Positions 1-64,000 of a stretch of 64,000 nt of DNA are shown in pieces. A program made the position numbers and the translations under genes. Within the stretch, counting starts at the first letter, position 1. The number at the start of each line of letters is the position of its first letter. The DNA is from an uncultured Planctomycetia bacterium (GTDB taxonomy: Bacteria > Omnitrophota > Gorgyraeia > Gorgyraeales > Gorgyraeaceae), in contig CAYPYS010000007.1 of assembly GCA_964415355.1 (NCBI GenBank), positions 11,208 through 75,207 of the forward strand, written 5' to 3'. The notes under the pieces were generated by a model that was given only the letters and a program-made list of their open reading frames with translations, was not told where the DNA came from and searched no databases.

Positions 1-1455
1 GACGCAGGCATATTCAGGTATATTTTAGAAAAATATGATAAGGATGATATCATGAGGATCCGCGAATTACGCAGCCTGGCTTCGTTTATCAATATGGTCA
101 AGGATTCTGATTTTTCAAATCCAGGCATCGGCTTGAAGGATTTTGTCGAAGAGATAAAGACGCGCAATGAACATAATCTTCCCATACAGGGGGAGCTTGT
201 CACGATGACGCAGGATGGCGTGAGGATATTCACTGCCCATGGTTCAAAAGGCCAGGAGTTTCATAGCGTGATAATACCTTTTTGCGTGCAGGATTCGAGC
301 TGGCCTATAAAACCAATGCCGGATAGGATACCTCTTCCGCCAGAGATAGTAAAGACCAGGGAAAAGGTGGACAGCAAAGAAAAGATAAAAGAACTGAGAT
401 ATTATGACGAAACCAGGCTTTTTTATGTTGCCATAAGTCGCGCCAAAGGCAACGTGCTTTTTACGTCCAGCCCTAAAGAGGACGAGATCCCGAGTTCTTT
501 TATCCATCGGTTAGGCATCGAGACAACGCTGGTTTCGCATAGCGAGGAATCTATATTAGAGGTATCGTTGAGGAAAGAAGATGCCGAGGACCCTTTTATA
601 GGAACGGAAAAGGTTTTAAAAGATATGGTCAGGGATATGAGCTTGAATCCCACTAGTCTGAACAATTATCTGCGTTGCAGGAGAAAGTTCTTGTATGACA
701 ATGTATTGATGTTGCCGTCTGCAAAAAAACAGAGCTTGATTTTTGGCAATGCAGTGCATTCGAGTCTCGAGGATATCTACAGGCATTATATGAAGACTGA
801 TGAGTTTCCAGATTTTCAATTTTTCAAAGACAGATTCTTTAGGGCCTTGAAATTCCAGGGGCCTGAAAAGAACGTGGAGTTGCGTTGCGTGGAGCAGTTT
901 GAGGCGCTGAAGAGATTTTTCAATAAGGTTTCTTCCGGGCCGATCAAGCCCCTGGGCCTTGAAAACCGCATGCCTGTAAATATCGACGGCATTGTCTTTA
1001 CCGGGAAATACGATAAGCTAGAGCTGGAGAGCGATAAGGACAGGACAGCAAGGGTCGTGGATTATAAGACAGGTCAGCCGAAAAATCACCTAGCCGGTAT
1101 TTTCAACTGCAGGAGCCTGGAAGATGGGTCGTGCGACGACTATTTTCGGCAGCTTGTTTGCTATAAACTCCTGTATGAAAGAGACAAGGTCAGGCAGGAC
1201 AAGAGTCTGTCTGTAAGTCACGGCGTGCTTGTGTTTGTCGAGCCCGCGAAGGAAGATATCAGGAAGTACGGCGTAAGAAAGGGTGAGCATTCAGAATTTA
1301 AAATAGAACTGAATGACGACATGGTAGATGAAATGACCGGGATTATAAGGAACACATGGAGAAATATCCAGGACCTGCGCTTAGAGAAGCTTCCGGAAAG
1401 GGATAATAAGAAATGCGGGTGGTGCGATTACGATCACATCTGCTGGACAAAATAG
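1..1455 (+). CDS. C-terminal part of a UvrD/AddB-type SF1 helicase fused to a PD-(D/E)XK (RecB/Cas4-like) nuclease domain with a Cys cluster; the 5' end lies outside the window
   Basis: Frame 1 is open from nt 1 (no stop before the ORF-track Met at 52). Helicase motif-like strings 'TAHGSKGQEF' and 'LFYVAISRAKGNV'. Nuclease signatures 'YLRCRRKF', 'VVDYKTG', 'QLVCYKLLY' and terminal 'CGWCDYDHIC'. Confidence 0.75.
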   Translation, partial: DAGIFRYILEKYDKDDIMRIRELRSLASFINMVKDSDFSNPGIGLKDFVEEIKTRNEHNLPIQGELVTMTQDGVRIFTAHGSKGQEFHSVIIPFCVQDSSWPIKPMPDRIPLPPEIVKTREKVDSKEKIKELRYYDETRLFYVAISRAKGNVLFTSSPKEDEIPSSFIHRLGIETTLVSHSEESILEVSLRKEDAEDPFIGTEKVLKDMVRDMSLNPTSLNNYLRCRRKFLYDNVLMLPSAKKQSLIFGNAVHSSLEDIYRHYMKTDEFPDFQFFKDRFFRALKFQGPEKNVELRCVEQFEALKRFFNKVSSGPIKPLGLENRMPVNIDGIVFTGKYDKLELESDKDRTARVVDYKTGQPKNHLAGIFNCRSLEDGSCDDYFRQLVCYKLLYERDKVRQDKSLSVSHGVLVFVEPAKEDIRKYGVRKGEHSEFKIELNDDMVDEMTGIIRNTWRNIQDLRLEKLPERDNKKCGWCDYDHICWTK

Positions 1456-1467
1456 AAGGGGGCAAAC

Positions 1468-2061
1468 ATGAATAGGATTGCTTTTTTTGCATCTATATTT
1501 TTTATCGCTACGATTCTGTTCTCCGGATGCAATATTGTACCTAAATCAGTGCAGTATCAAAAAGAGGAAGAAAAGCTCATAGGTAATACAGACACCATAA
1601 ATCCCAGGGTGGAAGAGATTCAGATCGTGCTCGACGGGCTCGGATACGATATGGGTAATACTGACGGTAGAATGGGACAAAAGACGCGCGAGGCAATAAA
1701 GGAATTTCAAGAGTCACTGGGACTCAAGAGCACAGGATATATAAACGAACGCACGCTGATTCAGGTCGAAGACATCAGGAGGGTTGACGAGGATAAGGAA
1801 TTGAAGGACAAATATGGAGTGGACGTGAGGAGTCCGTATGTAGAAGAAATCGTTTCAGCTGGGTTCGAGCCCACAGCAAAGGACATACAAAATGCTTTAA
1901 AGAACGCTGGGTTTGACCCGGGCGCCATCGACGGCAAAATAGGGCCGCGGACAAAACAAGCTGTCATGGAATTTCAGAAGGTAAATGGCCTTAAGGTGGA
2001 CGGCAAGGTCGGCTCCAAGACATGGGGGGAGCTTAGTAAGTATTTAGGCGCACAAGATTAA
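1468..2061 (+). CDS. Lipoprotein with two peptidoglycan-binding (PG_binding_1-like) repeats
   Basis: 197-aa ORF with a hydrophobic N-terminus ending in lipobox-like 'LFSGC'. Two repeats are present: 'GQKTREAIKEFQESLGLKSTG' and 'GPRTKQAVMEFQKVNGLKVDG'. SD-like aaggggg lies upstream. Confidence 0.7.
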   Translation: MNRIAFFASIFFIATILFSGCNIVPKSVQYQKEEEKLIGNTDTINPRVEEIQIVLDGLGYDMGNTDGRMGQKTREAIKEFQESLGLKSTGYINERTLIQVEDIRRVDEDKELKDKYGVDVRSPYVEEIVSAGFEPTAKDIQNALKNAGFDPGAIDGKIGPRTKQAVMEFQKVNGLKVDGKVGSKTWGELSKYLGAQD

Positions 2062-2105
2062 CTTTAAGTATACACTTCAACGTTGTTGAAGTGTATACTT
2101 AAAGT
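2059..2105 (+). repeat. Intergenic palindromic repeat copy 1 (T2 TATACA-arm subfamily, centre AACGTTGTT, perfect 21-bp arms)
   Basis: taactttaagtatacacttcaacgttgttgaagtgtatacttaaagt; the leading TAA is the stop of CDS 1468-2061. Confidence 0.9.
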
Positions 2106-2107
2106 AT

Positions 2108-2132
2108 GTCATGCCCGTTTTCGCGGGAATGA
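2108..2132 (+). repeat. Second hairpin repeat family (GTCATnCCCG-loop-CGGGAATGAC), copy 1
   Basis: gtcatgcccg ttttc cgggaatgac, 3 nt after a T2-type palindromic repeat. Confidence 0.7.
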
Positions 2133-2161
2133 CAGGTTAGTTACAGCGGGCTTAAAAAATA

Positions 2162-2190
2162 TTGACAAAATCTAGTTCGGGTGATATAAA
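2162..2190 (+). promoter_or_regulatory. Sigma70-type promoter with extended -10 for the small membrane protein gene
   Basis: TTGACA (2162-2167), 17-nt spacer ending in TGa, TATAAA (2185-2190). Confidence 0.6.
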
Positions 2191-2227
2191 AATAAATACA
2201 CAAGATCTCAAAAGGAGGGAGAGTTAA

Positions 2228-2434
2228 ATGGGCAAGTATATAACTGTTCTTGGAGGTCTGATAAGCATTCTTATAGGTATATGGGGCGTTAAGACTTGGT
2301 GGTGGAGTTTTGCAGAGCTTCTAAAAGGGGCTGTCCCTCCAATGCTTATACTTGGAGGTCTTGCGGCATTTTTTGCAGGTATAAGCGAGATCAAGGATTC
2401 TGCGCAGGCCAAGAAAGAAAAAGACAAAAAATAA
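2228..2434 (+). CDS. Small (68 aa) two-helix membrane protein with a Lys-rich tail, function unknown
   Basis: Strong SD (aaaggaggga) 6-7 nt before the ATG. Two hydrophobic stretches. Flanked by its own consensus-like promoter (2162-2190) and a classical intrinsic terminator (2465-2499). Confidence 0.6.
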   Translation: MGKYITVLGGLISILIGIWGVKTWWWSFAELLKGAVPPMLILGGLAAFFAGISEIKDSAQAKKEKDKK

Positions 2435-2464
2435 TTATTTAAAAGACGTCTCGCATTTATTATG

Positions 2465-2499
2465 GATAGGCCCGAGCAATAAAGGGCCTATCTTTTTTT
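2465..2499 (+). terminator. Rho-independent terminator
   Basis: Perfect 9-bp GC-containing stem gataggccc / gggcctatc (2465-2473 / 2484-2492) followed by T7 (2493-2499). Confidence 0.8.
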
Positions 2500-2512
2500 C
2501 AAGGAGGCTGTT

Positions 2513-3361
2513 ATGAATTACATTAAGACTGGATTCTTGTTGGTGCTTTTGACCATGCTTTTTGTGTGGATCGGAGGACACTTTGGCGGACAGGCAGGCG
2601 CTACGTATGCGTTTATGTTCGCGCTTATAATGAATGTCGGGGCGTATTGGTTTAGCGATAAGATCGTGCTTAAGATGTACGGCACGAAAGAGGCCCAGGA
2701 GAGCGAGGTCCCCGAGCTTTATAATATAGTGAAAGAGTCGACGGCTTCTGCAAAGCTCCCGATGCCGAAGGTATGCATCGCGCCTCAAAATTCTCCGAAC
2801 GCGTTTGCGACCGGCCGTAATCCTAAACACGCGGCGGTCTGCGTGACGCAGGGCATATTAAATCTTCTGAGCCGCGAAGAATTAAAAGGCGTAATAGCGC
2901 ACGAACTCGCGCATATAAAAAATAGAGACACGTTAATAATGACAGTGGCTGCTACTATAGCCGGAGCCATTACAATGCTTGCCAGCTTGGCGAGGTGGGC
3001 CGCGATATTCGGAGGTTTCGGCGGGAGGGGCGGACGCTCTAGGGACAGCAACGTGCTCGGATATTTGTTTATGCTCATCGTTGCGCCTATAGCAGCGATG
3101 CTCATACAGCTTGCGATATCAAGATCGAGGGAATATGAGGCTGACAAAAGAGGCGCTTATATAGCGAAGAACCCCACAGGCCTGGCTGACGCGCTTTTGA
3201 AATTAGAAAAAGGTACAAGGCGTTATCCTGTACAGGCTAATAATGCAACAGCTCATCTTTTCATTGTAAATCCTTTGCGGGGCAAAGGCCTGGCAGCTCT
3301 TTTCAGCACTCATCCTCCGGTCAAAGACCGCGTAGAAAGACTCAGGAAATTAAATGTCTAA
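2513..3361 (+). CDS. htpX: Zinc metalloprotease HtpX (peptidase M48)
   Basis: 'HELAHIKNRD' HExxH motif, 4 TM segments, typical HtpX N-terminus and 'NAFATG' motif. SD aaggagg. Confidence 0.9.
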   Translation: MNYIKTGFLLVLLTMLFVWIGGHFGGQAGATYAFMFALIMNVGAYWFSDKIVLKMYGTKEAQESEVPELYNIVKESTASAKLPMPKVCIAPQNSPNAFATGRNPKHAAVCVTQGILNLLSREELKGVIAHELAHIKNRDTLIMTVAATIAGAITMLASLARWAAIFGGFGGRGGRSRDSNVLGYLFMLIVAPIAAMLIQLAISRSREYEADKRGAYIAKNPTGLADALLKLEKGTRRYPVQANNATAHLFIVNPLRGKGLAALFSTHPPVKDRVERLRKLNV

Positions 3362-3396
3362 CTTTACACTTTAACATTGTTAAAATGTAAAGTTAG
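3359..3396 (+). repeat. Palindromic repeat copy 2 (T1, fwd)
   Basis: taactttacactttaacattgttaaaatgtaaagttag; TAA is the htpX stop. Confidence 0.9.
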
Positions 3397-3420
3397 GTGG
3401 AGAAATTTTTTTATTTTTTG

Positions 3421-3449
3421 TTGCAAAGAGAAAGAAAATTTTTTATAAT
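3421..3449 (+). promoter_or_regulatory. Sigma70-type promoter (distal, upstream of nrdJ)
   Basis: TTGCAA (3421-3426), 17-nt spacer, TATAAT (3444-3449). Confidence 0.55.
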
Positions 3450-3553
3450 GTTTACACGCTTGTAATTTTCTAACAGCTTTTATATTTTTGGTTTTCAGTA
3501 TTTATGAAGCGTCTGGCTGAACCTCGACGATATAATTGATTTTTGACAATGAC

Positions 3554-3570
3554 CACAACATATAGTTGTG
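3554..3570 (+). promoter_or_regulatory. Candidate NrdR box 1 (imperfect)
   Basis: Inverted repeat CACAAC-atata-GTTGTG. Resembles the published NrdR palindrome acaCwAtATaTwGtgt but has one extra central base. Confidence 0.4.
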
Positions 3571-3584
3571 CATACCCTGTAAAA

Positions 3585-3600
3585 CAGCAATATATTGTAT
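3585..3600 (+). promoter_or_regulatory. Candidate NrdR box 2
   Basis: cagCAATATATTGtat: the 10-nt core CAATATATTG matches the consensus core CwAtATaTwG exactly (12/16 overall). The centre lies ~31 bp from box 1. Confidence 0.5.
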
Positions 3601-3607
3601 TTTTGTC

Positions 3608-3635
3608 TTGACTTGAATTTTTTAGATGATATACT
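3608..3635 (+). promoter_or_regulatory. Sigma70-type promoter (proximal) for nrdJ-dcd
   Basis: TTGACT (3608-3613), 16-nt spacer, TATACT (3630-3635), immediately downstream of the NrdR-like boxes. Confidence 0.5.
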
Positions 3636-3654
3636 TATTTTTATCACATAACCT

Positions 3655-3692
3655 TAACTTTACACTTTAACGTTGTTAAAATGTAAAGTTAG
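3655..3692 (+). repeat. Palindromic repeat copy 3 (T1, fwd), located in the nrdJ 5' UTR
   Basis: taactttacactttaacgttgttaaaatgtaaagttag. It lies between promoter 3608-3635 and the nrdJ SD and is not at a gene 3' end. Confidence 0.9.
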
Positions 3693-3711
3693 GGATTAAG
3701 AGGGGGTGAAG

Positions 3712-6012
3712 ATGCAGGTAGATGTAGTCAGCAGGAAAAAATTGAATATCTCCGAGAATTGCCTTAAGGTCCTTAAAAGAAGATATCTAAAAAAAGATAA
3801 AAATGGAAATGTTATAGAAGCGCCCGAAGAAATGTTTGCGCGTGTCAGCCGGCACATAGCGCAAGCCGATAAATCATATGGCGCGACAGCCAAGGAGATC
3901 AAGAAAACAGAGGAAAAATTTTACGATTCACTTAGCAATTTTGAATTCGTACCAAACAGCCCTACTTTAATGAATGCCGGAAAGGACCTCGGACAATTAT
4001 CTGCCTGTTTCGTGCTGCCCATTGGGGATTCGATGGAGTCGATTTTTGATGCGATAAAAAATACCGCCATGATACATAAAAGCGGAGGCGGGACCGGATT
4101 TAGTTTTTCGAGGCTACGACCGAAAAACAGTGTTGTGCGTTCCACTGGAGGCGTCTCGAGCGGCCCGGTTTCATTTATGAAGGTATTTAACGCAGCGACC
4201 CAGGCCGTGAAACAAGGCGGAACGCGTCGCGGCGCAAATATGGGCATATTGCGCGTTGATCATCCTGACATCCTTGAATTCATAAAGTGTAAAGAGAACG
4301 ATAAAGAGATCACAAATTTCAATATTTCTATAGCTGTCACGGAAGATTTCATGAAAAAGGTAATAGAGGAAAAAGAGTATGATTTGATAGATCCTCATGC
4401 AAAAAATGTTGTTTCCAGGCTTAAGGCAAAAGAAGTCTTTGATCTCATTGTCGAAATGGCATGGAAGAACGGCGAGCCAGGCATTGTTTTTATCGACAGG
4501 ATCAACAAGGATAATCCTACGCCTGCGCTGGGAGACATTGAGAGCACTAATCCATGCGGCGAGCAACCGCTTTTGCCTTTTGAAAGCTGCAACCTGGGTT
4601 CTGTAAATCTTTCCAAAGCAGTGAGCGCAAACGGAAAAAAAGAAATAGACTGGGAAAAATTAAAAAGATTAACGCATTTGGGCGTACATTTTCTGGATAA
4701 CGTGATAGATAGAAATAAATTTCCTCTGGATCAAATAAAAGATATGACCAGAAGTAACCGAAAGATAGGGCTGGGGGTGATGGGCTGGGCAGATATGTTG
4801 ATCCAGCTGGAGATACCCTATAATAGCGACGAGGCTGTTGACCTGGCTGAGAAAATCATGGGATTTATAGACGGAGAGGCGGGAAAGAAATCCGAAGAGT
4901 TGGCTGGCCTGCGAAAACCGTTTCCTTCCTATAAAGAGAGTGTTTTTTCTAAAAATGGCAGAGGCAAAGAAATCAGAAATGCCACGCTTACTACAATAGC
5001 GCCTACGGGAACGATTTCTATAATATCAAACTCCTCCAGCGGCATTGAACCTTTGTTCGCTATTTCGTATTACAGGAACGTTATGGATAATGATAAACTC
5101 ATCGAGGCGAATCCATTATTTGAAGAGATCGCGAAGAGAGAGGGGTTTTATTCAAGGAAACTGATGGAGACCATCGCGGATAAGGGCTCTATCAAGGACA
5201 TAAAAGAAGTGCCTGAAAAATACAGAAAGATTTTTGTCACCTCGCACGATATTGCTCCGCTATGGCACATAAGGATGCAGGCGGCGTTTCAAAAATATAC
5301 TCACAACGCTGTTTCTAAGACGGTAAATTTTCACAATGACGCTACGAAAGATGACGTGAGAGAAGTGTACATGCTCGCTTATAAATTAGGTTGCAAGGGC
5401 GTGACGATTTACAGGGATAAGAGCAGGGAGGAGCAGGTCTTGAACATAAATTCCGGTTCTAAAAAATCTTCTGGCGAGACAAAGCCGACCCAGGAGGTTA
5501 AAGATAAGAAAGCAGTTGCCCCGCGTCCCAGACCTGCAGTCACTACCGGGACCACGACAAAGGTAACCACAGGTTGCGGTAACCTTTACATTACAATAAA
5601 TGTGGATGACAGAAGCATGCCGTTCGAGGTATTCATCCAGATGGGAAAGGCTGGGGGTTGCGCTGCGAGCCAGCTTGAGGCGACAGGAAGGCTTGTGTCT
5701 CTGGCGCTTCGTTCCGGCGTGGAGAATAAAAAGATCATAGATCAGCTGAGAGGCATACGATGCCCTTCTCCGTCGTGGGAAAAAGGCGGAAGGATTTTTT
5801 CTTGCGCTGACGCGATTGCGAGAGTTTTAGAGTTAAGACTGGGCAATGGCAAAATGCACCATGAAGAAGAGGAATTAGAAAAACATTCTCCGCACACGAT
5901 GATAGAAGATAAGCTTGGCAATGTCGTCGGTGTTTGTCCTGATTGCGGGGCTGCACTGAGACATGAAGAAGGCTGTGTGGTCTGTCGTTCCTGCGGATAT
6001 TCTAAATGTTAA
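3712..6012 (+). CDS. nrdJ: Adenosylcobalamin-dependent (class II) ribonucleotide reductase
   Basis: Active-site string '[18 protein letters not shown]', 'TIAPTGTIS', and a Cys-rich C-terminal tail '[25 protein letters not shown]'. The ATG at 3712 is preferred over the ORF-track GTG at 3706 because the SD aagaggggg is better spaced. Confidence 0.9.
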
Positions 6013-6013
6013 C

Positions 6014-6568
6014 ATGTCAATAAGACCCGATTCCTGGATCAAGAGAATGGCTTTAGAGCACGACATGATAAGGCCATTCGAGCCCACCCAAGTAAAAAAC
6101 GGCAACATTTCTTTTGGTCTATCCAGTTTTGGATATGATATGAGGATCGCTGACGAGTTCAAGCTATTAAGATCCTCAGGCGCGAAAGACGCCCTGGACC
6201 CTAAAAAAATAAATCCGGATCTATTCGAAGATTATAAGGGTAAAGTTTGCGTAATCCCGCCGAATTCTTTTGTCCTGGCGCGTTCGCTCGAATATTTTAA
6301 GATCCCAAGAAATGTCCTGGCGCTTTGTACTGGAAAAAGTACTTATGCGAGGATAGGGGTGGTGGTAAATGTAACGCCGCTGGAGCCTTCCTGGGAAGGT
6401 TTTATCACAATGGATATATCGAACACGTCCCCCTATCCTGTAAAGATTTATGCCAATGAGGGCATTGGCCAGATAGTTTTTTTTGAATCACAGGAGGCCT
6501 GCGAAATCAGTTATTCTGACCGCAAAGGCCGATATCAATCCCAAACCAAAATCACTTTACCCACCTAA
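6014..6568 (+). CDS. dcd: dCTP deaminase
   Basis: '[13 protein letters not shown]...IRPFEP', '[10 protein letters not shown]' and '[11 protein letters not shown]' are typical Dcd strings. The ATG at 6014 (2 nt after the nrdJ stop) is preferred over the ORF-track start 5963, which overlaps nrdJ. Confidence 0.85.
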
Positions 6569-6603
6569 CTTTACATTTCAACAACGTTAAAGTGTAAAGT
6601 TAG
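6566..6603 (-). repeat. Palindromic repeat copy 4 (T1, rev)
   Basis: taactttacatttcaacaacgttaaagtgtaaagttag; TAA is the dcd stop. Confidence 0.9.
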
Positions 6604-6617
6604 AGCAGGAGGATGTA

Positions 6618-7373
6618 ATGGGAAACATAAAACTTGTGCTTTTAAGGCACGGCGAGAGCATATGGAACAAGGAAAATAAATTTACAGGGTGGACAGATGT
6701 TGATCTGTCTGAAAAAGGCGTGGAAGAGGCAAAAGAATCGGGCAGGGTTTTGAAAAAAGAAGGCTACATGTTTGACGTCGCGTTTACGTCTGTCTTGAAG
6801 AGAGCGATAAGGACGCTGTGGCTTGCTTTGGACGAGATGGATCTCATGTGGATTCCTGTCTACAGGTCGTGGCGTTTGAACGAGCGTCATTACGGCGCGC
6901 TGCAAGGACTAAACAAGGCAGAGACGGCAAAAAAATTCGGCGAGGAACAAGTGCTTATCTGGCGTAGGAGTTATGACGTGCCGCCTAGTGCATTGGATAA
7001 GACAGACGAGCGCTATCCCGGCAATGACCCAAGGTATCACGTATTGGATGAAAAAGATATCCCGCTTACCGAGTGTCTTAAAGATACAGTGGCCCGATTT
7101 CTTCCTTATTGGCACGATACGATAGCGCCTGCTGTGAAATCTGGCAAACGCGTACTTATAGCTGCGCACGGAAATAGTCTGCGTGCGCTCGTGAAATATC
7201 TGGACAATATCTCTGATGAGAAAATAGTAAAACTGAATATCCCCACCGGTATCCCGCTTATTTATGAACTAGACAAAGAGCTGAAGCCCGTCAGGCATTA
7301 TTACCTGGGCGACCCTGAAAAAGTCAAAAAGGCAATGGAAGCCGTAAGTAAACAGGGCAAGGCCAAGACCTAA
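6618..7373 (+). CDS. gpmA: 2,3-bisphosphoglycerate-dependent phosphoglycerate mutase
   Basis: '[29 protein letters not shown]', 'ERHYGALQG', '[10 protein letters not shown]'. SD aggagga. Confidence 0.9.
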
Positions 7374-7406
7374 CTTTACACTTTAACGTTGTTGAAATGT
7401 AAAGTT
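7371..7406 (+). repeat. Palindromic repeat copy 5 (T1, fwd)
   Basis: taactttacactttaacgttgttgaaatgtaaagtt; TAA is the gpmA stop. Confidence 0.9.
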
Positions 7407-7434
7407 GACTTATAGCAGCTATATATGATAATAT

Positions 7435-8346
7435 ATGGCGGTCATGGCTAAGACAAAGCCGAAGCACGTTGTAATTTATCTATGCTTTAGAATTTTTAGC
7501 TTCTTTGTGTTTATGCTGCCGCTTAGGTGTGGCCTGGGGATCGGCCAGGGCCTTGGTAGATTGGCTTTCCGCCTTTTTAAAAAAGCTCGATTAAAGGCAT
7601 TAAAGAACCTGGATGCCTCATTTGCGAATTCCAGGACCAGAGAAGAGAAAGAGTTTATAGCTGAAGGGGTCTTTGAAAATCTTGGAAAAAATATTATCGA
7701 GATTATTTGCCTCTCGAAATTCGATAGAAACAATATAGACGCCTATATAAAATGCAAAGGGCTTAAGGCTATTACAGGGTTGATAGAGAAAGGGAAAGGC
7801 GGCGTTGTTCTCTCTGCTCATTTTGGTAATTGGGAGCTCATAGCGCATTATTTTGGGATCAAAGGGTATTCGGTTAACGTCATCGCCAGGCGAGTGAGGA
7901 TGGGACAGTTCGAGAATTTCCTAGCCAAAGCAAGGAAGCGCAACAGCGTAAAGATCTTATACAGGGACGCGTCCGCGAAAGAGACGGTCGCGCTTTTGAA
8001 GAAAAATGAATTCGTAGGCGTGATGCCTGACCAGGATATGGACAGCGTCTCCGGCGTCTTCGTAGATTTTTTTGGGCGCAAGGCATTTACGCCGAACGGG
8101 CCAGCGGTTTTAAATCTTATGACAGGAGTGCCCATAATTCCTTGCTTTATTGTCAGAAAGGATTTTGGCCACGAGATCGTTATAGATGAGCCCATAGAGC
8201 TCAGCACTACAGGAGACAGGCGCAGAGATATTCTGGAGAACACCCAGAGATATACAAAAGTAATAGAGGATCAAATAAGGAAATACCCGTCGCAGTGGGT
8301 CTGGTTTCACGACAGATGGAAGACAAAGGAAGAACAATGCGCTTAA
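7435..8346 (+). CDS. Lipid A biosynthesis (LpxL/HtrB-family) lysophospholipid acyltransferase
   Basis: N-terminal TM segment, 'SAHFGNWE' acyltransferase motif, and a location next to lptC/A-lptB. Confidence 0.7.
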   Translation: MAVMAKTKPKHVVIYLCFRIFSFFVFMLPLRCGLGIGQGLGRLAFRLFKKARLKALKNLDASFANSRTREEKEFIAEGVFENLGKNIIEIICLSKFDRNNIDAYIKCKGLKAITGLIEKGKGGVVLSAHFGNWELIAHYFGIKGYSVNVIARRVRMGQFENFLAKARKRNSVKILYRDASAKETVALLKKNEFVGVMPDQDMDSVSGVFVDFFGRKAFTPNGPAVLNLMTGVPIIPCFIVRKDFGHEIVIDEPIELSTTGDRRRDILENTQRYTKVIEDQIRKYPSQWVWFHDRWKTKEEQCA

Positions 8347-8382
8347 GTTTACACTTTAACATTGTTGAAATGTATACTTAAG
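8344..8382 (+). repeat. Palindromic repeat copy 6 (T1/T2 hybrid arms, fwd)
   Basis: taagtttacactttaacattgttgaaatgtatacttaag; TAA is the acyltransferase stop. Confidence 0.85.
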
Positions 8383-8400
8383 AGGGTAAATATTCACGTT

Positions 8401-9237
8401 ATGCAAAAGTATAAAATAGCAACTGTATTGGTTTTTATTATGAATCTTTGCTTGTTCTGCTTTGCGCAGGAAGAAGAAGTAGATCAGCAGATCGACGGAT
8501 TTTCTCTTGTGCAGTATGAAGACGGCGGCGATAAGAAATGGGAATTAAACGGCACCTCAGCGGACGTAGAAGAAGAGAATGTCAAGATCAGCGAGATATC
8601 AGGGATCGCTTTTACAGATGAAGCAACGCTTAAATTAAAGGCGGAAGAAGGGAATTTTGATAGAGAAGACCAGATGGTGCATCTTGCGAATAATGTGGTG
8701 ATAAAAGCTACAGACGGCACTGCCCTCAGGACGGATTCGTTAGATTGGGATGCGCAGGGGAAGAGTGTATTTACGGACGAAGAAGTCAGTATTAAAAAAG
8801 CAGATTTTCATGTCAATGGCAAAGGCGCAGAGGTTGATCTGGAAAACAGGACCGCTGAGCTGAAGAAAGATGTTGTCGCAAATATAGTATCTTCAGAAGC
8901 AGGTGTTTTGCGGAAAGCGGACGACGATGCGCGGGATACGATAATAACTTGCGACGGCCCGCTCGAGATAAACTATAAGAAGAACAAGGCTACATTTAGG
9001 AACAATGTAGAGGTGCGGGACGCAGAAGGCAATATAATCGCTGATCGAATAGATGTTTATTTTGGCAAAGACACTAGGCGTGTGAGGGTCGTTGTCGCCA
9101 GGGGCAATGTTAAGATCATAAACGAGGGCAATGTGACATATAGTGAGAAGGCGATCTACCTTGTTGAACAGGGTCGCGTGGTCTTACCTAAGCGTCCGAA
9201 GCTAGTAATACAGAGAGAAGAAGTCGGAGAATTTTAA
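8401..9237 (+). CDS. LptC/LptA-like OstA-domain periplasmic LPS transport protein
   Basis: Signal-like N-terminus, beta-rich repeats typical of OstA/LptA, directly upstream of lptB. The ATG at 8401 is preferred; the ORF-track start 8362 lies inside the palindromic repeat. Confidence 0.55.
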   Translation: MQKYKIATVLVFIMNLCLFCFAQEEEVDQQIDGFSLVQYEDGGDKKWELNGTSADVEEENVKISEISGIAFTDEATLKLKAEEGNFDREDQMVHLANNVVIKATDGTALRTDSLDWDAQGKSVFTDEEVSIKKADFHVNGKGAEVDLENRTAELKKDVVANIVSSEAGVLRKADDDARDTIITCDGPLEINYKKNKATFRNNVEVRDAEGNIIADRIDVYFGKDTRRVRVVVARGNVKIINEGNVTYSEKAIYLVEQGRVVLPKRPKLVIQREEVGEF

Positions 9238-9254
9238 ATTTAAAATGAAAAGAT

Positions 9255-9992
9255 ATGATTAATAACAACGGACATTTATTACGAATACAGGGCCTCGAGA
9301 AATCTTACGACGGTAAAAGAGTCGTGAACGGCGTTAGCATGGAAGTGAAAAGAGGCGAGATCGTCGGGCTTTTAGGTCCTAACGGTGCGGGAAAGACTAC
9401 GACTTTTTATATGGTTGTGGGGATGCTAAAGCCTGAAGGAGGCAAGATAACCTTTGACGGGCAAGATATCACAAAACTGCCCATGTACAGGCGTTCGCGA
9501 TGCGGCATTGGTTATCTTTCTCAAGAGCCTTCTATTTTTAGAAAACTTACGGTCGAAGAGAATATAATGGCGATATTAGAGACGCTGGATCTTCCGCGCT
9601 CAGTCCGCAAGAAAAGGCTAAAGGAACTCCTGGGGGAATTACATATTGCGCATCTCGCTAAAAAGAGCGCGTACATGCTTTCCGGCGGGGAGAGACGCAG
9701 ATTAGAAATAACAAGGGCGCTTGTGACAAACCCGCTGTTTATACTTCTTGATGAGCCTTTTAGCGGCATTGACCCCATTGCAGTGTCTGATGCGCAGGAC
9801 ATAATAGCTGACCTGAGGCAAAAAGGCCTCGGCATCCTTCTTACCGATCACAATGTTAGAGAAACACTTGAAATAACAGACCGTTCGTATATAATGGCAG
9901 AAGGAAGAATACTGATATCAGGGACAGCTGATAAACTTATAAAGGATTCAAGGGCCCGTGAAATATATTTGGGTGAGAATTTCCGCATGTAA
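9255..9992 (+). CDS. lptB: LPS export ABC transporter ATP-binding protein LptB
   Basis: Walker A 'GPNGAGKTT', 'YLSQEPSIFRKLTVEENI', signature 'LSGGERRR', Walker B 'ILLDEPF'. Confidence 0.9.
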   Translation: MINNNGHLLRIQGLEKSYDGKRVVNGVSMEVKRGEIVGLLGPNGAGKTTTFYMVVGMLKPEGGKITFDGQDITKLPMYRRSRCGIGYLSQEPSIFRKLTVEENIMAILETLDLPRSVRKKRLKELLGELHIAHLAKKSAYMLSGGERRRLEITRALVTNPLFILLDEPFSGIDPIAVSDAQDIIADLRQKGLGILLTDHNVRETLEITDRSYIMAEGRILISGTADKLIKDSRAREIYLGENFRM

Positions 9993-10026
9993 CTTTACAT
10001 TTCAACAACGTTAAAGTGTAAAGTTA
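9990..10026 (-). repeat. Palindromic repeat copy 7 (T1, rev)
   Basis: taactttacatttcaacaacgttaaagtgtaaagtta; TAA is the lptB stop. Confidence 0.9.
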
Positions 10027-10048
10027 AAACGAGAAAGAATAGAACAAT

Positions 10049-11110
10049 ATGAAATCCAGCATAAAAAAACACAAAAACTGCAAAAGAGTAGCGGAGGTCA
10101 AGCTTGCGCCTGAGAGGGTCAAGGACGAGTTTGAGAGAGTCTACAGGGATATTCAGAGAGTTGCAAGCGTGCCTGGGTACAGGGTCGGGAAGGCGCCGCG
10201 TGATCTATTGGAACTTCACTATGGAAAGACTGCCAGAGAAGAAGTGATCAAAAATCTCATACCTGAGACTTACAGGAAGTTATTGGAAGAACACAAGTTG
10301 GACCCGATAGGCTATCCAGACATAAGCGATGTGAAGCTGGATCTAAAAGACGGATTTTATTATAAGGCCAGCATTGAGACAAAGCCGGAATTTACATTGA
10401 AAAGTTACAAGGGTTTGAAGATTAAAAAGAAAAGTGCTGAGGCAAAAGAAGAAGATGTCCAGAAAAATTTAGAGTCGCTGCGAGAGATGCATGCGCAAAG
10501 AATACCTAAGAAAGAAAGCAAAGAAGGCGAGGAAAAAGAAAAGGTTCTTCCTAAGCTGGATGATGAGTTTGCCAAGGATCTTGGCCTTGAGAATCTGGAA
10601 AAACTAAAAGAAGTAGTGAAAGATGGATTAAAGAAGCGCCTGGAACAGGAGAGTCAAGCTGATCTGGAGATGCAGATCATCAATCAGCTTGTCGATGGTG
10701 TTAATTTTGAGGTACCTGAGTCACTTGTGAATGCCGAAAAAGAAAGGTTGATAAAAGACGCCGAGAATCGCATCTCGTATATGCAGGCTATCCAGAAACA
10801 ACAAGATCCGAAAAAGGAATTTTCATTGAATGATAAGGACAAGAAAGAGCTGGAGGCCAATGCAGAAAAGCAGGCGTTGCGCCAGGTAAAGGCGTTTTTT
10901 ATGCTGGACAGGATCGCGCAGGCTGAAAAGATATATTTGAAACAGGAAGAGCTGGAACAGCACATTGACCAGATTGCAAAGCAGTATAAAAAGACAAAGG
11001 AAGAAGCAAGGGCGCAGCTGGAAAAGAACCGCATGCTTGACGAGATGGCCGTGAACATGAGGAATGCAAAGGTAATAGAGTTTCTTATAAAGGAAGCAAA
11101 GGTTTCTTAA
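10049..11110 (+). CDS. tig: Trigger factor lacking the FKBP/PPIase domain
   Basis: Ribosome-binding signature 'VPGYRVGKAP' (GFRxGxxP-like) in the N-domain. The C-terminal arm domain is recognisable ('LPKLDDEFAKDLG...'). At 353 aa the middle ~100-aa PPIase module is replaced by a short Lys/Glu linker. Confidence 0.8.
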   Translation: MKSSIKKHKNCKRVAEVKLAPERVKDEFERVYRDIQRVASVPGYRVGKAPRDLLELHYGKTAREEVIKNLIPETYRKLLEEHKLDPIGYPDISDVKLDLKDGFYYKASIETKPEFTLKSYKGLKIKKKSAEAKEEDVQKNLESLREMHAQRIPKKESKEGEEKEKVLPKLDDEFAKDLGLENLEKLKEVVKDGLKKRLEQESQADLEMQIINQLVDGVNFEVPESLVNAEKERLIKDAENRISYMQAIQKQQDPKKEFSLNDKDKKELEANAEKQALRQVKAFFMLDRIAQAEKIYLKQEELEQHIDQIAKQYKKTKEEARAQLEKNRMLDEMAVNMRNAKVIEFLIKEAKVS

Positions 11111-11146
11111 AGTATACTTTTAACATTGTTGAAATGTATACTTAAG
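11108..11146 (+). repeat. Palindromic repeat copy 8 (T2, fwd)
   Basis: taaagtatacttttaacattgttgaaatgtatacttaag; TAA is the tig stop. Confidence 0.85.
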
Positions 11147-11152
11147 CGTTAT

Positions 11153-11175
11153 GTCATTCCCGTGTAAACGGGAAT
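11153..11175 (+). repeat. Second hairpin repeat family, copy 2
   Basis: gtcattcccg tgtaaa cgggaat, 7 nt after a T2-type palindromic repeat. It generates the spurious 'MSFPCKRES' extension of clpP. Confidence 0.7.
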
Positions 11176-11195
11176 CCAAAAACCAGGAGGCGTAT

Positions 11196-11798
11196 ATGTC
11201 AACATTGGTTCCTATAGTCGTAGAGCAATCGGATCGGGGCGAGCGCGCGTATGATATTTATTCAAGGCTTTTGAAAGACAGGATAATTTTTATCGGCGAC
11301 GCTATAAATGACCTTGTTGCGAATCTTGTAATTGCGCAGATGCTTTTTCTCCAGCAGGAAGACGCCGGCAGGGATATTAATATTTACATAAATAGCCCAG
11401 GCGGCGTAGTGACAGCCGGGCTCGCGATCTACGACACCATGCAGTTCGTGAAGCCGGACATCGCTACATTTTGTGTCGGGCAAGCGACCAGCATGGGAGC
11501 AGTGCTTCTGGCAGCAGGCGCGAAAGGCAAGCGCCACGCATTGCCTAACTCCAGGGTGATGATCCATCAGCCTTGGGGAGGCGTACAGGGCCAGGCCGCA
11601 GATATCGGCATACAGGCTAAAGAGATATTAAAGATGCGCGACAGGATTAATGAGATATTGGCAAAGCACACAGGTCAGAAATTAGATAAGATACAAAAAG
11701 ACACGGACAGAGACTATTTTATGGCAGCTAAAGAGGCAGAGGAATACGGACTCATAGACGAAGTAATTATCGGCGGAAAACCAGCAAAGAAGAAATAA
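11196..11798 (+). CDS. clpP: ATP-dependent Clp protease proteolytic subunit
   Basis: '[22 protein letters not shown]', catalytic Ser in '[12 protein letters not shown]', His in 'MIHQP'. The ATG at 11196 with SD aggagg is preferred; the ORF-track start 11151 lies in a hairpin repeat. Confidence 0.95.
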
Positions 11799-11815
11799 CC
11801 TCACGCTTAACATTG

Positions 11816-11856
11816 CTTAAGTATACATTTCAACAATGTTAAAGTATGTACTTAAG
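11816..11856 (-). repeat. Palindromic repeat copy 9 (T2, rev)
   Basis: cttaagtatacatttcaacaatgttaaagtatgtacttaag; 18 nt after the clpP stop. Confidence 0.85.
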
Positions 11857-11880
11857 ACGCAGGAAAGGCAAAAGAGAGAG

Positions 11881-13011
11881 ATGAAGAATTATTTATTAAC
11901 GCCTGGGCCGACACCGGTGCCGCCAGAGTCTTTAACTGCAATGGCAAGGCCAATGATCCACCACAGGACTCCGCAGTTCCAGGCTATATTAAAGGAAACA
12001 GAAGAAGACCTTAAGTATGTATTCGAAACCAAGGACCCTGTTTTGATATTTGCTGCTAGCGGCACAGGCGCAATGGAAGGGACAGTGTGCAACCTGCTTT
12101 CTCCCGGAGACAAGGCAATAGTCGTAAGAGCCGGGAAATTCGGAGAGAGATGGGGCGAACTGTGCACAGCGTATGGCATAGAATTTATCCCTGTGGATGT
12201 GGAATGGGGCAAGGCAGTCGAGCCGCAGGAGATAAAAAAGATTTTAGATAAAGAATCTAAGATAAAGGCAGTTTATGTAACACTCTGCGAGACATCCACG
12301 GGTACCGCTACAGACATACGGAAAATCGCAGCGATAACAAAGGACACTCAGGCGGTTTTGGTCGTGGATGCGATAAGCGCGCTCGGCGCAGTGCCTCTGA
12401 AGACTGACGAGTGGGGCATTGATGTTGTAGTATCTGGTTCGCAGAAAGGGCTGATGATCCCGCCAGGCCTTGCGTTTGTGAGTTTAAACGAAAAGGCATG
12501 GAAGCTTGCTGAGGTATCGAAGCTGCCAAAATACTATTTTAATTTCAAGGCGTACAAAAAATCTATCGAGAAAAACGACACGCCTTATACGTCTGCCGTG
12601 AATCTTATAATAGGCCTGAACGAGGCGCTGAGGATCATCAGGAGAGACGGGCTTGCGAATGTAATTGCCCGACATAAAAAGCATGCGCAGGCTGTGCGCT
12701 CGGCTTGCAACGCCCTGGGGCTCGAGCTTTTCGCGCCAGACGCGTATTCTGACGCTGTGACTTCGGTTAAGGTGCCAGAGGGGATTGACGGCGCGAAGCT
12801 TGTAAAGACAATGCGCGACAAATACGGCGTGGCGATCGCTGGCGGACAGGCGCAGCTAAAAGGAAAGATATTCAGGATAGCTACCATGGGCTACATTACG
12901 GCAGCGGATTTAAAAATAGGCATAGAGACTCTTGAGACAGCACTTGCAGAGTCAGGATATAAGTTTGAAAAAGGCGCAGGAGTCAAGGCGCTGGAGAAGG
13001 GGTTGAGCTAA
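11881..13011 (+). CDS. Class V aminotransferase (serine-pyruvate/phosphoserine aminotransferase type)
   Basis: 'LLTPGPTPVP' N-terminus, PLP-Lys context 'SGSQKGLMIPPG', adjacent to serA. Start 11881 is preferred over 11836, which lies in the repeat. Confidence 0.8.
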   Translation: MKNYLLTPGPTPVPPESLTAMARPMIHHRTPQFQAILKETEEDLKYVFETKDPVLIFAASGTGAMEGTVCNLLSPGDKAIVVRAGKFGERWGELCTAYGIEFIPVDVEWGKAVEPQEIKKILDKESKIKAVYVTLCETSTGTATDIRKIAAITKDTQAVLVVDAISALGAVPLKTDEWGIDVVVSGSQKGLMIPPGLAFVSLNEKAWKLAEVSKLPKYYFNFKAYKKSIEKNDTPYTSAVNLIIGLNEALRIIRRDGLANVIARHKKHAQAVRSACNALGLELFAPDAYSDAVTSVKVPEGIDGAKLVKTMRDKYGVAIAGGQAQLKGKIFRIATMGYITAADLKIGIETLETALAESGYKFEKGAGVKALEKGLS

Positions 13012-13046
13012 CTTTACACTTTAACGTTGTTGAAATGTAAAGTTAG
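13009..13046 (+). repeat. Palindromic repeat copy 10 (T1, fwd)
   Basis: taactttacactttaacgttgttgaaatgtaaagttag; TAA is the stop of the class V aminotransferase. Confidence 0.9.
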
Positions 13047-13086
13047 TGCTTCTGCTTTCACAGGAGCGACAATAAGAGGAGAAGTT

Positions 13087-14670
13087 ATGCTCAGGATACT
13101 TATAAGTGACCCTTTGGCAAAAGAAGGTGTTGAGTTACTGCAGGCGGAAAAGAGTTTTAAGGTAGACGTGAAATTAAAACTTCCTCCGGAAGAGCTGAAG
13201 AAGATAATCAAGGATTATGACGCGCTTTTGGTGCGGAGTGGCACAAAGGTCACGAAAGACATTATAGAGAAGGCGAATAAATTAAAGGTGATAGGCAGGG
13301 CCGGAGTAGGACTTGACAATGTTGATCTTAGCGCTGCTTCGAAGCGCGGCATCATAGTCATGAATACGCCAGGAGGCAACACGATCTCTACTGCTGAGCA
13401 CACGATGTCTCTTATGCTCGCGCTTTCCCGAAACATACCTCAGGCAGACGTTTCGACGAAACAGGGTAAGTGGGAGAGAAAAAAGTTCATGGGCGTCGAG
13501 CTGCATGGTAAGACACTGGGCATTATAGGGCTCGGGAGGATCGGCGGCGAGGTTGCGAAGCGCGCCAAGACATTTGGCATGAAGGTGCTGGTGTATGATC
13601 CGTTTTTGTCATTGGATAAAGTAGAGGAATTAGGCATTGTGTCAGCTGAATTGGACGCTATATTTAAAGCGTCGGACTACATTACGGTCCATACGCCGCT
13701 CACAGATGAAACAAAGCATATTATCGGCAAGAAGACAATAGACAAGATGAAAAAAGGAGTGCGCATTGTAAATTGCGCAAGAGGTGGCATTATAGATGAA
13801 ACGGCAGTGGTCTATGGAATAAAGAGCGGGAAAATAGCGGGCGCTGCATTTGACGTATATGAAAAAGAGCCTCCGAAAGACAGTCCTCTGATTGGATGCG
13901 AGAATATTATCCTTACTCCTCACTTGGGCGCGTCTACAGAGGAAGCGCAGGTCAATGTGGCGGTAGATATTGCCAATAGCGCGAAGGACGCGCTCTTGGG
14001 CTGCGGCATACGGAATGCCGTGAACGTGCCATGTGTCGACGCAGAGCTTTACAAGGTCCTGCATCCTTACGCAGAGCTCAGCGAGAAGATGGGTTCGCTA
14101 GCCGCGCAGATCGCTAGCGGCAGGATATCGCAGATAAATATAAAATACTCAGGTGACATCGCCAAGTATGGTTCGTCCCCTTTGACAGTGGCTGTTGTAA
14201 AAGGAGCGCTTACGCCTATTTTACAGGAGACAGTCAACTACGTTAATTCTCTTATAGTGGCAAAGGAGCGGGGGATAAAGGTCAAGGAATCCAAGTCAAT
14301 GGAACTGGAAGAGTACGCGAATCTTGTAACAGTGGAGGTCAAGACAGATAAGGGTTCGGTGTCGGTCGACGGGACCTTGTTTACGAAGACCGATGCGAGG
14401 ATCGTGAAGGTCAATGAGTTTCATGTGGATGCGATACCCGAAGGCTACATGCTGGTGGCTCACAATATTGACGTGCCCGGCATCATAGGTAAGATAGGGA
14501 CGATACTCGGGAATAACAAAATAAATATCGCGGCGATGACATTCGGGCGGGAAAAACCGGGCGGAAAAACACTTTCGGTCTTAAACGTGGATAGCGCAGT
14601 GCCTGAAAATGTGCTTTCAGAGATAAGAAAGGCAAAGAATATTTTAGACGCAACGCTGATAAAACTCTAA
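13087..14670 (+). CDS. serA: D-3-phosphoglycerate dehydrogenase (long form with C-terminal ACT domain)
   Basis: 'GRAGVGLDNVD', NAD fold 'GIIGLGRIGGEVA', 'TPHLGAST'. Start 13087 with SD aagaggag; the ORF-track start 13027 ('MLKCKV') is a repeat-derived artefact. Confidence 0.9.
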   Translation: MLRILISDPLAKEGVELLQAEKSFKVDVKLKLPPEELKKIIKDYDALLVRSGTKVTKDIIEKANKLKVIGRAGVGLDNVDLSAASKRGIIVMNTPGGNTISTAEHTMSLMLALSRNIPQADVSTKQGKWERKKFMGVELHGKTLGIIGLGRIGGEVAKRAKTFGMKVLVYDPFLSLDKVEELGIVSAELDAIFKASDYITVHTPLTDETKHIIGKKTIDKMKKGVRIVNCARGGIIDETAVVYGIKSGKIAGAAFDVYEKEPPKDSPLIGCENIILTPHLGASTEEAQVNVAVDIANSAKDALLGCGIRNAVNVPCVDAELYKVLHPYAELSEKMGSLAAQIASGRISQINIKYSGDIAKYGSSPLTVAVVKGALTPILQETVNYVNSLIVAKERGIKVKESKSMELEEYANLVTVEVKTDKGSVSVDGTLFTKTDARIVKVNEFHVDAIPEGYMLVAHNIDVPGIIGKIGTILGNNKINIAAMTFGREKPGGKTLSVLNVDSAVPENVLSEIRKAKNILDATLIKL

Positions 14671-14705
14671 CTTTACATTTCAACAATGTTAAAGTGTAAA
14701 GTTAG
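14668..14705 (-). repeat. Palindromic repeat copy 11 (T1, rev)
   Basis: taactttacatttcaacaatgttaaagtgtaaagttag; TAA is the serA stop. Confidence 0.9.
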
Positions 14706-14735
14706 CTTGGTATGCGTAAAAAAAGGGGAAAGTAT

Positions 14736-15974
14736 ATGAAAAAGAAAAACAAGATCTATATCATAGATGTAACCAACAGGGATGGCGTGCAGACATCCAG
14801 ACTCGGATTGGCAAAACTTCAGAAGACCATGATAAACATCATGCTGAACAATATGGGTGTATTTGGAAGCGAGTTTGGTTTTCCTGTTACGCACCACGAG
14901 ACCAATTATCTGAATGCGAATTTGAAGCTTGTGCGCAAAGGCTTGCTGAAACCAATAGCGTTAAATGGCTGGGTAAGGGCAATAAAGGCCGATGTGAAGG
15001 CAGCGCTGGAGTTGACAGATGTTGAAAATCTGAATCTTTCAATATCCACTTCAGATCAGATGACGCGCGGCAAGTTTCAAGGCAAGAAGACAAGAGATGA
15101 TGTCATAAAGATGATGACAGAGGCGTTGGATTATTCCAGAAAGAGGAAGCTCAAGATAATCGGTGTAAATGCAGAAGATGCATCGCGAACTGATATGCCG
15201 TTTCTTATAAAATTCGCAAAGGTTGCTAGAGATCATGGTGCAGATAGGATCAGGTATTGTGACACGCTTGGCTATGATGATCCGTTTACGATTTACAGGC
15301 GCGTAAAGACGCTTGCGAGCGAGGTGAAGTTGCCGATAGAACTCCATTGTCACAATGACCTAGGCATGGTGGTGGCGTGTTCGATCAGCGGTGCAAAGGC
15401 AGCGATCGACGCTGGTTGTGACGCGTACATAAATACTACTGTAAACGGTATGGGAGAGAGGGCTGGCAACGCAGACCTTGTCTCAGTCATACTCGCGCTT
15501 AAGTATTCGAGCGGATTTGCCAAAAAATACCATTTAGATGAGAATGTAAAGCTGGATCATGCCTGGAAGATTGCAAAGTATGCTTCGTATGCATTTGGAG
15601 TGCCGATACCTATAAATCAACCGGGCGTTGGCGCAAACGCATTTGCGCACGAAAGCGGCATTCACGCAGACGGCGCGTTAAAAGACAGGCGCAATTATGA
15701 GCTTTATGATTATGAGGAGCTCGGAAGAGGCGACGCAGAACTCATAGAGACAGGCAGGCAGATCACCGCTGGAGAGTATAGCGGCATCAAAGGTTTTAGA
15801 AATGTATACGAAAGGCTGGAAGTAAAGTTCAAGAACGACAAACAGGCTACCGAGATCCTTGAGCTGGTGCGTTACGCAAATGTTCACACGCAGCAACCCC
15901 TTACGAACGACGAGCTTAAGTTTATAGCCAAATATCCAGACATAGCAAAGCAGATTTTTACAATGACCCCCTAA
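14736..15974 (+). CDS. HMGL-like 2-isopropylmalate/homocitrate/citramalate synthase family protein
   Basis: 'IIDVTNRDGVQT' and 'HCHNDLGM' metal-binding motifs of the DRE-TIM aldolase family. Substrate is not assignable by eye. Start 14736 with SD aagggga. Confidence 0.7.
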   Translation: MKKKNKIYIIDVTNRDGVQTSRLGLAKLQKTMINIMLNNMGVFGSEFGFPVTHHETNYLNANLKLVRKGLLKPIALNGWVRAIKADVKAALELTDVENLNLSISTSDQMTRGKFQGKKTRDDVIKMMTEALDYSRKRKLKIIGVNAEDASRTDMPFLIKFAKVARDHGADRIRYCDTLGYDDPFTIYRRVKTLASEVKLPIELHCHNDLGMVVACSISGAKAAIDAGCDAYINTTVNGMGERAGNADLVSVILALKYSSGFAKKYHLDENVKLDHAWKIAKYASYAFGVPIPINQPGVGANAFAHESGIHADGALKDRRNYELYDYEELGRGDAELIETGRQITAGEYSGIKGFRNVYERLEVKFKNDKQATEILELVRYANVHTQQPLTNDELKFIAKYPDIAKQIFTMTP

Positions 15975-16007
15975 CTTTACATTTCAACAATGTTAAAGTG
16001 TAAAGTT
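15972..16007 (-). repeat. Palindromic repeat copy 12 (T1, rev)
   Basis: taactttacatttcaacaatgttaaagtgtaaagtt; TAA is the stop of the HMGL-like synthase. Confidence 0.9.
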
Positions 16008-16046
16008 GGACGGGGTGGTATGCGGTAACGCATAGAAGGAGAGATT

Positions 16047-17279
16047 ATGCCGTGCACAGTTGTTATCGGAGCGCAATGGGGAGATGAAGGCAAAGGGAAG
16101 ATAATAGATATCCTCGCGGCCGACGTAGATATTATCGTGAGATTTCAAGGCGGGAACAATGCTGGTCACACTGTTGTTGTGGGTGACAGGGAATTTATAT
16201 TGCACCTTATACCGTCTGGCGTGCTTCATGAAGGAAAGACCTGTGTTATAGGTAATGGTGTTGTCATTGATCCTGGCGTGCTTTTGTCTGAGCTGGAGAT
16301 GCTCAGGAGAAAATGTATAAAGGTAGATGGTAATTTGCTTATCAGCGAGTCAGCGCATATTATTTTGCCTTACCATAAAGTAATAGATAAGAGGCGCGGA
16401 GCAGAAATAGGCACGACCGGAAGAGGCATAGGGCCGTGTTATGTTGATAAGATGGCGCGTTGCGGCATACGCGCAGTGGATCTGGTGAATGCAGATGTCC
16501 TAAAAAGAAAATTGACAGCTAATTTAGAAGGCTCGAAGGAATTTGACGTCGACGCTATTTACAAAGAATACTTGAATTATGGCAAGAAAATAAAAAAATA
16601 TCTCGCCAATGTCTCTTTGCTTTTGAATACAGCCATATCTAAAAAGAAAAGGATTTTATTCGAAGGCGCCCAGGGTACGCTTTTAGACGTAGACCATGGT
16701 ACATATCCTTATGTGACTTCTTCCAGCGCGAGTGCTGGCGGGGCCTTGACCGGTACTGGCGTGGGTCCGACAAAGATACAGAAGGTAGTGGGCGTTGTAA
16801 AGGCGTATACGACGAGAGTGGGCGAAGGACCGTTTCCGACTGAGTTTAAAAAAGACCTCATGGAAAAAATAAGAAGCAAGGGCAGGGAGTTTGGCGCAAC
16901 CACCGGCAGGCCAAGGCGGTGCGGCTGGTTCGATGCAGTGGTTGTGAAACATTCCGTGCTTGTCAATGGCTTGAGCGAGATCGCGGTGACAAAGCTTGAC
17001 GTTTTGGACGAGATGAAGAGTATAAAAATCTGCACCGGTTATAAATATAAAGGAAATTTGTATAAAGTTTTTCCAGCAGACATAGATGCTTTGTGGCACG
17101 CAAAGCCTGTTTACGAAGAACATAAGGGCTGGATGCAGGATACGACTGGCGTAAGGCAGTACAAAAATTTACCTAAAAACGCAAAGTCGTATTTGAATCG
17201 TCTTTCAAGGCTTTTGGATGTTAAAATCGGGATGGTTTCAGTAGGTTCAAAGCGAAGGCAGGCCTTTAGGGTCAGCTAA
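16047..17279 (+). CDS. purA: Adenylosuccinate synthetase
   Basis: 'GAQWGDEGKGK', 'GNNAGHT', 'GTTGRGIGP', 'GATTGRPRRCGW'. Confidence 0.95.
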   Translation: MPCTVVIGAQWGDEGKGKIIDILAADVDIIVRFQGGNNAGHTVVVGDREFILHLIPSGVLHEGKTCVIGNGVVIDPGVLLSELEMLRRKCIKVDGNLLISESAHIILPYHKVIDKRRGAEIGTTGRGIGPCYVDKMARCGIRAVDLVNADVLKRKLTANLEGSKEFDVDAIYKEYLNYGKKIKKYLANVSLLLNTAISKKKRILFEGAQGTLLDVDHGTYPYVTSSSASAGGALTGTGVGPTKIQKVVGVVKAYTTRVGEGPFPTEFKKDLMEKIRSKGREFGATTGRPRRCGWFDAVVVKHSVLVNGLSEIAVTKLDVLDEMKSIKICTGYKYKGNLYKVFPADIDALWHAKPVYEEHKGWMQDTTGVRQYKNLPKNAKSYLNRLSRLLDVKIGMVSVGSKRRQAFRVS

Positions 17280-17315
17280 CTTTACACTTTAACGTTGTTG
17301 AAATGTAAACTTAAG
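17277..17315 (+). repeat. Palindromic repeat copy 13 (T1, fwd, right arm GTAAACTT)
   Basis: taactttacactttaacgttgttgaaatgtaaacttaag; TAA is the purA stop. Confidence 0.9.
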
Positions 17316-17329
17316 AGAGGAGAAGAGGG

Positions 17330-19420
17330 ATGTTATTTTTGGCACCGATTGGTTCTGTGATAGCTATAATTTTCGCTATTTTTCTAATCTTAAAAATATT
17401 GCGCCAGGACGAGGGCACGGCTGAGATGAAGGAGATCGCAGCTTGTGTCAGGGAGGGTGCTTATGCCTACATTAAAAGGCAATACTCGATCGTAGGCATA
17501 TTTTTTGCCGTTACTTTTTCTGTTTTATTTTTACTTTATTTACGAGGTTACCTTATTATATTTGTTCCATTTGCATTTCTGACAGGTGGTTTCTTTTCAG
17601 GCCTTTGTGGATTTATCGGTATGAGCGTTGCGACTCAATCGAGCGCAAGGACTACGGCTGCGGCGCGTACCAGCTTGAATGGCGCGTTACGCGTGGCCTT
17701 CTCGAGCGGCGCCGTGATGGGCTTGATGGTGGTCGGTCTCGGACTTTTGGACCTGAGCATATGGTATTATTTCTTAAATTGGTATTATAGGAACCTCGAT
17801 GAGGCGATCAGGATTCAGAATATTACGAGCACCATGTTGAATTTTGGTATGGGCGCGAGTTTTATGGCGTTGTTCGCGCGCGTAGGCGGCGGGATCTTTA
17901 CAAAGGCGGCAGATGTCGGCGCAGACCTCGTCGGTAAAGTCGAAGCAGGCATACCCGAAGACGACCCGCGCAATCCGGCCGTGATCGCTGACAATGTAGG
18001 TGACAATGTCGGTGATGTCGCAGGCATGGGCGCGGATCTCTACGAGTCGTACGTGGGTTCGATCGTAGCGACAATGGCGCTGGGCTCAGCTGCATTCATA
18101 CAGTATGGGAAGAGCTTGAAAGGCATTACCATCCCTTTGGTAATAGCAGCCGTAGGAGTCATTGCGAGTTTGATCGGCACGTTATTTGTGCGCTCCGGAG
18201 AAAAGGCTGAGCAGCATGAATTGCTTTTGGCGCTGAGAAAAGGAATTTTTACGAGCGCAGCACTTATCGCGATCAGTTCTTATTTTGTAATAAAGTTTGT
18301 TTTGGGTGTGGAGTTTATAGGAGTGTATTGGGCTGTTTTTTCAGGTCTGGTCGCAGGGATCATAATCGGTCTTTCAACAGAATATTTTACGTCTGACAAA
18401 TATTCGCCGACGCGCACAGTAGCCAAGTCCGCGCGCACAGGGCCTGCTACTGTGATCATAGAGGGCTTGTCAGTCGGTATGCTTTCGACCGCTATTCCTG
18501 TTGTTGCTATTGCGGCTGCAATACTTGCGAGTTTTTATTTTTCAGGCGGCGCGAGAGATTTTAATCTTGGATTGTACGGCGTTGGCATTGCCGCTGTCGG
18601 CATGCTAAGCACTTTGGGCATAACGCTTGCGACAGATGCTTACGGGCCAGTCGCAGACAATGCCGGAGGCAACGCAGAGATGTCACATCAGCCGCCAGAG
18701 GTACGACGCCGAACAGACGCGCTAGACACATTAGGTAACACCACTGCTGCCACAGGTAAAGGTTTTGCAATTGGCTCTGCTGCGCTATCTGCTCTCGCAT
18801 TGATCGCTGCTTACAGAGAGCATTTACATTTATTGGGTAAGGAAGTAAATACAGATCTCATGAACCCACGCCTCTTGGCAGGCCTTTTTATAGGAGGCAT
18901 GCTTCCGTTTGCTTTTTGCTCGCTTACAATGAGTGCAGTCGGCCGCGCAGCTTCGAGTGTCGTGATGGAAGTGAGGCGACAGTTTAGAGAGATAAAGGGT
19001 TTGATGGAAGGCAGGGAAAAGCCGGATTACGCGAATTGTGTGACCATTGTCACGAAGAGCGCGCAGAAAGAGATGGTATTGCCGTCGCTCCTCGCAATAC
19101 TAGCGCCGGTTGTCGTTGGGCTTTCGATGGGGATAGAGGCAGGCGTTGGACTTTTAGTTGGCGCGCTAGTCTCTGGATTTGTGCTTGCGATCATGATGGC
19201 CAATGCAGGCGGCACATGGGACAACGCAAAGAAATACGTAGAGAGTGGCGCAGAAGGCGGCAAAGGCTCTTCTGCTCATAAGGCAACAGTAGTTGGTGAC
19301 ACAGTAGGGGACCCGTTTAAAGACACGTCAGGTCCTTCATTGAATATATTATTGAAGCTGATGTCAATGGTCTCCATTGTCTTCGCTTCTTTTATAATAT
19401 CCAACACGCTTTTTAAATAA
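17330..19420 (+). CDS. hppA: Membrane-integral ion-translocating pyrophosphatase (K+-dependent subtype by the Ala in GNTTAA)
   Basis: 'GDNVGDVAGMGADL', 'GNTTAATGKGFAIGSAAL', 'DTVGDPFKDTSGPSLN'; many TM helices. Confidence 0.95.
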   Translation: MLFLAPIGSVIAIIFAIFLILKILRQDEGTAEMKEIAACVREGAYAYIKRQYSIVGIFFAVTFSVLFLLYLRGYLIIFVPFAFLTGGFFSGLCGFIGMSVATQSSARTTAAARTSLNGALRVAFSSGAVMGLMVVGLGLLDLSIWYYFLNWYYRNLDEAIRIQNITSTMLNFGMGASFMALFARVGGGIFTKAADVGADLVGKVEAGIPEDDPRNPAVIADNVGDNVGDVAGMGADLYESYVGSIVATMALGSAAFIQYGKSLKGITIPLVIAAVGVIASLIGTLFVRSGEKAEQHELLLALRKGIFTSAALIAISSYFVIKFVLGVEFIGVYWAVFSGLVAGIIIGLSTEYFTSDKYSPTRTVAKSARTGPATVIIEGLSVGMLSTAIPVVAIAAAILASFYFSGGARDFNLGLYGVGIAAVGMLSTLGITLATDAYGPVADNAGGNAEMSHQPPEVRRRTDALDTLGNTTAATGKGFAIGSAALSALALIAAYREHLHLLGKEVNTDLMNPRLLAGLFIGGMLPFAFCSLTMSAVGRAASSVVMEVRRQFREIKGLMEGREKPDYANCVTIVTKSAQKEMVLPSLLAILAPVVVGLSMGIEAGVGLLVGALVSGFVLAIMMANAGGTWDNAKKYVESGAEGGKGSSAHKATVVGDTVGDPFKDTSGPSLNILLKLMSMVSIVFASFIISNTLFK

Positions 19421-19422
19421 GC

Positions 19423-19460
19423 TAACTTTACACTTTAACGTTGTTGAAATGTAAAGTTAG
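19423..19460 (+). repeat. Palindromic repeat copy 14 (T1, fwd)
   Basis: taactttacactttaacgttgttgaaatgtaaagttag; begins 3 nt after the hppA stop. Confidence 0.9.
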
Positions 19461-19476
19461 GAATGAACGAAACTGC

Positions 19477-19505
19477 TTGACTTTAAAGAGATAGCGTATT
19501 ATATT
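19477..19505 (+). promoter_or_regulatory. Sigma70-type promoter upstream of the OmpA-like gene
   Basis: TTGACT (19477-19482), 17-nt spacer, TATATT (19500-19505). Confidence 0.55.
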
Positions 19506-19528
19506 AAAGAAAAACTAGGAGGTAAAAC

Positions 19529-20260
19529 ATGCTCTCCCAAAAAGGTTTATTTTATGCGGTTTTAGGCGTAATTGTCCTTTCTATGTTGACCACCGGATGT
19601 TCGATTACAATCCAAAAAGGCAGACGCAGCGATATTGAAAAGATCGAATCTCTGCAGTATGAACTGGATGCTATGAATCTAAGGTTAAAGCAGCTACAGG
19701 ACGAGAAAGGTAAGGAAGTATCTCAACTCGAAAACGCTAAGAAGCTTTTGGAAAAGCAGTTGAAAAAGGAAATAGGCGACAAGGATGTCCGTCTCGAGAT
19801 GGCAGAGAGAGGTCTCGTGATTATATTTCTGGCAGAGGTTCTTTTTGATTCTGGTAAGTCGGATATAAAAGAAGAAGCACATTCAGCTCTGGAGAAGATA
19901 GCAAAAATCCTAAATAAAAATGTCGCGGACAGGAATATAGGCATAGAAGGTCATACGGATAACGAACCTATTAAATATTCAGGCTGGAAGTCGAATTGGG
20001 AACTTTCGACAGCAAGGGCTACCAGCGTTTTGCATTATTTAGAAGATGAGAAAGGCCTTGACCCAAAGAGGCTTTCCGCGACAGGTTATGCTCAACACAG
20101 GCCAGTGGCGTCTAATGACGACGAAGAAGGCCGCAGGCAGAACAGGCGCGTTGAAATAGTCATACTTCCAAAGAACATCGAAAAGATTCAGGCAGACATA
20201 GATAAATTAGAGAAGAGGAAGAAGAGGATAGAGAAGCGCTTAAAGCGATACAAGAAATAA
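19529..20260 (+). CDS. OmpA/MotB-domain lipoprotein with coiled-coil segments
   Basis: Lipobox 'LTTGC'. OmpA-like C-domain 'GHTDNEP...NWELSTARATSV...NRRVEIVI'. Confidence 0.8.
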   Translation: MLSQKGLFYAVLGVIVLSMLTTGCSITIQKGRRSDIEKIESLQYELDAMNLRLKQLQDEKGKEVSQLENAKKLLEKQLKKEIGDKDVRLEMAERGLVIIFLAEVLFDSGKSDIKEEAHSALEKIAKILNKNVADRNIGIEGHTDNEPIKYSGWKSNWELSTARATSVLHYLEDEKGLDPKRLSATGYAQHRPVASNDDEEGRRQNRRVEIVILPKNIEKIQADIDKLEKRKKRIEKRLKRYKK

Positions 20261-20296
20261 CTTTACATTTCAACAACGTTAAAGTGTAAAGTTAAG
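20258..20296 (-). repeat. Palindromic repeat copy 15 (T1, rev)
   Basis: taactttacatttcaacaacgttaaagtgtaaagttaag; TAA is the stop of the OmpA-like gene. Confidence 0.9.
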
Positions 20297-20305
20297 AACC
20301 ATAGA

Positions 20306-20350
20306 GAAACGCGAATCGCGCTTTTTAAAAGACGCGTTTCGCGTTTTTTT
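20306..20350 (+). terminator. Terminator-like hairpin(s) plus T7 tract after the OmpA-like gene
   Basis: gaaacgcg (20306-20313) pairs with cgcgtttc (20333-20340). An alternative short stem is acgcg/cgcgt (20332-20344). A T-run follows to 20350. Confidence 0.45.
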
Positions 20351-20361
20351 ATAAAGAAAAT

Positions 20362-21057
20362 ATGAGCACGCCGAAGCATATCGCAATAATAATGGACGGG
20401 AACGGACGTTGGGCTAGAAAACGCGGCCTCCCAAAGATAATGGGTCACAAGAAAGGGGTTGAGACTGTAAAAAAGATAGTCAAGGCCTGTATAAAATTTA
20501 AAATAAAATATTTAACGCTCTACACTTTTTCTACTGAAAATTGGAACCGTCCGACAAAAGAAGTGAAAGCGCTCTTTAAACTATTGTATCAATTTTTAGA
20601 CAGGCAGAGTAAGCTTTTTCACGACAACAAGGTAAGATTTTGCGTGATTGGTGAAAGAGATAAAATTGACGGAAGCTTGAAGAAGAAGATAGAAAAGACA
20701 GAGAGAGATACAAGGAACTATGATACGTTGCGGGTTAATATCGCCTTGAGTTATGGCGGGAGGCAAGAGATCTTAAGCGCTACAAGGTCAATAGCGGAAA
20801 AGATCAAAAGCGGAACTTTAAAGCCTGAAGAGATAGATGAAAATATTTTTTCAAATCAGCTTTATACGCGTGAGTGCCCTGACCCGGATTTATTAATAAG
20901 GACTAGCGGAGAGATGCGCGTTTCAAATTTTTTATTGTGGCAGATCTCTTACGCTGAGCTCTATGTCACTGAAAAACTTTGGCCTGATTTCAGTGAGCAG
21001 GATTTAAAAAACGCAATAGAGGAATACAGGAAACGGGAACGGAAGTTCGGTAGATAA
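20362..21057 (+). CDS. uppS: Undecaprenyl-diphosphate synthase (isoprenyl transferase)
   Basis: 'HIAIIMDGNGRWA', 'FSTENWNRP', 'IRTSGEMRVSNFLLWQ'. Confidence 0.95.
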   Translation: MSTPKHIAIIMDGNGRWARKRGLPKIMGHKKGVETVKKIVKACIKFKIKYLTLYTFSTENWNRPTKEVKALFKLLYQFLDRQSKLFHDNKVRFCVIGERDKIDGSLKKKIEKTERDTRNYDTLRVNIALSYGGRQEILSATRSIAEKIKSGTLKPEEIDENIFSNQLYTRECPDPDLLIRTSGEMRVSNFLLWQISYAELYVTEKLWPDFSEQDLKNAIEEYRKRERKFGR

Positions 21058-21093
21058 CTTTACACTTTAACGTTGTTAAAGTGTAAAGTTAAG
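21055..21093 (+). repeat. Palindromic repeat copy 16 (T1, fwd, perfectly complementary arms)
   Basis: taactttacactttaacgttgttaaagtgtaaagttaag; TAA is the uppS stop. Confidence 0.9.
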
Positions 21094-21096
21094 GAT

Positions 21097-21138
21097 CTTA
21101 AGTATACATTTCAACAATGTTAAAATGTATACTTAAAG
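21097..21138 (-). repeat. Palindromic repeat copy 17 (T2, rev), tandem to copy 16
   Basis: cttaagtatacatttcaacaatgttaaaatgtatacttaaag. Confidence 0.85.
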
Positions 21139-21160
21139 GCAACAAAGCTACAGGTGAAAT

Positions 21161-21967
21161 ATGCTTAAGCGCACGATCAGTTCAATAATACTAATATTTA
21201 TTACACTTATTACGATATTTTTATTGCCTGTATGGGCTTTTAGCATAGTAGCGTCTGTATTTATAGGATTGGGACTTTACGAATTTTTCAGGTTGAATTC
21301 TAAGGATTTGTTTCCAAAGAGCTTTATAATCCTGGGTATATTTTTTAGTGCCCTCCTTCCTTATATAACATATTTTTACAGGCCTGCCGGCGGACTGTGG
21401 GAGGCGTTGTTTTTTATCCTGGTCTTGATCACGCTTTTTCTCATAGAGTTTACCAGACGAGAAAATCAAAACGCAGTGGTGCTGATTGCAGTGACGCTAT
21501 TTGGTATTTTTTACGTTGGCTGGTTTTTTACGTTTCTTGTAAAGATAAGATTTTTGGAAGAAGGGCATAAGCTGGTTGCATTTTTGCTATTGGTGACCAA
21601 GTCAGGAGATATCGGCGCGTATTTAATCGGTACATATTTAGGAAAACATCCCCTCATCCCCAGGATAAGTCCAAAAAAGTCGGTCGAAGGAGCTATAGGC
21701 GGATTTTTGTTCAGCATTGTTTTTGCTATTTTGGGGCGATCATTTTTAGGGCCGCTGTCGCTTGGCGTTGCACTTGGAGCAGGGATATTGATTGGAATCT
21801 TTGCTCAACTCGGAGACCTGGCAGAGAGCCTTGTGAAGCGAGATTATAGAGTCAAGGATTCGAGTCCCTTTTTCCCGGGCCTGGGCGGCATGTTGGATGT
21901 AATTGACAGCATTCTCTTTACTGCCCCGATTTTTTATATCTACTTAAACGTTATAATGTGGCTTTAA
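21161..21967 (+). CDS. cdsA: Phosphatidate cytidylyltransferase
   Basis: Polytopic membrane protein with a CdsA signature-like 'SLVKRDYRVKDSSPFFPGLGGMLDVIDS'. Conserved uppS-cdsA-dxr-rseP synteny. Confidence 0.8.
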   Translation: MLKRTISSIILIFITLITIFLLPVWAFSIVASVFIGLGLYEFFRLNSKDLFPKSFIILGIFFSALLPYITYFYRPAGGLWEALFFILVLITLFLIEFTRRENQNAVVLIAVTLFGIFYVGWFFTFLVKIRFLEEGHKLVAFLLLVTKSGDIGAYLIGTYLGKHPLIPRISPKKSVEGAIGGFLFSIVFAILGRSFLGPLSLGVALGAGILIGIFAQLGDLAESLVKRDYRVKDSSPFFPGLGGMLDVIDSILFTAPIFYIYLNVIMWL

Positions 21968-22002
21968 CTTTACATTTCAACAACGTTAAAGTGTAAAGTT
22001 AG
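21965..22002 (-). repeat. Palindromic repeat copy 18 (T1, rev)
   Basis: taactttacatttcaacaacgttaaagtgtaaagttag; TAA is the cdsA stop. Confidence 0.9.
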
Positions 22003-22016
22003 ACGGATCAGGAGTT

Positions 22017-23162
22017 ATGCAGAAGGTATCAGTAATAGGTTCAACAGGTTCGATAGGTACGAGCGCGCTGGATGTGGTTTCCAGGTTTTCGGAGAAGTTC
22101 ACGGTAGACTCGCTTTCAACTTACTCTAATGCAGCGCTTTTGTGGCAGCAGGTGCAGAGATTCAGGCCAAAGGCAGTTTGTATTGTCAATACAAAGAAGG
22201 CGCAAGAATTCAGGAAGAGATTTAAAAAAGAGAGAATCTTGCTTTATGAAGGCGAGGCAGGTCTTCTGAGCATGATGAAAAGGCAAATTGATACGCTCGT
22301 TGTAGGCGTGGTAGGTTCGTCCGCGCTCCTTCCTATTTTAACGGCGCTTTCTAATATAAAGCGGCTCGCTCTTGCTAATAAAGAGGCACTTGTCATGGCA
22401 GGTGATATTATCATGCAGAAGGCCAGACGCAATAAAGTCACGGTTTTGCCTGTCGATAGCGAACACAACGCGATATTCCAATGCATCGGGTCAAAAGATC
22501 CTTCAGGCATAAAAAATATTTATCTCACGGGCTCAGGCGGGCCATTGCTCAGAGTGCCAAAAAAAGATTTTAGAAAAATAGAGCCTGCGCAGGCAGTCAA
22601 TCACCCTAAATGGAAGATGGGGAAAAAGATATCCATAGATTCAGCAACTATGATGAATAAAGGACTTGAGGTGATTGAGGCGCATCACCTTTTTGGTGTG
22701 GAAATAGACAGCATCAAGGTACTGATTCACCCGGAGACAGTCGTGCATTCAATGGTGGAATTCGTGGACGGCTCTATATTAGCTCATATGGGTACATGCG
22801 ATATGAGGATGCCGATACAATATGCACTTACATATCCGTTGCGTGATACCTCGTCAGTAAAAGGCGTCATGTTTTCTAAGTTAAAGGCATTGCATTTCGA
22901 CGAACCTGACTTTGGGAAATTCCCGTGCTTGCGACTTGCGTATGAAGCTGCTCGGACAGGAGGCACGTATCCGTGCGCCCTAAACGCGTCGAATGAGGTC
23001 GTCGTGGAAGAATTTTTGAAGGGGCGGTTGCGATTTCCGGATATACCCAAGATAATAGAATGCATTTTAAGTCTGCATAAAAATATAAAAAACCCCAAAT
23101 TAAAGGATATATTAGGGGTTGATAAATGGGCGAAAGAAAAAACCATGGCCTTGCTAAAATAG
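22017..23162 (+). CDS. dxr: 1-deoxy-D-xylulose-5-phosphate reductoisomerase
   Basis: 'GSTGSIGTSALDV', 'LANKEALV', 'PVDSEHNAIFQC', 'NKGLEVIEAHHLF'. Confidence 0.95.
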   Translation: MQKVSVIGSTGSIGTSALDVVSRFSEKFTVDSLSTYSNAALLWQQVQRFRPKAVCIVNTKKAQEFRKRFKKERILLYEGEAGLLSMMKRQIDTLVVGVVGSSALLPILTALSNIKRLALANKEALVMAGDIIMQKARRNKVTVLPVDSEHNAIFQCIGSKDPSGIKNIYLTGSGGPLLRVPKKDFRKIEPAQAVNHPKWKMGKKISIDSATMMNKGLEVIEAHHLFGVEIDSIKVLIHPETVVHSMVEFVDGSILAHMGTCDMRMPIQYALTYPLRDTSSVKGVMFSKLKALHFDEPDFGKFPCLRLAYEAARTGGTYPCALNASNEVVVEEFLKGRLRFPDIPKIIECILSLHKNIKNPKLKDILGVDKWAKEKTMALLK

Positions 23163-23169
23163 GCATGCT

Positions 23170-23207
23170 TAACTTTACACTTTAACGTTGTTGAAATGTA
23201 AAGTTAG
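23170..23207 (+). repeat. Palindromic repeat copy 19 (T1, fwd)
   Basis: taactttacactttaacgttgttgaaatgtaaagttag; 8 nt after the dxr TAG stop. Confidence 0.9.
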
Positions 23208-23216
23208 GGAGACAGG

Positions 23217-24302
23217 ATGTTGGCAACAGTTAGTTTTATAGCAGTATTGAGTATTTTGGTGATCGTGCATGAATTCGGGCATTTTATCGTCGCGAAAAAG
23301 ACTGGTGTGCGCGTTGAGAAATTCTCCGTAGGTTTTGGTCCAGAGGTTTTCGGGGTTACAAAAGGTGGCACGCGCTATAGTATTTCACTTATACCTTTGG
23401 GCGGATATGTAAAACTTGCAGGTGAGACTGGCGAAGAGGAGCTAAAGGGCGAGAGTTGGGAATATTTATCGCGTACAGTCGGCGAACGTGCGAAAATAAT
23501 TTTTGCTGGTCCGTTATTGAACTATATATTGGCATTTTTTATATTTTCATTTATTTTTGTAATCGGCTATCCGACATTGACTACGAAGATAGGCCAGGTT
23601 ATCTCGGATTATCCGGGCGCCGCAGCTGGCGTGAAAGCAGGCGATGTGATTTTAGAGATAAACGGCCAGGAAGTAAATTACTGGGAAGATGTTACTAATA
23701 GCATTCACACTAATAAAGAACCAGAGATAGATCTTTTGGTAGAGAGAGGCGGGAGGCTGGTGGATCTAAAGGTCACGCCAAAATCTCAAGAGGTCAAAAC
23801 GATATTTGGTTCTAAGAAGCGAGTTGGTCTTATAGGCATTATGCCTAGCGAGGAAATCGTATACGTAAGGCACAATGTCATAAAGTCTGTTTATATGGGC
23901 GGTAAAAAATTGGTCATGCTCACCTATATTACTTACAGGGCATTGTGGGCGAGTTTTACAGGTGTCATCCCTTTCAAAGAATCGATTACAGGGCCTGTTG
24001 GCATATTTTATATAACAGGCCAGGCAGCCAGGATGGGGATTGTGTATCTTTTGCATATCATGGGGATTTTAAGCGCATCGCTAGCGATATTTAATCTCTT
24101 GCCGGTGCCAGTGCTCGACGGTGGCCACCTTTTATTTATAGCAATAGAAAAAGTAAGGCGTAAGCCTGTTTCGCACAGGGTGCAGGAGAACATAACGCAG
24201 GTGGGTCTGGCGCTGATCATATGCATGATGCTTTTTGTTTTTTATAATGACTTCATGCGATTTGGTATTTTTGAAAAGATCGCGGGACTCTGGCAAAAAT
24301 AA
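23217..24302 (+). CDS. rseP: RIP metalloprotease RseP (site-2 protease, M50)
   Basis: 'HEFGHF' motif, a central PDZ-like region, 'NLLPVPVLDGGH'. Confidence 0.85.
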   Translation: MLATVSFIAVLSILVIVHEFGHFIVAKKTGVRVEKFSVGFGPEVFGVTKGGTRYSISLIPLGGYVKLAGETGEEELKGESWEYLSRTVGERAKIIFAGPLLNYILAFFIFSFIFVIGYPTLTTKIGQVISDYPGAAAGVKAGDVILEINGQEVNYWEDVTNSIHTNKEPEIDLLVERGGRLVDLKVTPKSQEVKTIFGSKKRVGLIGIMPSEEIVYVRHNVIKSVYMGGKKLVMLTYITYRALWASFTGVIPFKESITGPVGIFYITGQAARMGIVYLLHIMGILSASLAIFNLLPVPVLDGGHLLFIAIEKVRRKPVSHRVQENITQVGLALIICMMLFVFYNDFMRFGIFEKIAGLWQK

Positions 24303-24338
24303 GCAAAAAATAGAACAAGGGAATTCTTAAGGCCTTGC

Positions 24339-24376
24339 TAACTTTACACTTTAACGTTGTTGAAATGTAAACTTAG
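24339..24376 (+). repeat. Palindromic repeat copy 20 (T1, fwd, GTAAACTT arm)
   Basis: taactttacactttaacgttgttgaaatgtaaacttag; 36 nt after the rseP stop. Confidence 0.9.
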
Positions 24377-24384
24377 GAGAGGGG

Positions 24385-25380
24385 ATGACGAGGCAGATTA
24401 GGGTTGGAAGGATTAAGATAGGAGGAGGTGCTCCAATCGCAGTGCAGTCAATGACAAAGACTGACACGCGTGATGTGGCTGCAACTGTCAGCGAGATAAA
24501 GGAGCTGGAGCGGGCCGGGTGTGAACTGGTGCGCGTTGCAGTAAAGGATTTTCAGTCAGCGAGCGCGCTAAAGAAGATTAAAAAGAAGGTACGGATACCG
24601 CTCGTAGCCGATATACACTTTGATTATCGCCTGGCGCTGGAGGCAATAGAATATGGCGCTGACAAGATCAGGCTGAATCCGGGGAATATTCATAAAGAGG
24701 CGCAGGTTCGCGAGGTAGCGCGCCTTGCAAAGAAAAGACGCGTGCCGATAAGAGTGGGCGTGAATTCAGGGTCGGTAAAAGGGAATGATTTAGTAAAGCC
24801 GGCGTTGGATTTTATAAAGCTCTTGGAGAAGGCAAAGTTTTACGATATAATAGTTTCGTTAAAGGCATCGGATGTTTTAACGACAATAGATGCTTATAGA
24901 AGGTTTTCAAAAAAATCAAAATACCCGCTTCACTTAGGCATTACAGCAGCCGGACCCCTTGCGACAGGCCTTGTGAAGTCCAGTATAGGTATAGGCGTGC
25001 TGCTCTTAGAGGGCATTGGCGATACGATTAGAGTTTCTTTGACTGCGCATCCTTGTGAAGAAGTTATCGCAGCGAAAAATATTTTACAGACGCTTGGCCT
25101 GCGCCGATTCGGGCCGGATATAATCTCGTGTCCGACCTGCGGCCGATGCCAGGTGGATTTGCAGAAAATAGTAAGTGATTTAGAAAAACGCATTACGCAA
25201 ACAAACTCTATTAAGATCGCTGTAATGGGCTGCGAAGTCAATGGGCCCGGAGAAGCAAAGGAAGCAGACGTCGGCATTGCCTGCGGTAAAAAATCAGGAG
25301 TGATTTTTAAAAAAGGCAAGATTATAAAACGAGTAAAAGAAAAAGATATAGTTAAAAAACTTTTAAACGAGATACTATAG
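24385..25380 (+). CDS. ispG: 4-hydroxy-3-methylbut-2-en-1-yl diphosphate synthase
   Basis: 'GGGAPIAVQSMT', 'ADIHFDYRLA', Fe-S Cys 'CPTCGRC' and 'MGCEVNGPGE'. Confidence 0.95.
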   Translation: MTRQIRVGRIKIGGGAPIAVQSMTKTDTRDVAATVSEIKELERAGCELVRVAVKDFQSASALKKIKKKVRIPLVADIHFDYRLALEAIEYGADKIRLNPGNIHKEAQVREVARLAKKRRVPIRVGVNSGSVKGNDLVKPALDFIKLLEKAKFYDIIVSLKASDVLTTIDAYRRFSKKSKYPLHLGITAAGPLATGLVKSSIGIGVLLLEGIGDTIRVSLTAHPCEEVIAAKNILQTLGLRRFGPDIISCPTCGRCQVDLQKIVSDLEKRITQTNSIKIAVMGCEVNGPGEAKEADVGIACGKKSGVIFKKGKIIKRVKEKDIVKKLLNEIL

Positions 25381-25381
25381 C

Positions 25382-27091
25382 ATGCGTTGGACCAAATATT
25401 TCATCCCAACCCTAAAAGAAGTTCCTTCTGAGGCAGAGGCTGTAAGTCATCGCCTCATGATAAGGGCAGGTCTTATAAGAAAGCTTGCCTCAGGTGCATA
25501 CACATACCTTCCGCTCGGCCTCAGGATCTTGAAAAAAGTCGAAAACATAATCCGCGAAGAGATGAATAAAAAAGGAGCGCTCGAGCTTTTTCTGCCGTCG
25601 CTGCAGCCGGTCGAACTCTGGCACGAGTCAGGCCGTTACAAAGACCTGGGCGAAGATCTGATCAAGTTTAAAGATAGACACTCTCGCGTCATGGTCTTTG
25701 GGCCTACACACGAAGAGGTCATCACAGATCTTGTCCGAAATCACATTCGTTCCTATCGTCAGCTGCCCATAACCCTTTATCAGATCCAGACAAAATTCAG
25801 AGACGAGGTGCGGCCGCGCTTCGGAGTGATACGCAGTCGTGAATTCATAATGAAGGATGCCTACAGCTTTGACAGGGATAAGATCGGCCTGGACGAGAGC
25901 TATAAAAAGATGTATGAGGCTTATGAGGCTATTTTTAAAAGATGCGGCTTAAAAGTAATTGCAGTAGAAGCAGACTCCGGCGTAATGGGCGGAGATGTGT
26001 CGCATGAATTTATGATGCTCGCAGAAAGCGGCGAGGATCTTTTGGCGCACTGCCTGTCATGCGGGTATGCTGCGAGTATGCCGGTGGCAGAGTGTAAGGC
26101 TCAAGGTTTGAAGCTGAAGATCCAAGGGAAAAAGAAATTACAAGAAGTGGATACGCCCGGCGTTAGCACGATTGAAAAGGTCGGCGCGCTTCTAAAGACA
26201 AAGCCCGAGCAGATGGTCAAGACCCTTGTTTACGTTGCAGATGAAAAGCCGGTCGCAGTTCTTATTAGAGGAGACCATGAGGCAAACGAGGCAAAGATTA
26301 AGAAACATCTGGGCTGCGCTCACCTGGAGATGGCGACAGAAGACGTTATTAGAAAGGCGACGGGCGGACCTCTTGGGTTTTCAGGGCCGGTCGGGCTTCA
26401 AAACGTACAAATCATAGCCGACCACTATATTAAAGGTATTGCAAATTTTGTCACAGGTGCAAACAAAAAAGACAAGCACCTTATAAATGTTAATCCGGAC
26501 AGGGATTTTAATGTAGGAGAGTGGGCAGATTTAAGAATGATTACTGAAAAAGATAATTGTCCCAGATGCAATAAAAAGATAAAGATAGAGCATGCGATCG
26601 AGATGGGTCATGTGTTCAAGCTGGGATTAAAATACTCAAAGGCAATGAAGGCAGAGTTTTTAGATGAGGACGGCAAGCTCAAGCCATTGGTAATGGGTTG
26701 CTACGGCATAGGCGTGAACAGGATAATCGCAGCCAATATCGAACTCCACAATGATAAAAAAGGCATCATCTGGCCTTTTTCTATAGCGCCATTTCAGGCA
26801 ATAGTAATACCTTTAAATTATGAAAAACCAGAGATCCGCAAGGTCGCTGACGAGGTCTATGGCTTCTTGAGCGATAAAGGTGTAGAGGTCCTCCTGGACG
26901 ACAGGAACGACTCAGCCGGCGTCAAATTCAACGACGCCGAGCTCATTGGCATACCTTTCCAGATAGTTATCGGCGATAAAGGCCTCAAGAAAGGAATCGT
27001 CGAGATAAAGGATAGAGCAACAGGCGAGACTACAGAGCTTGATACAAAAAACCTCTCCAAAATTTCCACCCTGCTTAACTTTACACTTTAA
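25382..27091 (+). CDS. proS: Prolyl-tRNA synthetase
   Basis: Class II motif 2 'FRDEVRPRFGVIRSREFIMKDAYSF' and an editing-domain insertion. The last 5 codons (LNFTL) and the stop are supplied by the palindromic repeat. Confidence 0.95.
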   Translation: MRWTKYFIPTLKEVPSEAEAVSHRLMIRAGLIRKLASGAYTYLPLGLRILKKVENIIREEMNKKGALELFLPSLQPVELWHESGRYKDLGEDLIKFKDRHSRVMVFGPTHEEVITDLVRNHIRSYRQLPITLYQIQTKFRDEVRPRFGVIRSREFIMKDAYSFDRDKIGLDESYKKMYEAYEAIFKRCGLKVIAVEADSGVMGGDVSHEFMMLAESGEDLLAHCLSCGYAASMPVAECKAQGLKLKIQGKKKLQEVDTPGVSTIEKVGALLKTKPEQMVKTLVYVADEKPVAVLIRGDHEANEAKIKKHLGCAHLEMATEDVIRKATGGPLGFSGPVGLQNVQIIADHYIKGIANFVTGANKKDKHLINVNPDRDFNVGEWADLRMITEKDNCPRCNKKIKIEHAIEMGHVFKLGLKYSKAMKAEFLDEDGKLKPLVMGCYGIGVNRIIAANIELHNDKKGIIWPFSIAPFQAIVIPLNYEKPEIRKVADEVYGFLSDKGVEVLLDDRNDSAGVKFNDAELIGIPFQIVIGDKGLKKGIVEIKDRATGETTELDTKNLSKISTLLNFTL

Positions 27092-27113
27092 CGTTGTTGA
27101 AATGTAAACTTAG
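27076..27113 (+). repeat. Palindromic repeat copy 21 (T1, fwd) between convergent proS and the GT39 gene
   Basis: taactttacactttaacgttgttgaaatgtaaacttag. proS reads into it and stops at the internal TAA 27089-27091. The minus-strand gene's stop lies 2 nt beyond the other end. Confidence 0.9.
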
Positions 27114-27114
27114 G

Positions 27115-28599
27115 CTATCGGGGCTTGGGCGTGTAATAGTAGATGCTTGCGTGGTAAAAATCCTGCCTTTCTTTTTGAATATAAAAATTTTCAATATAAT
27201 TTAACATGGGTTCTGGATCCTTGACCCAATGCGTAACGACGAGTCGGAGATTATTTTTATGCGCAGCAAGATCTTCTTCGTCAAATAGATTTTTAAGATC
27301 AAAAAGATCATTTACGGCCCTTACCTTGTTCCCCCATTTATAGTAGGTATCTATGAAGTTCATTTCTGATGTTTTATTGTTCATAATGTAAAGAGGTAAA
27401 TCAGCATAGTATGCGAATGGCATCTTTTGTGCAATCGGGGCTATTATGGTTATATCTCCGAGTTGAGTATTATCGCTCATATAGGCTACCATATGCCTCC
27501 ACGGTATCTTTGAATCTTTGTTATAATAGGTATGCAGAGATGATGCGGTAAATATTACTATAAGTAGAATCAGGCAATTTTTAAGATATTTGGTCTTTAT
27601 AGAGCTAAGACCCTTGGCAGCAAAGATATAATAAGCTGCAGAGGCAAAGATGGCATATCTTGTTACGTAAACAGGAAAAAACATAACTGAGAAGAAGAAA
27701 AGAGTGACTATAGGAAAACCCAGCCACAAGAGTAAAAGCCAACCCTTTTTTTTCTTAAGTAGCATCAGACCCCTTAGGGAAAGCAGGAACAATGTTGAAT
27801 TATATATCCAGAAAAGCCATATAGACATGGTATTTTTCATATACTTACCAGCAGCGCCGGAGCCAAAGACAACAAAAGTCTTTGCTAAAGCGCTTAGATC
27901 TGTCTTGGCTATCCAGGCAGTCCTGTCGCCAATATCAGGCATTTGCTGTAAATGGCCGATCTGGATTATGGCCCAGGGCAGAAGGGTCAAAAGAATTATC
28001 GATTGGATGGTAAGCCATTTAACAATATTGCGTCGTCTTATGAAGAAAAAATAATATAGATTCTGAAAGACGAGGACAAAAAGGCCTAATATATGAGTGA
28101 AGACAAGCAGGCTGTTTACGATAATATAGAAAACAAATGTTTTAGTTTTATTTTTTTTCATTATTTTGATAAAAAGCAACATAGAAAGAATGGTCAAGAA
28201 TACAAATAGGCTATAAGACCTTGCTTCCTGGGAGTAATAAATATGAAACATTGATACGGAAAGAATAAATGCACTGTATAACCCGACCTTTCTATCCAGC
28301 AGATCTCGCCCTACCTTATAAATAAGAAGAATAGATAGCGCCCCAAAGATCACGGATAAGAATCTTACCGCAAATTCACTTTTGCCAAAAAGGCCTGTCC
28401 AGCATTTCAATAGTATGAAATAAAATGGCGGAGTATGGTAGGTGCGGGTAGATATGTAGGATAGCTTTGCTCCAGATACTGCAATACTTTGCGCTTCATC
28501 ATACCAAATGCTTTGAGAGGATAAATTATATACCCTGAGGCATATGCCCAGCAGTATAATGAAGGATAGGATTATATAAGGACTGTTTCTTTTTATCAT
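27115..28599 (-). CDS. Glycosyltransferase family 39 (ArnT/PMT-like) polytopic membrane protein
   Basis: 494 aa with more than 10 hydrophobic segments and a first-loop 'WYDEAQS' motif typical of GT-C/GT39. This is the only minus-strand gene in the window. Confidence 0.7.
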   Translation of the reverse strand: MIKRNSPYIILSFIILLGICLRVYNLSSQSIWYDEAQSIAVSGAKLSYISTRTYHTPPFYFILLKCWTGLFGKSEFAVRFLSVIFGALSILLIYKVGRDLLDRKVGLYSAFILSVSMFHIYYSQEARSYSLFVFLTILSMLLFIKIMKKNKTKTFVFYIIVNSLLVFTHILGLFVLVFQNLYYFFFIRRRNIVKWLTIQSIILLTLLPWAIIQIGHLQQMPDIGDRTAWIAKTDLSALAKTFVVFGSGAAGKYMKNTMSIWLFWIYNSTLFLLSLRGLMLLKKKKGWLLLLWLGFPIVTLFFFSVMFFPVYVTRYAIFASAAYYIFAAKGLSSIKTKYLKNCLILLIVIFTASSLHTYYNKDSKIPWRHMVAYMSDNTQLGDITIIAPIAQKMPFAYYADLPLYIMNNKTSEMNFIDTYYKWGNKVRAVNDLFDLKNLFDEEDLAAHKNNLRLVVTHWVKDPEPMLNYIENFYIQKERQDFYHASIYYYTPKPR

Positions 28600-28675
28600 G
28601 GTTAATTATGTATATAGCTTAGCGGATTCTATGGTTTTATACAAGTATTTTAGATTAGAATCATTAAGATTTTTC

Positions 28676-28705
28676 TTGACAGGTGAGGGGAGCTTATAGT
28701 ATATT
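28676..28705 (+). promoter_or_regulatory. Candidate promoter for rimP-nusA-infB
   Basis: TTGACA (28676-28681), 18-nt spacer, TATATT (28700-28705), in the only divergent intergenic region of the window. Confidence 0.4.
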
Positions 28706-28748
28706 GTAGCTACTCTTACGACAAAAAGGGAGGAGTAAGAGGATTAAA

Positions 28749-29231
28749 GTGGGTAGAAGTTTCACCCGCTTTTTTTATTTTATGACAGATAAAATCAGAG
28801 AACTAATACAGTCGGCGTTGGAAGAAGAAGGCGCGGAGCTCGTCGAGCTTATATATAGGAAAGAGGCAGGCAGGCAGGTGCTGCGGTTGCTTGTGGACAG
28901 AGAGGGCGGGATCACGCTGGAAGATTGCGTGGCCCTGAACGAACGCATAGGCAATTTGCTTGAGGAGAGCGATGCAATCACCGAGCGCTACGTGCTGGAA
29001 GTGGATTCACCAGGCATTGACAGGCCTTTTAAAGTAAAACGTGACTACGAGAGGGCGCTGGGGAGGCTTGTCAGGGTGAGTTTGAGCGAGGCTGTATTGG
29101 ATAAAAAAGAATATATAGGCAGGCTTGAGCAAGTGCTCGAAGATTCCATAAAGGTGAATGTGAAGAAAAAAGGGATTTTGGACATACCATTTACGAAGAT
29201 CACAAGGGCTAGACAGGAAGTTGAATTTTAA
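28749..29231 (+). CDS. rimP: Ribosome maturation factor RimP
   Basis: 'YVLEVDSPGIDRP' motif and rimP-nusA-infB synteny. The start is uncertain: GTG 28749 has SD aagagga, and ATG 28782 is the alternative. Confidence 0.8.
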   Translation: MGRSFTRFFYFMTDKIRELIQSALEEEGAELVELIYRKEAGRQVLRLLVDREGGITLEDCVALNERIGNLLEESDAITERYVLEVDSPGIDRPFKVKRDYERALGRLVRVSLSEAVLDKKEYIGRLEQVLEDSIKVNVKKKGILDIPFTKITRARQEVEF

Positions 29232-29239
29232 TACTACGC

Positions 29240-29277
29240 TAACTTTACATTTCAACAACGTTAAAGTGTAAAGTTAG
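29240..29277 (-). repeat. Palindromic repeat copy 22 (T1, rev)
   Basis: taactttacatttcaacaacgttaaagtgtaaagttag; 8 nt after the rimP stop. Confidence 0.9.
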
Positions 29278-29293
29278 TCTTAAGGAGTGGAAG

Positions 29294-30592
29294 ATGAATC
29301 AGGATTTACTTGTAATATTGGATGGCATTGAACGGGATAAGGGCATAAAGAAGGAGATTCTTATAAAGGCGATAGAGTCTGCTTTGATGAGCGCCGCGCG
29401 TAAAAAAATCGGTAAGCACATTACTGATATAAAAGTGGAGTTTGACTCAGAGACCGGAGACTTTAAGGTGTTTGGGCCTGACGGTGCAGAACTATCAGGT
29501 GATTTTGGGAGGATTTCTGCGCAGACAGCCAAGCAGGTCATTATACAGAAGATTCGTGAGGCAGAGCGCGATGTTGTGTTTGACGAATACCAGCATAAGG
29601 TGAATGATATTGCCTCTGGCAGCGTGCATAGATTCGAAAAAGGGACGATAGTCGTAGATCTGGGACGCGCAGAGGGGATACTGCCTCGGCGTGAGATTCC
29701 GCCGGATGAGGAATACAGGCAGGGTGACAGGATAAAGGCATTGATCCTCGGGGTAAAGAAGACGCCCAAGGGTCCTGAGATCTTGCTCTCGAGAACAAAT
29801 CCGGGACTAGTGAAGAGATTGTTCGAGCTCGAGGTGCCTGAGATTTACGAGGGTATTGTGGAGATAAAGTCTGTGTCTCGCGAGGCAGGTCGTCGTTCGA
29901 AGATCGCGGTCTATTCTAAGGATGATAAAGTTGATCCTGTTGGGGCGTGTGTTGGCATGCGAGGGCAGCGCGTGAAAAACATTGTCAGGGAATTAGGAGG
30001 CGAGAAGATCGACATAATACGTTGGGGTATTGATACAGGAGAGTTTATTTCCGCGAGCTTGAGTCCGGCAGAGATTTCTAGCGTGAGAGTGAACGAGGCT
30101 GATAAGAGGGCTGAGGTGATAGTGGCGGATGACCAGCTGTCTCTTGCAATCGGGAAGAAGGGGCAGAACGTGAGGCTTGCTGCAAAGCTGACAGGATGGA
30201 ACATTGATATAAGGAGCAAGGGCGAAATCGATAAGGTAAAGGAGATTTCGATCAGTGAGATAGAAGGCGTGGGCGCTAAGACAGAAAAAGCGCTCAAGAA
30301 AGCTGGATTTAAGACTGCGGGTGATATTGCGGCTGCAGACGTGAAGGCGCTTACGAAAGCAGAAGGCGTTGGCAAGAAAACGGCAGAGAAGATAATGAAA
30401 TCAGTGAAGGAGCTTTTGGAGCAAAAGGTTCACGAGGCTCGAGATATCAAGAATAAAGAAAAGAAGGCAAAAGAGGAGGCAGAGAAGGCGCAGGCAGAGG
30501 CACAAGCGGAAGCAGAAGAAACAGAAGAGACAAAAGAGGGTGAAGAGGAAGAAGCGACCGAAGAAACAGAAGGCGGGGAAGAAAAATCTTAA
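29294..30592 (+). CDS. nusA: Transcription termination/antitermination factor NusA with an acidic C-terminal tail
   Basis: S1 and two KH motifs ('GACVGMRGQRVKNI', 'AIGKKGQNVRLA'), HhH-like 'IEGVGAKTEKAL', and a Glu-rich tail. Confidence 0.95.
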   Translation: MNQDLLVILDGIERDKGIKKEILIKAIESALMSAARKKIGKHITDIKVEFDSETGDFKVFGPDGAELSGDFGRISAQTAKQVIIQKIREAERDVVFDEYQHKVNDIASGSVHRFEKGTIVVDLGRAEGILPRREIPPDEEYRQGDRIKALILGVKKTPKGPEILLSRTNPGLVKRLFELEVPEIYEGIVEIKSVSREAGRRSKIAVYSKDDKVDPVGACVGMRGQRVKNIVRELGGEKIDIIRWGIDTGEFISASLSPAEISSVRVNEADKRAEVIVADDQLSLAIGKKGQNVRLAAKLTGWNIDIRSKGEIDKVKEISISEIEGVGAKTEKALKKAGFKTAGDIAAADVKALTKAEGVGKKTAEKIMKSVKELLEQKVHEARDIKNKEKKAKEEAEKAQAEAQAEAEETEETKEGEEEEATEETEGGEEKS

Positions 30593-30627
30593 CTTTACAC
30601 TTTAACGTTGTTGAAATGTAAAGTTAG
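30590..30627 (+). repeat. Palindromic repeat copy 23 (T1, fwd)
   Basis: taactttacactttaacgttgttgaaatgtaaagttag; TAA is the nusA stop. Confidence 0.9.
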
Positions 30628-30645
30628 GAAAGAAAGAGGGATGAG

Positions 30646-32838
30646 ATGGCTGTGCGCGTAAGTAAATTGGCTAAAGAATTAAAGCTTACAAGCAGTGAGC
30701 TTATTACGAAACTTCGCGCTCTTAAGGTAGAAGTCAAGGGCGCTACTAGTTCTCTTGATGATGAGACTGCGATTCTCGTGAAAGAAGAGCTTATGTCAAA
30801 GAAGTCGACCAAGAAGTCTAAGCCTGCAAAAACGACAAAGGCAGCAGCGAAAGGCAAGAAAAAAGAGGCGAAGGGCAAAAAAAAGACAGCGCCTGTTAAA
30901 AGAGTTGCTAAGGCACCTGTAAAGAAAAAGGAAAAAGCAAGAAAAGCAAAAACAGAAAAGCCAAAAGAGGCTGCGTCGGTTACTGTGGCGCCAGTTAAGC
31001 CGGCAACAATGACACGGGCAGAAGCAGTCTCGCCTGTAGTCCAAAAAGCAGAAAAAACAGAAGAAGCAGATAAAGACTTAGGCTTAAAAGTATTAAAGAT
31101 AGATATACCCGTTACAGTAAAAGAATTATCCATAAAGCTTCAGATAAAACCCAATGAATTAATAAAGAGATTTTTAAGTAAGAAGATCCTTGTCACCATA
31201 AATCAGTCGCTCGACGAGGAAAATGCGCAGTCTATTTGCAGGGAATACGGCTACAGGATCGAGAAGCTTCCTACTCAAGAAGAGGAGATTTTGGCGGATA
31301 GCGAGAAGGAAGATCCGTCAAAGTTAAGGCCGCGCGCGCCTATAGTGACTTTTATGGGGCATGTCGATCATGGCAAGACCTCGCTCCTGGATATGATCCG
31401 CAAGACAAAAGTCGTGGACAGGGAGGCAGGCGGCATCACCCAGCATATCGGTGCATACGAGGTGTCGCTCCCGAAAGGCAACGTTACTTTTCTGGATACG
31501 CCGGGCCATGCCGCATTCACTGCGATGCGCGCAAGGGGCGCGAACGTTACAGACGTGGTCGTGCTCGTCGTCGCCGCAGATGACGGTATCATGCCGCAGA
31601 CCGTGGAGGCGATCGATCATGCGCGCGCGGCAAACGTACCCATAGTCGTCGCTATAAATAAAATTGACAGGCAAAATATTAGCCTAGACAAGGTCAAGAA
31701 GCAGCTTGCCCAGCACGAACTTGCTCCAGAGGATTGGGGCGGAAAGACTATCACAGTCGGCGTATCGGCTAAGACAGGTCAGGGCATAGACGATCTTTTA
31801 GAGATGCTACTTTTAGAGGCAGAACTTTTGGAGCTGAAGGCCAATCCGGACAGGGACGCCAGCGGTATAGTGGTAGAGGCTGAACTTTCCAAAGGCAAAG
31901 GTCCTGTTGCGACCGTTTTGGTTTCAAAAGGCACTCTAAAGATCGGGGATACAGTTGTCGTAGGAGTTAATTACGGCAAGATAAAGGCGATGCTGGATGA
32001 TAATGGTCGCAGGGTGAGAGAGGCTGGGCCTGCGAAACCGGTTGAGATATTGGGACTTTCTGGCGTACCATTGGCAGGAGAGAGATTTTATGTAGTTTCC
32101 GACGAGAAAAAGGCAAGGAGTATCGTAACTGCTAGACGCATGGAAGAGGAAAAGAAAAAGCTTGAGGCCAGGGCTGGAAAGATCAGTCTGGAGGACCTTT
32201 ATAATAAGATCAAAGAAGGTGAAATAAAGGAGCTGAAGATCATTTTAAAAGCAGATGTACGTGGTTCGCTCGAGGCAGTCAAAGATTCTCTTGAAAAGTT
32301 GAGCACGAAAGAAGTAAAACTTTCTGTTATACACGGACAGGTCGGTAACATCAACGAGTCGGATATTATGCTCAGCTCTGCGTCTAACGCAGTAGTGCTG
32401 GGTTTTCACGTAAGCATAACGCCTGAAGCAAAGGCCCTTTCTAAGCGTGAAGGTGTTGACGTGAGGATTTATAATATAATTTATGAGGCAGTAGGCGACG
32501 TGCAGGCTGCCATGGAAGGGATGCTCGAGCCTATTATAGAGGAAACATTTTTAGGCAGGGCAGAAGTAAAACAGGTTTTTAAGGTTTCACGTGTCGGAAT
32601 CGTAGCAGGGTGTTTTATTACAAAGGGAGCCATACCGCGCAATGCAATGGCCAGGCTGGTAAGAAACAAAGAAGAGATTTTTAAAGGTAAAATTACGTCG
32701 TTGAAGCATGTGAAGGATGACATAAAAGAGGCGAGAGAGGGTTTCGAATGCGGCATCAGCCTCAGCTTTAACGATATTAAAAAAGGCGATATCATAGAGG
32801 CGATCGAAGTCAAAAAAGTCGCCCGAAGACTAAGGTAA
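30646..32838 (+). CDS. infB: Translation initiation factor IF-2
   Basis: Lys/Ala-rich N-region. G-domain '[12 protein letters not shown]', 'DTPGHAAF', 'NKID'. Confidence 0.95.
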
Positions 32839-32873
32839 CTTTACACTTCAACAACGTTGAATTGTAAAGTTAG
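32836..32873 (-). repeat. Palindromic repeat copy 24 (T1 variant, rev)
   Basis: taactttacacttcaacaacgttgaattgtaaagttag; TAA is the infB stop. Confidence 0.85.
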
Positions 32874-32886
32874 GTGAGAGGCGCGT

Positions 32887-33867
32887 ATGAAGAAACGAAT
32901 TTTAAGCGGCATGCGACCGACTGGTCCTCTGCACCTCGGACATTTATTCGGCGCGTTGGATAACTGGGTGAAGCTCCAGAAGGAACATGATTGTTTATTC
33001 ATGATCGCTGACTGGCATGCATTGATGAGTGAATACAGGAATCCAGCTAAACTGCCTGATTACGCAATAGAATGCGCAGCAGACTGGATAGCGGCAGGCG
33101 TGGATCCTAATAAAAGCACGATATTCGTCCAGTCTCACGTAAAAGAACACCTTGAGCTTTACGCGACGTTTTCTAATTTTGTGCCGCTAGGCTGGCTGGA
33201 AAGATGCCCGACTTATAAAGAACAGTTGCGTGAGCTGGCTTCTCGCGAACTACATACGTATGGCTTTCTGGGATATCCTGTCCTTCAGGCAGCGGATATT
33301 TTGCTATACAAGGCAGACGCTGTGCCAGTCGGAAAAGACCAGTTGCCACACCTTGAGCTAACGAATGACATAGCGGCTAAATTCAATAATTTATATGGTA
33401 ATACATTTAAAGAGATAAAGCCGCTTTTGACAAAGATGTCAAAGCTTCTGGGAGTCGACGGCAGAAAGATGAGCAAGTCCTACGGGAATTTTATTGCGCT
33501 TGGCGACTCGGAAGACGAGATAAAGAAAAAATGCAGTCAGATGTTCACTGATCCTAAAAGGATAAAGCTTTCTGACAAAGGCCATCCAGACACGTGTAAT
33601 CTGTACGCGTATTTTAATCTGTTCAAAAAGGAATATGCGCCTGAGATATACGAATATTGCGCAAAGGCAAAAATAGGCTGTACAGAGTGTAAAAAAAATC
33701 TGGGCAGCGTGATTTCAGATTACCTTGCAGATATTAGATCAAAAAGAGAAAAGCTATTAAAAGACAAAAGCAAGCTTCGCGCAATTTTAGACCAGGGTTC
33801 AAAGAAGGCACAGAAGATCGCAACCAAGACTATGGCCGATGTCAGAAAAAAGACAGGCCTGATCTAA
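32887..33867 (+). CDS. trpS: Tryptophanyl-tRNA synthetase
   Basis: 'GMRPTGPLHLGH' (HIGH) and 'KMSKS' motifs; 326 aa. Confidence 0.95.
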   Translation: MKKRILSGMRPTGPLHLGHLFGALDNWVKLQKEHDCLFMIADWHALMSEYRNPAKLPDYAIECAADWIAAGVDPNKSTIFVQSHVKEHLELYATFSNFVPLGWLERCPTYKEQLRELASRELHTYGFLGYPVLQAADILLYKADAVPVGKDQLPHLELTNDIAAKFNNLYGNTFKEIKPLLTKMSKLLGVDGRKMSKSYGNFIALGDSEDEIKKKCSQMFTDPKRIKLSDKGHPDTCNLYAYFNLFKKEYAPEIYEYCAKAKIGCTECKKNLGSVISDYLADIRSKREKLLKDKSKLRAILDQGSKKAQKIATKTMADVRKKTGLI

Positions 33868-33903
33868 CTTTACACTTTAACGTTGTTGAAATGTAAAGTT
33901 AAG
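33865..33903 (+). repeat. Palindromic repeat copy 25 (T1, fwd)
   Basis: taactttacactttaacgttgttgaaatgtaaagttaag; TAA is the trpS stop. Confidence 0.9.
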
Positions 33904-33920
33904 CGTTTATATCGTATCTT

Positions 33921-34643
33921 ATGTCATATAAAGTAAAGCTTGAGGTTTTTGAAGGTCCGCTGGATTTATTGTTATATCTTATAAAGAAGAATGAAATAGA
34001 TATTTACGATATACCCATTGCTGCGATCACGGAACAATATCTTGAATATCTCGAATTGATGCGCATGCTAGATCTGAACATCGCAGGAGAGTTCCTGGTG
34101 ATGGCAGCTACGCTGATTCACATAAAGAGCAAAATGCTCTTGCCTCCTGAAGAGAGCGAGATCTTGCCGGAAGACGAAGAGGATCCGCGCGAGGAGCTTG
34201 TGAGGCGCCTTCTAGAGTATAAAAAATTCAAAGAGGCTGCAGGCGTGCTTCAGGACCTGGAGGGACATCGTAAGAAGATGTATACTAGGACTGTTGCGCT
34301 GGACGTCGATCCAAACGAGAAATTTTTTGAAGCGAGTTTGTTTGATCTTATAACAGCCCTTACAAGGGTCTTGAAGGATGTCCCAAAGGAGGTCTTTCAG
34401 GAGATCATAAAGGATGAGTTTACAGTGGAGCAGAAGATCCACGATCTTTTGCATATTTTAGTGGATACGCCGCGCATGTATCTCTCGGAGCTTTTCAAGA
34501 ACGCAAAAAACAAGCTGGAGATCATAGCGACGTTTCTCGCGGTGTTGGAGCTTATAAGGATGAAGGAGATCATCGTAGGCCAGAAGAAGAGCTTTAGTGA
34601 GATCGAGGTAATACGCAACGAAAAACACCGACTACGCACTTAA
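33921..34643 (+). CDS. scpA: Segregation and condensation protein A (kleisin)
   Basis: 'FEGPLDLLLYLIKKNEIDIYDIPI' N-terminus and 'LAVLELIR' C-terminus. Confidence 0.85.
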   Translation: MSYKVKLEVFEGPLDLLLYLIKKNEIDIYDIPIAAITEQYLEYLELMRMLDLNIAGEFLVMAATLIHIKSKMLLPPEESEILPEDEEDPREELVRRLLEYKKFKEAAGVLQDLEGHRKKMYTRTVALDVDPNEKFFEASLFDLITALTRVLKDVPKEVFQEIIKDEFTVEQKIHDLLHILVDTPRMYLSELFKNAKNKLEIIATFLAVLELIRMKEIIVGQKKSFSEIEVIRNEKHRLRT

Positions 34644-34678
34644 CTTTACACTTCAACAACGTTAAAGTGTAAAGTTAG
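34641..34678 (-). repeat. Palindromic repeat copy 26 (T1, rev variant)
   Basis: taactttacacttcaacaacgttaaagtgtaaagttag; TAA is the scpA stop. Confidence 0.9.
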
Positions 34679-34688
34679 GAAAGAGACA

Positions 34689-35333
34689 ATGGATAAGGAA
34701 CAGGTAAAACATATAATAGAGGCTATGCTTTTCGTGAGCGACAAGCCTTTATTTGTCAACGAGATCAAAGGCGTGCTGGAAGATGTTGACGCCCGCCAGG
34801 TAAAAGATACCCTGGTTGAATTGGCAAAGGAGTACGAGGATATAAACAGGGCTTTTAGAATAAAGGAAATAGCCGGAGGCTACCAGATCGTGACCAATAC
34901 AACGTTGGCGCCTTGGCTCAAGAAATTATACAAGACGTCTGGCGCAGACAGGTTGACTGGCCCGAGCCTGGAGACCCTGGCTATAGTGGCGTATAAGCAG
35001 CCGGCGACAAAGCCCGAGATCGAAGCGATAAGAGGCGTGAATGTGGACGGGGTATTAAAGACGCTGATTGAAAAAAGCCTTGTAAAGATCGTCGGCAGAA
35101 GAGAAACAGTGGGCAGGCCCATACTCTATGGCACGACATCGGAATTTTTACAATATTTTGGCCTGAATTCTCTGGAGGAATTGCCAAAGTTAGAGGAGTT
35201 TAACATAACGGAAAAGGATATCGAGTTACCAGAACATTTAAAGCAGGAAGAAGATGGCGGCAGTCAGCAGGATGAGAGTCGCCAGGAGGAGAAGCAAGAT
35301 GAAGTTAATCAATCTTCGGAAGAAAATAGATAA
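34689..35333 (+). CDS. scpB: Segregation and condensation protein B
   Basis: 'IEAMLFVSDKPL', 'LETLAIVAYKQPATKPEIEAIRGV', and an acidic tail. Confidence 0.85.
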   Translation: MDKEQVKHIIEAMLFVSDKPLFVNEIKGVLEDVDARQVKDTLVELAKEYEDINRAFRIKEIAGGYQIVTNTTLAPWLKKLYKTSGADRLTGPSLETLAIVAYKQPATKPEIEAIRGVNVDGVLKTLIEKSLVKIVGRRETVGRPILYGTTSEFLQYFGLNSLEELPKLEEFNITEKDIELPEHLKQEEDGGSQQDESRQEEKQDEVNQSSEENR

Positions 35334-36357
35334 TATTGACGGGCAGATCGTCCGGCTTTTGAATAAACGGGCGACTGTAGCCAAAAAGGTTGGAAAATTA
35401 AAGAGTCGCACAGGCGCAGGTATATATGTCCCTGACAGAGAAGTGGAGATATATAATAACATTTTAAAAAAGAGCAAAGGTCCGCTTTCCAAAAGCGCCC
35501 TGAAAGCGATTTATACAGAGATAATGTCCGGCTCTATTTCTCTTGAGAAAAATTTAAAGATAGCGTATCTGGGGCCAGAGGCAACGTTTACTAATCTTGC
35601 GGCCAAAAAGAAATTCGGCAGTCAGGTTGAATATTCTCCCTGTAATACTATTACAGAGGTCTTTAGAGAAGTAGAGGTTTCGAGCTCTGATTATGGGGTG
35701 GTACCGGTCGAGAACTCCATAGAAGGCGCGGTGACTCATACGCTTGATATGTTCATCGATTCAGATCTAAAGATATGTTCTGAAGTGTCGCTTGAGATCG
35801 CGCATAATCTTATAGGCAAGACGAATCTAAAGTCTGTAAAGCGGGTGTACTCAAATCCGCAGGTCTTCGGCCAGTGCAGGAATTGGCTGGATTCGAATTT
35901 GCGCGGCATAGAGTTTATCGAGGTTTCGACTACGAGCAGGGCTGCGGAGATAGCGTCGCGGGAAAAAGGTTCATGCGCTATCGCCAGTATACTCGCGGCT
36001 GAAAAATATAAACTCAGGGTTCTTGCGAGAGATATAGAGGACAATGCGCATAATATCACGCGTTTTCTTGTGATCGGGCTTCGCATTCCGGCTCCGACAA
36101 AGAAAGACAAGACCTCTATAATGTTTTCTGTGAAGGATAGGGTGGGAGCGCTTCACGACATGCTGGCGCCTTTCAAGAAAAATAAAGTAAATCTCACAAA
36201 GATAGAATCCAGGCCTTCGAAGAAAAAGGCATGGCAATATTACTTCTTCGTTGACATGTTTGGCCATTACGAGGACACCAATGTCAAGAAGGCGATAAAG
36301 GGACTTGCGCAGCATTGTGCATTTTTAAAGGTTCTGGGCTCATACCCTAGGCCCTAA
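35299..36357 (+). CDS. pheA: Bifunctional chorismate mutase / prephenate dehydratase (P-protein)
   Basis: CM helix 'LRKKIDNIDGQIVRLLNKRA'; PDT 'IAYLGPEATFTNLAA', 'NITRFLVIG'; ACT 'FSVKDRVGALHDML', 'ESRPS'. ATG 35299 with SD aggagga overlaps the scpB end by 35 nt; the ORF-track start is 35254. Confidence 0.85.
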   Translation: MKLINLRKKIDNIDGQIVRLLNKRATVAKKVGKLKSRTGAGIYVPDREVEIYNNILKKSKGPLSKSALKAIYTEIMSGSISLEKNLKIAYLGPEATFTNLAAKKKFGSQVEYSPCNTITEVFREVEVSSSDYGVVPVENSIEGAVTHTLDMFIDSDLKICSEVSLEIAHNLIGKTNLKSVKRVYSNPQVFGQCRNWLDSNLRGIEFIEVSTTSRAAEIASREKGSCAIASILAAEKYKLRVLARDIEDNAHNITRFLVIGLRIPAPTKKDKTSIMFSVKDRVGALHDMLAPFKKNKVNLTKIESRPSKKKAWQYYFFVDMFGHYEDTNVKKAIKGLAQHCAFLKVLGSYPRP

Positions 36358-36391
36358 CTTTACATTTTAACGTTGTTGAAATGTAAACTTA
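36355..36391 (+). repeat. Palindromic repeat copy 27 (T1, fwd)
   Basis: taactttacattttaacgttgttgaaatgtaaactta; TAA is the pheA stop. Confidence 0.9.
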
Positions 36392-36392
36392 C

Positions 36393-36429
36393 TAACTTTA
36401 CACTTTAACAACGTTAAAATGTAAAGTTA
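36393..36429 (-). repeat. Palindromic repeat copy 28 (T1, rev), 1 nt after copy 27
   Basis: taactttacactttaacaacgttaaaatgtaaagtta. Confidence 0.9.
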
Positions 36430-36440
36430 CAATAAAAATT

Positions 36441-37517
36441 ATGTTGGCTAGAAAAACTATATTAAATATAAAACCATATAAACCGGGGAAGCCTATCGAA
36501 GAGGTGAGGCGCGAGCTGGGACTAAAGGATGTCATTAAGATGGCTTCCAACGAGAACCCGCTTGGCCCGTCTCCAGAAGCATTGTCCGCGATAAAAAAAT
36601 ACCTCAATAATATAAACAGGTATCCTGAGAGTGGGTGTTTTTATCTACGGCAGGCCCTCTCCAGGAGGCTGAAGGTAAAACCGGAGCAGATTATTTTTGG
36701 AAACGGCTCTGACGAGTTGATTATTCTGGCGTTGCGAGCGTTCGTAGGCGAAGGTGACGAAGTGGTTGTTGCGAAGCCTACCTTTTTGATATATGAGATA
36801 GCTTCTAAGATCCAGGGCGCAAAGATAAAGAGCGTGCCGACTCGATATTTCAAGTATGATCTAAAGGCAATGAAGGCCGCGGTGAACAAGAATACAAAAC
36901 TGGTCTTTATCGCAAATCCCGACAATCCCAACAGTACTTATGTTGCAAAATATGAATTGGAGGCGTTTCTGAAAGATCTGCCGTCTCAAGTCATTGTTTT
37001 TATAGACGAGGCATATTTTGATTATGTCCAGGAAAGGAATTATCCTAACGGAATGGATTACATTTCCAAGAATGTAATAGTGACGAGAAGCTTTTCAAAA
37101 TCATATGGGCTGGCTGGCTTGAGGATTGGCTACGGTGTCTCTAAGCCGGAAATAATTAAATGCATGGATTCCGTAAGGGAACCGTTTAATGTGAATTCAA
37201 TGGCGCAGGTCGGGGCATTGGGAGCGCTTAAGGACAAGAAATTTCTCTCGCGGACGAAAAAACTGACACAAGACGGGAAAAAGTTTTTATACTCTGAGTT
37301 TAGCAAGCTTGGCCTGAGATATGTACCCAGCGTTACCAACTTTGTGTTGTTCGAGGTCGGCAGGGATGCCGATAATATATGCAAGGCGCTTTTGAAAAAA
37401 GGCGTTATCGTGCGCAACATGAAGGCATGGGGAATGGATAGTTTTATACGCGTAACAGTGGGCAAAGAAAAAGAAAACAAGAGATTCATAAAAGAACTAA
37501 AAAAGGCAATCTCTTAA
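36441..37517 (+). CDS. hisC: Histidinol-phosphate/aromatic aminotransferase (class II)
   Basis: 'MASNENPLGPSP' and PLP-Lys context 'RSFSKSYGLAGLRIGY'. Embedded in the aromatic biosynthesis cluster. Confidence 0.8.
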   Translation: MLARKTILNIKPYKPGKPIEEVRRELGLKDVIKMASNENPLGPSPEALSAIKKYLNNINRYPESGCFYLRQALSRRLKVKPEQIIFGNGSDELIILALRAFVGEGDEVVVAKPTFLIYEIASKIQGAKIKSVPTRYFKYDLKAMKAAVNKNTKLVFIANPDNPNSTYVAKYELEAFLKDLPSQVIVFIDEAYFDYVQERNYPNGMDYISKNVIVTRSFSKSYGLAGLRIGYGVSKPEIIKCMDSVREPFNVNSMAQVGALGALKDKKFLSRTKKLTQDGKKFLYSEFSKLGLRYVPSVTNFVLFEVGRDADNICKALLKKGVIVRNMKAWGMDSFIRVTVGKEKENKRFIKELKKAIS

Positions 37518-37552
37518 CTTTACATTTCAACAACGTTAAAGTGTAAAGTTAG
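37515..37552 (-). repeat. Palindromic repeat copy 29 (T1, rev)
   Basis: taactttacatttcaacaacgttaaagtgtaaagttag; TAA is the hisC stop. Confidence 0.9.
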
Positions 37553-37564
37553 GTCGGAGGAAAT

Positions 37565-38578
37565 ATGATTATAGTATTGCGGCCGGATGCCAAGAAGAAA
37601 GAGATCGACCACATAATAGAAAAGGTCAAGAAACTTGGCCTGAAACCAATGGTTTCCAGAGGTGTCGAACGCACCATTATCGGTGTTATCGGAGAAGAAG
37701 ATATTCTGCGGGTACAGCCGCTCGAGGCATTTCCTGGCGTCGAGAAGGTAATGCCGATCCTGAAGCCCTATAAACTTGTATCGCGAGAGTTTAGACGCGA
37801 GAAGACTGTTGTAGATGCGGATGGCGTGAAGATAGGTGGCAAGAAGGTTGTCGTGATGGCAGGCCCTTGTTCCGTGGAAAGCCTTGATGGCCTTTTGGCT
37901 ATCGCGCAAAAAGTAAAAAATGCCGGAGCTGTTTTCCTAAGAGGAGGCGCTTTTAAACCAAGGACCTCACCTTACAGTTTTCAGGGGCTTGGAGAAAAAG
38001 GTCTTAAGTTTCTGAAAGAGGCCAAGGAAAAAACCGGGCTAAAGATCGTGACAGAAGTGATGGATACAAAAGATATAGAGTTAGTAGAAAAATATGCAGA
38101 CATATTACAGATCGGCGCAAGGAACATGCAGAATTTTAATCTACTGAAAGAAGTCGGTCTTTCCAAAAAACCAGTGCTTTTAAAGAGAGGTATATCAGCT
38201 ACAATAAAAGAATTTTTGATGTCGGCCGAATATATTCTTTCCAACGGAAATTTCAACTGCATACTCTGCGAGAGAGGCATAAGGACATTTGAAGACGCGA
38301 CAAGATTTACTTTGGATTTGAGCGCGGTCCCCATGATAAAGAAGCTGAGCCATTTGCCAGTGGTCGTTGACCCTAGTCATGGCACAGGAAAGTGGGATTT
38401 AATATCATCCATGTCAAAGGCAGCTATTGCTTGTGGCGCGGATGGTCTTATGATAGAGGTACATCCGAATCCCGAAGAGGCGTATTCTGACGGTGCACAA
38501 TCTTTGCTGCCCGCAAAATTCGGAAGCATAATGAAAGAATTAGGCCCTGTGGCAAAGGCAGTAGGGCGAGATATCTAA
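37565..38578 (+). CDS. 3-deoxy-7-phosphoheptulonate (DAHP) synthase, type I-beta with an N-terminal ferredoxin-like domain
   Basis: 'MAGPCSVES', '[17 protein letters not shown]', 'LLKRG', 'DPSHGTG'. Confidence 0.85.
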
Positions 38579-38613
38579 CTTTACACTTTAACGTTGTTGA
38601 AATGTAAAGTTAG
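38576..38613 (+). repeat. Palindromic repeat copy 30 (T1, fwd)
   Basis: taactttacactttaacgttgttgaaatgtaaagttag; TAA is the DAHP synthase stop. Confidence 0.9.
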
Positions 38614-38639
38614 GTGATTTTCGTATATTAAAAAAGAAT

Positions 38640-39485
38640 ATGTTTAGACGCGTAACGATAATAGGGCTTGGTCTTATAGGTGGATCATTAGCTTTCGCGA
38701 TAAAGAAAGAAGGTCTCGCGAAAGAAGTGGTGGGTGTTTCTAGAAGGCGTAGTACTATTCGAAGAGCCCTGGCGCGCAAAATAGTCGACAGCGCTACGCT
38801 GGATGTCAAAAAAGGGATAAAGGGCTCAGACCTTGTTATTTTGGCGACATCTGTCTTGAAGATCATAGATATTGCAAGAAAGATTTCACCATATCTCTCG
38901 AAGAGCGCCATTTTAATCGATGCTGGCAGCACAAAAAAAGAGATCGTGAATAAAATAGAAAAGATTTTGCCGCGAGGCGGCGTGAGTTTTATCGGAAGCC
39001 ATCCATTGGCAGGCTCTGAGAAGGCGGGCATTGAGCATATTAACAAAAGATTATTCAAAGGCGCGTATTGCATTTTGGCAAAAACAAAAAAGACCGACGC
39101 AAAGGCCTTGAATAAGGCAAAGAGATTCTGGAGGGCATTGGGCATGAAGGTCGAGGTTATGAGTCCCGAGAAACATGATAGGTTGCTTTCAAGGATAAGT
39201 CATCTTCCGCACGTTACAGCAACAGCTCTTATGAATGCGTGCGGCAAGAAGGAATTGCGCCTGGCTGCAGGAGGACTTAAGGATACGACAAGAATCGCCT
39301 CGAGCAAGCCTGGACTGTGGAAGGATATTTTTATTACCAATAGAAGCAACATAGCAAACGACATCGGTCTTTTAAAAAAAGAATTGTCCAAGATAGAAAG
39401 CGCATTGAAAAAGAAGGATACTGCTAGGCTTATGAGCTTGCTCAGAAAAGCCAAGTCTATCAGAGATATCATGCAATCTTCCTAA
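38640..39485 (+). CDS. tyrA: Prephenate dehydrogenase
   Basis: NAD fold 'IIGLGLIGGSLA', 'GSHPLAGSEK', 'HDRLLSRISHLPH'. Confidence 0.8.
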   Translation: MFRRVTIIGLGLIGGSLAFAIKKEGLAKEVVGVSRRRSTIRRALARKIVDSATLDVKKGIKGSDLVILATSVLKIIDIARKISPYLSKSAILIDAGSTKKEIVNKIEKILPRGGVSFIGSHPLAGSEKAGIEHINKRLFKGAYCILAKTKKTDAKALNKAKRFWRALGMKVEVMSPEKHDRLLSRISHLPHVTATALMNACGKKELRLAAGGLKDTTRIASSKPGLWKDIFITNRSNIANDIGLLKKELSKIESALKKKDTARLMSLLRKAKSIRDIMQSS

Positions 39486-39520
39486 CTTTACACTTTAACG
39501 TTGTTGAAATGTAAAGTTAG
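39483..39520 (+). repeat. Palindromic repeat copy 31 (T1, fwd)
   Basis: taactttacactttaacgttgttgaaatgtaaagttag; TAA is the tyrA stop. Confidence 0.9.
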
Positions 39521-39533
39521 CTGTTATTACGAT

Positions 39534-40151
39534 ATGTTTCACATTTTTGCGAGATTTATATTATTTCTGATCTTTAAAATATTTTTTAGGCTAAGGGTAT
39601 TTGGCAGGGAAAATTTTCCTGCAGAAGGACCTGTTATCGTGGCGCCTAACCACGTAAGTTTTTTAGACCCTGTGCTGGTGGGAGTAGCTGCTCCACCCAA
39701 GCTGAACTATCTGGCACGCGATACATTATTCAAGTCCAGATTTTTTGCCAGGATGCTGTATGCGGTGGATGTTTCGCCTATAAAGCGTGAAAGCGGAGAC
39801 ATAAACGCCTTTAAGACAGCATTGAGTAAATTATCCCAGCGCAAGCCGATCCTGATTTTTCCAGAAGGCACGCGTTCGATAGACGGGAATCTGCAGGAAC
39901 CGAAGACAGGAATAGGATTTTTGCAAATTGCCTCAGGTGCAAGCATCCTGCCGTGTTATGTAAAAGGTTCGGTAGAGGCGTGGCCCAGGCATTCGAAATT
40001 TCCCAGGGTCAGTCCTGTTTCCGTGTATTTCGGAAGACCTTTAAAATTTGAGAAAATACCAGGCAATAAAAAAGAACGCTACGCCTACATTGCCAAACAG
40101 ACGATAGCGGCGATAGCTAAGCTGCAAGAGGATTCTGAAAAGATAGGCTAG
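39534..40151 (+). CDS. plsC: 1-acyl-sn-glycerol-3-phosphate acyltransferase
   Basis: 'APNHVSFLDP' (HX4D) and 'FPEGTRS' motifs. ATG 39534 is preferred; the ORF-track start 39501 ('MLKCKV') is repeat-derived. Confidence 0.8.
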   Translation: MFHIFARFILFLIFKIFFRLRVFGRENFPAEGPVIVAPNHVSFLDPVLVGVAAPPKLNYLARDTLFKSRFFARMLYAVDVSPIKRESGDINAFKTALSKLSQRKPILIFPEGTRSIDGNLQEPKTGIGFLQIASGASILPCYVKGSVEAWPRHSKFPRVSPVSVYFGRPLKFEKIPGNKKERYAYIAKQTIAAIAKLQEDSEKIG

Positions 40152-40156
40152 TCGGC

Positions 40157-40194
40157 TAACTTTACACTTTAACGTTGTTGAAATGTAAAGTTAG
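40157..40194 (+). repeat. Palindromic repeat copy 32 (T1, fwd)
   Basis: taactttacactttaacgttgttgaaatgtaaagttag; 5 nt after the plsC TAG stop. Confidence 0.9.
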
Positions 40195-40201
40195 GATTGA
40201 T

Positions 40202-41011
40202 ATGCAGGTAAAAATAGCGACACATTCTGGTTTTTGTTTTGGCGTGAAGCGTGCGATAAATATAGCCGAAAAAACCCTTAAGTCTGAGAAGGGCAAGAGT
40301 AAGATTTATTCGCTCGGTCATATTATACATAATCCTCAAGTTGTCGAGGCTCTTTTAAAAAAAGGACTAAACGTCGTAACGAGCGTAGGCGATATAAATA
40401 AGGGCACGGTAATCATATCTTCGCATGGCGCTCCGAAAGAAGTAATCGAGAAGATAAAAAAGAAAAAGATAAAACTCGTTGATGCGACTTGTCCGTTCGT
40501 GAAAAATGCACAGGACATAGTAAAAAATCTTGTGAAAGAAGGTTACGCAGTTGCTATAGTAGGAGACAAGGAGCACCCTGAGGTCAAGGCGTTGCTAAGT
40601 CTTGCCGGAAAGGCGAAGAAGGGCAGTAAGATCGGGATCATTTCCCAGACGACCCAGAGCAAGGATAATTACTCTAAGGGGATTTTGGATATATTAAAGA
40701 GAGATTTTAGCGAAGTGAGGATCTTTAATACGATTTGCAACGACACCTCGCGCAGGCAGGAATTAGCTCGCAGGCTTCTGAAAGAGTGCGACGCTATGGT
40801 AATAGTTGGCGGGAAGAACAGCGCCAACACAAGACGTTTATGGCAGATCTGCAAGGAAAGCGGGGTGGATAGTTATCACATTGAAACCGATGCTGAACTA
40901 AAGGTAAAAGACTTTAAAGGTAAAAAATGTGTGGGAGTCGTGAGCGGCGCTTCGACTCCTGATTCGATAGTGGCAAAGGTATCTAAAAAAATAGAAAAAT
41001 TATCTATTTAA
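40202..41011 (+). CDS. ispH: 4-hydroxy-3-methylbut-2-enyl diphosphate reductase
   Basis: 'HSGFCFGVKRAI', 'HNPQVV', 'DATCPFV', 'NTICNDT', 'GGKNSANT'. Start 40202; 40175 is repeat-derived. Confidence 0.95.
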   Translation: MQVKIATHSGFCFGVKRAINIAEKTLKSEKGKSKIYSLGHIIHNPQVVEALLKKGLNVVTSVGDINKGTVIISSHGAPKEVIEKIKKKKIKLVDATCPFVKNAQDIVKNLVKEGYAVAIVGDKEHPEVKALLSLAGKAKKGSKIGIISQTTQSKDNYSKGILDILKRDFSEVRIFNTICNDTSRRQELARRLLKECDAMVIVGGKNSANTRRLWQICKESGVDSYHIETDAELKVKDFKGKKCVGVVSGASTPDSIVAKVSKKIEKLSI

Positions 41012-41045
41012 ATCAAAAAATCAATTCGAAAGGGGAAAAGAAGTC

Positions 41046-42641
41046 ATGATTAAAGAACAGAAAAAGGAAGAGGTAAAGACGCAGGAGACGTTTGATCTTG
41101 CGTCGGCTTATGAAAAGACTTTTCGCAGCTTGAACGAGGGCGACATAGTCAAGGCAAAGGTTATTGCGATAGGGAAGAAGGATGTCTATGTCGATTTCGG
41201 TTATAAATCCGAGGGTATTATACCGCTCATAGAATTTAAAAATGCGTCCATAGAGGCTAATGTGGGCGATGAGCTTGAAGTCTTCGTGGAGTCTAAGGAA
41301 AACGAGGATGGGTTGATTGTCTGCTCAAAGAAAAGGGCGGAAAAGGCACAGGGTTGGGACAAGATCGTCAACCAATACAAAGAAGGCGATTTCATAGAAG
41401 GTAAGGTCACGCGAAAGGTCAAAGGCGGACTGATGGTAAATGTTGGGATAGAGGCCTTTTTGCCGGCATCCCTGGTCGCCCTTAAAGGTTTTGGCAATGT
41501 CAATCAGGTAATAGGCCAGAACCTGAAATTTAAGATAGTGAAGATGAACAGATCCAGGAAAAACATCGTGGTGTCGAGAAAAGATGCCATAATCAAAGAG
41601 AGGGACGAGGTTAAGAACAAGTTGATAGGTGAGCTCAAAGTCGGAGAGATGAGAAAAGGTCTTGTTAAGAACATAACAGATTTCGGCGCATTCATCGATC
41701 TCGGCGGCGTGGACGGACTTCTGCATATCACTGACATGAGCTGGGGAAGGGTCTCGCATCCCAGTGAGGTGCTTGCGATCGGAGACACCATAGAGGTGAT
41801 GGTGCTTAGTTTTGATAAAGAGAGCATGAAGGTTTCGTTGGGTCTGAAGCAGAAGACAGAGAGTCCGTGGAAAGACGTGGATAGTAAATACGCCATTGGC
41901 TCAAAGATCAAAGGCAAGGTCGTGAACATCGTCCCTTACGGAGCGTTTGTGGAGCTCGAGAAAGGCGTCGAAGGCCTGGTGCATGTTTCAGAGTTGTCCT
42001 GGACCACGAGAATAAATAATCCTGCGGATGTCCTTGCAATAGGAGATGTCGTAGAAGCAATAGTTTTGAGCGTGGATAAGAATAGCCAGAAGATCTCTCT
42101 CGGAGTAAAGCAGATAGAGCCGAATCCGTGGATGGAGATCAAGGAGAAGTTCACTCCTGGCACAAAGGTCGAGGGGAAGATCAGGAACCTGACTGACTTT
42201 GGCGCGTTTGTGGAGCTCGAAGGCCGCATAGAAGGCTTTGTCCATGTAAGTGACATGTCGTGGACAAAAAAAATAAATAACCCGAAGGAATTTTTGAAAA
42301 AAGGGCAGAAGATAGATGTTATGATACTTACAGTCGACCCTGATAATCAAAAGATCTCTTTAGGAATAAAGCAGGTTGCGACTGATCCGTGGCCCGAGAT
42401 CATGAAGAAATATTGTCTTGGCACGACTGTCGAAGGCGCTATTACAAAGATCACGAGTTTTGGTTTGTTTGTCGAGATAGATAAGGACCTTGAGGCGCTG
42501 GTTCATATTTCTGAGCTGGAACTCGCGCCTGATCAGAAGCTGGAAGAGGCCTATAAGGTAGGAGACAAGGTCGAGGCTGTTGTAATTAAGATAGACGACG
42601 TAGAGCGCAAGATAGGCCTTAGCATCAAGAAGAAAGAATAA
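41046..42641 (+). CDS. rpsA: 30S ribosomal protein S1 (six S1 repeats)
   Basis: Six repeats of the pattern G-x-V-x(5)-FGAF(V/I)-(E/D)-L; the common ispH-rpsA adjacency. Confidence 0.95.
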   Translation: MIKEQKKEEVKTQETFDLASAYEKTFRSLNEGDIVKAKVIAIGKKDVYVDFGYKSEGIIPLIEFKNASIEANVGDELEVFVESKENEDGLIVCSKKRAEKAQGWDKIVNQYKEGDFIEGKVTRKVKGGLMVNVGIEAFLPASLVALKGFGNVNQVIGQNLKFKIVKMNRSRKNIVVSRKDAIIKERDEVKNKLIGELKVGEMRKGLVKNITDFGAFIDLGGVDGLLHITDMSWGRVSHPSEVLAIGDTIEVMVLSFDKESMKVSLGLKQKTESPWKDVDSKYAIGSKIKGKVVNIVPYGAFVELEKGVEGLVHVSELSWTTRINNPADVLAIGDVVEAIVLSVDKNSQKISLGVKQIEPNPWMEIKEKFTPGTKVEGKIRNLTDFGAFVELEGRIEGFVHVSDMSWTKKINNPKEFLKKGQKIDVMILTVDPDNQKISLGIKQVATDPWPEIMKKYCLGTTVEGAITKITSFGLFVEIDKDLEALVHISELELAPDQKLEEAYKVGDKVEAVVIKIDDVERKIGLSIKKKE

Positions 42642-42676
42642 CTTTACACTTTAACGTTGTTGAAATGTAAAGTTAG
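42639..42676 (+). repeat. Palindromic repeat copy 33 (T1, fwd)
   Basis: taactttacactttaacgttgttgaaatgtaaagttag; TAA is the rpsA stop. Confidence 0.9.
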
Positions 42677-42686
42677 GGCGGGTGAT

Positions 42687-43853
42687 ATGGATATTCAAAA
42701 GCAGTTGGAGATCATAAGGCGTGGTGCAGTAGAGATAATCTCTGAGAAGGAGCTTGCCTCAAAGCTGGAAAGGCAAAAACCCCTTATTGTAAAGGCAGGA
42801 TTTGACCCGAGCGCGCCTGACATACACCTGGGCCACACCGTGCTTTTGCGCAAGCTTAGGCATCTTCAGGACCTCGGTCATAAGGTAGTTTTCCTTATAG
42901 GAGATTTTACAGGCATGATAGGAGATCCTACCGGACGCAGCGAGGTCAGGAAGAGATTGACGCAGAAAGAAGTCAAGGAGAACGCAAAGACCTATAAAAA
43001 GCAGGTTTTTAAAATATTGGACGAGAGAAAGACACAGGTGGTATTCAATAGCAAATGGCTCAGCTCAATGAAGCTGAGTGACTCTTTGGAATTGACCTCG
43101 CACAGCACTGTGTCGCAGCTGCTCGCGAGAGCGGATTTTAATGAAAGATATAAGTCAGGCAAGGACATAAGTCTTCTGGAATTCATGTACCCGCTTCTCC
43201 AGGCATATGATTCTGTGCATCTTAAAGCTGACGTCGAGTTGGGCGGCACTGACCAGAAATTCAATCTGCTTTTAGGCCGCGAGATCCAGAAGGATTACGG
43301 CCAGGAGCCTCAGGCTATTATCATGATGCCGCTTTTGGTCGGGCTTGACGGCACGCAGAAAATGAGCAAGTCTTTCGGGAACCATATAGGCATAGAAGAA
43401 GCTCCGGAGCAGGTATTTGGCAAGATCATGTCTCTCTCAGATGAACTTATGACGCAGTATTACGAGCTATTGACAGACGAGGATCTGGATGGAGTGCGAA
43501 AGCTGCATCCGATGAAGGCAAAGAAGAACCTAGCGCAGAAGATAGTAGGGCAGTATCACGGTGATAAGACAGCATCTCTGGCGCGCAGAGACTTCGAAAA
43601 CAAATTCCAAAAAAAAGACCCCTTTACAGAGCTGGAACCGCAGACAAAACCATACCATAAGACGCTGGCAGATTTTCTAGTAGCAGATAAGATATGTGTC
43701 AGTAAAAGCGAATACAGACGCTTAATGGAGCAGGGGGCAATAGAGGTAAACGGTAGCCGCATCAAAACACCGGATTTCGTATTAGAGCCCTCCAAAGAAT
43801 ATCGCATAAAAGTAGGCAAAAAACGCTTCCTAAAGGTCACCTTTCTCCGTTAA
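42687..43853 (+). CDS. tyrS: Tyrosyl-tRNA synthetase
   Basis: 'PDIHLGH' (HIGH), 'KMSKS', and a C-terminal S4-like domain. Start 42687; 42657 is repeat-derived. Confidence 0.95.
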   Translation: MDIQKQLEIIRRGAVEIISEKELASKLERQKPLIVKAGFDPSAPDIHLGHTVLLRKLRHLQDLGHKVVFLIGDFTGMIGDPTGRSEVRKRLTQKEVKENAKTYKKQVFKILDERKTQVVFNSKWLSSMKLSDSLELTSHSTVSQLLARADFNERYKSGKDISLLEFMYPLLQAYDSVHLKADVELGGTDQKFNLLLGREIQKDYGQEPQAIIMMPLLVGLDGTQKMSKSFGNHIGIEEAPEQVFGKIMSLSDELMTQYYELLTDEDLDGVRKLHPMKAKKNLAQKIVGQYHGDKTASLARRDFENKFQKKDPFTELEPQTKPYHKTLADFLVADKICVSKSEYRRLMEQGAIEVNGSRIKTPDFVLEPSKEYRIKVGKKRFLKVTFLR

Positions 43854-43888
43854 CTTTACACTTTAACGTTGTTAAAATGTAAAGTTAA
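43851..43888 (+). repeat. Palindromic repeat copy 34 (T1, fwd)
   Basis: taactttacactttaacgttgttaaaatgtaaagttaa; TAA is the tyrS stop. Confidence 0.9.
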
Positions 43889-43895
43889 ATCAGGG

Positions 43896-43924
43896 TTGAC
43901 AAGAAAGCGTTTTCGCGGTATAAT
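43896..43924 (+). promoter_or_regulatory. Perfect-consensus sigma70 promoter in front of giant ORF 1
   Basis: TTGACA (43896-43901), exactly 17 nt, TATAAT (43919-43924). Confidence 0.7.
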
Positions 43925-43942
43925 TTATATATTATGTAGTAG

Positions 43943-43962
43943 TTTATAAATATATTTATAAA
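43943..43962. promoter_or_regulatory. Perfect 20-bp A/T palindrome (candidate operator) in the 5' UTR of giant ORF 1
   Basis: TTTATAAATATATTTATAAA equals its own reverse complement. It lies between the -10 box and the SD. Confidence 0.4.
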
Positions 43963-43980
43963 GAGTTGAAAGGGGGATCT

Positions 43981-44064
43981 ATGTATCGCAGGCGCATCAA
44001 CAGGATCACATCCATCGTAACTCTTCTGACGTTTCTTTCCACCAGCACCCTTTACGCAGCACCA
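43981..44064 (+). other. Shared 28-aa N-terminal leader, copy in giant ORF 1
   Basis: MYRRRINRITSIVTLLTFLSTSTLYAAP versus ORF3 MTWKIIRKITSIVILITFLSTNVIYAAP: 17/28 identical with no gaps. Basic n-region, hydrophobic core, and a YA|AP cleavage-like end. Confidence 0.8.
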
Positions 44065-47000
44065 TCCAGCCGTTCATTCTTCAAAAATAAAAAAGTAGAT
44101 CACAAGAAACTAAGTGACCAGAACGAAGACTTTATAGAGAAAAAAGGCTCTGTCCTTGATATTAAAAATGGCGCAAAGCCCCAGGCGCGCAGGAAAGAGG
44201 CAAGGGCCCTCCTTTCTTCCCATCTAAAGGATTTATCGCAGATACATATACCTTCTGAACTGGGAAGGATAATAGAGGTGTATGAAGGGGAAAAGGATAA
44301 ACGACAAGGAACAAGGCCTTTGATCGTTCATATCCAGGACCTCCACACAAATCCAGAGGCAGAACTTAACCTTGCCAAGATCCTCGAAATACTTATAAAA
44401 GACTATAGCATGAATCTGGTCTGCTCAGAAGGCGCAGACGGAGAGGTGGATACTTCTTCTGTCTCAAGCTTTCCGGATTACTCTGTGAGAGAAAAAGTAG
44501 CCAGGCTCTTCATAGATTCAGGAGAATTGACAGGAGAGGAGTATTTATCGATAACAAAATATCCTGATCTAGCCATATGGGGCATAGAGGATAGAGATAT
44601 ATACTTTAAAAACATAATAGAGTTCAATAAGATTATAAAATTCTCTCCCCAAAGCCACGTATTTATATCCCAGGCCAAAAAGGCCCTGGAGCAACTTAAG
44701 CCCAAGATATGCTCAAGGGAACTAAAAGACCTGGACCAGAAAGAAGCCTCCTATGATAACCAGGAGATAGAGGTAGCCCAGTATCTTAATTACCTCGCTG
44801 ATTATGTTGAGGCACTCGGAATCAATACAAAAGACTATAGAAATGTGAATCTATTGGCTGAATCCATAGACCAGGAAAAGACTATAAATCAACAAAAGAT
44901 AATGGATGAGTCGCAAAGTCTTTTGTTGAACCTTCAGGTCTCTCTTTCTAATAAAAGGATAAAAAAAGAGCAGGATGAACTTATGGCGCGCGCAGAGCTT
45001 TTCAGGGACCAGAAGATCTCACCCTTTTCATTCTATAGCTACTTAAAAGCCTTGGCTCTCAGGCACCTGAAAGAAGGTCTTTCAAAATACCCTGATCTTG
45101 ATCGCTACATCACCTATCTCACGAATGTAAACTCTTTAGACCAGGTGAAACTCTTCAATGAACTAAAAGATCTCGCATACGATATAAAACAGGCCCTCGC
45201 AAGGACGCCTGAACAAAAAAGATTTGTAAAGGCCCTCAGGAACATAAACTTTTTAGAATCTTTCTTTAACCTCAAGGTCTCAAACGAAGAATTAGACTAT
45301 TACCTGGCCAATAGAGACTCCCACAAGGTAGGATTCTTTCAGGATTTTCTGAAACCCACCCTGAAAAAATACAGACTATCGAGTTTCATAGATTATAATA
45401 CAGACCTTATAGACTCAAAGCTTCCTATCCTCGAAGACTTCTACAAGACTGTCAAAGACCGCGACGTAGCAATGGTCAAAAACTCCCTCTCTGAGATCGA
45501 AAACCGCAATTCAAAAGTCTCTGCCCTGATCGCAGGCGGTTTTCATACAAAGGGCATAACAACTTTACTAAGAGACAAAAACTATTCCTATATAGTAGTA
45601 TCCCCATACTCATCCACTGACATAGACGAGGAGAATTATCATTTTCTATTATCAGGTAAACGCAAGCCGCTGACAGAGCTATTGAATAAGCTTGATGCGT
45701 CAGAAATCGTAGACGGGCTTTCCTCAAGCTTAAGGGTAACGGTGGGTTTTGATCTTGATATGCACGATGGCTTAAGAGAAAAGGTTGCCCCTGTGCTCGC
45801 AGAAGAATTAGGCGTATCAGTGGAAGAGGTAACCCCGGAAAATATTCTTGGGAGAATAGTTCCGGTTCTTCTATTGCACAGAGAGGCCTCGAGCTGGTTT
45901 AGTAATTTTGACAAGATTATCGGCGTAGAGATAAAGCGGACTGCCAAGGGACTTGTAATGAAGATATCCCCTAAAGGTAGAGGGACAAAAGCAAGATATA
46001 TTATGGCCACAAGAGATAGCGGGTTTACTCTTGCGACAGCACGTGACTTCAATGCTGCAGGCGCGACAGTAATAGCTGTTGCTCCCGAGAAGAGCCCTCT
46101 GGCAGATACAGAGGATGATTCTTCACTTACCTATGCCGGAGGAGAGCAAGCTAGAAACGTAACTACTTATAATGACCTATCAGCGCAGGGCATCAGGGAT
46201 TCACTGGCGACACTTTCTCGCGACGGCGCTATTTTAGTCCTGGCTGACGGCACAAAGTGGACTGTGAGTGAATGGGATAGCCAGAGCAAGACCGCAGCGC
46301 TTACTGGTCTAGGAGATGCAAAAGGAGAAACGCAATACATATCAGTGCTGGATGACGGCCTGGTTGTCATAAGTGCTACTCCTCTTATTCGCGACTATAC
46401 AGTCGTGGCCATTGCATCGGATGCTTCTGTTTCTGTCAAGATAAAGGCATTGGCAGAGGATATTTTTACGAGTCCTGACAGGGCGCTTGCGACAGCCGCG
46501 CTTCAATATGGCCTGACCCGCGGATTCCAGCCGCTTATCAATTACATATCAGCGCTTCTTGAGAGAGAAGGCGTAAAGGCCCATCCTGAGACAGAGGTCG
46601 TAATGCTGGATGATGTCTTTGAAGGAGAAGATATTTTAGCAAGACTCCTCATAGAAGAAGGCGATATAGTTGTTTACAATAGCGGAAACCTGTCCGAGCA
46701 GGACAAAAGGATTTATACCAATCGTGGCGCAGAGTTAATAGAGATGGACCTCTCGACACCCGTTGGGATGCACAAGTTGTCCGGGCGTCTCGAGAACGGT
46801 AGTATAGACGCGGACCGCGTTAAATTTATTCAGGTTTTGTCCGAGAGAAAACTAGGGACAGAAACTATGTCGCAGTCTGCAAGAGTCGCGCTTTTAGCAC
46901 TGGCCAGAGAGCATGATTTTCTTTTAGTAGAAGACGCCAGGTACAGGGATCCTGTTTTGTCAGAAAACGAAAGTTTAAAGGCCATCGATTACGAAGGCCT

Positions 47001-48084
47001 TGATAGCAGGGTCGTGCAGCTTCGCAGTCTTTCGCAGCTTTTTGGGAAAGACGTAGAGATAGGTTCTGGTTATGCCGTGCTTCCGGCCGCGCTCGCGGTA
47101 AAGTTTGAGGCGACTAAAGGCTCTGTAACGCTTCACCCGAATTCAATGGCGCAGATACTTGTATATAAGGAATTATTGAGGAGATACGGAGATAGAGACA
47201 TTGAATTTTCTGAACTTACTGAGGCAGAGAAAAATCCGGAATTACCGGCCTGGCTCTCGGATAAATTATCTGACTATGGCAGAGGCATCAAGCTTTCAGA
47301 GATAAGAAGGATCCTGAAACTCATGGCCGACCCTGATTTGATTTCATTGGCCGGAGGCATACCTGCCGCCGAACTGTTTCCTTACGAACAGACCTATGAA
47401 CTTATTGCAGAATTCGGCGAAGGAGACTGGAGAACGGCTCTGACTGCTTCTCACAGTCAGGGCATTGAGAGGCTCAGGGCATTGGCAGCAAAGACTGTTG
47501 GCGCCGGCGCAGAGAATGTGCTTATAACAGATGGCTCGCAAGAGGGCCTTGACCTTTTAGGCCGCTTTGTCAGGTCTATTTCGTCAGAGAGGGATGACAG
47601 GGCTAATGAGGTCATAACCCAGAAGCCGACATACCTTGGATTCATGAGCGCTGCGGATCCATATGGATGCGAGGTCCAACCGTATGATCTGAATAATCTA
47701 GAAGGCATTGAAGAACTTAGAAAAGATCTGAGGACGAGAGCTGATGCCGGAGATGCCCTTCCTTCTCTTATGTATATAATGCCTACCTTTGGCAATCCAA
47801 ACGGAGACGTAATGAGTTTAGAGGAAAGGGTAAGGCTTTTGGAGGTAGCAGACGAGTTTGACATAGCCATTGCCGAAGACAATCCATATGGAGCGCTTAG
47901 ATACGAGGGGGAAGCTATCCCTACCTTGCTTGAGTTATCAAGAGAATCAGGCAATGCCACTGTTTTATACCTTGGCACAGTGTCCAAGACATTTACCCCG
48001 GGCATGAGGATAGGCTGGACAGTAGGGCCTGTGGAAATAATACAGCGTTTAACAGCATACAAGGAAGAGACGGTAAAAAGGTAG
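43981..48084 (+). CDS. Giant fusion ORF 1 (1367 aa): signal-like leader, unknown (possibly TraB/Tiki/ChaN-like) N-region, unknown middle, degenerate plus canonical class I aminotransferase modules; ends at a frame break
   Basis: Uninterrupted 4.1-kb ORF. ATG 43981 follows SD aaaggggg and a consensus promoter. 'ISLAGGIPAAELFP', 'MPTFGNPNG', 'AEDNPYG' and 'GTVSKTFTPGMRIGW' are aminotransferase (Aro8/LysN-type) motifs. See the domain features below. Confidence 0.8.
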   Translation: MYRRRINRITSIVTLLTFLSTSTLYAAPSSRSFFKNKKVDHKKLSDQNEDFIEKKGSVLDIKNGAKPQARRKEARALLSSHLKDLSQIHIPSELGRIIEVYEGEKDKRQGTRPLIVHIQDLHTNPEAELNLAKILEILIKDYSMNLVCSEGADGEVDTSSVSSFPDYSVREKVARLFIDSGELTGEEYLSITKYPDLAIWGIEDRDIYFKNIIEFNKIIKFSPQSHVFISQAKKALEQLKPKICSRELKDLDQKEASYDNQEIEVAQYLNYLADYVEALGINTKDYRNVNLLAESIDQEKTINQQKIMDESQSLLLNLQVSLSNKRIKKEQDELMARAELFRDQKISPFSFYSYLKALALRHLKEGLSKYPDLDRYITYLTNVNSLDQVKLFNELKDLAYDIKQALARTPEQKRFVKALRNINFLESFFNLKVSNEELDYYLANRDSHKVGFFQDFLKPTLKKYRLSSFIDYNTDLIDSKLPILEDFYKTVKDRDVAMVKNSLSEIENRNSKVSALIAGGFHTKGITTLLRDKNYSYIVVSPYSSTDIDEENYHFLLSGKRKPLTELLNKLDASEIVDGLSSSLRVTVGFDLDMHDGLREKVAPVLAEELGVSVEEVTPENILGRIVPVLLLHREASSWFSNFDKIIGVEIKRTAKGLVMKISPKGRGTKARYIMATRDSGFTLATARDFNAAGATVIAVAPEKSPLADTEDDSSLTYAGGEQARNVTTYNDLSAQGIRDSLATLSRDGAILVLADGTKWTVSEWDSQSKTAALTGLGDAKGETQYISVLDDGLVVISATPLIRDYTVVAIASDASVSVKIKALAEDIFTSPDRALATAALQYGLTRGFQPLINYISALLEREGVKAHPETEVVMLDDVFEGEDILARLLIEEGDIVVYNSGNLSEQDKRIYTNRGAELIEMDLSTPVGMHKLSGRLENGSIDADRVKFIQVLSERKLGTETMSQSARVALLALAREHDFLLVEDARYRDPVLSENESLKAIDYEGLDSRVVQLRSLSQLFGKDVEIGSGYAVLPAALAVKFEATKGSVTLHPNSMAQILVYKELLRRYGDRDIEFSELTEAEKNPELPAWLSDKLSDYGRGIKLSEIRRILKLMADPDLISLAGGIPAAELFPYEQTYELIAEFGEGDWRTALTASHSQGIERLRALAAKTVGAGAENVLITDGSQEGLDLLGRFVRSISSERDDRANEVITQKPTYLGFMSAADPYGCEVQPYDLNNLEGIEELRKDLRTRADAGDALPSLMYIMPTFGNPNGDVMSLEERVRLLEVADEFDIAIAEDNPYGALRYEGEAIPTLLELSRESGNATVLYLGTVSKTFTPGMRIGWTVGPVEIIQRLTAYKEETVKR
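44300..45610 (+). other. Unknown N-region of ORF 1 with weak TraB/GumN/Tiki/ChaN-like end motifs
   Basis: 'LIVHIQDLHTNPEAE...LVCSEGADG' near the start and 'ALIAGGFHTKGITTLLRDKNYSYIVVSP' near the end resemble the two conserved blocks of that superfamily. The assignment is by eye only. Confidence 0.3.
46470..47190 (+). other. Degenerate aminotransferase large-domain copy (module 1)
   Basis: 'LQYGLTRGFQPLINYISALLEREGV', 'LVEDARY' and 'KGSVTLHPNSMAQILVYKELL' align by eye with class I aminotransferase blocks. The NPxG and SxSK motifs are not preserved. Confidence 0.5.
47290..48081 (+). other. Canonical class I (Aro8/LysN-type) aminotransferase module 2, truncated ~30 aa after the PLP lysine
   Basis: 'ISLAGGIPAAELFP', 'ITDGSQEGLDLL', 'KPTYLGF', 'MPTFGNPNG', 'AEDNPYG', and 'GTVSKTFTPGMRIGW' (Lys codon 47986-47988). 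Confidence 0.75.
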
Positions 48085-48089
48085 GCTTT

Positions 48090-51000
48090 GTGCCTGGCTG
48101 GCCGTTTTTAGGAGAGTCAAATCAGATCAGGCTGTCTTTCCCGACAAACTCCCCTGATATTATAGACGGCGCAGTAAAGGCAGTTAGTATTGCCATAAAG
48201 GACAGCATGGGCAAAGGCACCCTGGCTATGGAAGGCCAGGTCCCTGCTGCTGATCTCGAGATCCTTACTAACTTTGGGACAGCCGGATGGCGAGGCACTG
48301 ATTTTACAGACGGCAATGTCAGGCGCATGGCACAGGCTGTTGCCGAAGTAGGGATAGCAGAAATCAATAAGCCTGTTTCTGAGATTCGCATGGCTGTCGG
48401 ATATGATGCAAGGCCTGGTGCCAGGGAAGATGCTATCCTCCTAACAGAGGTTCTGGTAGCGAACGGCATACACGTTGATTTCATAGATCAGGTATTGCCT
48501 TCACCCGTAATGATAGAGGTAACGCACGGAAGCGTTCCTGATTCAGAAAGATATGATCTAACGGTTTATTTTACCGCAAGTCATAATCCCGTGTATCAAT
48601 CGCTTGACCCGCTTAAGCAGTATAAAGGTATAAAGATATTAATAGAGGGTGTTCCTGCCGGCGATGAGTTTACCTCAAAGATATCAGCTCGAGCAAATGA
48701 CCTGGCCAAGAATGCCACATATAAATATATTCCCTTTGATCAGATTCCGGATATGCTTATTACGCATGACGTGGATCTTATTGCAAAAGATAGAGCTCGA
48801 CTTGAAAAAGCCTTTGGGCTTTCAGATTATGGAGTAAAAATAGCCAGATTATTTACTATATTTCCTAATTTGACGATTCGCATAAGTCCGATGAACGGTG
48901 CGACCGTGGAACAGATCGCTATATTCGATAAAATAGGCCTACCTGTAGTTTTTTATGATACCGCGCCTTTGCATGAAGTTATAGCCAGCGGAGAATACGA
49001 GCTTCAGACTGCAGACGGGATAATGAAAGGACCTGATCCGACAAAACCCTATAATCTTAATGCAGAGATGTTAAAAGATACAGAAGGGCAGGATGTCATA
49101 AAGTTTCTTATTGACGGAGACGGGGACCGTCTTGTTGTCGAGGATATAAACGGCAGGCCGATCACGCCTAATGAAATCGGTCTTATCATCGCCCATTATC
49201 TCCTGGAGCACAAGGGCGAGGAAGGTTACGTCGTCCGCACTTTGCCTACTACGAGAATGCTGGATCGTCTCGCAAGAAAATTTGGAATGCCTCTCGCGCA
49301 GACAGGAGTCGGCTCAAAGAACTTCGGGCCTTATACTGTTCAAGGGACCGAGCAGCGTCTTATCGTTGCCGTTGAAGAGAGCGGACATGTTTTCTTTAGA
49401 TTAGGCGATGAGATATTTGTCGACCATGCAGTAGCCGAGGCCTTGATCCTGCTCGATATCATGGCAACGACAGGCAAGACATTGACCCAGTATCTTGAGG
49501 AGGTCGAAAGAGAGCTGGGGACTATTCATTATAAACGGGATGCCGTGGCCAAGGAATTAGCGGTCCCTGGCCTGAAGCGCGGGCTATTGTGGCTGCGCAA
49601 TAATGATCCTGAGCTTTTGGCGCGCGCAATCGCAGATGAACTGGGTATGGATTTGAAAGGTTTTGATCCATTGGATAAGACCGGTGTCCTTGTAACCTTT
49701 GAAGATGATCAATGGATTTTACCTCGCGCATCAGGCACGACAAATACTATAAGGATTTACGCTGAGACGAGTTCTCAGGAAGATCTGGAAAAATGGATAA
49801 GCGGAGCAGAAAGGGTTTTGGTAAAACTTGTCAATGATATGGCTGCTCAAGGCATACTGGACAGGTCTCCGGATATCTGGTCGCATGTTATAGAAAGAGG
49901 AAAATCTCTCGCAGGCGATATCGTGAAGTGGCTCGGCTGGGTAGATGCGCCTGTGAGATTTTTGAAACGGATGTCAAAGATTAGAAGCTTGAAGTCAGAG
50001 CTTGCAGAGGAAGGCATAACCAATGTCGTTGTCCTTGGCACCGGAGGATCAGGCCTGGGTATAGGGACTTACGCCGAGGTCTTTGAAAAAGATAATTTAA
50101 TAGTCATTGATTTAGAAGATCCTCAGGGCATACAGAATGCAATGGCATGGGTCGATGAAAGGGGTTGGGATAAGACGATCTTTACTGTGCAGAGCAAATC
50201 CTGGGGCACTACTGAAACAAGAAACGCAGAGGCAGTTTTCAGGCAGGTCCTGGCTGATCGGATAGGGGCTGAAAATGTAGCCCGGCATTTTATAGCAGTG
50301 ACTGACGCAGGCAGGATAAAGGGAGAAGAGAGGGCTAATTTTAGGGAAATATTTGCGACTAATTATCCCGGAGATGCCAGGAAAGGTCGCGATATAGGTG
50401 GCAGATATTCTTCAGATTCCTTCTTTAGTCTTGTTCCGGCTGAATTAGCAGGCATACCCCATGAAGAGCTTTTAGTGGATGCCCGCGATGAATATAACCA
50501 GTTCAGGCGAGAGCTTGGAGAATATATAGGTGTCCGCATAGGCGCAGAGCTTAGCAGGTTCCACGGCCTTGGCAGAAATAAAATTACCTTTATATTAGAT
50601 AAAGGCCTTGAAGCATTTGGACCGTGGGTGCAGCAGCTTATAAATGAATCCGTAGGCAAGAACGAAGATACCGTAGTCTGTGTTACCGGAGAAGAATTTT
50701 CAGGAGATAGTTCTGTGTATGGGGATGACAGGGTCTTTGTGAAGATCGCTATAGGTAAAGGTCCTGCTATGCAAGTCACAGAACAAGGCATTGTTCTCAT
50801 AGTCGAAAGTAAAAATGACATAAATAGATTGCAATATAGGTTCAAGGTAGCTACTGCTATCCTGGCAAATCTAATGGGTGTGCACCCGTTTAATCAGCCG
50901 TTTGTCGAGAGCAGTAAATGGATTACAAAGGGTCTCCTGGATTCGGAGTTGACTCCTGAGCAGCTCACAGCAGAGCTTGTCGTAGCCGCATCTGAAAATT

Positions 51001-51899
51001 TAAAGAAATACGAAGGAGCAGAGGTCGCTATGCATTACACAGGAAGGACAGAAGACGCTATTGACATTGACCTGGAAACTGCTTCTGTGGAAGATGTATT
51101 GGCAGCATTTCTGGCAACAATAGAGTCAGGGGATTATATCTATCTTTCTCCTTATACATTTGATTCTCCTGCGCTGCAAAAGGCCTTTTCTGAGATAAGG
51201 AGTATTATAAGAGATAATCATCCTGCTCATCCAGCCACGCTTTTTGGCATTGGCTCAAGGAGCCAGCATTCCGACAATCAGCTTAATAACGCCACTGACC
51301 AGGCAACGGTATTGGCGTTTACCTTTGATTCGGCCGAAGGTGTTGATAGGGCAGTGCCCGGTAAAAATTATACACTGGCTCAGGAAAACATGGCGCATGC
51401 ATTGGGAACGGTAGGCGCGCTGGAGGATAAGGGAAGAAGGGTCATGAGGATCCACCTTTCCGATGAGTACAGGCAGGACATAACAAAATTAACAGCACTC
51501 TTTGAGAAAGCCGTTGCAAGGATGCGCGGAATGGAATTAGTCAGGTCATCGAGTAAGCAGCAGGCCGCGTCAATGGAACAGATCCTGGTCGTTCCCGCAA
51601 ACAAGGTAATAGCCGATAAAGAGGGTTTTGAAAAATGGATGTCATCCGGCCGCCAGGAAAATAACGCTGTGGTGATAGTAGCTTATGATGTCGACGAATA
51701 CAATCGGGTCAAGGAATTCGGGGACATTGCCTATATAAGGGTAGTCGGAAAGGATATTAGCGAGGAATACGACCTTAAGCTGCTCCAGATGTTTGCATTG
51801 TTCGGAAAAGATAATATGTTTGGCGGATTTATACTTGGGACACCGGCTGACCTGGATGATTTCAGATCAGTTTCCGAAGAGATATCCTCTGGCGTCTAA
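48090..51899 (+). CDS. Giant fusion ORF 2 (1269 aa): aminotransferase C-terminal remnant, alpha-D-phosphohexomutase, glucose-6-phosphate isomerase, shared C-terminal domain
   Basis: GTG start 5 nt after the ORF1 stop, in the -1 frame. 'FVPGWPFLGESNQIRLSF' (aminotransferase end); 'FGTAGWRG', 'TASHNP', 'DGDGDR', 'EESGH', 'RASGTTNTIRIYAE' (PGM/PMM); 'GTGGSGLG', 'SKSWGTTET', 'GGRYSS' (PGI). Confidence 0.8.
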   Translation: MPGWPFLGESNQIRLSFPTNSPDIIDGAVKAVSIAIKDSMGKGTLAMEGQVPAADLEILTNFGTAGWRGTDFTDGNVRRMAQAVAEVGIAEINKPVSEIRMAVGYDARPGAREDAILLTEVLVANGIHVDFIDQVLPSPVMIEVTHGSVPDSERYDLTVYFTASHNPVYQSLDPLKQYKGIKILIEGVPAGDEFTSKISARANDLAKNATYKYIPFDQIPDMLITHDVDLIAKDRARLEKAFGLSDYGVKIARLFTIFPNLTIRISPMNGATVEQIAIFDKIGLPVVFYDTAPLHEVIASGEYELQTADGIMKGPDPTKPYNLNAEMLKDTEGQDVIKFLIDGDGDRLVVEDINGRPITPNEIGLIIAHYLLEHKGEEGYVVRTLPTTRMLDRLARKFGMPLAQTGVGSKNFGPYTVQGTEQRLIVAVEESGHVFFRLGDEIFVDHAVAEALILLDIMATTGKTLTQYLEEVERELGTIHYKRDAVAKELAVPGLKRGLLWLRNNDPELLARAIADELGMDLKGFDPLDKTGVLVTFEDDQWILPRASGTTNTIRIYAETSSQEDLEKWISGAERVLVKLVNDMAAQGILDRSPDIWSHVIERGKSLAGDIVKWLGWVDAPVRFLKRMSKIRSLKSELAEEGITNVVVLGTGGSGLGIGTYAEVFEKDNLIVIDLEDPQGIQNAMAWVDERGWDKTIFTVQSKSWGTTETRNAEAVFRQVLADRIGAENVARHFIAVTDAGRIKGEERANFREIFATNYPGDARKGRDIGGRYSSDSFFSLVPAELAGIPHEELLVDARDEYNQFRRELGEYIGVRIGAELSRFHGLGRNKITFILDKGLEAFGPWVQQLINESVGKNEDTVVCVTGEEFSGDSSVYGDDRVFVKIAIGKGPAMQVTEQGIVLIVESKNDINRLQYRFKVATAILANLMGVHPFNQPFVESSKWITKGLLDSELTPEQLTAELVVAASENLKKYEGAEVAMHYTGRTEDAIDIDLETASVEDVLAAFLATIESGDYIYLSPYTFDSPALQKAFSEIRSIIRDNHPAHPATLFGIGSRSQHSDNQLNNATDQATVLAFTFDSAEGVDRAVPGKNYTLAQENMAHALGTVGALEDKGRRVMRIHLSDEYRQDITKLTALFEKAVARMRGMELVRSSSKQQAASMEQILVVPANKVIADKEGFEKWMSSGRQENNAVVIVAYDVDEYNRVKEFGDIAYIRVVGKDISEEYDLKLLQMFALFGKDNMFGGFILGTPADLDDFRSVSEEISSGV
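48264..49830 (+). other. alpha-D-phosphohexomutase (PGM/PMM/GlmM-family) module
   Basis: Catalytic-Ser loop 'TASHNP' (48573-48590), metal loop 'DGDGDR' (49113-49130), sugar loop 'EESGH', phosphate loop 'RASGTTNTIRIY'. Confidence 0.8.
49900..51540 (+). other. Glucose-6-phosphate isomerase (SIS-fold PGI) module
   Basis: 'VVVLGTGGSGLG', 'SKSWGTTET' (50193-50219), 'IGGRYSSDS', 'GIGSRSQHSDNQL'. Confidence 0.7.
51576..51896 (+). other. Shared C-terminal domain (~107 aa), copy in giant ORF 2
   Basis: EQILVVPANKVIADKEGFEKW...AVVIVAYDVDEYNRVKEFGDIAYIRVVGKDISEE...NMFGGFILG...DLDDFRSVSEEISSGV. About half the positions are identical to the ORF3 C-terminus. Confidence 0.8.
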
Positions 51900-51935
51900 C
51901 TTTACATTTCAACGTTGTTGAAATGTAAAGTTAAG
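51897..51935 (+). repeat. Palindromic repeat copy 35 (T1, fwd, perfectly complementary arms)
   Basis: taactttacatttcaacgttgttgaaatgtaaagttaag; TAA is the stop of giant ORF 2. Confidence 0.9.
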
Positions 51936-51952
51936 CAGTGCGCTGACCACCT

Positions 51953-51989
51953 TAACTTCACGCTTTAACGTTGTTGAAGTGTGAAGTTA
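51953..51989 (+). repeat. Palindromic repeat copy 36 (diverged T1, fwd)
   Basis: taacttcacgctttaacgttgttgaagtgtgaagtta; 17 nt after copy 35. Confidence 0.8.
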
Positions 51990-52038
51990 TTTTTGGTGTT
52001 GTTGGCAAAGAGATTTAAAAAGAGCAAAATGATTTTAT

Positions 52039-52060
52039 TAGTAATACTATAGATTTACTA
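52039..52060. promoter_or_regulatory. Inverted repeat TAGTAA-N10-TTACTA upstream of the Rrf2 gene (candidate autoregulatory operator)
   Basis: tagtaa (52039-52044) and ttacta (52055-52060) are reverse complements. The spacer contains -10-like tactat/tataga. Sits 20 nt before the rrf2 ATG. Confidence 0.3.
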
Positions 52061-52079
52061 GCATAGAGGGTATTTTAGT

Positions 52080-52520
52080 ATGAAGATATCTACAAGAATC
52101 AGATATGGCACGCGTTTGATGCTGGAATTAGGGCTTTCTTATAAGGAAGGCCCTATTTTTTTAAAAGATATTGCCAGGAAGCAGGAGATCTCTGAAAAAT
52201 ATTTAAGCCAGATCATCATTCCTCTAAAGGCTGCAGGCCTGATCAATACTTATAATGGCGCTCACAGCGGATATGTCCTAGCTAAATCTCCGCAAGAAAT
52301 AACAGTGAAAGAGATAGCAGAGATCGTAGAAGGGAATTTCGATCTTATAGAATGTGTGACTAACCCTTCCGGATGTGCACGCGCAGCTATGTGTGCGACA
52401 AGAGATCTATGGGATGATCTGGGCAGGACGATCGCGGAAAAACTCGATTCATTCACTATTAAGGATTTAATAGATAGATCCAAAGAAAAACAGGAAAATT
52501 CAACAGCATATAATATCTGA
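52080..52520 (+). CDS. Rrf2-family (IscR/NsrR-like) transcriptional regulator with a three-Cys cluster-binding motif
   Basis: 'MKISTRIRYGTRLMLELG' N-terminus, wHTH 'ISEKYLSQIIIPLKAAGLI', Cys motif 'CVTNPSGCARAAMC'. The stop lies 25 nt before giant ORF 3 with no repeat between. Confidence 0.85.
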   Translation: MKISTRIRYGTRLMLELGLSYKEGPIFLKDIARKQEISEKYLSQIIIPLKAAGLINTYNGAHSGYVLAKSPQEITVKEIAEIVEGNFDLIECVTNPSGCARAAMCATRDLWDDLGRTIAEKLDSFTIKDLIDRSKEKQENSTAYNI

Positions 52521-52545
52521 TTATCCTAGGACAAGGAGATTAAAA

Positions 52546-52629
52546 ATGACCTGGAAAATTATAAGAAAAATTACTTCTATTGTAATACTCATAACTTTTC
52601 TATCTACCAATGTCATATACGCGGCTCCG
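52546..52629 (+). other. Shared 28-aa N-terminal leader, copy in giant ORF 3
   Basis: MTWKIIRKITSIVILITFLSTNVIYAAP. The nucleotide sequences of the two leaders differ at many synonymous sites, so the peptide is conserved rather than recently copied. Confidence 0.8.
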
Positions 52630-55600
52630 GGGCCCCGCAAGACACTAAGGGTGCCTCTGGGGTTTGCGAGAGAAAAGCTTTTAGAGCAGGAGCAAACAGG
52701 GCTTCCCACAAAGGAAATGCTTCTTATGATGGCCCAGGCAGTAGCCATGAGGATGGATGACGAATCCATACTCATGGATCTAGGGACTACTTTTTTCAAC
52801 ACAGCCTTTCGCAGAAATCTCGGCTCTCCTATCGAGATCCGCAGGAATAAAAATACAGGTACAGTCCATATCCGTTACAATGACAGATATATATCCATAA
52901 CAAGAAGCGGAAACATATCCGTGTCAAGCAGAATAAACTTTGATAAAGCCGAGCTCGTGATTGCCAGCATCAAGCCGCTTGTCGCATCCTCTTCTGATCC
53001 GACTGATAAAAAAGACAGGACAATAGGGTCTCTTCTCGGACTAATGGAGACATTTGCAGATCTCGGGCTCAAGCCAGGAGAGAAGATAACCATAAATGAC
53101 ATAATCCCTGAAAGAAAAAAGCAGGACGGTACATTGTATTCTCGTACGACAGTCTCAAGAGAATTTAAGGATGCAGTGGCGCTTGACCTTTTGAGGCTCA
53201 CAGGCAACAAGATAAAAAATAGCAATGAATATGAAGTCCTGAAGTCTTTTACGAGAGAACAGCTTAGTAGATTGCCGGGGCATATAAGGAAAAAGTTAAA
53301 CAGGGGCAGGATCAGATCTGATGAGATAGAAGAGCTCAGGCGCATATTCATAGCTGAGACATTAATGGGGCAAGGGACATTGCTGAAGGTATTCCTGGCA
53401 GGCCTTGCAGGTTTTCAGGAGGCGCTTGCAGACATACCTTATGATCTTTCAGGCGCAAATACTGAGACGGTCCAGAGTTTATTCACGGCTGTTGAAAACA
53501 TAGTTTTCCTGGCAAGGGATTTTGATAAAAAAGATCCTGCCTATGCCGAGGCTTATATCTATGAAAGCTTAGGGTTTGTTGATATTGATGGGAAAAGAAG
53601 ACTTGCTCTTGTCATCACGCCTTTTGAGGACAGGAGAAAGACCGGGTCCCTGGATGTCCTGGTATTTGATTCGCTTCTATCCGCGAATTATACGAGCCAC
53701 GCAATAAAAGCGACAGAAATAGAAATGGTGTCTACTATTGTCGGACGCCTGGATGAAAAGGATATTATCTCGCTTTCTCTTAAGTTCAGGGCAGAGTATC
53801 TGGATAACCCTGATGGCCCTGGCACGAGCGACACAAGGCGATCTGCCAAGGATTTTTTCCTGTATTTTGCCTCAAAGCGTAACGCAACCCAGGAAATATT
53901 GGATTTGGACGAAGAACTGATAGATGGTCTGGAGGGAAGGGACCTGGAAATAAAAGAACGCATGGCGCGCCTGAAAGAGGGCGTGTCGGATAAAGATCTT
54001 CTGGACGAATGGTTTATAGAAATTATGCAGGGAAAAGATACTCTTGTTCAGTACCTGTTATACACAGGGGACGCGGCTACATTCTGGTATGATTTACTGC
54101 TGGAGCTTGATTATACGCGCGCAATAAATGAGATGTTTTTATCAAGGCCTGACGCAATGACAACTTATGCCAGAAATGCATACGAACAGGCAGTCGTGGC
54201 CTCATGGATTTATATTCACCGCGCTGATTTTGGATCGCCTTTAGGAGAGAGGGCAGCCGAGGACAGAATAGAGGATTTTCAGCTGGCCCTGACATGGGAC
54301 ACGCTTGGCATACCAGGCCAGAAGGCGCTTGGCATGACAAAGGCAGAGTTTCCTGTGTGCTTGAATTGTGTTGGAAGGCCCTGTCAGCATGGGCCGCTGG
54401 GAAGCGTTGCTGCCCAGACGCGCACAAGGTCGGGTTTCGCCTCAGGCATAAGGTCTTTGATAGAAGACAATAATGTCTCTGCCAGCGTTCAGTTAGAGGG
54501 CGTATTTATATCCGAAGGAGTTTCATACTTAACCCATTTATATAATTATGCTGAACTATTGCTTATAGACCAGGCAGACGTCACCAGGTGGATGAATATG
54601 ACAGCGAGGGAACTGGACAGCGAAATAAGGTTGTTGACAGATGATGCAGACGCAATAGATCAAGAGGCAAAAAACATCGCAGAGCCGCATTGCCCGTTAG
54701 AGGTTCCTATCGCGGATATGTTCAGGCTTATGCGGCAGGATAGATTTGAAGAGGCGCTTGAGATCTTGAATAACAGCAGTTTTCTTGCAGGTATCTTCGG
54801 GCTCGTATGTCCCCAGGAACACCTGTGTCAGGCCGCGTGCGTCCAGGGCAGGCTGAGCGACAGGCCTTTGCCCATAGATATAGGAAAATTAGAATATCTC
54901 ATAGAGCTTACTTATATGAGGATAAACGGAGAATTGCCTATGCCTGAGGTCGCACCATTTACAGGAAAGTATGTCGCGATTATAGGTTCTGGCCCGGCAG
55001 GACTTCAGGCAGCATATGACCTGGCAAGAGAGGGTCACAAAGTGGTTTTATTCGAGCACCTGCATAAGGTCGGAGGTGTTTTAGTATATGGTATACCTAC
55101 ATTCAGGCTTCCTCCCGAGCTCCTCGAAGAAAAGGTCAGGATACTTAAGGAGATGGGCGTAAACTTTGTCACGAATGCTATTATAGGAGAAGACGGTGCG
55201 TATACCATAGAGGAGATGAGAAGATCATTTGACGCAGTAATAGTGGGCGTTGGCGCAGGCCAGTCAAACAAGATGGAGATAAGAGGCAAGGTGGTCCTTC
55301 TCGACGAAAAAACAGGAAGGGCAAGATTAGAGGTGCCTGAATACGCAAAGAGAGTGCCGATACCGGGCAGGGCCTTGAATGGCATTTATTCAGCGTATCA
55401 TTTTCTTTCATGGACATATCTGATGAATGCAATAAAGCCGGGTTATGATACGCCCATACCGCTCTCAAAAAATATACTCCAAGCATTTACGGAATCCAGG
55501 GCTACAGGAGAGGAAAAAGAAGTTACTGTGGTCGTAGAGGGCATAGGAAACGTGGCGCTGGACAGCGGCAGGACAGCTCTCAGATGGATAAATGTCCTGA

Positions 55601-58600
55601 ACAGGATATATGGCACAAATGTCAGGCCAAAGATCATATTCCTCTACAGGCGTCCGAGGGAAGAACTGGACCTCAAGGCGCGCGCAGAGGAATTAAAACA
55701 TCTCAGGGAAGAAGGCGTTGACACAATAGACATAGACGTATATGAGCTTCACCAGACCGTTGAATATCTCGGAAATACAAAGGGACATATAGAAGGAATA
55801 AGGGCCATAAGGTATGACAGAAAAGGCGCTAAGGAAGGCGTGCTGGTCGACATCCCCGTTGACATGGTTGTAGAAGCCCTGGGAGCAAAGCCGGCGACCG
55901 AGATATTAGGACCTTCCATACCTTTAAATAGATACGGGTATATCGAGATAGATAATCACAGGACAATGCAGGTAAGAGACATGGACGGCTCTGATGGCCT
56001 GGCGCCTGTATATGCTGTCGGAGACTGCGCAGAGGTGGACGCTATAGATGAAAGGATTATGGCGACCGCTGTCCTTGCTGCAACGCATGGAAAAAGGGCA
56101 TCCGAGGCACTCATAGAAAGACTGGATAATGAGACTGGCATGGTTCAGAGATATATAGATATCGATAAGGTATTTTTTAAAGCTACTCCATACAGGATGC
56201 ATGAGATATTGGAAAGGCGCAGGATAGGCAAAAGAGAGCTTGTATCCAGGCCGCTACGCGGAGATACGGGCAATGTTTTTAGCGAGCAGAGGATCGTGGA
56301 ATTTACTATTTATGCGCCTCATGTAGCCCGCAGGATCAGACCGGGCCAGTTTGTAACGCTGATGGCAGATGAATACAGCGAGAAAATACCTATAACATAT
56401 GTCGGTCTTGGAAAGATAAAAGGCAGTATACGCCTTGCCATCCTTGACGCAGGCGAATCAACAGTAAAAATAAATAATATGAAAAAGGGTGATTTGTTTT
56501 ACGCAGTCACCGGACCTGCAGGAGAACCTTCGATCTTTACAGGGCTGGCAGGCGAGGTAGACCTGGTGGGGTTGGGCAGTGGCATAGCCGCGATTGTCGG
56601 CATCGCCGAGCACAGGGCAGACCTGGACAGGAAATATAAAGAGTTGATGGCCAGGCTGGCAGGCAATTCCCGCGCAGATGTAGTCCTGTCGCTGATAGAA
56701 GAGATTTGGTCAGAATTGAGTCTTGCAAAGGATGATCTTTTGCACTATATAGTCGATGCGATAAGAGACAGGGATTATAATGAAGCAAAGAATCTGTTGA
56801 CAGCACTTGCCTACTCTATTGAACAGGATTTTCCGGCGAGCGAGCTTATAGCAGATGCAGAAGCACTGGTTGATACGATAACCATGCTCGAGGATTCTGT
56901 AGAAGACGAGGATGAATTGAATCTGCTTGTAAAACAGGAGGTCTATCAGGCGATAGACGATATATGGGAAGAGTTTGAGATATTAAAGAGAGAGAAACTA
57001 TTAAGGGAAATCAGTGATTTTGTATCTTCCGGAAATTACAAAAATGCATCTAATGCCTTGAATGCCGTTATCGGCGCAGGCTTTGAGACAAAGGTATTTC
57101 TGGCTGTCGGGAATAAGGATCTTTTGATGTATAAGACCGAGCTGGAAGAGGCTGTTGGCAGGGAGAACATATTCATAGCGCTTGAGGATGCCGAGGGCTT
57201 TGATCCGCATGCCGAAGGATATGCCAGCCTGATAGCGCATGAGAACAGGTTTTTTACAGGTTATGGCACTATTGCTTTTGGGGATTATTTAGGCAGGACG
57301 CATGATCCTATTAGCGGATTGTTGGTAGCAGGACCTGCGTTCGCAATGAATCTTTTTGTGCCATTGGTCAGAGAAGCAAACAGGCCTGATATCCTGAGTA
57401 CGAGAGACGTGTGGATGAGTACTAACCCGCCCATGTACTGTGCCTACGGCGGTTGTTTGATGTGTCTGGTGGCTACAGAACAGGCGATTCCGTGGCGCGG
57501 GTGTTTAGGTCCTGAGGCAGAGGCAGATATGCTTATCGGCGATTCTATTGTCAAGGGGCTTGAAATGAGCAAGCCTCAAGACATAATGCCGGGCGTTATA
57601 TTCAGCACGTCACCTTCTGTTGACAGGGAGCAAGCGATATCTGATATAGTGCAGGCGCTTGATGAGATTCTTTATATGCCTACTGTAGATGGTAAATTAT
57701 TTGTTGCCATATCTGATGCAAAGGGTTCGTTTATCGCTGAGTTAAGAAATGGTATTTTAGAGGAGAGATTATCTGACGAGGATATTGATGCAGTGCTCGA
57801 GAATATTGATTGGGAAAGACTAGGTGTTTTTAAGCCAGGCCATAAGATAAGGTTTGCAGGTAGGATATCCGATGTCTCAGGATTAGAGCTTGATAGGGTC
57901 ATGGAATTGCTCGGACTGACAATGCAGGGTGGAAGCGGTGCAGAAGATTCTGATTCCGGGATGACGCTCGATGATTTATTCAGTAGGAGCTTGGATCTCT
58001 CGATACTTGGCATAGAGGTCATCGGAGAATTCCGCGAGGTCTCTATATCGCCTTCCGGTTTTTCACGGCTCCGGGCGTTCCTTGAGGAGATCGGCGATAG
58101 ACAGAAGTTGGAAGAAATTTTGGGACTCGAAGGAAGTGAGTTTATTTTTGTTATGAATGGCGCGAATGAGCTTGTCGCGATTGTGATCCGCAACGAGACC
58201 AGGCAGAAAGAGCTTCTATGGATAGAGGGAGAGGCATCGTCCGAACTTTTCAGCTATCTGACTCTGAGAGCCTCTCTGCGTGGCAGTTCTATATCCGCGG
58301 ACCTGACAGTGGAGGAGATAAAACCCGGCGCAATACTCGGACCCGGCGCGACCACTACTCCCGCAAGCTCTGCCCTGGCAAAGACAGGGACGTGGACCAC
58401 GAAATACGCAGAGCATGATCTTGATGCGTGCGTGCAGTGTGGCCTGTGCGCACTGGTATGTCCCGAAGGCGCGATAGCGTTTGATATGGAGCCGGCGCTG
58501 AATACAGGCAGGCTGGTCCTTCCGACAAATCCTGATTATTGCAAGGGCTGCGATGCCTGCGTGGTACATTGTCCTTTAAAAGGATACGCGCTTAAGATGA

Positions 58601-61600
58601 TAGAAAAGACAGACCTTCGCCAGGTAGCAGTATCTCTGGATACGAATCCTGAGGGAAGAGGCGTTGTTATCGAAGGCGCTCCGGCATTACAGTTTGAAGG
58701 GCTGTTTAAGGAAGGCATTGATAGATTCAAAAAGGCATTAGGGCTCGATGTAGTTGAGATAATCAGCGAGAGTGAATCTTTTGTGCAGGTGAGGTATGAG
58801 AGAGGTGACATAGCATATCTTTTTACATTCGATAAGAAAAATACAAGATTGATCTTGAAACCATTGAGGACATTTGCCGTCGTTGGCCTTGAGAGTAAAA
58901 ATATTGATCTGGCAGATGCATTGCGCAGCAGGGGATTTGCGGTTACCGGCTTGATTTCTACTAAAGACAGAGGTTTTAGAGATAAATTAATGGAGGCCGA
59001 GAGACAGGGTATCAGTGTTTATGCGATAGAAGCAGGTTTGCTAAACCCTGGTATTAGCGGCAGTCTTCAGGCATTGCTTAATGACATCGAACGCCTGCGT
59101 CTTGCTAGATTTGTCGCGGTTGACACAGAGACGATCAGGGAGATAATCGGCCTGGACGAATACACGAAACTCGTCGAGGAGATAAACGAATATACACATA
59201 ATTCTATAATAAACTCTGTGGATTTGTTGCCGACAGGCAACACAGACTTTGATGAGGTCATGGCGAGTTTTGCTCCCGAATGGCAGGACCAGGTTCGCGA
59301 CCTCGCGCCCGGACACGGCCTATGCCCCGGCTGCGGTCAGCCGACAGACACGCACCTTGTATTAAAGGTAGCGGATGAACATGGAATGGCGCCGGTGGGT
59401 GTCATTACGACAGGCTGCCAGGAAGTCTCGACCACTAACTGGCCTTTTAATTCATGGCGCATACCAATGGTCCACGGAAACTATACAGCATCAGCCGCAA
59501 TCGTCAGCGGTATCTTCCGTGTCTATCAGTGGTTCAAAAAGATGGGCGTAAGTGTTTACGGGGATAAAGAAATCTTGCCTATAGTTATTATGGGAGACGG
59601 TGGTTTTGCAATAGGGCTAAATGTAATATCAGGCGGCCTGGAAAAGGGATTACCGATTTTATATCTGGTCGAGAATAATTCAGGCACTCAGAATACGGGC
59701 GCGCAGGCATCCACGCTTTCGATGCCGGGCATAACTGCGCAAGGCGCCTCACAGGTAAAGACCACGCAAGGCGTGTATATACCTGATATAGCAAAGGCGC
59801 ACGGACCTAACGTCTATTACGCAAGGGTTTCCAATGCATATCCCGAAGATTTTGAGAGAAAATTAAACCGCGCAATGGAATGGATAAAACAGGGAAGAGG
59901 ACCTGCGGTCATAGAGTCTTTTAACACCGCATGCCCTACCGGCTGGAAGTCTGACGCGACACAGAGCCAGGAAGAAACCTCTCTTTCGGTCCAGACAGGC
60001 GTTGGCATGACTGTGCTTTTTGAGCAGGTCGGGAATCGCATAAGGATAACGCAACCACCTCTTCTAAGAGACGGAAAGATATATATAAATACAGAATATA
60101 TGCGAAGCCTGGAATATGAGTTAGGTCATTTAAGGAATGCCGGCGGCAAGAGGCTGTTATCTGACAGACAGGTGGCTTCCATGATTTCGCATATCAAGAA
60201 GAGAAGGGAATTTATTTTGGCAAGAGAGCTTGAAAGAAGACAGCCTAAAAAACCAGGCCTGCCGTTTGTCCAGCTCGACTTAGATGCGTTAAAGAACCTG
60301 CTTGTCCTTCATTCGTTCAACCTGCCTCTGGAGTCAGACCTATTGATAGACAGGTTGGATGTCCTGGGCCTTTCCGGAGACGAGATAGAGGACATTGCGC
60401 AGCATCGGTCAGAGGGTAATGAATTCAGAAACAGGCAGGACGTGCTTCGGTTTATAACCGATGTGCGTTACAGAGAGGTTACGGAAAGAATACTTGATAT
60501 ATATGACACAGTCGAGATCAGGGATTTTATTATGGAATGGACAGAGACAAAGGAAGAGGGAAATATCGATTTCGAGGAGACCGTTGTATTTGAGAAGATA
60601 GAAGATATTTTGAAAGTCCCGGGCATAGGGCCAGTGACGTATGATGCCGTAAGTCCGTATCTTACATTAGAACCGAGAAGACCTCATATATTCGAATACT
60701 TATCGAGACAGGGAAGATTCAGGAGGCTTCTTGGCTGGGATGACGAGGCGTTTCTGGGAGACATGCAGCGAGATGTGGACGCGCATATACTTAGGCTGAT
60801 GGCGCAGCATGAAAACGACAGGGCTTTCTTTGAGAACTTTGATAATTTACTGGCCAGAGGAGAAAAAATCCCGGTAGAGCAGTTCAGGTACAAGTCAGCA
60901 AGGGAGGCGCATGACAAGGCCCTTGTTCCTGCTAGAGTCATACCTGCGGATCCGGAAAGAAACATCAGGATTTTAGAACGCAGGGCAAGGCTAGGGGATA
61001 GGGTTTTTGAAGAACGCTGGCATGGAAGAGGCGGCCAGGGTGCTATTACTGCGGCAACGCTTCTGGCAACATATGCGGGCGAGGTAGAAGGTATAGGCAT
61101 TCAGGCGTTTCCGCACTTTGGGGTCGAACGCGCAGGTGCGCCTGTAAAGGCATATGTCAGAATGGGTAATAATATAAAACAGCATGACCCTGTTACGGAA
61201 CCTGATGTAGTAGTGGTTATAGATGAGTCTTTGCTGGAACTTCCCGAAGTGTTGGAAGGTATAAAGCCGGGCGGTTTTCTATTGGTGAATAGCAAAAAGC
61301 CGGCTGAAAAAATACTGGAAGAATTAAGGGCTAAAGGCAATGCGCTTAAGGATATTACTCTTTTTAGCGTGGACGCTACCGGTATAAGCATAAAACACAT
61401 GGGAAGAAATCTCCCTAATATTCCTATGCTGGCTGCGAGGATTATGGTTTCGAGGCTTACTGATGCAGACTTGGGTCCGGCAGAAGGCGCCACGGATTAC
61501 ATAAGGCAGCTTTTAGTAGAGATGTTTGGAGAAAAGATAGCCGGATTAAATTACGACGCGATGCAGGAATCAGTACGTTCTATAGATGCTGTATCAGGCG

Positions 61601-63657
61601 CTGTTGAAGAGTTGATAGAAGAGTTTCTGGCAAAAAGAGAGCCTGTTGAAATTGATGTTGCTCAACCGGAAGAAGAAGACGCAGCGCTAAAAAGTAATGT
61701 CAGGCTCATGAATTCAAACAAGGCAGCTGCTATTGCACAGGTGCAGTCTGGCGTAAAGTATGTCCCCGGCTATCCGACAACCCCTGCGAGCAGTGTGGTC
61801 GAGATATTGGATACATATCAGGACAAGGGCTTGCCGCTTATAGTATCGCTTCTTCCTGCAGAAGACTCAGTGGGCGGAGAATTACTTGGCACTGCGCTGG
61901 CAGGAGGCATGCCTGCGACAGGGACTACATCAGTGGCATTGGCGTATATGTTTAACCAGCATCTTGCAGATATGGTAGGTAAAAGGACGCCTGTTGTCGT
62001 AAATGTGCCTGTCCGCGCATTGAATATAGGTTCCTTGAGTATATTTCCCGACGAGACAGACATAGCAATGTTCAGGGATTATGGTGTGTATCTGCGCGCG
62101 CGCAATGCGCAGGAAGTGTATTATTTCAATATCATTGCGTGGAGGATCGCAAAGAAACTTAGGATGCCTGTATTCGTAGTGTATACGGGATTCCGCAACA
62201 GCCATACCACAGAACCTGTCGAAATACTCGGTGATTACGATAGAATAGAGGAGTATCTGGGCGGGACAGGATTATTTTCTATAAGAGATACTATACTGGA
62301 CCAGGAATCGCCTAAGATGATAGGGCCTGTTGTCGGCAAAGAGATCATGATGGAGCAGATGGCAGAGCTTTTTGAGGATATAGCACGAAATCAGGACCAT
62401 GTAATAGAGGAGGCTTTTGCGGAATTTGAAAGGCTCTTTGGTATTAGGTTTGATAGATTCAGGCAGTATAGGGTCGAGGATGCCGATGAGATAATAGTGG
62501 TGCAAGGAGATACAGGCGAGACTATCGAGCTTATGGTCGACAGATTAAGGGACCAGGGCAGAAGGGTCGGCGTAATAGAGATAGCTACAATAAGGCCTTT
62601 CCCCGGGAAGGAATTAAGAGAGGCGCTTGTTAATATAAATCCGAAGATAATAACTGTCCTGGATAATGCGCCGAGCCACTATTTGTATGATGATGTCGTA
62701 AGGTCTATCCAGTTTACAGATATACAGGTCTGGGGACCTGTGATATATGGTCTGGGCGGGAGGGATTTCTTCAGACAGGATGCGGTAACGCTTTATGATA
62801 CGCTGATCTCGCTTAGAGTGCTTCAGGCATTAGGAGCAAAAGAAAGTCCTGTTTCTCTGACCAGAGCGTCTCTGACGCAGCTTTTGAATGAGGAGGCAGT
62901 GACACTGGGCATGGCAAAGCACGGATTTGTCGAACCAGGCGATGCGCTTGCGGGCCGGCGAGGAGCAAGAAGCATCCCGGCGATACTTGACACGCTGGAT
63001 TTTGCAGCCAGCTCGGCTGATATGCCTGGATTTTCAAGAAACGCTGTCTTTGAAAAGTTGACGCAGGGTGAGCTCCTCAAGCTTTTTGGCGACGAGTATT
63101 ATTTTGGAGCTCGCAGGAAATATAAGCATGATCTGCTTATGCACGCGCTGGTGAATGAGTTGGCAGTCAGGCTTTCTAGGCAGTTACTGGGATCTAATAT
63201 CGGCACTATAGACGAGAGGACGCAGGCAATAGATGCGCTCGTGCATTTGAGTGACATAGAAGCGGATAAGGAACTCGCCAGAACAAGCTCTGAGAGTTTG
63301 CGCAAGTATCGACGCAGGGATCAGGTTGCTTCAACGGACCAGATTATCGCAGTGTCTGCCGCACAGGTCATAGCCGAGAAAAAAGAATTCGAGGCATGGA
63401 TAGAGAACCAGTCAGAGAATATTGCTGTAGTTATAATAGCTACGGCTGAAGAGTATTATCAGGTCAGGGAGTATGAGGACATCGCCTATATAAAGGTAGT
63501 GGGCAAGGACATTAGCGAAGCGCATGGCCTTACCTTGAAAAGGTTGTTGGCATTGCACGGTCATTTAGATAATTTCGGTGGCTTCAGGCTTGGCGACGAA
63601 AAGTTCGATCTAGACGAATACAGGTCAGCCCTGACCGAGCTCTCCACCGGCATCTAA
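52546..63657 (+). CDS. Giant fusion ORF 3 (3703 aa): signal-like leader, unknown ~600-aa region, NfnB/GltD-like flavoprotein, NfnA/PyrK-like module, PorD-, PorB-, PorC- and PorA-like 2-oxoacid:ferredoxin oxidoreductase modules, shared C-terminal domain
   Basis: Uninterrupted 11.1-kb ORF with SD aaggag 7 nt before the ATG. Domain motifs are listed in the separate domain features. Confidence 0.85.
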   Translation: MTWKIIRKITSIVILITFLSTNVIYAAPGPRKTLRVPLGFAREKLLEQEQTGLPTKEMLLMMAQAVAMRMDDESILMDLGTTFFNTAFRRNLGSPIEIRRNKNTGTVHIRYNDRYISITRSGNISVSSRINFDKAELVIASIKPLVASSSDPTDKKDRTIGSLLGLMETFADLGLKPGEKITINDIIPERKKQDGTLYSRTTVSREFKDAVALDLLRLTGNKIKNSNEYEVLKSFTREQLSRLPGHIRKKLNRGRIRSDEIEELRRIFIAETLMGQGTLLKVFLAGLAGFQEALADIPYDLSGANTETVQSLFTAVENIVFLARDFDKKDPAYAEAYIYESLGFVDIDGKRRLALVITPFEDRRKTGSLDVLVFDSLLSANYTSHAIKATEIEMVSTIVGRLDEKDIISLSLKFRAEYLDNPDGPGTSDTRRSAKDFFLYFASKRNATQEILDLDEELIDGLEGRDLEIKERMARLKEGVSDKDLLDEWFIEIMQGKDTLVQYLLYTGDAATFWYDLLLELDYTRAINEMFLSRPDAMTTYARNAYEQAVVASWIYIHRADFGSPLGERAAEDRIEDFQLALTWDTLGIPGQKALGMTKAEFPVCLNCVGRPCQHGPLGSVAAQTRTRSGFASGIRSLIEDNNVSASVQLEGVFISEGVSYLTHLYNYAELLLIDQADVTRWMNMTARELDSEIRLLTDDADAIDQEAKNIAEPHCPLEVPIADMFRLMRQDRFEEALEILNNSSFLAGIFGLVCPQEHLCQAACVQGRLSDRPLPIDIGKLEYLIELTYMRINGELPMPEVAPFTGKYVAIIGSGPAGLQAAYDLAREGHKVVLFEHLHKVGGVLVYGIPTFRLPPELLEEKVRILKEMGVNFVTNAIIGEDGAYTIEEMRRSFDAVIVGVGAGQSNKMEIRGKVVLLDEKTGRARLEVPEYAKRVPIPGRALNGIYSAYHFLSWTYLMNAIKPGYDTPIPLSKNILQAFTESRATGEEKEVTVVVEGIGNVALDSGRTALRWINVLNRIYGTNVRPKIIFLYRRPREELDLKARAEELKHLREEGVDTIDIDVYELHQTVEYLGNTKGHIEGIRAIRYDRKGAKEGVLVDIPVDMVVEALGAKPATEILGPSIPLNRYGYIEIDNHRTMQVRDMDGSDGLAPVYAVGDCAEVDAIDERIMATAVLAATHGKRASEALIERLDNETGMVQRYIDIDKVFFKATPYRMHEILERRRIGKRELVSRPLRGDTGNVFSEQRIVEFTIYAPHVARRIRPGQFVTLMADEYSEKIPITYVGLGKIKGSIRLAILDAGESTVKINNMKKGDLFYAVTGPAGEPSIFTGLAGEVDLVGLGSGIAAIVGIAEHRADLDRKYKELMARLAGNSRADVVLSLIEEIWSELSLAKDDLLHYIVDAIRDRDYNEAKNLLTALAYSIEQDFPASELIADAEALVDTITMLEDSVEDEDELNLLVKQEVYQAIDDIWEEFEILKREKLLREISDFVSSGNYKNASNALNAVIGAGFETKVFLAVGNKDLLMYKTELEEAVGRENIFIALEDAEGFDPHAEGYASLIAHENRFFTGYGTIAFGDYLGRTHDPISGLLVAGPAFAMNLFVPLVREANRPDILSTRDVWMSTNPPMYCAYGGCLMCLVATEQAIPWRGCLGPEAEADMLIGDSIVKGLEMSKPQDIMPGVIFSTSPSVDREQAISDIVQALDEILYMPTVDGKLFVAISDAKGSFIAELRNGILEERLSDEDIDAVLENIDWERLGVFKPGHKIRFAGRISDVSGLELDRVMELLGLTMQGGSGAEDSDSGMTLDDLFSRSLDLSILGIEVIGEFREVSISPSGFSRLRAFLEEIGDRQKLEEILGLEGSEFIFVMNGANELVAIVIRNETRQKELLWIEGEASSELFSYLTLRASLRGSSISADLTVEEIKPGAILGPGATTTPASSALAKTGTWTTKYAEHDLDACVQCGLCALVCPEGAIAFDMEPALNTGRLVLPTNPDYCKGCDACVVHCPLKGYALKMIEKTDLRQVAVSLDTNPEGRGVVIEGAPALQFEGLFKEGIDRFKKALGLDVVEIISESESFVQVRYERGDIAYLFTFDKKNTRLILKPLRTFAVVGLESKNIDLADALRSRGFAVTGLISTKDRGFRDKLMEAERQGISVYAIEAGLLNPGISGSLQALLNDIERLRLARFVAVDTETIREIIGLDEYTKLVEEINEYTHNSIINSVDLLPTGNTDFDEVMASFAPEWQDQVRDLAPGHGLCPGCGQPTDTHLVLKVADEHGMAPVGVITTGCQEVSTTNWPFNSWRIPMVHGNYTASAAIVSGIFRVYQWFKKMGVSVYGDKEILPIVIMGDGGFAIGLNVISGGLEKGLPILYLVENNSGTQNTGAQASTLSMPGITAQGASQVKTTQGVYIPDIAKAHGPNVYYARVSNAYPEDFERKLNRAMEWIKQGRGPAVIESFNTACPTGWKSDATQSQEETSLSVQTGVGMTVLFEQVGNRIRITQPPLLRDGKIYINTEYMRSLEYELGHLRNAGGKRLLSDRQVASMISHIKKRREFILARELERRQPKKPGLPFVQLDLDALKNLLVLHSFNLPLESDLLIDRLDVLGLSGDEIEDIAQHRSEGNEFRNRQDVLRFITDVRYREVTERILDIYDTVEIRDFIMEWTETKEEGNIDFEETVVFEKIEDILKVPGIGPVTYDAVSPYLTLEPRRPHIFEYLSRQGRFRRLLGWDDEAFLGDMQRDVDAHILRLMAQHENDRAFFENFDNLLARGEKIPVEQFRYKSAREAHDKALVPARVIPADPERNIRILERRARLGDRVFEERWHGRGGQGAITAATLLATYAGEVEGIGIQAFPHFGVERAGAPVKAYVRMGNNIKQHDPVTEPDVVVVIDESLLELPEVLEGIKPGGFLLVNSKKPAEKILEELRAKGNALKDITLFSVDATGISIKHMGRNLPNIPMLAARIMVSRLTDADLGPAEGATDYIRQLLVEMFGEKIAGLNYDAMQESVRSIDAVSGAVEELIEEFLAKREPVEIDVAQPEEEDAALKSNVRLMNSNKAAAIAQVQSGVKYVPGYPTTPASSVVEILDTYQDKGLPLIVSLLPAEDSVGGELLGTALAGGMPATGTTSVALAYMFNQHLADMVGKRTPVVVNVPVRALNIGSLSIFPDETDIAMFRDYGVYLRARNAQEVYYFNIIAWRIAKKLRMPVFVVYTGFRNSHTTEPVEILGDYDRIEEYLGGTGLFSIRDTILDQESPKMIGPVVGKEIMMEQMAELFEDIARNQDHVIEEAFAEFERLFGIRFDRFRQYRVEDADEIIVVQGDTGETIELMVDRLRDQGRRVGVIEIATIRPFPGKELREALVNINPKIITVLDNAPSHYLYDDVVRSIQFTDIQVWGPVIYGLGGRDFFRQDAVTLYDTLISLRVLQALGAKESPVSLTRASLTQLLNEEAVTLGMAKHGFVEPGDALAGRRGARSIPAILDTLDFAASSADMPGFSRNAVFEKLTQGELLKLFGDEYYFGARRKYKHDLLMHALVNELAVRLSRQLLGSNIGTIDERTQAIDALVHLSDIEADKELARTSSESLRKYRRRDQVASTDQIIAVSAAQVIAEKKEFEAWIENQSENIAVVIIATAEEYYQVREYEDIAYIKVVGKDISEAHGLTLKRLLALHGHLDNFGGFRLGDEKFDLDEYRSALTELSTGI
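54358..56125 (+). other. NfnB / GltD-like (glutamate synthase small-subunit family) FAD/NAD(P)H oxidoreductase module with a split N-terminal Fe-S motif
   Basis: 'CLNCVGRPC' ... (~100-aa insert) ... 'HCPLEVPI', 'GLVCPQEHLCQAAC', dinucleotide fold 'KYVAIIGSGPAGLQAAYDLAREGHKVVLFE', 'GGVLVYGIPTFRLP', 'VYAVGDCA'. Confidence 0.75.
56165..57530 (+). other. NfnA / PyrK-like ferredoxin-NADP reductase-type module (FAD barrel, NAD fold, 2Fe-2S) with a ~155-aa helical insertion
   Basis: 'RPGQFVTLM', 'IPITYVG', 'TGPAGEP', 'DLVGLGSGIAAIVGIAEH', then an insertion at 56610-57085. The fold resumes at 'KVFLAVGN' and ends in the Cys motif 'MYCAYGGCLMCLV...RGCLGPE'. Confidence 0.65.
58320..58610 (+). other. 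PorD-like (delta subunit) 2x[4Fe-4S] ferredoxin module
   Basis: 'KPGAILGPGATTTP...KTGTWTT' followed by 'CVQCGLCALVCP' (58428-58463) and 'CKGCDACVVHCP' (58540-58575). Confidence 0.85.
59300..60030 (+). other. PorB-like (beta subunit) thiamine-diphosphate-binding module
   Basis: 'GHGLCPGCG', 'TTGCQEV', TPP motif 'GDGGFAIGLNVISGGLEKGLPILYLVENN' (GDG-X24-NN), 'NTACPTGW'. All four Fe-S Cys positions are present. Confidence 0.85.
60365..60665 (+). other. Two ComEA-like helix-hairpin-helix-type segments in the PorB-PorC linker
   Basis: 'IEDIAQHRSEGNEFRNRQDVLRFI' and 'ILKVPGIGPVTYDAVSPYL' resemble the A-x-x-I-x-x-yR-x-x-G-x-F...L-x-x-V-PGIG pattern. Confidence 0.35.
60990..61490 (+). other. PorC-like (gamma subunit) module
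   Basis: 'WHGRGGQGAITAATLLA', 'AFPHFGVERAGAPV', 'PDVVVVIDESL', 'VDATGISIKHMGRNLPNIPMLAA'. Confidence 0.85.
61695..62815 (+). other. PorA-like (alpha subunit) module
   Basis: 'MNSNKAAAIAQVQSGVKYVPGYPTTPASSVVE', 'AEDSVGGELLGTALAGGMPATGTTSVALAYM', 'TPVVVNVPVRAL', 'PVFVVYTGFRNSHTTEPVE', 'IRPFP'. Confidence 0.85.
63337..63654 (+). other. Shared C-terminal domain (~106 aa), copy in giant ORF 3
   Basis: DQIIAVSAAQVIAEKKEFEAW...AVVIIATAEEYYQVREYEDIAYIKVVGKDISEA...DNFGGFRLG...DLDEYRSALTELSTGI. Confidence 0.8.
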
Positions 63658-63692
63658 GTTTACATTTTAACGTTGTTGAAATGTAAACTTAG
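63655..63692 (+). repeat. Palindromic repeat copy 37 (T1 variant, fwd)
   Basis: taagtttacattttaacgttgttgaaatgtaaacttag; TAA is the stop of giant ORF 3. Confidence 0.9.
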
Positions 63693-63697
63693 CGGTA

Positions 63698-63747
63698 GAA
63701 AAAAATTAAAAAATAGCACTTGACATGCATCAGCTCTATGATATAAT
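63698..63747 (+). promoter_or_regulatory. rRNA operon promoter with A-rich UP-like element and extended -10
   Basis: gaaaaaaattaaaaaatag (UP-like), TTGACA (63720-63725), 16-nt spacer ending in TGa, TATAAT (63742-63747). Confidence 0.7.
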
Positions 63748-63827
63748 TTGTAATTACCAAAATGGATAATTTATTGGTGAATTCTCCTTGATAATGTAAT
63801 TTGACATATTGTTAAGGGAAGATGTGA

Positions 63828-63856
63828 AAGGACATCGTCTCGATGTCCTTTTTTTT
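63828..63856 (+). promoter_or_regulatory. Leader hairpin plus T-run (boxB-like or terminator-like) in the rRNA leader
   Basis: aaggacatcg (63828-63837) / cgatgtcctt (63841-63850), a perfect 10-bp stem with a 3-nt loop, then a T-run to 63856. Confidence 0.6.
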
Positions 63857-63867
63857 GCTCTTTGAAA
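63856..63867 (+). promoter_or_regulatory. boxA-like antitermination element
   Basis: tgctctttgaaa versus the E. coli rrn boxA TGCTCTTTAACA (10/12), directly after the leader hairpin. Confidence 0.55.
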
Positions 63868-63905
63868 TTCAGCCAAACTGACAGGAAACTGAGTTACGTT
63901 AAATT

Positions 63906-64000
63906 TTTTTGGAGAGTTTGATTCTGGCTCAGAACGAACGTTGGCGGCGTGGATAAGGCATGCAAGTCGAACGGTCCGCTTCGGCGGACAGTGGCAAAAG
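63906..64000 (+). rRNA. rrs: 16S ribosomal RNA, 5' end (partial, continues beyond the window)
   Basis: 'agagtttgattctggctcagaacgaacgttggcggcgtggataaggcatgcaagtcgaacgg' matches the universal 5' region (27F primer site, helix 1-5 sequence). The start is set by alignment of AGAGTTTGAT to E. coli position 8. Confidence 0.9.

Follow-up and report, generated by a model that had tools for sequence, protein, structure and literature searches.

Why should nearly every gene junction in a stretch of bacterial chromosome carry the same small palindrome? The DNA analysed here, a stretch of 64,000 nucleotides that we call the window, is part of the chromosome of an uncultured marine Omnitrophota bacterium whose genome is 95% coding, and the genes that flank the palindromes are bacterial housekeeping genes in conserved order. 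As the initial annotation stated, all genes but one are co-directional, the only minus-strand gene lying at 27115-28599. This placement of genes on one strand had first raised the suspicion of a phage origin, an idea that we rejected: no megablast match was obtained in the phage collection, the genes are of the bacterial housekeeping kind, and the element was found in none of the viral contigs. The palindromes are not an assembly artefact either, since the 31-52 kb stretch was assembled from six independent samples at 99.96-100% identity, with the elements untouched by the few differences among the six assemblies. These strain-level contigs contain no polymorphism of element copies, and thus no sign of current movement within the population. 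Rfam and tRNA scans of the window gave a sole match, the start of the 16S rRNA gene, and a precomputed MamI match on a 68-aa ORF did not recur with Pfam.

Counting every site with no more than 10 substitutions against a 37-nt consensus, in either orientation, we recovered the 37 copies that had been annotated, spanning positions 2065 to 63691, while a pattern search allowing up to 3 mismatches returned 33 matches in the window against 0 in 100 shuffles. The resulting density of about one copy per 1.7 kb is as exceptional as had been claimed. Orientation, called from the asymmetric centre together with arm positions 11/14/24/27, reproduced the annotated split into 24 'F' copies (..AAC-GTT/ATT-GTT..) and 13 'R' copies. 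Each element consists of a 33-bp core, A(C/G)TTTACA...TGTAAA(G/C)T, with TA at either side; its inverted-repeat arms of 16-17 nt enclose a centre of 3 nt, and the ends read TAAC/GTTA or TAAG/CTTA in all 46 of the 46 distinct variants. Just outside the element, position 0 is C in 18/36 window copies and position 38 is G in 21/36. Three pairs lie close together, separated by 1, 7 and 19 nt, and the remaining copies are single. The copies are as follows, given by position and orientation and, for some sites, with their state in the relatives L058, L143 and CAYULJ.

2065..2101, F: copy of the TAAGTATACA subfamily, 3 nt past the stop of 1468-2061
3359..3395, F: TAA ends the M48 peptidase gene 2513-3361
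3655..3691, F: 14 nt 5' of the ribonucleotide reductase gene start
6566..6602, R: TAA ends dcd
7371..7407, F: TAA ends the preceding gene; synteny with CAYULJ starts at its first base
8344..8380, F: variant copy, TAA ends lpxL; only right-arm remnants in CAYULJ
9990..10026, R: TAA ends lptB; CAYULJ retains the right end only (TGAACTTA)
11108..11144, F: divergent copy of TATACA type, TAA ends tig; the 37th copy
11818..11854, R: divergent copy preceded by a partial left arm; TAACCTTAAG at the site in the L143 lineage
13009..13045, F: canonical copy, TAA ends serC
14668..14704, R: TAA ends serA; L143 empty, CAYULJ copy 11 nt further 3'
15972..16008, R: TAA is the stop; opposite orientation in L143
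17277..17313, F: TAA ends purA
19423..19459, F: canonical copy, begins 2 nt past the H+-PPase stop codon
20258..20294, R: canonical copy, TAA is the stop
21055..21135, pair 7 nt apart: 21055 is F with a perfect stem, its TAA ending uppS; 21099 is R, of the TATACA subfamily
21965..22001, R: canonical copy, TAA ends cdsA; opposite orientation in CAYULJ
23170..23206, F: canonical copy, 7 nt past the TAG stop of dxr
24339..24375, F: 36 nt past the rseP stop
27076..27112, F: between convergent genes, the final five codons of proS and its stop lie in the element; the arrangement recurs, decayed, in CAYULJ (L019)
29240..29276, R: canonical copy between rimP and nusA; same flanks and opposite orientation in L058
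30590..30626, F: canonical copy, TAA ends nusA, within the conserved rimP-nusA-infB cluster
32836..32872, R: TAA ends infB
33865..33901, F: canonical copy, TAA ends trpS; L058 has the empty site TAACTTAAGCG, and in CAYULJ the TA of a CTTAAG holds an R copy
34641..34677, R: TAA ends scpA; cleanest case of TA duplication, against the empty L058 site cactTAGaaagag
36355..36429, pair 1 nt apart, F then R: 3' of pheA; L058 empty (cccTAAaataaaaatt)
37515..37551, R: canonical copy, TAA ends hisC
38576..38612, F: canonical copy, TAA ends aroF; flipped in L058, CAYULJ copy 21 nt further 3'
39483..39519, F: canonical copy, TAA ends tyrA; opposite orientation in L058
40157..40193, F: canonical copy, 5 nt past the TAG stop of plsC; same position and orientation in L058
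42639..42675, F: canonical copy, TAA ends rpsA; L058 has a 195-bp long form with the same ends
43851..43887, F: TAA ends tyrS; 3' of the copy, 43896-43924 matches a sigma70-type promoter perfectly
51897..51989, pair 19 nt apart: 51897 is a chimeric F copy, its TAA ending a 1269-aa gene; 51953 belongs to the TTCAC/GTGAA subfamily
63655..63691, F: variant copy, TAA ends a 3703-aa gene; about 215 nt 5' of the 16S rRNA gene

All 37 copies lie at gene boundaries. The annotated figure of 33 of 42 gene 3' ends with a copy was reproduced (32 of the 41 gaps between genes and, in addition, the 3' end of the final gene; about 80% of junctions), as was the usual order within a gap of stop, element, SD and start. 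Gaps with an element have a median length of 55 nt, and those without one measure -80 to 34 nt, with one of 149. The statement that the element makes up most of the non-coding DNA was too strong: its share of the non-coding bases in the window is 42% (1278/3059), which is nevertheless the largest single component. Copies start 0 to +39 nt from the stop, and in 25/37 of them (68%) the element is fused to the upstream gene, whose stop codon is the element's first TAA. This preference for stop codons is already there in young copies, as 16 of the 23 low-divergence copies (0-1 mismatch) stand at offset 0. Six window ORFs had been assigned false TTG starts within the element.

What is conserved in this repeat is its ability to form a hairpin. 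Pairing is kept in 96.3% of stem cells, and double, compensatory changes are found at five stem pairs, among them 4-34 (C-G and G-C at 20:22), 7-31 (U-A and C-G) and 6-32 (U-A and A-U). A long symmetric site that recurs at regular chromosomal intervals might be expected to bind a dimeric or tetrameric protein involved in nucleoid organisation, SMC loading or global regulation, but we consider binding sites very unlikely. Symmetric variants stand side by side in one genome, with C-G or G-C at 4-34 and with TTTACA, TATACA or TTCACA in the arm, which argues that the hairpin is conserved and not a fixed protein-binding sequence; moreover, sister lineages do not conserve the element, and its orientation and position are free. 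The initial annotation had also considered paired DNA-uptake sequences of the kind that form inverted DUS/USS pairs in Neisseria and the Pasteurellaceae, and identical inverted arms do lie at gene ends. In genuine uptake systems single copies abound, also inside genes, and inverted pairs are a minority. Here, full elements contain every occurrence of the two 13-mer half-sites (32 and 30), and since none is found alone or in coding sequence we reject this idea, which keeps next to no probability. The arms also vary between subfamilies in a compensatory manner.

A stable hairpin directly 3' of a stop codon could also be a bidirectional transcription terminator or attenuator acting at most gene ends. 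Indeed, one copy is able to close two convergent genes (L147 950-986; window 27076). However, no U-tract follows the AU-rich stem, whose 3' flank is a purine-rich SD sequence, and a terminator scan flags 0 copies, which bears out the earlier judgement that this is not a classical terminator. Copies are present inside the rimP-nusA-infB and scpA-scpB clusters, which are contiguous in all relatives examined and in which efficient termination would be harmful, as deduced from known operon structure. Since relatives also have the same gene order without the element, we find termination highly improbable.

We compared these operons in relatives, of which the L058/L143 lineage and the CAYULJ species are the closest. 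L060, which comes from the same JGI sample as the window contig and whose AroF is 85% identical, has the same order of 13 genes but zero copies across them, with gaps of -35 to 26 nt and some genes overlapping. Between the window and the L058/L143 lineage, at 94-95% amino-acid identity, 19 junctions were compared: 5 share a copy in the same orientation, 4 share a copy that is flipped, 7 are filled in the window only, 1 has the long form of 195 bp, and 2 are copyless in both. In the syntenic stretch of CAYULJ the copy density is similarly high, and copies at several shared junctions are shifted relative to the window, with offsets of 0 vs +11 at serA/HMGL, 0 vs +8 at purA/PPase and 0 vs +21 at aroF/tyrA. 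At the hisC junction an ATGA gene overlap is kept in L058 and L060, and CAYULJ has a different palindrome of GTAG type. Orientation is effectively random between lineages and about 1:1 to 2:1 within genomes. Beyond these relatives the repeat is lineage-restricted: among 80 metagenome-derived loci we found no other Omnitrophota locus with the element, and a metagenome scan with the HMGL-like protein gave only distant relatives (at most 79% identity) and no new close lineages, so that it serves as a phylum-wide negative control. We found no description of this palindrome in the literature on Omnitrophota. Copies at orthologous sites turn over in presence, orientation and position, and the mobility that had been proposed for the element stands, as identical copies are not carried at all such sites.

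These comparisons bear directly on the reading that the initial annotation had preferred, namely that the element is an RNA punctuation signal. Taken as a selected element, it would be a cistron-end hairpin that stabilises the upstream mRNA or directs processing of polycistronic transcripts, for example by RNase III, with function driving the distribution whatever the origin. Several observations are in keeping with such a role. The predicted folding energy of the hairpin is -10.7 to -12.4 kcal/mol by itself and -18 to -22 kcal/mol when its flanks are included, compensatory changes preserve its pairing, occupancy is high in both the window and the CAYULJ stretch, and the genes are nearly all co-directional, with terminator-like matches that are few and not at elements. 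Nonetheless, L060 has the same operons copy-free, 7 junctions filled in the window are empty in the L058 lineage, orientation is effectively random, and position past the stop is variable. In addition, compensatory changes could also arise by palindrome template switching or from a need for a single-stranded DNA hairpin in transposition. We therefore regard punctuation as an improbable driver of the distribution: its precedence over a REP/MITE-like origin did not survive the comparison, where copy-free L060, the junction-by-junction turnover and the species-specific subfamilies favour what had been offered as the alternative.

The subfamilies are of interest in this respect. The consensus and the amplified subfamilies differ by species: the window form is TAAC..GTT..GTTA, its stem carrying C.A and T.G, and the CAYULJ form is CT-TAAG..ATT..CTTA-AG, in two subfamilies that are each about 1:1 in orientation. 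More than 8 copies of a 57-nt subfamily contain the insert TACCACTTCGTGGCAC, and the 195-bp form, which has identical ends, lies at different loci in two species; the arms are common to the 37-, 57- and 195-bp forms. For the 195-bp form there is no Rfam match at E<=1 and no coding capacity. L061 has a 39-nt relative in which only the termini TAAGTTTACA/TGTAAACTTA are in common, and GTAG-headed REP-type palindromes coexist with the element in these genomes. On the sense strand, the imperfect CAYULJ subfamily shows T.G (G.U) 27 times against 11 for C.A, and the perfect-stem subfamily is unbiased (18:15). This excess may reflect a degree of strand-specific selection on how stable the hairpin is and may point, as a weak signal, to a role at the RNA level, but the bias is not specific to RNA because the sense strand is the lagging-strand template too.

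Where filled and empty sites can be aligned, they suggest that the element inserts at TA and duplicates it. For example, L058 has cact-TA-gaaagag where the window has cact-TA-[core]-TA-ggaaagag. Similarly, TAAct-TA-agcg in L058 corresponds to TAGct-TA-[core]-TA-agcg in L145, and gtct-TA-aggag in L143, where TA is part of the SD, to acct-TA-[core]-TA-agg in L142. In all, three empty/filled comparisons, one of them ambiguous, fit TA duplication, whereas a tandem case is at odds with it. Both TA and CTTAAG read as palindromes, so that duplication looks the same as an extension of the inverted repeat, and the 'empty' sites could alternatively be precise deletions. A larger duplicated target, TTAA or CTTAAG, fits copies of the CAYULJ type but was rejected for the window type on account of positions 0 and 38. 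We likewise rejected a mariner-like excision footprint at the L058 site TAAC-TTA, as the CAYULJ allele TAGct[TA..TA]agcg makes TAActTAagcg the ancestral empty site, which is simpler; the L143 site TAACC-TTA is ambiguous in this respect.

Taken together, the repeat is probably a very small, hairpin-forming, non-autonomous mobile DNA family of the REP/MITE class, and the best reading of its distribution is that elements of this class have recently and repeatedly invaded the gene junctions of one clade of marine Omnitrophota. A trans-acting enzyme would insert the element at TA dinucleotides and duplicate the TA, all copies being TA-flanked. With ancestral spacers of about 0-25 nt in a 95%-coding genome, few TA sites would be harmless. 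The first kind would be the TA of a TAA or TAG stop codon, where the left TA and the element's first A would restore TAA; the second would be the TA within a ribosome-binding site TAAGGAG, a sequence that the right end would restore intact. Such a filter on TA sites, rather than any punctuation function, may be what sets the element so precisely on stop codons. Indeed, harmless TA sites counted by eye at the element-free junctions of L060 comprise about 7 stop-codon TAs and about 3 other spacer TAs, which predicts that about 70% of insertions fall on stops, and the observed value is 68%. After insertion, the asymmetric centre may flip or copies may be homogenised, and copies may decay, be deleted down to the outer few bases or receive nested insertions. 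Transcribed together with the genes, the copies would presumably form AU-rich hairpins of moderate stability at cistron 3' ends, and they could have a mild effect on mRNA decay or translation termination, which would be secondary and is unproven.

We did not find the enzyme that would move the element. No transposase is present in the window. A tblastn search with IS200/RAYT queries found no Y1/RAYT-like ORF in 1.35 Mb of partly sampled genomes. About 0.45 Mb of this sequence comes from element-bearing genomes, and it took in the window, 8.5 kb upstream of it and, from the CAYULJ MAG, some 0.35 Mb. In the sequence examined we also found no multi-copy ORF and no parent IS with the same inverted repeats. 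The proposal that a Y1 transposase is the mover is thus not supported, given these partial genomes without a Y1 gene and an element without a GTAG tag. Y1 transposition makes no TA duplication. Even so, a true REP family, moved without target duplication by a RAYT (Y1/HUH) transposase that acts on the single-stranded hairpin, would be a variant of the mobile-element explanation, and we hold it to be unlikely. It agrees with an extragenic element of 37 nt at high copy number, with an imperfect stem that has conserved near-loop mismatches and in which complementarity is conserved rather than sequence, with the sense-strand (lagging-template) bias in CAYULJ, and with the GTAG-headed REP-type palindromes in the same genomes. 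In addition, ORFs beside REPs often take their stop codon from a REP terminus; REPs are defined, however, by having one end marked with a conserved tetranucleotide, GTAG or CGTC (PMC3733652). The element has neither tag, its copies are mostly single and do not form inverted pairs or BIME-like clusters, and the scpA/scpB comparison fits TA duplication; the search for a Y1 homologue is a weak test in this respect.

Two features count against the mobile-element reading. A unit of 37 bp does not easily fit a transposase complex that pairs two double-stranded ends, and an occupancy of about 80%, reached in no fewer than two lineages that evolve independently, would be very high if the element were purely neutral or selfish. 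A bolder possibility, which we put forward as a conjecture with little likelihood, is that the 33-bp core is the smallest bacterial mobile DNA unit yet, that it moves as a single-stranded hairpin by an undescribed enzyme or replication-linked mechanism, that its ends have evolved to rebuild stops and ribosome-binding sites, and that it was then co-opted as a genome-wide 3'-end hairpin setting segmental mRNA stability in very long co-directional operons.

If the mobile-element reading is right, a selfish repeat in a streamlined genome makes up about 42% of the non-coding DNA, provides about 60% of the window genes with their stop codon, and has spread apart genes that overlap in relatives. Together, L060, which has no copies and comes from the window's own sample, and the sister lineages, in which junctions are filled in part, make up a natural before-and-after series, which can be used to gauge the effect of a cistron-end hairpin on expression. 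Similarly, the small size and covarying arms make the element well suited to the question of whether a hairpin by itself is all that transposition needs. On the practical side, such repeats will fragment metagenome assemblies of Omnitrophota and mislead the calling of start codons.

How does this element compare with known systems? Like integron attC sites, those of the Vibrio superintegron included, it is an imperfect palindrome after many co-oriented genes, in which the mismatched hairpin form matters. However, it is shorter, it lies beside core housekeeping genes in conserved order rather than cassettes, its AAC/GTT is at the hairpin tip whereas the R''/R' boxes of attC are at the stem base, and no integrase was seen; on account of the housekeeping gene content and conserved synteny we rejected an integron. 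The element also resembles the palindromic repeats of organelles, such as the GC clusters of yeast mitochondria and the palindromes of Volvox, which are tiny non-coding hairpins in nearly all spacers of a compact genome, although host and base composition differ. We know of no mobilising enzyme for those organelle repeats.

Closer parallels are found among bacterial repeats. Correia/nemis elements of Neisseria and other TA-targeting bacterial MITEs, such as the RUP of Streptococcus pneumoniae, which is linked to IS630-type transposases, share with our element TA-flanked terminal inverted repeats, an intergenic position near gene ends, a co-transcribed hairpin (as we presume for ours), the lack of an own transposase, subfamilies, length variants with the same ends, and presence/absence polymorphism at orthologous sites (here, the 7 window-only junctions relative to the L058 lineage). 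Those elements are of about 100-160 bp, whereas ours has 37 bp and a 3-nt centre, as if two inverted repeats were joined; it occurs in a different phylum, and its inverted repeats covary, which suggests that a hairpin rather than duplex repeats is recognised. MITEs are roughly 50-500 bp long, with an internal region from a parent IS that shares their inverted repeats. The main form here is 37 bp, no parent IS was found, and we know of neither a related full-length IS nor a MITE as short as this one, with its centre of 3 nt.

REPs and REPINs, which number hundreds per genome, are likewise imperfect extragenic palindromes of 20-40 nt that are lineage-specific and co-transcribed with flanking genes. 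Their termini, too, are able to supply the stop codon of a neighbouring ORF (PMC3733652). Unlike them, the element is TA-flanked, lacks the GTAG/CGTC tag and has an AU-rich stem; its copies are mostly single rather than inverted doublets, and there is no RAYT gene in the sequence examined. The density of REPs is about one per 3-8 kb in Stenotrophomonas, Pseudomonas or E. coli, and the present element is denser, with a copy about every 1.7 kb and at about 80% of junctions. This is a known kind of repeat, set apart by its density and small size.

The palindromic element that the initial annotation placed at nearly every gene boundary is indeed found there: 37 copies, from 2065 to 63691, lie within 10 substitutions of the consensus TAACTTTACACTTTAACGTTGTTGAAATGTAAAGTTA or its reverse complement, 33 of the 42 gene ends carry a copy, and a degenerate palindrome pattern with up to 3 mismatches gave 33 matches in the window and 0 in 100 dinucleotide-preserving shuffles. 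With about one copy per 1.7 kb, roughly 80% of junctions are filled, and in a window that is 95.2% coding the element makes up 42% of the non-coding bases. The counts likewise bear out the split between its two orientations (24 F, 13 R) and the single minus-strand exception, all genes but 27115-28599 lying on the + strand. The arms are imperfect complements (C11.A27 and T14.G24 in the canonical F form), and since R is the exact reverse complement of F, the unit is oriented. An assembly artefact can be dismissed, because six different samples gave assemblies of the 31-52 kb stretch that are 99.96-100% identical. Paired uptake sequences (DUS/USS), offered initially as an alternative, are rejected, as a search of the window found no 13-nt half-sites outside full elements. 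Mechanical ORF calling places false TTG starts inside the element (GTTGTTG centre) at 8362, 11836, 13027, 39501, 40175 and 42657, which makes six genes 9-20 codons too long; their true starts follow a Shine-Dalgarno (SD) sequence 3′ of the element.

The window is part of a 172.7-kb contig (Ga0118720_1000035, JGI metagenome sample 3300009374), and the closest named homologues of its genes are all from Candidatus Omnitrophota. Bacterial housekeeping genes (ribonucleotide reductase, lpxL, lptC/B, tig, clpP, serC/A, purA, H+-pyrophosphatase, uppS-cdsA-dxr, proS, rimP-nusA-infB, trpS, scpAB, pheA-hisC-aroF-tyrA, ispH, rpsA and tyrS) are followed by genes for three successive giant multi-enzyme fusion proteins, after which a 16S rRNA gene begins. 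The fusions, all within 43966-63657 on the + strand, are:
1372 aa, with a C-terminal aminotransferase domain
1269 aa, phosphoglucomutase and phosphoglucose isomerase
3703 aa, with pyridine-nucleotide oxidoreductase, 4Fe-4S and pyruvate:ferredoxin oxidoreductase domains
L060, a related locus, has a 5034-aa protein at the corresponding position. GC skew is strongly positive across 1-64000 (0.05-0.25); this and the near-total + strand coding fit a single replichore whose genes are co-oriented with replication to an extreme degree. F-oriented elements carry a -35-like TTGAAA within the right arm. Two of the longer gaps contain sigma70-type promoter matches, one perfect (43896-43924, TTGACA-17-TATAAT) just 3′ of an element, the other near-perfect (28676-28705, TTGACA-18-TATATT) ahead of rimP. 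For a 68-aa ORF at 2228-2434, in a 451-nt gap, a Pfam scan at E<=0.001 returned nothing, leaving a precomputed match to the magnetosome protein MamI unconfirmed.

A feature absent from the initial annotation is the fusion of the element to stop codons, its first TAA being the stop codon of the upstream gene in 25 of the 37 copies. The copy at 27076 supplies the final five codons of proS as well as its stop, and a decayed version of this arrangement persists in a related species. Shortly before the window begins on its contig (L147, 950-986), one copy gives TAA to a + strand gene and TTA to a convergent minus-strand gene. Of 36 window copies, 31 are preceded by a pyrimidine and 33 are followed by a purine, and the 3′ flank is usually the SD of the next gene. 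Of the 23 young copies (0-1 mismatch), 16 already sit on a stop codon, so the fusion dates from insertion and does not result from spacers eroding later.

A distribution scan with one genome per species gave at least three genomes with the element among the matches listed: the MAG CAYULJ01 ('uncultured Planctomycetia'), with a dense 108 copies in the fetched loci on about 45 contigs, and an Omnitrophota MAG and an unclassified MAG with a single copy each. CAYULJ, which shares the window's gene order and is 94% identical in PurA and 93% in AroF, is on sequence comparison a sister species of the window organism; the loci L058, L059 and L143 represent a third element-bearing lineage (AroF 95%, PurA 94%). 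No copies occur in L060 (AroF 85%) across the same 13-gene order, where spacers run from -35 to 26 nt and several gene pairs overlap at ATGA. L060 (Ga0118720_1000598) and the window contig come from the same sample, an element-free and element-saturated pair that provides a natural comparison. The more distant L061 (AroF 81%) has a 39-nt relative sharing only the termini TAAGTTTACA...TGTAAACTTA. The other Omnitrophota loci among 80 from the metagenome scan had ordinary, diverse hairpins and no copy of the element, and no viral contigs with it were found. The 'punctuation' is therefore confined to one small clade and belongs neither to the phylum as a whole nor to these operons.

Occupancy also differs between close relatives. 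An alignment of the window with the L058/L143 lineage covered 19 junctions:
5 of 19, shared in the same orientation
4 of 19, shared but flipped
7 of 19, filled in the window only
1 of 19, a 195-bp long form in L058
2 of 19, no copy in either
Between the window and CAYULJ, copy orientation agrees only about half the time, and offsets from the stop codon differ:
serA/HMGL, 0 in the window vs +11 in CAYULJ (L143 empty)
purA/PPase, 0 vs +8
aroF/tyrA, 0 vs +21
In CAYULJ the junction after lptB retains only the right end of an element, and lpxL/lptC has right-arm fragments within overlapping coding sequence. Some junctions are occupied by a different palindrome family; for example, hisC/aroF shows three states in three lineages, namely the ancestral ATGA overlap, the element and a palindrome with a GTAG head. 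Copies at orthologous sites are closer to their own genome's consensus (TAAC...GTT...GTTA in the window and L058; CT-TAAG...ATT...CTTA-AG, with 11-27 paired, in CAYULJ) than to one another, and gene conversion or template switching between copies is possibly involved. Such turnover and subfamilies are the signatures expected of a mobile repeat family amplifying from lineage-specific masters. No strain-level polymorphism was seen among the 99.96-100% identical assemblies, and the dynamics thus run between species, not within populations. Window/CAYULJ synteny breaks exactly at the first base of one element (window 7371, L142 ~1340), upstream of which the window has a histidine phosphatase gene and CAYULJ has hflX; going by this one case, copies may mark rearrangement breakpoints.

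Three comparisons of empty and filled sites fit insertion of the 33-bp core into TA with duplication of the TA, and one is ambiguous. The three are:
L058 cact-TA-gaaagag (empty) vs window cact-TA-[ACTTT...AAAGT]-TA-ggaaagag; the TAG stop becomes TAA, with TAG again after the element
L058 TAAct-TA-agcg (empty) vs CAYULJ TAGct-TA-[AGTTC...GAACT]-TA-agcg
L143 gtct-TA-aggag (empty, the SD itself) vs CAYULJ acct-TA-[AGTTT...AAACT]-TA-agg
We infer that the element would reach stop codons by this route. Because the core begins with A, insertion at a TAA or TAG stop would always rebuild TAA at the left junction, and a right junction within TAAGGAG would rebuild the SD. Ancestral spacers would have been a few nucleotides long, making the TAs of stop codons and SDs nearly the sole harmless positions for a 35-bp insertion. 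As a rough check, TA sites counted by eye at the element-free junctions of L060 comprise about 7 in stop codons, about 3 otherwise tolerable and about 8 between SD and start codon, predicting a stop-codon share of surviving insertions of ~70% vs 68% observed. Against plain TA duplication, TA and CTTAAG are themselves palindromic and a tandem pair after pheA misfits a simple double insertion.

In a set of 46 distinct variants, pairing is kept at 96.3% of stem positions, and five pairs have changed on both sides: 4-34 (C-G/G-C at 20:22), 7-31 (U-A/C-G), 6-32 (U-A/A-U), 10-28 and 11-27. These symmetric variants coexist in one genome, which argues that the constrained object is a hairpin, in single-stranded DNA or RNA, rather than a duplex protein-binding sequence; template switching within the palindrome could also be a source of the symmetry. 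The predicted RNA hairpin is moderately stable alone (-10.7 to -12.4 kcal/mol), reaching -18 to -22 kcal/mol when the Y...R extension on its flanks is included, or for the 41-nt form of CAYULJ. None of the window's genes codes for a transposase, element-bearing sequence contains no multi-copy ORF, and tblastn with approximate IS200/RAYT query sequences over 1.35 Mb of partial genomes gave no match. Of the REP/MITE-like selfish element first suggested, then, mobility is supported and the RAYT partner is not. The mover may be a TA-targeting DDE enzyme or an HUH enzyme acting on single strands: a size of 37 bp and arms that change in a compensatory way favour a hairpin substrate, and the TA duplication leans away from one.

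The reading initially preferred, in which the element is a punctuation signal at the RNA level, is not needed for the pattern. Against a required function, L060 runs the same operons without it, seven junctions lack it in the L058 lineage, its orientation is random between lineages and its offset from the stop is variable. In its favour, the imperfect CAYULJ subfamily has T.G 27 times vs C.A 11 times on the sense strand, as under strand-specific selection; the perfect-stem subfamily there has no orientation bias (18:15). This bias cannot tell RNA from single-stranded DNA, because among co-oriented genes the sense strand is both mRNA and lagging-strand template, and the comparison is uninformative in the window species because either orientation has one T.G and one C.A. 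A classical terminator, already doubted in the initial annotation, is disfavoured here too: the stem is not G+C-rich, there is no U-tract, a terminator scan flagged 0 of 37 copies, and copies lie within clusters such as rimP-nusA-infB. By analogy with REP and Correia elements, this mobile repeat could plausibly have side effects on mRNA decay or on the termination of translation; a hairpin starting on a stop codon would have to be melted by the terminating ribosome.

Length variants accompany the 37-nt form. An amplified subfamily in CAYULJ is 57 nt long and carries an asymmetric insert, TACCACTTCGTGGCAC; the inner part of one arm is swapped for TACCACTTCGTGGCACAGGCTTTCCC, with its own small CCAC/GTGG hairpin. 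Examples are:
L010, 2610-2681
L022, 440-509
L032, 1220-1289 and 7398-7455
L035, 2840-2912
A 195-bp form has the same 17-nt ends and a conserved, highly structured interior of four hairpins, without a match in Rfam at E<=1; it occurs at different loci in two species:
L058, 13799-13993
L019, 6944-7139
A second, REP-like family of intergenic palindromes with GTAG heads (e.g. CCACACTGTAGGGGACGTTTAAACGTCCCCTACAGTGTGG) coexists with the element in CAYULJ and is present in L061, sometimes nested in the TA-flanked element or replacing it at the same junction:
L142, ~6895-6975 and ~13410-13460
L145, ~4145-4210
L055, ~770-836
L011, ~4900-4978
L061, 5407-5433, 9949-9984 and 14989-15023

The element itself differs from REP proper in lacking doublets and the GTAG/CGTC tag, which defines REP superfamilies (PMC3733652), and from classical MITEs in its too small size and in that no parent IS was found. 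Because these defining tests fail, we file it as a new variant among small palindromic mobile repeats, one that is remarkable for its density (~1 per 1.7 kb, ~80% of junctions), its minimal size and its ends, which regenerate stop codons and ribosome-binding sites.

Follow-up and report, generated by a model that had tools for sequence, protein, structure and literature searches.

The window, by which we mean the whole 64,000-nucleotide stretch of DNA analysed here, carries genes that all lie on the + strand except one. Between the cistrons of its long operons stands a repeat, a 37-nt imperfect palindrome of the form TAACTTTACA-N17-TGTAAAGTTA, whose consensus, TAACTTTACACTTTAACGTTGTTGAAATGTAAAGTTA, has a G+C count of 10 in 37. 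Positions 1-10 form a perfect inverted repeat with positions 28-37, a 3-nt loop separates the arms, TAA is present at both termini, each on its own strand, and stop codons occur in all three reading frames on each strand. Exact and fuzzy searches found 37 copies in 64 kb, namely 36 with nine or fewer mismatches to the consensus and the variant at 11108; a 10-mer of the repeat has 54 matches in the window, compared with about 0.1 in shuffled sequence. The density is about one copy per gene, or one per 1.7 kb, with spacings of 0.04-11 kb, and 23 copies lie in forward and 14 in reverse orientation. Gene-terminal copies make up 33 of the 37, and the remaining four (3655, 21099, 36393 and 51953) are each the second copy in their spacer (Table 1).

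Table 1. Copies of the repeat in the window and their relation to neighbouring genes (d, distance from stop codon to element)
Feature	Position	Strand	Relation to genes and remarks
Extended B-type copy (TAACTTTAAGTATACAC..GTGTATACTTAAAGT)	2059..2105	+	TAA is stop of peptidoglycan-binding protein gene 1468-2061; canonical 37-mer frame 2065-2101
Copy	3359..3395	+	TAA is htpX stop (d=0)
Second copy, htpX-RNR spacer	3655..3691	+	~10 nt 3' of TTGACT-17-TATACT promoter-like site, 14 nt 5' of RNR start; not gene-terminal
Copy, asymmetric core reversed	6566..6602	-	TAA is dcd stop (d=0)
Copy	7371..7407	+	TAA is gpmA stop (d=0); right end fused with -35 TTGACT of next promoter
Hybrid A/B-type copy	8344..8380	+	TAA is stop of lpxL-like gene 7435-8346 (d=0); MAG D junction without copy
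Copy	9990..10026	-	TAA is lptB stop (d=0)
B-type variant (TAAAGTATAC..)	11108..11144	+	TAA is tig stop (d=0)
B-type copy	11818..11854	-	19 nt past clpP stop (11796); 11796-11817 resembles an older copy's left half, starting with the clpP TAA
Copy	13009..13045	+	TAA is stop of aminotransferase gene 11836-13011 (d=0)
Copy	14668..14704	-	TAA is serA stop (d=0)
Copy	15972..16008	-	TAA is stop of homocitrate/isopropylmalate synthase-like gene (d=0)
Copy	17277..17313	+	TAA is purA stop (d=0)
Copy	19423..19459	+	2 nt past hppA stop (19418)
Copy	20258..20294	-	TAA is stop of OmpA-family gene (d=0)
Copy	21055..21091	+	TAA is uppS stop (d=0)
B-type second copy, uppS-cdsA spacer	21099..21135	-	Flanks TTAA..TTAA
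Copy	21965..22001	-	TAA is cdsA stop (d=0); in the sister species, TGA two codons upstream
Copy	23170..23206	+	7 nt past dxr TAG stop (23160)
Copy	24339..24375	+	36 nt past rseP stop (24300)
Copy	27076..27112	+	First 13 nt code proS end; proS stop is internal TAA 27089; same layout in two sister species
Copy	29240..29276	-	8 nt past rimP stop (29229); position conserved in four species
Copy	30590..30626	+	TAA is nusA stop (d=0)
Copy	32836..32872	-	TAA is infB stop (d=0)
Copy	33865..33901	+	TAA is trpS stop (d=0); sister species has only TAAC-TTAAG left
Copy	34641..34677	-	TAA is scpA stop (d=0); L132 junction empty, with native TAG (clean filled/empty pair)
Copy	36355..36391	+	TAA is pheA stop (d=0); L132 junction empty
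Second copy	36393..36429	-	1 nt past preceding copy
Copy	37515..37551	-	TAA is hisC stop (d=0)
Copy	38576..38612	+	TAA is aroF stop (d=0); C-terminus ..GR[DE][ILV], same last residue in 10 relatives
Copy	39483..39519	+	TAA is tyrA stop (d=0)
Copy	40157..40193	+	5 nt past plsC TAG stop (40149)
Copy	42639..42675	+	TAA is rpsA stop (d=0)
Copy	43851..43887	+	TAA is tyrS stop (d=0); then consensus promoter at 43896
Copy	51897..51933	+	TAA is stop of 1269-aa PGM/PGI fusion ORF (d=0)
Second copy, TTCACG variant	51953..51989	+	Same spacer as 51897 copy
Copy	63655..63691	+	TAA is stop of 3703-aa oxidoreductase-fusion ORF (d=0); 16S rRNA gene from 63906

The original prediction held that the first TAA of the element is the in-frame stop codon of 26 of the 33 genes upstream of it. 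Both the frame and the exact abutment to the coding sequence are borne out, with 25 genes on a strict count and 26 if we include the case at 2059, where the stop TAA opens an extended palindrome and not the canonical 37-mer. The strict cases close open frames of 202-3727 codons. Random phase was expected to put about one third of copies in frame; frame 0 is found in 25 of the 26 stop-supplying copies (p = 2e-11). As had also been described, proS runs into the element and uses an internal TAA, its stop at 27089 lying 13 nt inside the copy, which is the only coding use of the repeat seen (the last 4-5 codons), and six genes (clpP, hppA, dxr, rseP, rimP and plsC) stop before the element, with gaps of 2-36 nt. 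Every coordinate given earlier was correct, as were the gene names that we checked.

It had been asked whether native stops were replaced or simply reused, and comparison of C-termini with element-free relatives answers in favor of reuse: the element's TAA occupies the exact position of the relatives' own stop, and the proteins are neither shorter nor longer. For gpmA, lptB, serA and trpS the family profiles extend just to the last residue, the C-terminus of aroF has an identical length in 10 relatives without the element, and the last sense codons are those of the sister species at nusA, trpS, scpA, pheA, tyrA and ompA. A clean filled/empty pair is available for scpA, where the sister species L132 reads ACT TAG AAAGAGG and the window reads ACT TA[A..element..TTA]G GAAAGAG, i.e. 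about 36 nt have been inserted into the native TAG. At pheA there is a double insert of 73 nt, and the two insert lengths do not fit one simple rule. The cdsA gene followed another path, in that the native TGA (d=6 in L132) has become TGG in the window and the gene now runs two codons further to the TAA of the element.

Sister species differ at the same junctions by gains, internal deletions and orientation flips, the core being oriented differently between species at rimP, aroF, tyrA and dcd. Differences of presence or absence between the window and sister species were found at scpA, pheA, trpS, clpP, serA, purA and the peptidoglycan-binding gene. Only terminal remnants are left in sister species at trpS, clpP and the peptidoglycan-binding gene, and three of the five 'empty' sites, those with such remnants, are probably secondary deletions; all five have YTAR or CTTA(A/G) at the junction. 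Many orthologous junctions nevertheless keep the element across four species at about 15% coding divergence. Copies are near-identical within a genome and differ between genomes at conserved positions, a pattern that requires turnover, gene conversion or selection. Contigs of the same population (L135, L136 and L144, 99.95% identical) show no insertion polymorphism and therefore offer no fresh insertion sites.

The family was absent from all 80 metagenome loci with aroF orthologues that belong to Omnitrophota more distant than the sister species, and on the sequences compared it is restricted to a small Omnitrophota clade; these loci served as element-free controls. A near-consensus copy also abuts the feoB stop at a locus (L024) without a DNA match to the window or to the other loci compared. 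The viral contigs searched contained no copy, and the Omnitrophota genome papers searched did not mention the repeat. For the ClpP of the window, a search for an identical protein sequence gave no record.

One explanation offered by the original prediction was insertion at TAA or TTAA, with the terminal TAA being target sequence. The reuse of native stops and the scpA pair speak for it, as do the flanks of B- and D-type copies, which are always TTAA..TTAA. Flanks of A-type copies are CTAA..TTAG, which is an inverted and not a direct arrangement, with only TA direct. Copies that do not adjoin a gene (3655, 36393, 51953, and 1353 and 4587 of L144) contain the TAA as well, which means that it belongs to the repeated unit and not only to the target. 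As the target is itself palindromic, a duplication (of TA or of TTAA) is inseparable from the inverted repeat. This part of the proposal is partly supported, by sequence evidence that is direct but thin.

The reading we favor is a new family of small REP/MITE-like palindromes, unusually dense and with stop codons at both ends. We lean, with modest confidence, toward a very small, non-coding, hairpin-forming element that is mobile or was recently mobile and that lands on stop codons. New copies would insert where the target contains TA (YTAR or TTAA-like). Since the first base of the element after the target TA is A, a copy entering a TAG or TAA stop would recreate TAA and leave the protein untouched. 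Insertion elsewhere in junctions with almost no spacer would disrupt a coding region or a ribosome-binding site, so that survivors would accumulate on stop codons. By a minority route, a redundant native stop would decay and be replaced by the in-frame TAA of the element, as the change from TGA to TGG at cdsA suggests. Effects on termination, mRNA stability and coupling would then be a consequence of the placement and not its cause.

In 1.33 Mb of partial genome data we found neither a transposase nor a long element with the same ends. Among unpaired ends 0.3-4 kb apart in these incomplete genomes, no pair encloses a transposase, and a pair about 1 kb apart in L051 was rejected as the parent element as it encloses a radical-SAM gene. 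A tblastn search of the same 1.33 Mb, which covers part of each genome, with an approximate IS200 TnpA query gave no match; RAYTs are divergent.

To establish how much abutment target availability alone can explain, we drew a random TA dinucleotide within the window's own very short junctions. This null predicts 13-19 abutting copies of 32, compared with 25 observed, and the best version gives 19.2 (P ~ 0.001). The excess lies in long spacers with many free TA, namely those of htpX, tyrS and both giant ORFs. In the short junctions of element-free relatives, which have highly compact genomes and a median spacer of 6.5 nt, the TA of the stop codon constitutes 55-75% of usable TA and is the sole one in 75/88. 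Abutment is independent of the available room in the window; in the related MAG D it occurs at 18/42 tight vs 5/27 roomy junctions, and abutting copies are only 35% of those that are gene-terminal. None of four same-species copies outside operons abuts a gene. The MAG D counts and these four copies indicate looser placement where room is available, in line with the mobile-element reading. Both the shortfall of the best null and the independence of room in the window count against that reading, and so do the conflicting flanks and insert lengths, the failure to find a transposase or parent element in the 1.33 Mb searched, the small size of 37 bp and the homogeneity of copies within a genome.

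At the RNA level, the repeat is predicted to fold at -10.7 to -12.4 kcal/mol (z about -4.8), with the stop codon inside the hairpin. The stem is kept by covariation, 96% of cells being paired and double changes occurring in 7/17 pairs. In MAG D the orientations are biased 2:1 and, on the sense strand, G.U exceeds A.C, significantly so in that genome only; the two hint at an RNA-level constraint, and they too count against a simple mobile element. The asymmetry test says nothing in the window, because the master copy there has one of each; it carries a C.A mismatch in the sense RNA whichever way it is oriented. In E. coli, REP hairpins within about 15 nt of a stop codon are reported to hinder termination and reduce expression.

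The most serious rival, which we consider possible though rather unlikely, is that the placement itself is selected, the hairpin acting on the mRNA with the stop codon in its base, and that stop-abutting copies would be retained as working best there. The hairpin could be a 3' stabiliser or processing mark (5' for copies in 5'UTRs) that punctuates long polycistronic transcripts, or a translational insulator melted only by the terminating ribosome, which would set reinitiation at the next cistron. The abutting excess over the TA null, mostly in long spacers, agrees with this, as do the independence of abutment from room in the window, the covarying stem, the MAG D asymmetries, conservation of the element at many junctions in four species with copies close to a genome-specific consensus, the unrelated palindromes found at the same junctions in other lineages, and the copies that lie just 3' of promoters, in 5'UTRs. 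Structure just past a stop also lowers translational coupling, according to a review (PMC12548453). Against selection stand the low share of abutment in MAG D and the part of the window's abutment (13-19 of 25 copies, although not all) that TA availability accounts for. Copies occur in both orientations and flip between species at the same junction, and the C.A mismatch of the window's master copy is kept in the sense RNA. Moreover, the element has been lost with no visible compensation at scpA, pheA and trpS in L132 and at serA and purA in L137, and closely related element-free genomes have the same operons, with genes that abut or overlap.

A bolder form of selection, and a slightly more doubtful one, is that the hairpins are a genome-wide punctuation system of this Omnitrophota lineage, with the stop codons of most genes locked in the base of a 17-bp stem. 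The stems would define boundaries of mRNA processing or stability and would gate the passage of ribosomes to the next cistron, while a co-evolving trans-acting factor would keep the copies of one genome alike, and related lineages would use unrelated palindromes.

It is improbable, in our judgment, that there was no insertion preference at all and that copies landed at random in short spacers, after which the intervening nucleotides were deleted or the native stop decayed. Use of the element's in-frame terminal TAA as the stop would then be an absorbing state in a streamlined genome. The history of cdsA fits this, as do the compactness of the genomes, the clustering of non-abutting distances at the smallest possible values (5-11 nt) and the finding that d=0 mostly goes back to the common ancestor of the window and species B. 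Yet multiples of three are not depleted among MAG D copies with d>0 (19/53), which makes stop decay no major flux, and at rimP, dxr and plsC distances of 8-11 nt have stayed the same between species. The scpA and pheA junctions resemble direct insertions into the stop, and exact deletion of stop plus spacer, a rare event, would be needed 25 times.

A conventional signal (an intrinsic terminator, promoter, integron attC, CRISPR-type repeat or protein operator) is very improbable: the hairpin is stable, TTTACA and TAAAGT hexamers are present and the ends, YTAAC/GTTAR, loosely resemble attC core sites, but the hexamers are 19 nt apart, and the two orientations, the 37-nt length and the housekeeping neighbors contradict attC. 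The copies lack the G+C-rich stem and T tract of a terminator, are followed by GGAGG-type Shine-Dalgarno sequences and are not flagged by a terminator scan; they also occur within a 15-kb block between consensus promoters at 28676 and 43896. The promoter scan gave only a few weak 9-of-12 matches partly overlapping copies, the true consensus promoters being those two. An attC site would have a fixed orientation, 57-141 bp, accessory cassettes and a nearby intI, whereas the neighbors here are nusA, infB, rpsA, aminoacyl-tRNA synthetases and similar genes, and the window has no integrase. CRISPR repeats form tandem arrays with spacers of ~25-50 nt; whole genes separate the copies of this repeat. 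In a search of the window with Rfam covariance models, only the SSU rRNA at 63906 reached the gathering score, leaving the repeat unmatched.

If the element is simply selfish, it is an extreme case of a mobile element saturating a streamlined genome. With stops at both ends and in every frame, the stop codon would be its only free site and a safe landing pad, and it would have come to fill almost all operon junctions and some 2% of the DNA. Should the placement be under selection instead, one sequence would govern termination, coupling or mRNA ends in the majority of genes of an ultra-small, uncultured bacterium, with hundreds of natural replicates at distances of 0, 5-11 and >20 nt. The consequences for annotation are that most stop codons belong to the repeat, that the repeat encodes the C-terminus of proS and that assemblies break at copies.

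Among known systems, the REP/BIME of Enterobacteria and Pseudomonas, which are RAYT-associated, are likewise short imperfect palindromes of 20-40 nt with hundreds of copies, found in spacers mostly at 3' gene ends inside operons, in both orientations and with a genome-specific consensus, and their RNA hairpins can affect mRNA decay and translation. In its size, palindromic structure, extragenic position and copy number (37 in 64 kb), the repeat agrees with a REP. One end of classical REPs carries a conserved tetranucleotide, GTAG or CGTC (PMC3733652), which is absent from our consensus and from every variant, and the REP stem is described as G+C-rich (PMC3184786), unlike the AT-rich stem seen here. 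The repeat also differs in occurring mostly as single copies and not as REPIN doublets, in its density of about one per gene and in that the stop codon is formed by its own terminal bases. REPs have a cognate RAYT (Y1/HUH transposase) gene in the same genome, flanked by copies; the partial genome data searched here yielded no RAYT.

Like RUP of Streptococcus pneumoniae (IS630-Spn1) and the Correia/NEMIS elements of Neisseria, the repeat has inverted repeats at its termini, a probable target that contains TA, presence/absence polymorphism and a place inside operons, where it would be transcribed as a hairpin. RUP is also reported to have stop codons in all six frames (PMC2229807), as the repeat has. 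These elements are 100-155 bp long, with distinct ends and an internal region, whereas the repeat has 37 bp and two arms only; its TA duplication is putative, and no parent IS was found for it in the partial genomes. Terminal inverted repeats and presence/absence polymorphism are likewise shared with MITEs of the IS630/Tc1 or IS5 type; these have a length of ~50-500 bp and an internal region, in contrast to the 37 bp and 3-nt loop here. To our knowledge, 37 bp is shorter than any known MITE.

The MIRU (mycobacterial interspersed repetitive units), reportedly described by Supply et al. in 1997, are intercistronic operon repeats whose ends overlap the upstream stop codon, as here; unlike the repeat, they are direct repeats of 46-101 bp in a single orientation, not palindromes, and contain a small ORF whose other overlap is with the start of the next gene. 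On our preferred reading of a small mobile element, the repeat also resembles the Rickettsia palindromic elements (RPE), small palindromic selfish elements that very compact genomes tolerate because their sequence is frame-compatible. RPE, however, are 100-150 bp long and lie within genes, where their in-frame insertion lengthens the protein by a peptide segment, whereas the repeat has stops in all frames and is confined to the ends of genes.

The repeat unit, TAACTTTACACTTTAACGTTGTTGAAATGTAAAGTTA, is an imperfect palindrome of 37 nt whose inverted repeats are perfect over the 10-nt ends, with two non-Watson-Crick positions in the inner arms (11/27 and 14/24) and a loop of 3 nt. The 10-mer TAACTTTACA occurs 54 times in the window against 0.12 expected from shuffles, and 37 copies are found once mismatches are allowed, 23 in the orientation F (TAACTTTACACTTTAACGTTGTTGAAATGTAAAGTTA as written) and 14 in its reverse complement (R). 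A minority sub-family, here called B-type, has GTATAC replacing CTTTAC/GTAAAG. Folding predicts that the unit forms a single RNA hairpin with 16-17 base pairs (-12.4 and -10.7 kcal/mol, z ~ -4.8), the first three stem pairs of which take in the three bases of TAA. Each strand of the repeat reads stops in all frames, with TAA at offset 0, TAA or TGA at 13 or 22, and TAA at 29; frame 0 is open past the first TAA. The window itself has 44-48% G+C and a strongly positive GC skew, and its + strand carries every gene except one.

The original prediction held that the first TAA of the element is the in-frame stop codon in 26 of 33 gene-terminal copies. For each copy, we searched for a long + strand open frame ending at or near it, with gene identities checked against Pfam and NCBIfam and against called genes on related contigs. 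In 25 copies the long frame (202-3727 codons) ends on the first TAA, and at 2059, the 26th, the stop opens an extended palindrome. The proS frame enters its copy by 13 nt, and six genes stop 2-36 nt upstream of theirs. The predicted coordinates and counts are therefore correct; four further copies are each the second copy in their spacer. Frame 0 is used in 25 of the 26 stop-supplying copies (p = 2e-11 against one third), which bears out the claim that more copies are in frame than random phase would give.

The family was also sought in other genomes. Scanning a single genome from each species gave three records with it: it is abundant in MAG CAYULJ01 (labelled Planctomycetia; species D), whose contigs are ~83% identical to the window, and present as one copy each in Omnitrophota UBA10183 and CAJVXN01. 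Further relatives were retrieved via protein searches, and the nearest annotated protein matches are Candidatus Omnitrophota. The family was absent from 80/80 metagenome loci with aroF orthologues (54-84% identity), and the viral contigs searched held zero copies. The outgroup locus L133 has a related family with identical ends and a different centre (TAACTTCACAAAAT..ATTTTGTGAAGTTA). In other relatives these junctions hold palindromes of unrelated sequence, and in more distant ones the genes abut or overlap there (TAATG, ATGA). Other lineage-specific palindromes (GTAACCAGTAAC.., GGGGTCAGACCC.., GCTCGCCTCGCTTCGCGGGCGAAGCGGGC) occupy the hisC, aroF, serA and clpP orthologue junctions of loci L052, L055, L056 and L138, from which this family is absent. 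The observation is real and lineage-wide. Two papers on Omnitrophota genomes make no mention of repeats of this kind. The CAJVXN01 copy lies in DNA that matches neither the window nor any other locus compared, and hints at horizontal spread.

The original prediction had also proposed a tabulation beyond the window. In species D (41-nt consensus, CT-TAAG..CTTA-AG), we used a simple longest-ORF call and counted d from stop codon to element, first base to first base. Among 101 genes with a copy near the stop, 35 abut it (d = 0), 13 read into it (offsets 13 and 29), 21 have d = 5-10 and 32 a larger d; d = 1-4 nt is never seen, which would follow if the CT is part of the element. The preference for frame 0 carried over and is five-fold relative to the other frames (35/48, p = 2e-8), but the abutting share is just 35% versus 76% in the window. 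Orthologous-junction tables for species B show 10 of 15 intact gene-terminal copies abutting (L132 6/10, L137 3/3 and the dcd copy in L143). Upstream of the window, its own species has four more copies, two in divergent promoter regions and two in a spacer between convergent genes (35 and 78 nt past a stop). The promoter-associated copies listed in the table would lie at a transcript 5' end and not follow a gene.

Copies share their position in two to four species at dcd, htpX, rimP, nusA, infB, aroF, tyrA, plsC, dxr, ompA, uppS, tig, an aminotransferase gene and a leuA-like gene. Each such copy matches the consensus of its own genome (C4-G34 in the window versus G4-C34 in species D), and at rimP, aroF, tyrA and dcd the asymmetric core points one way in the window and the other way in species B. 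At scpA, L132 of species B reads CGCACT TAG AAAGAGG and the window CGCACT TA[ACTTT..AAAGTTAG]GAAAGAG, so 36 nt have been inserted within the native TAG, with TAA recreated at the left and TAG visible at the right. At pheA, L132 has CCC TAA AATAAAAATT; in the window, two copies separate this TAA from AATAAAAATT. Sister-species remnants made of the outer bases of the element (trpS TAAC-TTAAG, clpP TAACC-TTAAG, PG-binding gene TAA-ACTTAG) are most likely internal deletions. At cdsA, L132 reads ATG TGA CCC TAACTTT versus ATG TGG CTT TAACTTT in the window, where the native stop has been lost and the in-frame TAA of the element has replaced it. The MAG D junction orthologous to window 8344 (L022, reverse strand) has no copy and holds GAAAGTGTAAAGTG twice in tandem. 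Both units match the right arm of the element, and the lptC-like gene downstream uses part of them as coding sequence. Some sister-species copies contain a small nested hairpin, either GCTTGTGCCACGAAGTGGTA, sometimes longer, or, in the loop, TCCGCCTGAGGCGGA. Its insertion point is always the same, between GAAA and TGTAAAG, which suggests that the main element is itself the target of another, very small one.

The proteins are not altered by the element. Family profiles reach the final residue in gpmA (248/248), lptB (239/239), serA (525/525) and trpS (328/328), and the last sense codons of nusA, trpS, scpA, pheA, tyrA, ompA and others are identical to those of the sister species. The suggested comparison with element-free orthologues gave the same result for aroF, whose ..GR[DE][ILV] C-terminus stops at an unchanged residue in ten element-free relatives, with TAA, TAG or TGA as their stop. 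The TAA of the element therefore lies exactly at the native stop position.

Lack of space accounts for much of this placement. Spacers are short in element-free relatives, with a median of 6.5 nt over 98 co-directional junctions in the 0-40 nt range; the stop-codon TA is 55% of all TA from stop to start, or 75% with the last 12 nt spared, and is the sole usable TA in 75/88 junctions. When each window junction was rebuilt without copies and a random TA chosen, 13.1 (all TA) or 19.2 (ribosome-binding region spared) abutting cases were obtained versus 25 observed (n = 32; P ~0.001 for the latter, generous null). The excess arises in long spacers, where the stop is one TA among many (htpX 1/27, tyrS 1/12, giant ORF 2 1/12, giant ORF 3 1/15). 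Abutment in species D is 18/42 in tight versus 5/27 in roomy junctions; the window has no such drop (14/18 versus 8/11). Most, but not all, of the signal therefore comes from a TA-type target and purifying selection. The idea of insertion at TAA/TTAA, with the terminal TAA as target sequence, is supported in part, and the scpA case fits it, but the long-spacer excess is left over. Elements would enter at or into TA(A/G), spacer-free operons would tolerate them almost only on the stop codon, and decay of redundant native stops may be a minor route.

This account leaves over the stop-codon preference despite space, the homogeneity of copies within a genome and the sense-strand bias of one species, and so there is room for a selected function in mRNA or translation, which we consider possible though rather unlikely. 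Pairing holds in 96% of stem cells over 58 distinct copies, both-sided changes occur in 7/17 stem pairs with a covariation score unmatched by any shuffle, and the sub-families TTTACA, TTCACA, GTATACA and GTTAACA keep the palindrome; the stem, or at minimum the two-fold symmetry, is therefore what is kept. The window master copy has one C.A and one G.U whichever its orientation, and perfect hybrids are rare, which points to copying from a master and not to optimisation. The species D sense strand has 29 G.U versus 11 A.C (p = 0.006), with loop orientations of 44:22 (18:11 in the window, not significant); this strand bias could reflect RNA-level selection and could equally be a strand bias of insertion.

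Features and comparison loci with their coordinates
Feature	Position	Remark
16S rRNA gene	window, start 63906	
B-type copies	window 2065, 11108, 11818, 21099	hybrid at 8344
Copies just 3' of promoter-like sites or in divergent promoter regions	window 3609-3691; L144 1353-1389, 4587-4623	
proS last four or five codons and stop	window 27076-27091; L132 7618-7633; L013 1943-1960	repeat-encoded in three species; fixed coding use
Second hairpin repeat, GTCATKCCCG..CGGGAATGAC	window 2106-2135, 11150-11178; L142 ~3700-3760	directly 3' of B-type copies
Nested-hairpin copies	L132 1619-1680, 2502-2590; L022 (reverse strand) near 1906-2037; L141 4357-4413; L142 4975-5021	
CAJVXN01 copy	L024 4816-4852 (CAJVXN010000008)	near-consensus; abuts feoB stop; sole copy in that 8-kb stretch
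UBA10183 copy	L001 3333-3369	CAA..TTG ends; 3 nt before start codon; flanks 66-75% identical to MAG D locus L041
PMT_2-family glycosyltransferase gene	window 27115-28599	sole minus-strand gene; between proS and consensus promoter
B12-dependent ribonucleotide reductase	window 3706-6012; L143 115-3729	
68-aa membrane ORF	window 2228-2434	T-tailed hairpin, not the repeat, at 3' side
Three very long ORFs	window 43966-48084, 48090-51899, 52546-63657	
Window's population	L135, L136, L144	contigs 99.95% identical
Species B	L132, L137, L143	~86% identical
Species C	L142	
Outgroups	L133, L138	~73%

Several other features were seen. The interval matching the PMT_2 gene is 5.2 kb in MAG D, so this region is variable. 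The species B ribonucleotide reductase contains an intein with a LAGLIDADG domain, as do those of several other Omnitrophota, and the window enzyme is intein-free. Orthologues of the 68-aa ORF match Pfam MamI (PF26391), a magnetosome-associated family. The three very long ORFs resemble ordinary enzymes fused together: the first has an aminotransferase C-terminus, the second joins PGM to PGI, and the third has domains of pyruvate:ferredoxin oxidoreductase, TPP, ferredoxin and pyridine-nucleotide oxidoreductase types.

Known classes of element were considered in turn. A terminator was rejected, as the repeat has no T tract, is followed by Shine-Dalgarno sequences and has copies within a 15-kb stretch bounded by consensus promoters at 28676 and 43896. 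A promoter is not credible given the poor hexamers and 19-nt spacing, and it would fire in both directions. An attC site was rejected on the occurrence of both orientations, the 37-nt length and the housekeeping genes as neighbours, and a CRISPR array was rejected as well. An Rfam search of the window gave no family matching the repeat, and the limited DNA searched showed neither a parent IS nor an IS200-like gene. The repeat is shorter than any MITE known to us. Classical REPs have a GTAG/CGTC tag (PMC3733652) and a G+C-rich stem (PMC3184786). The repeat differs from them in both respects, and is best supported as a new, extremely dense family of REP/MITE-like palindromic elements with stop-codon termini.
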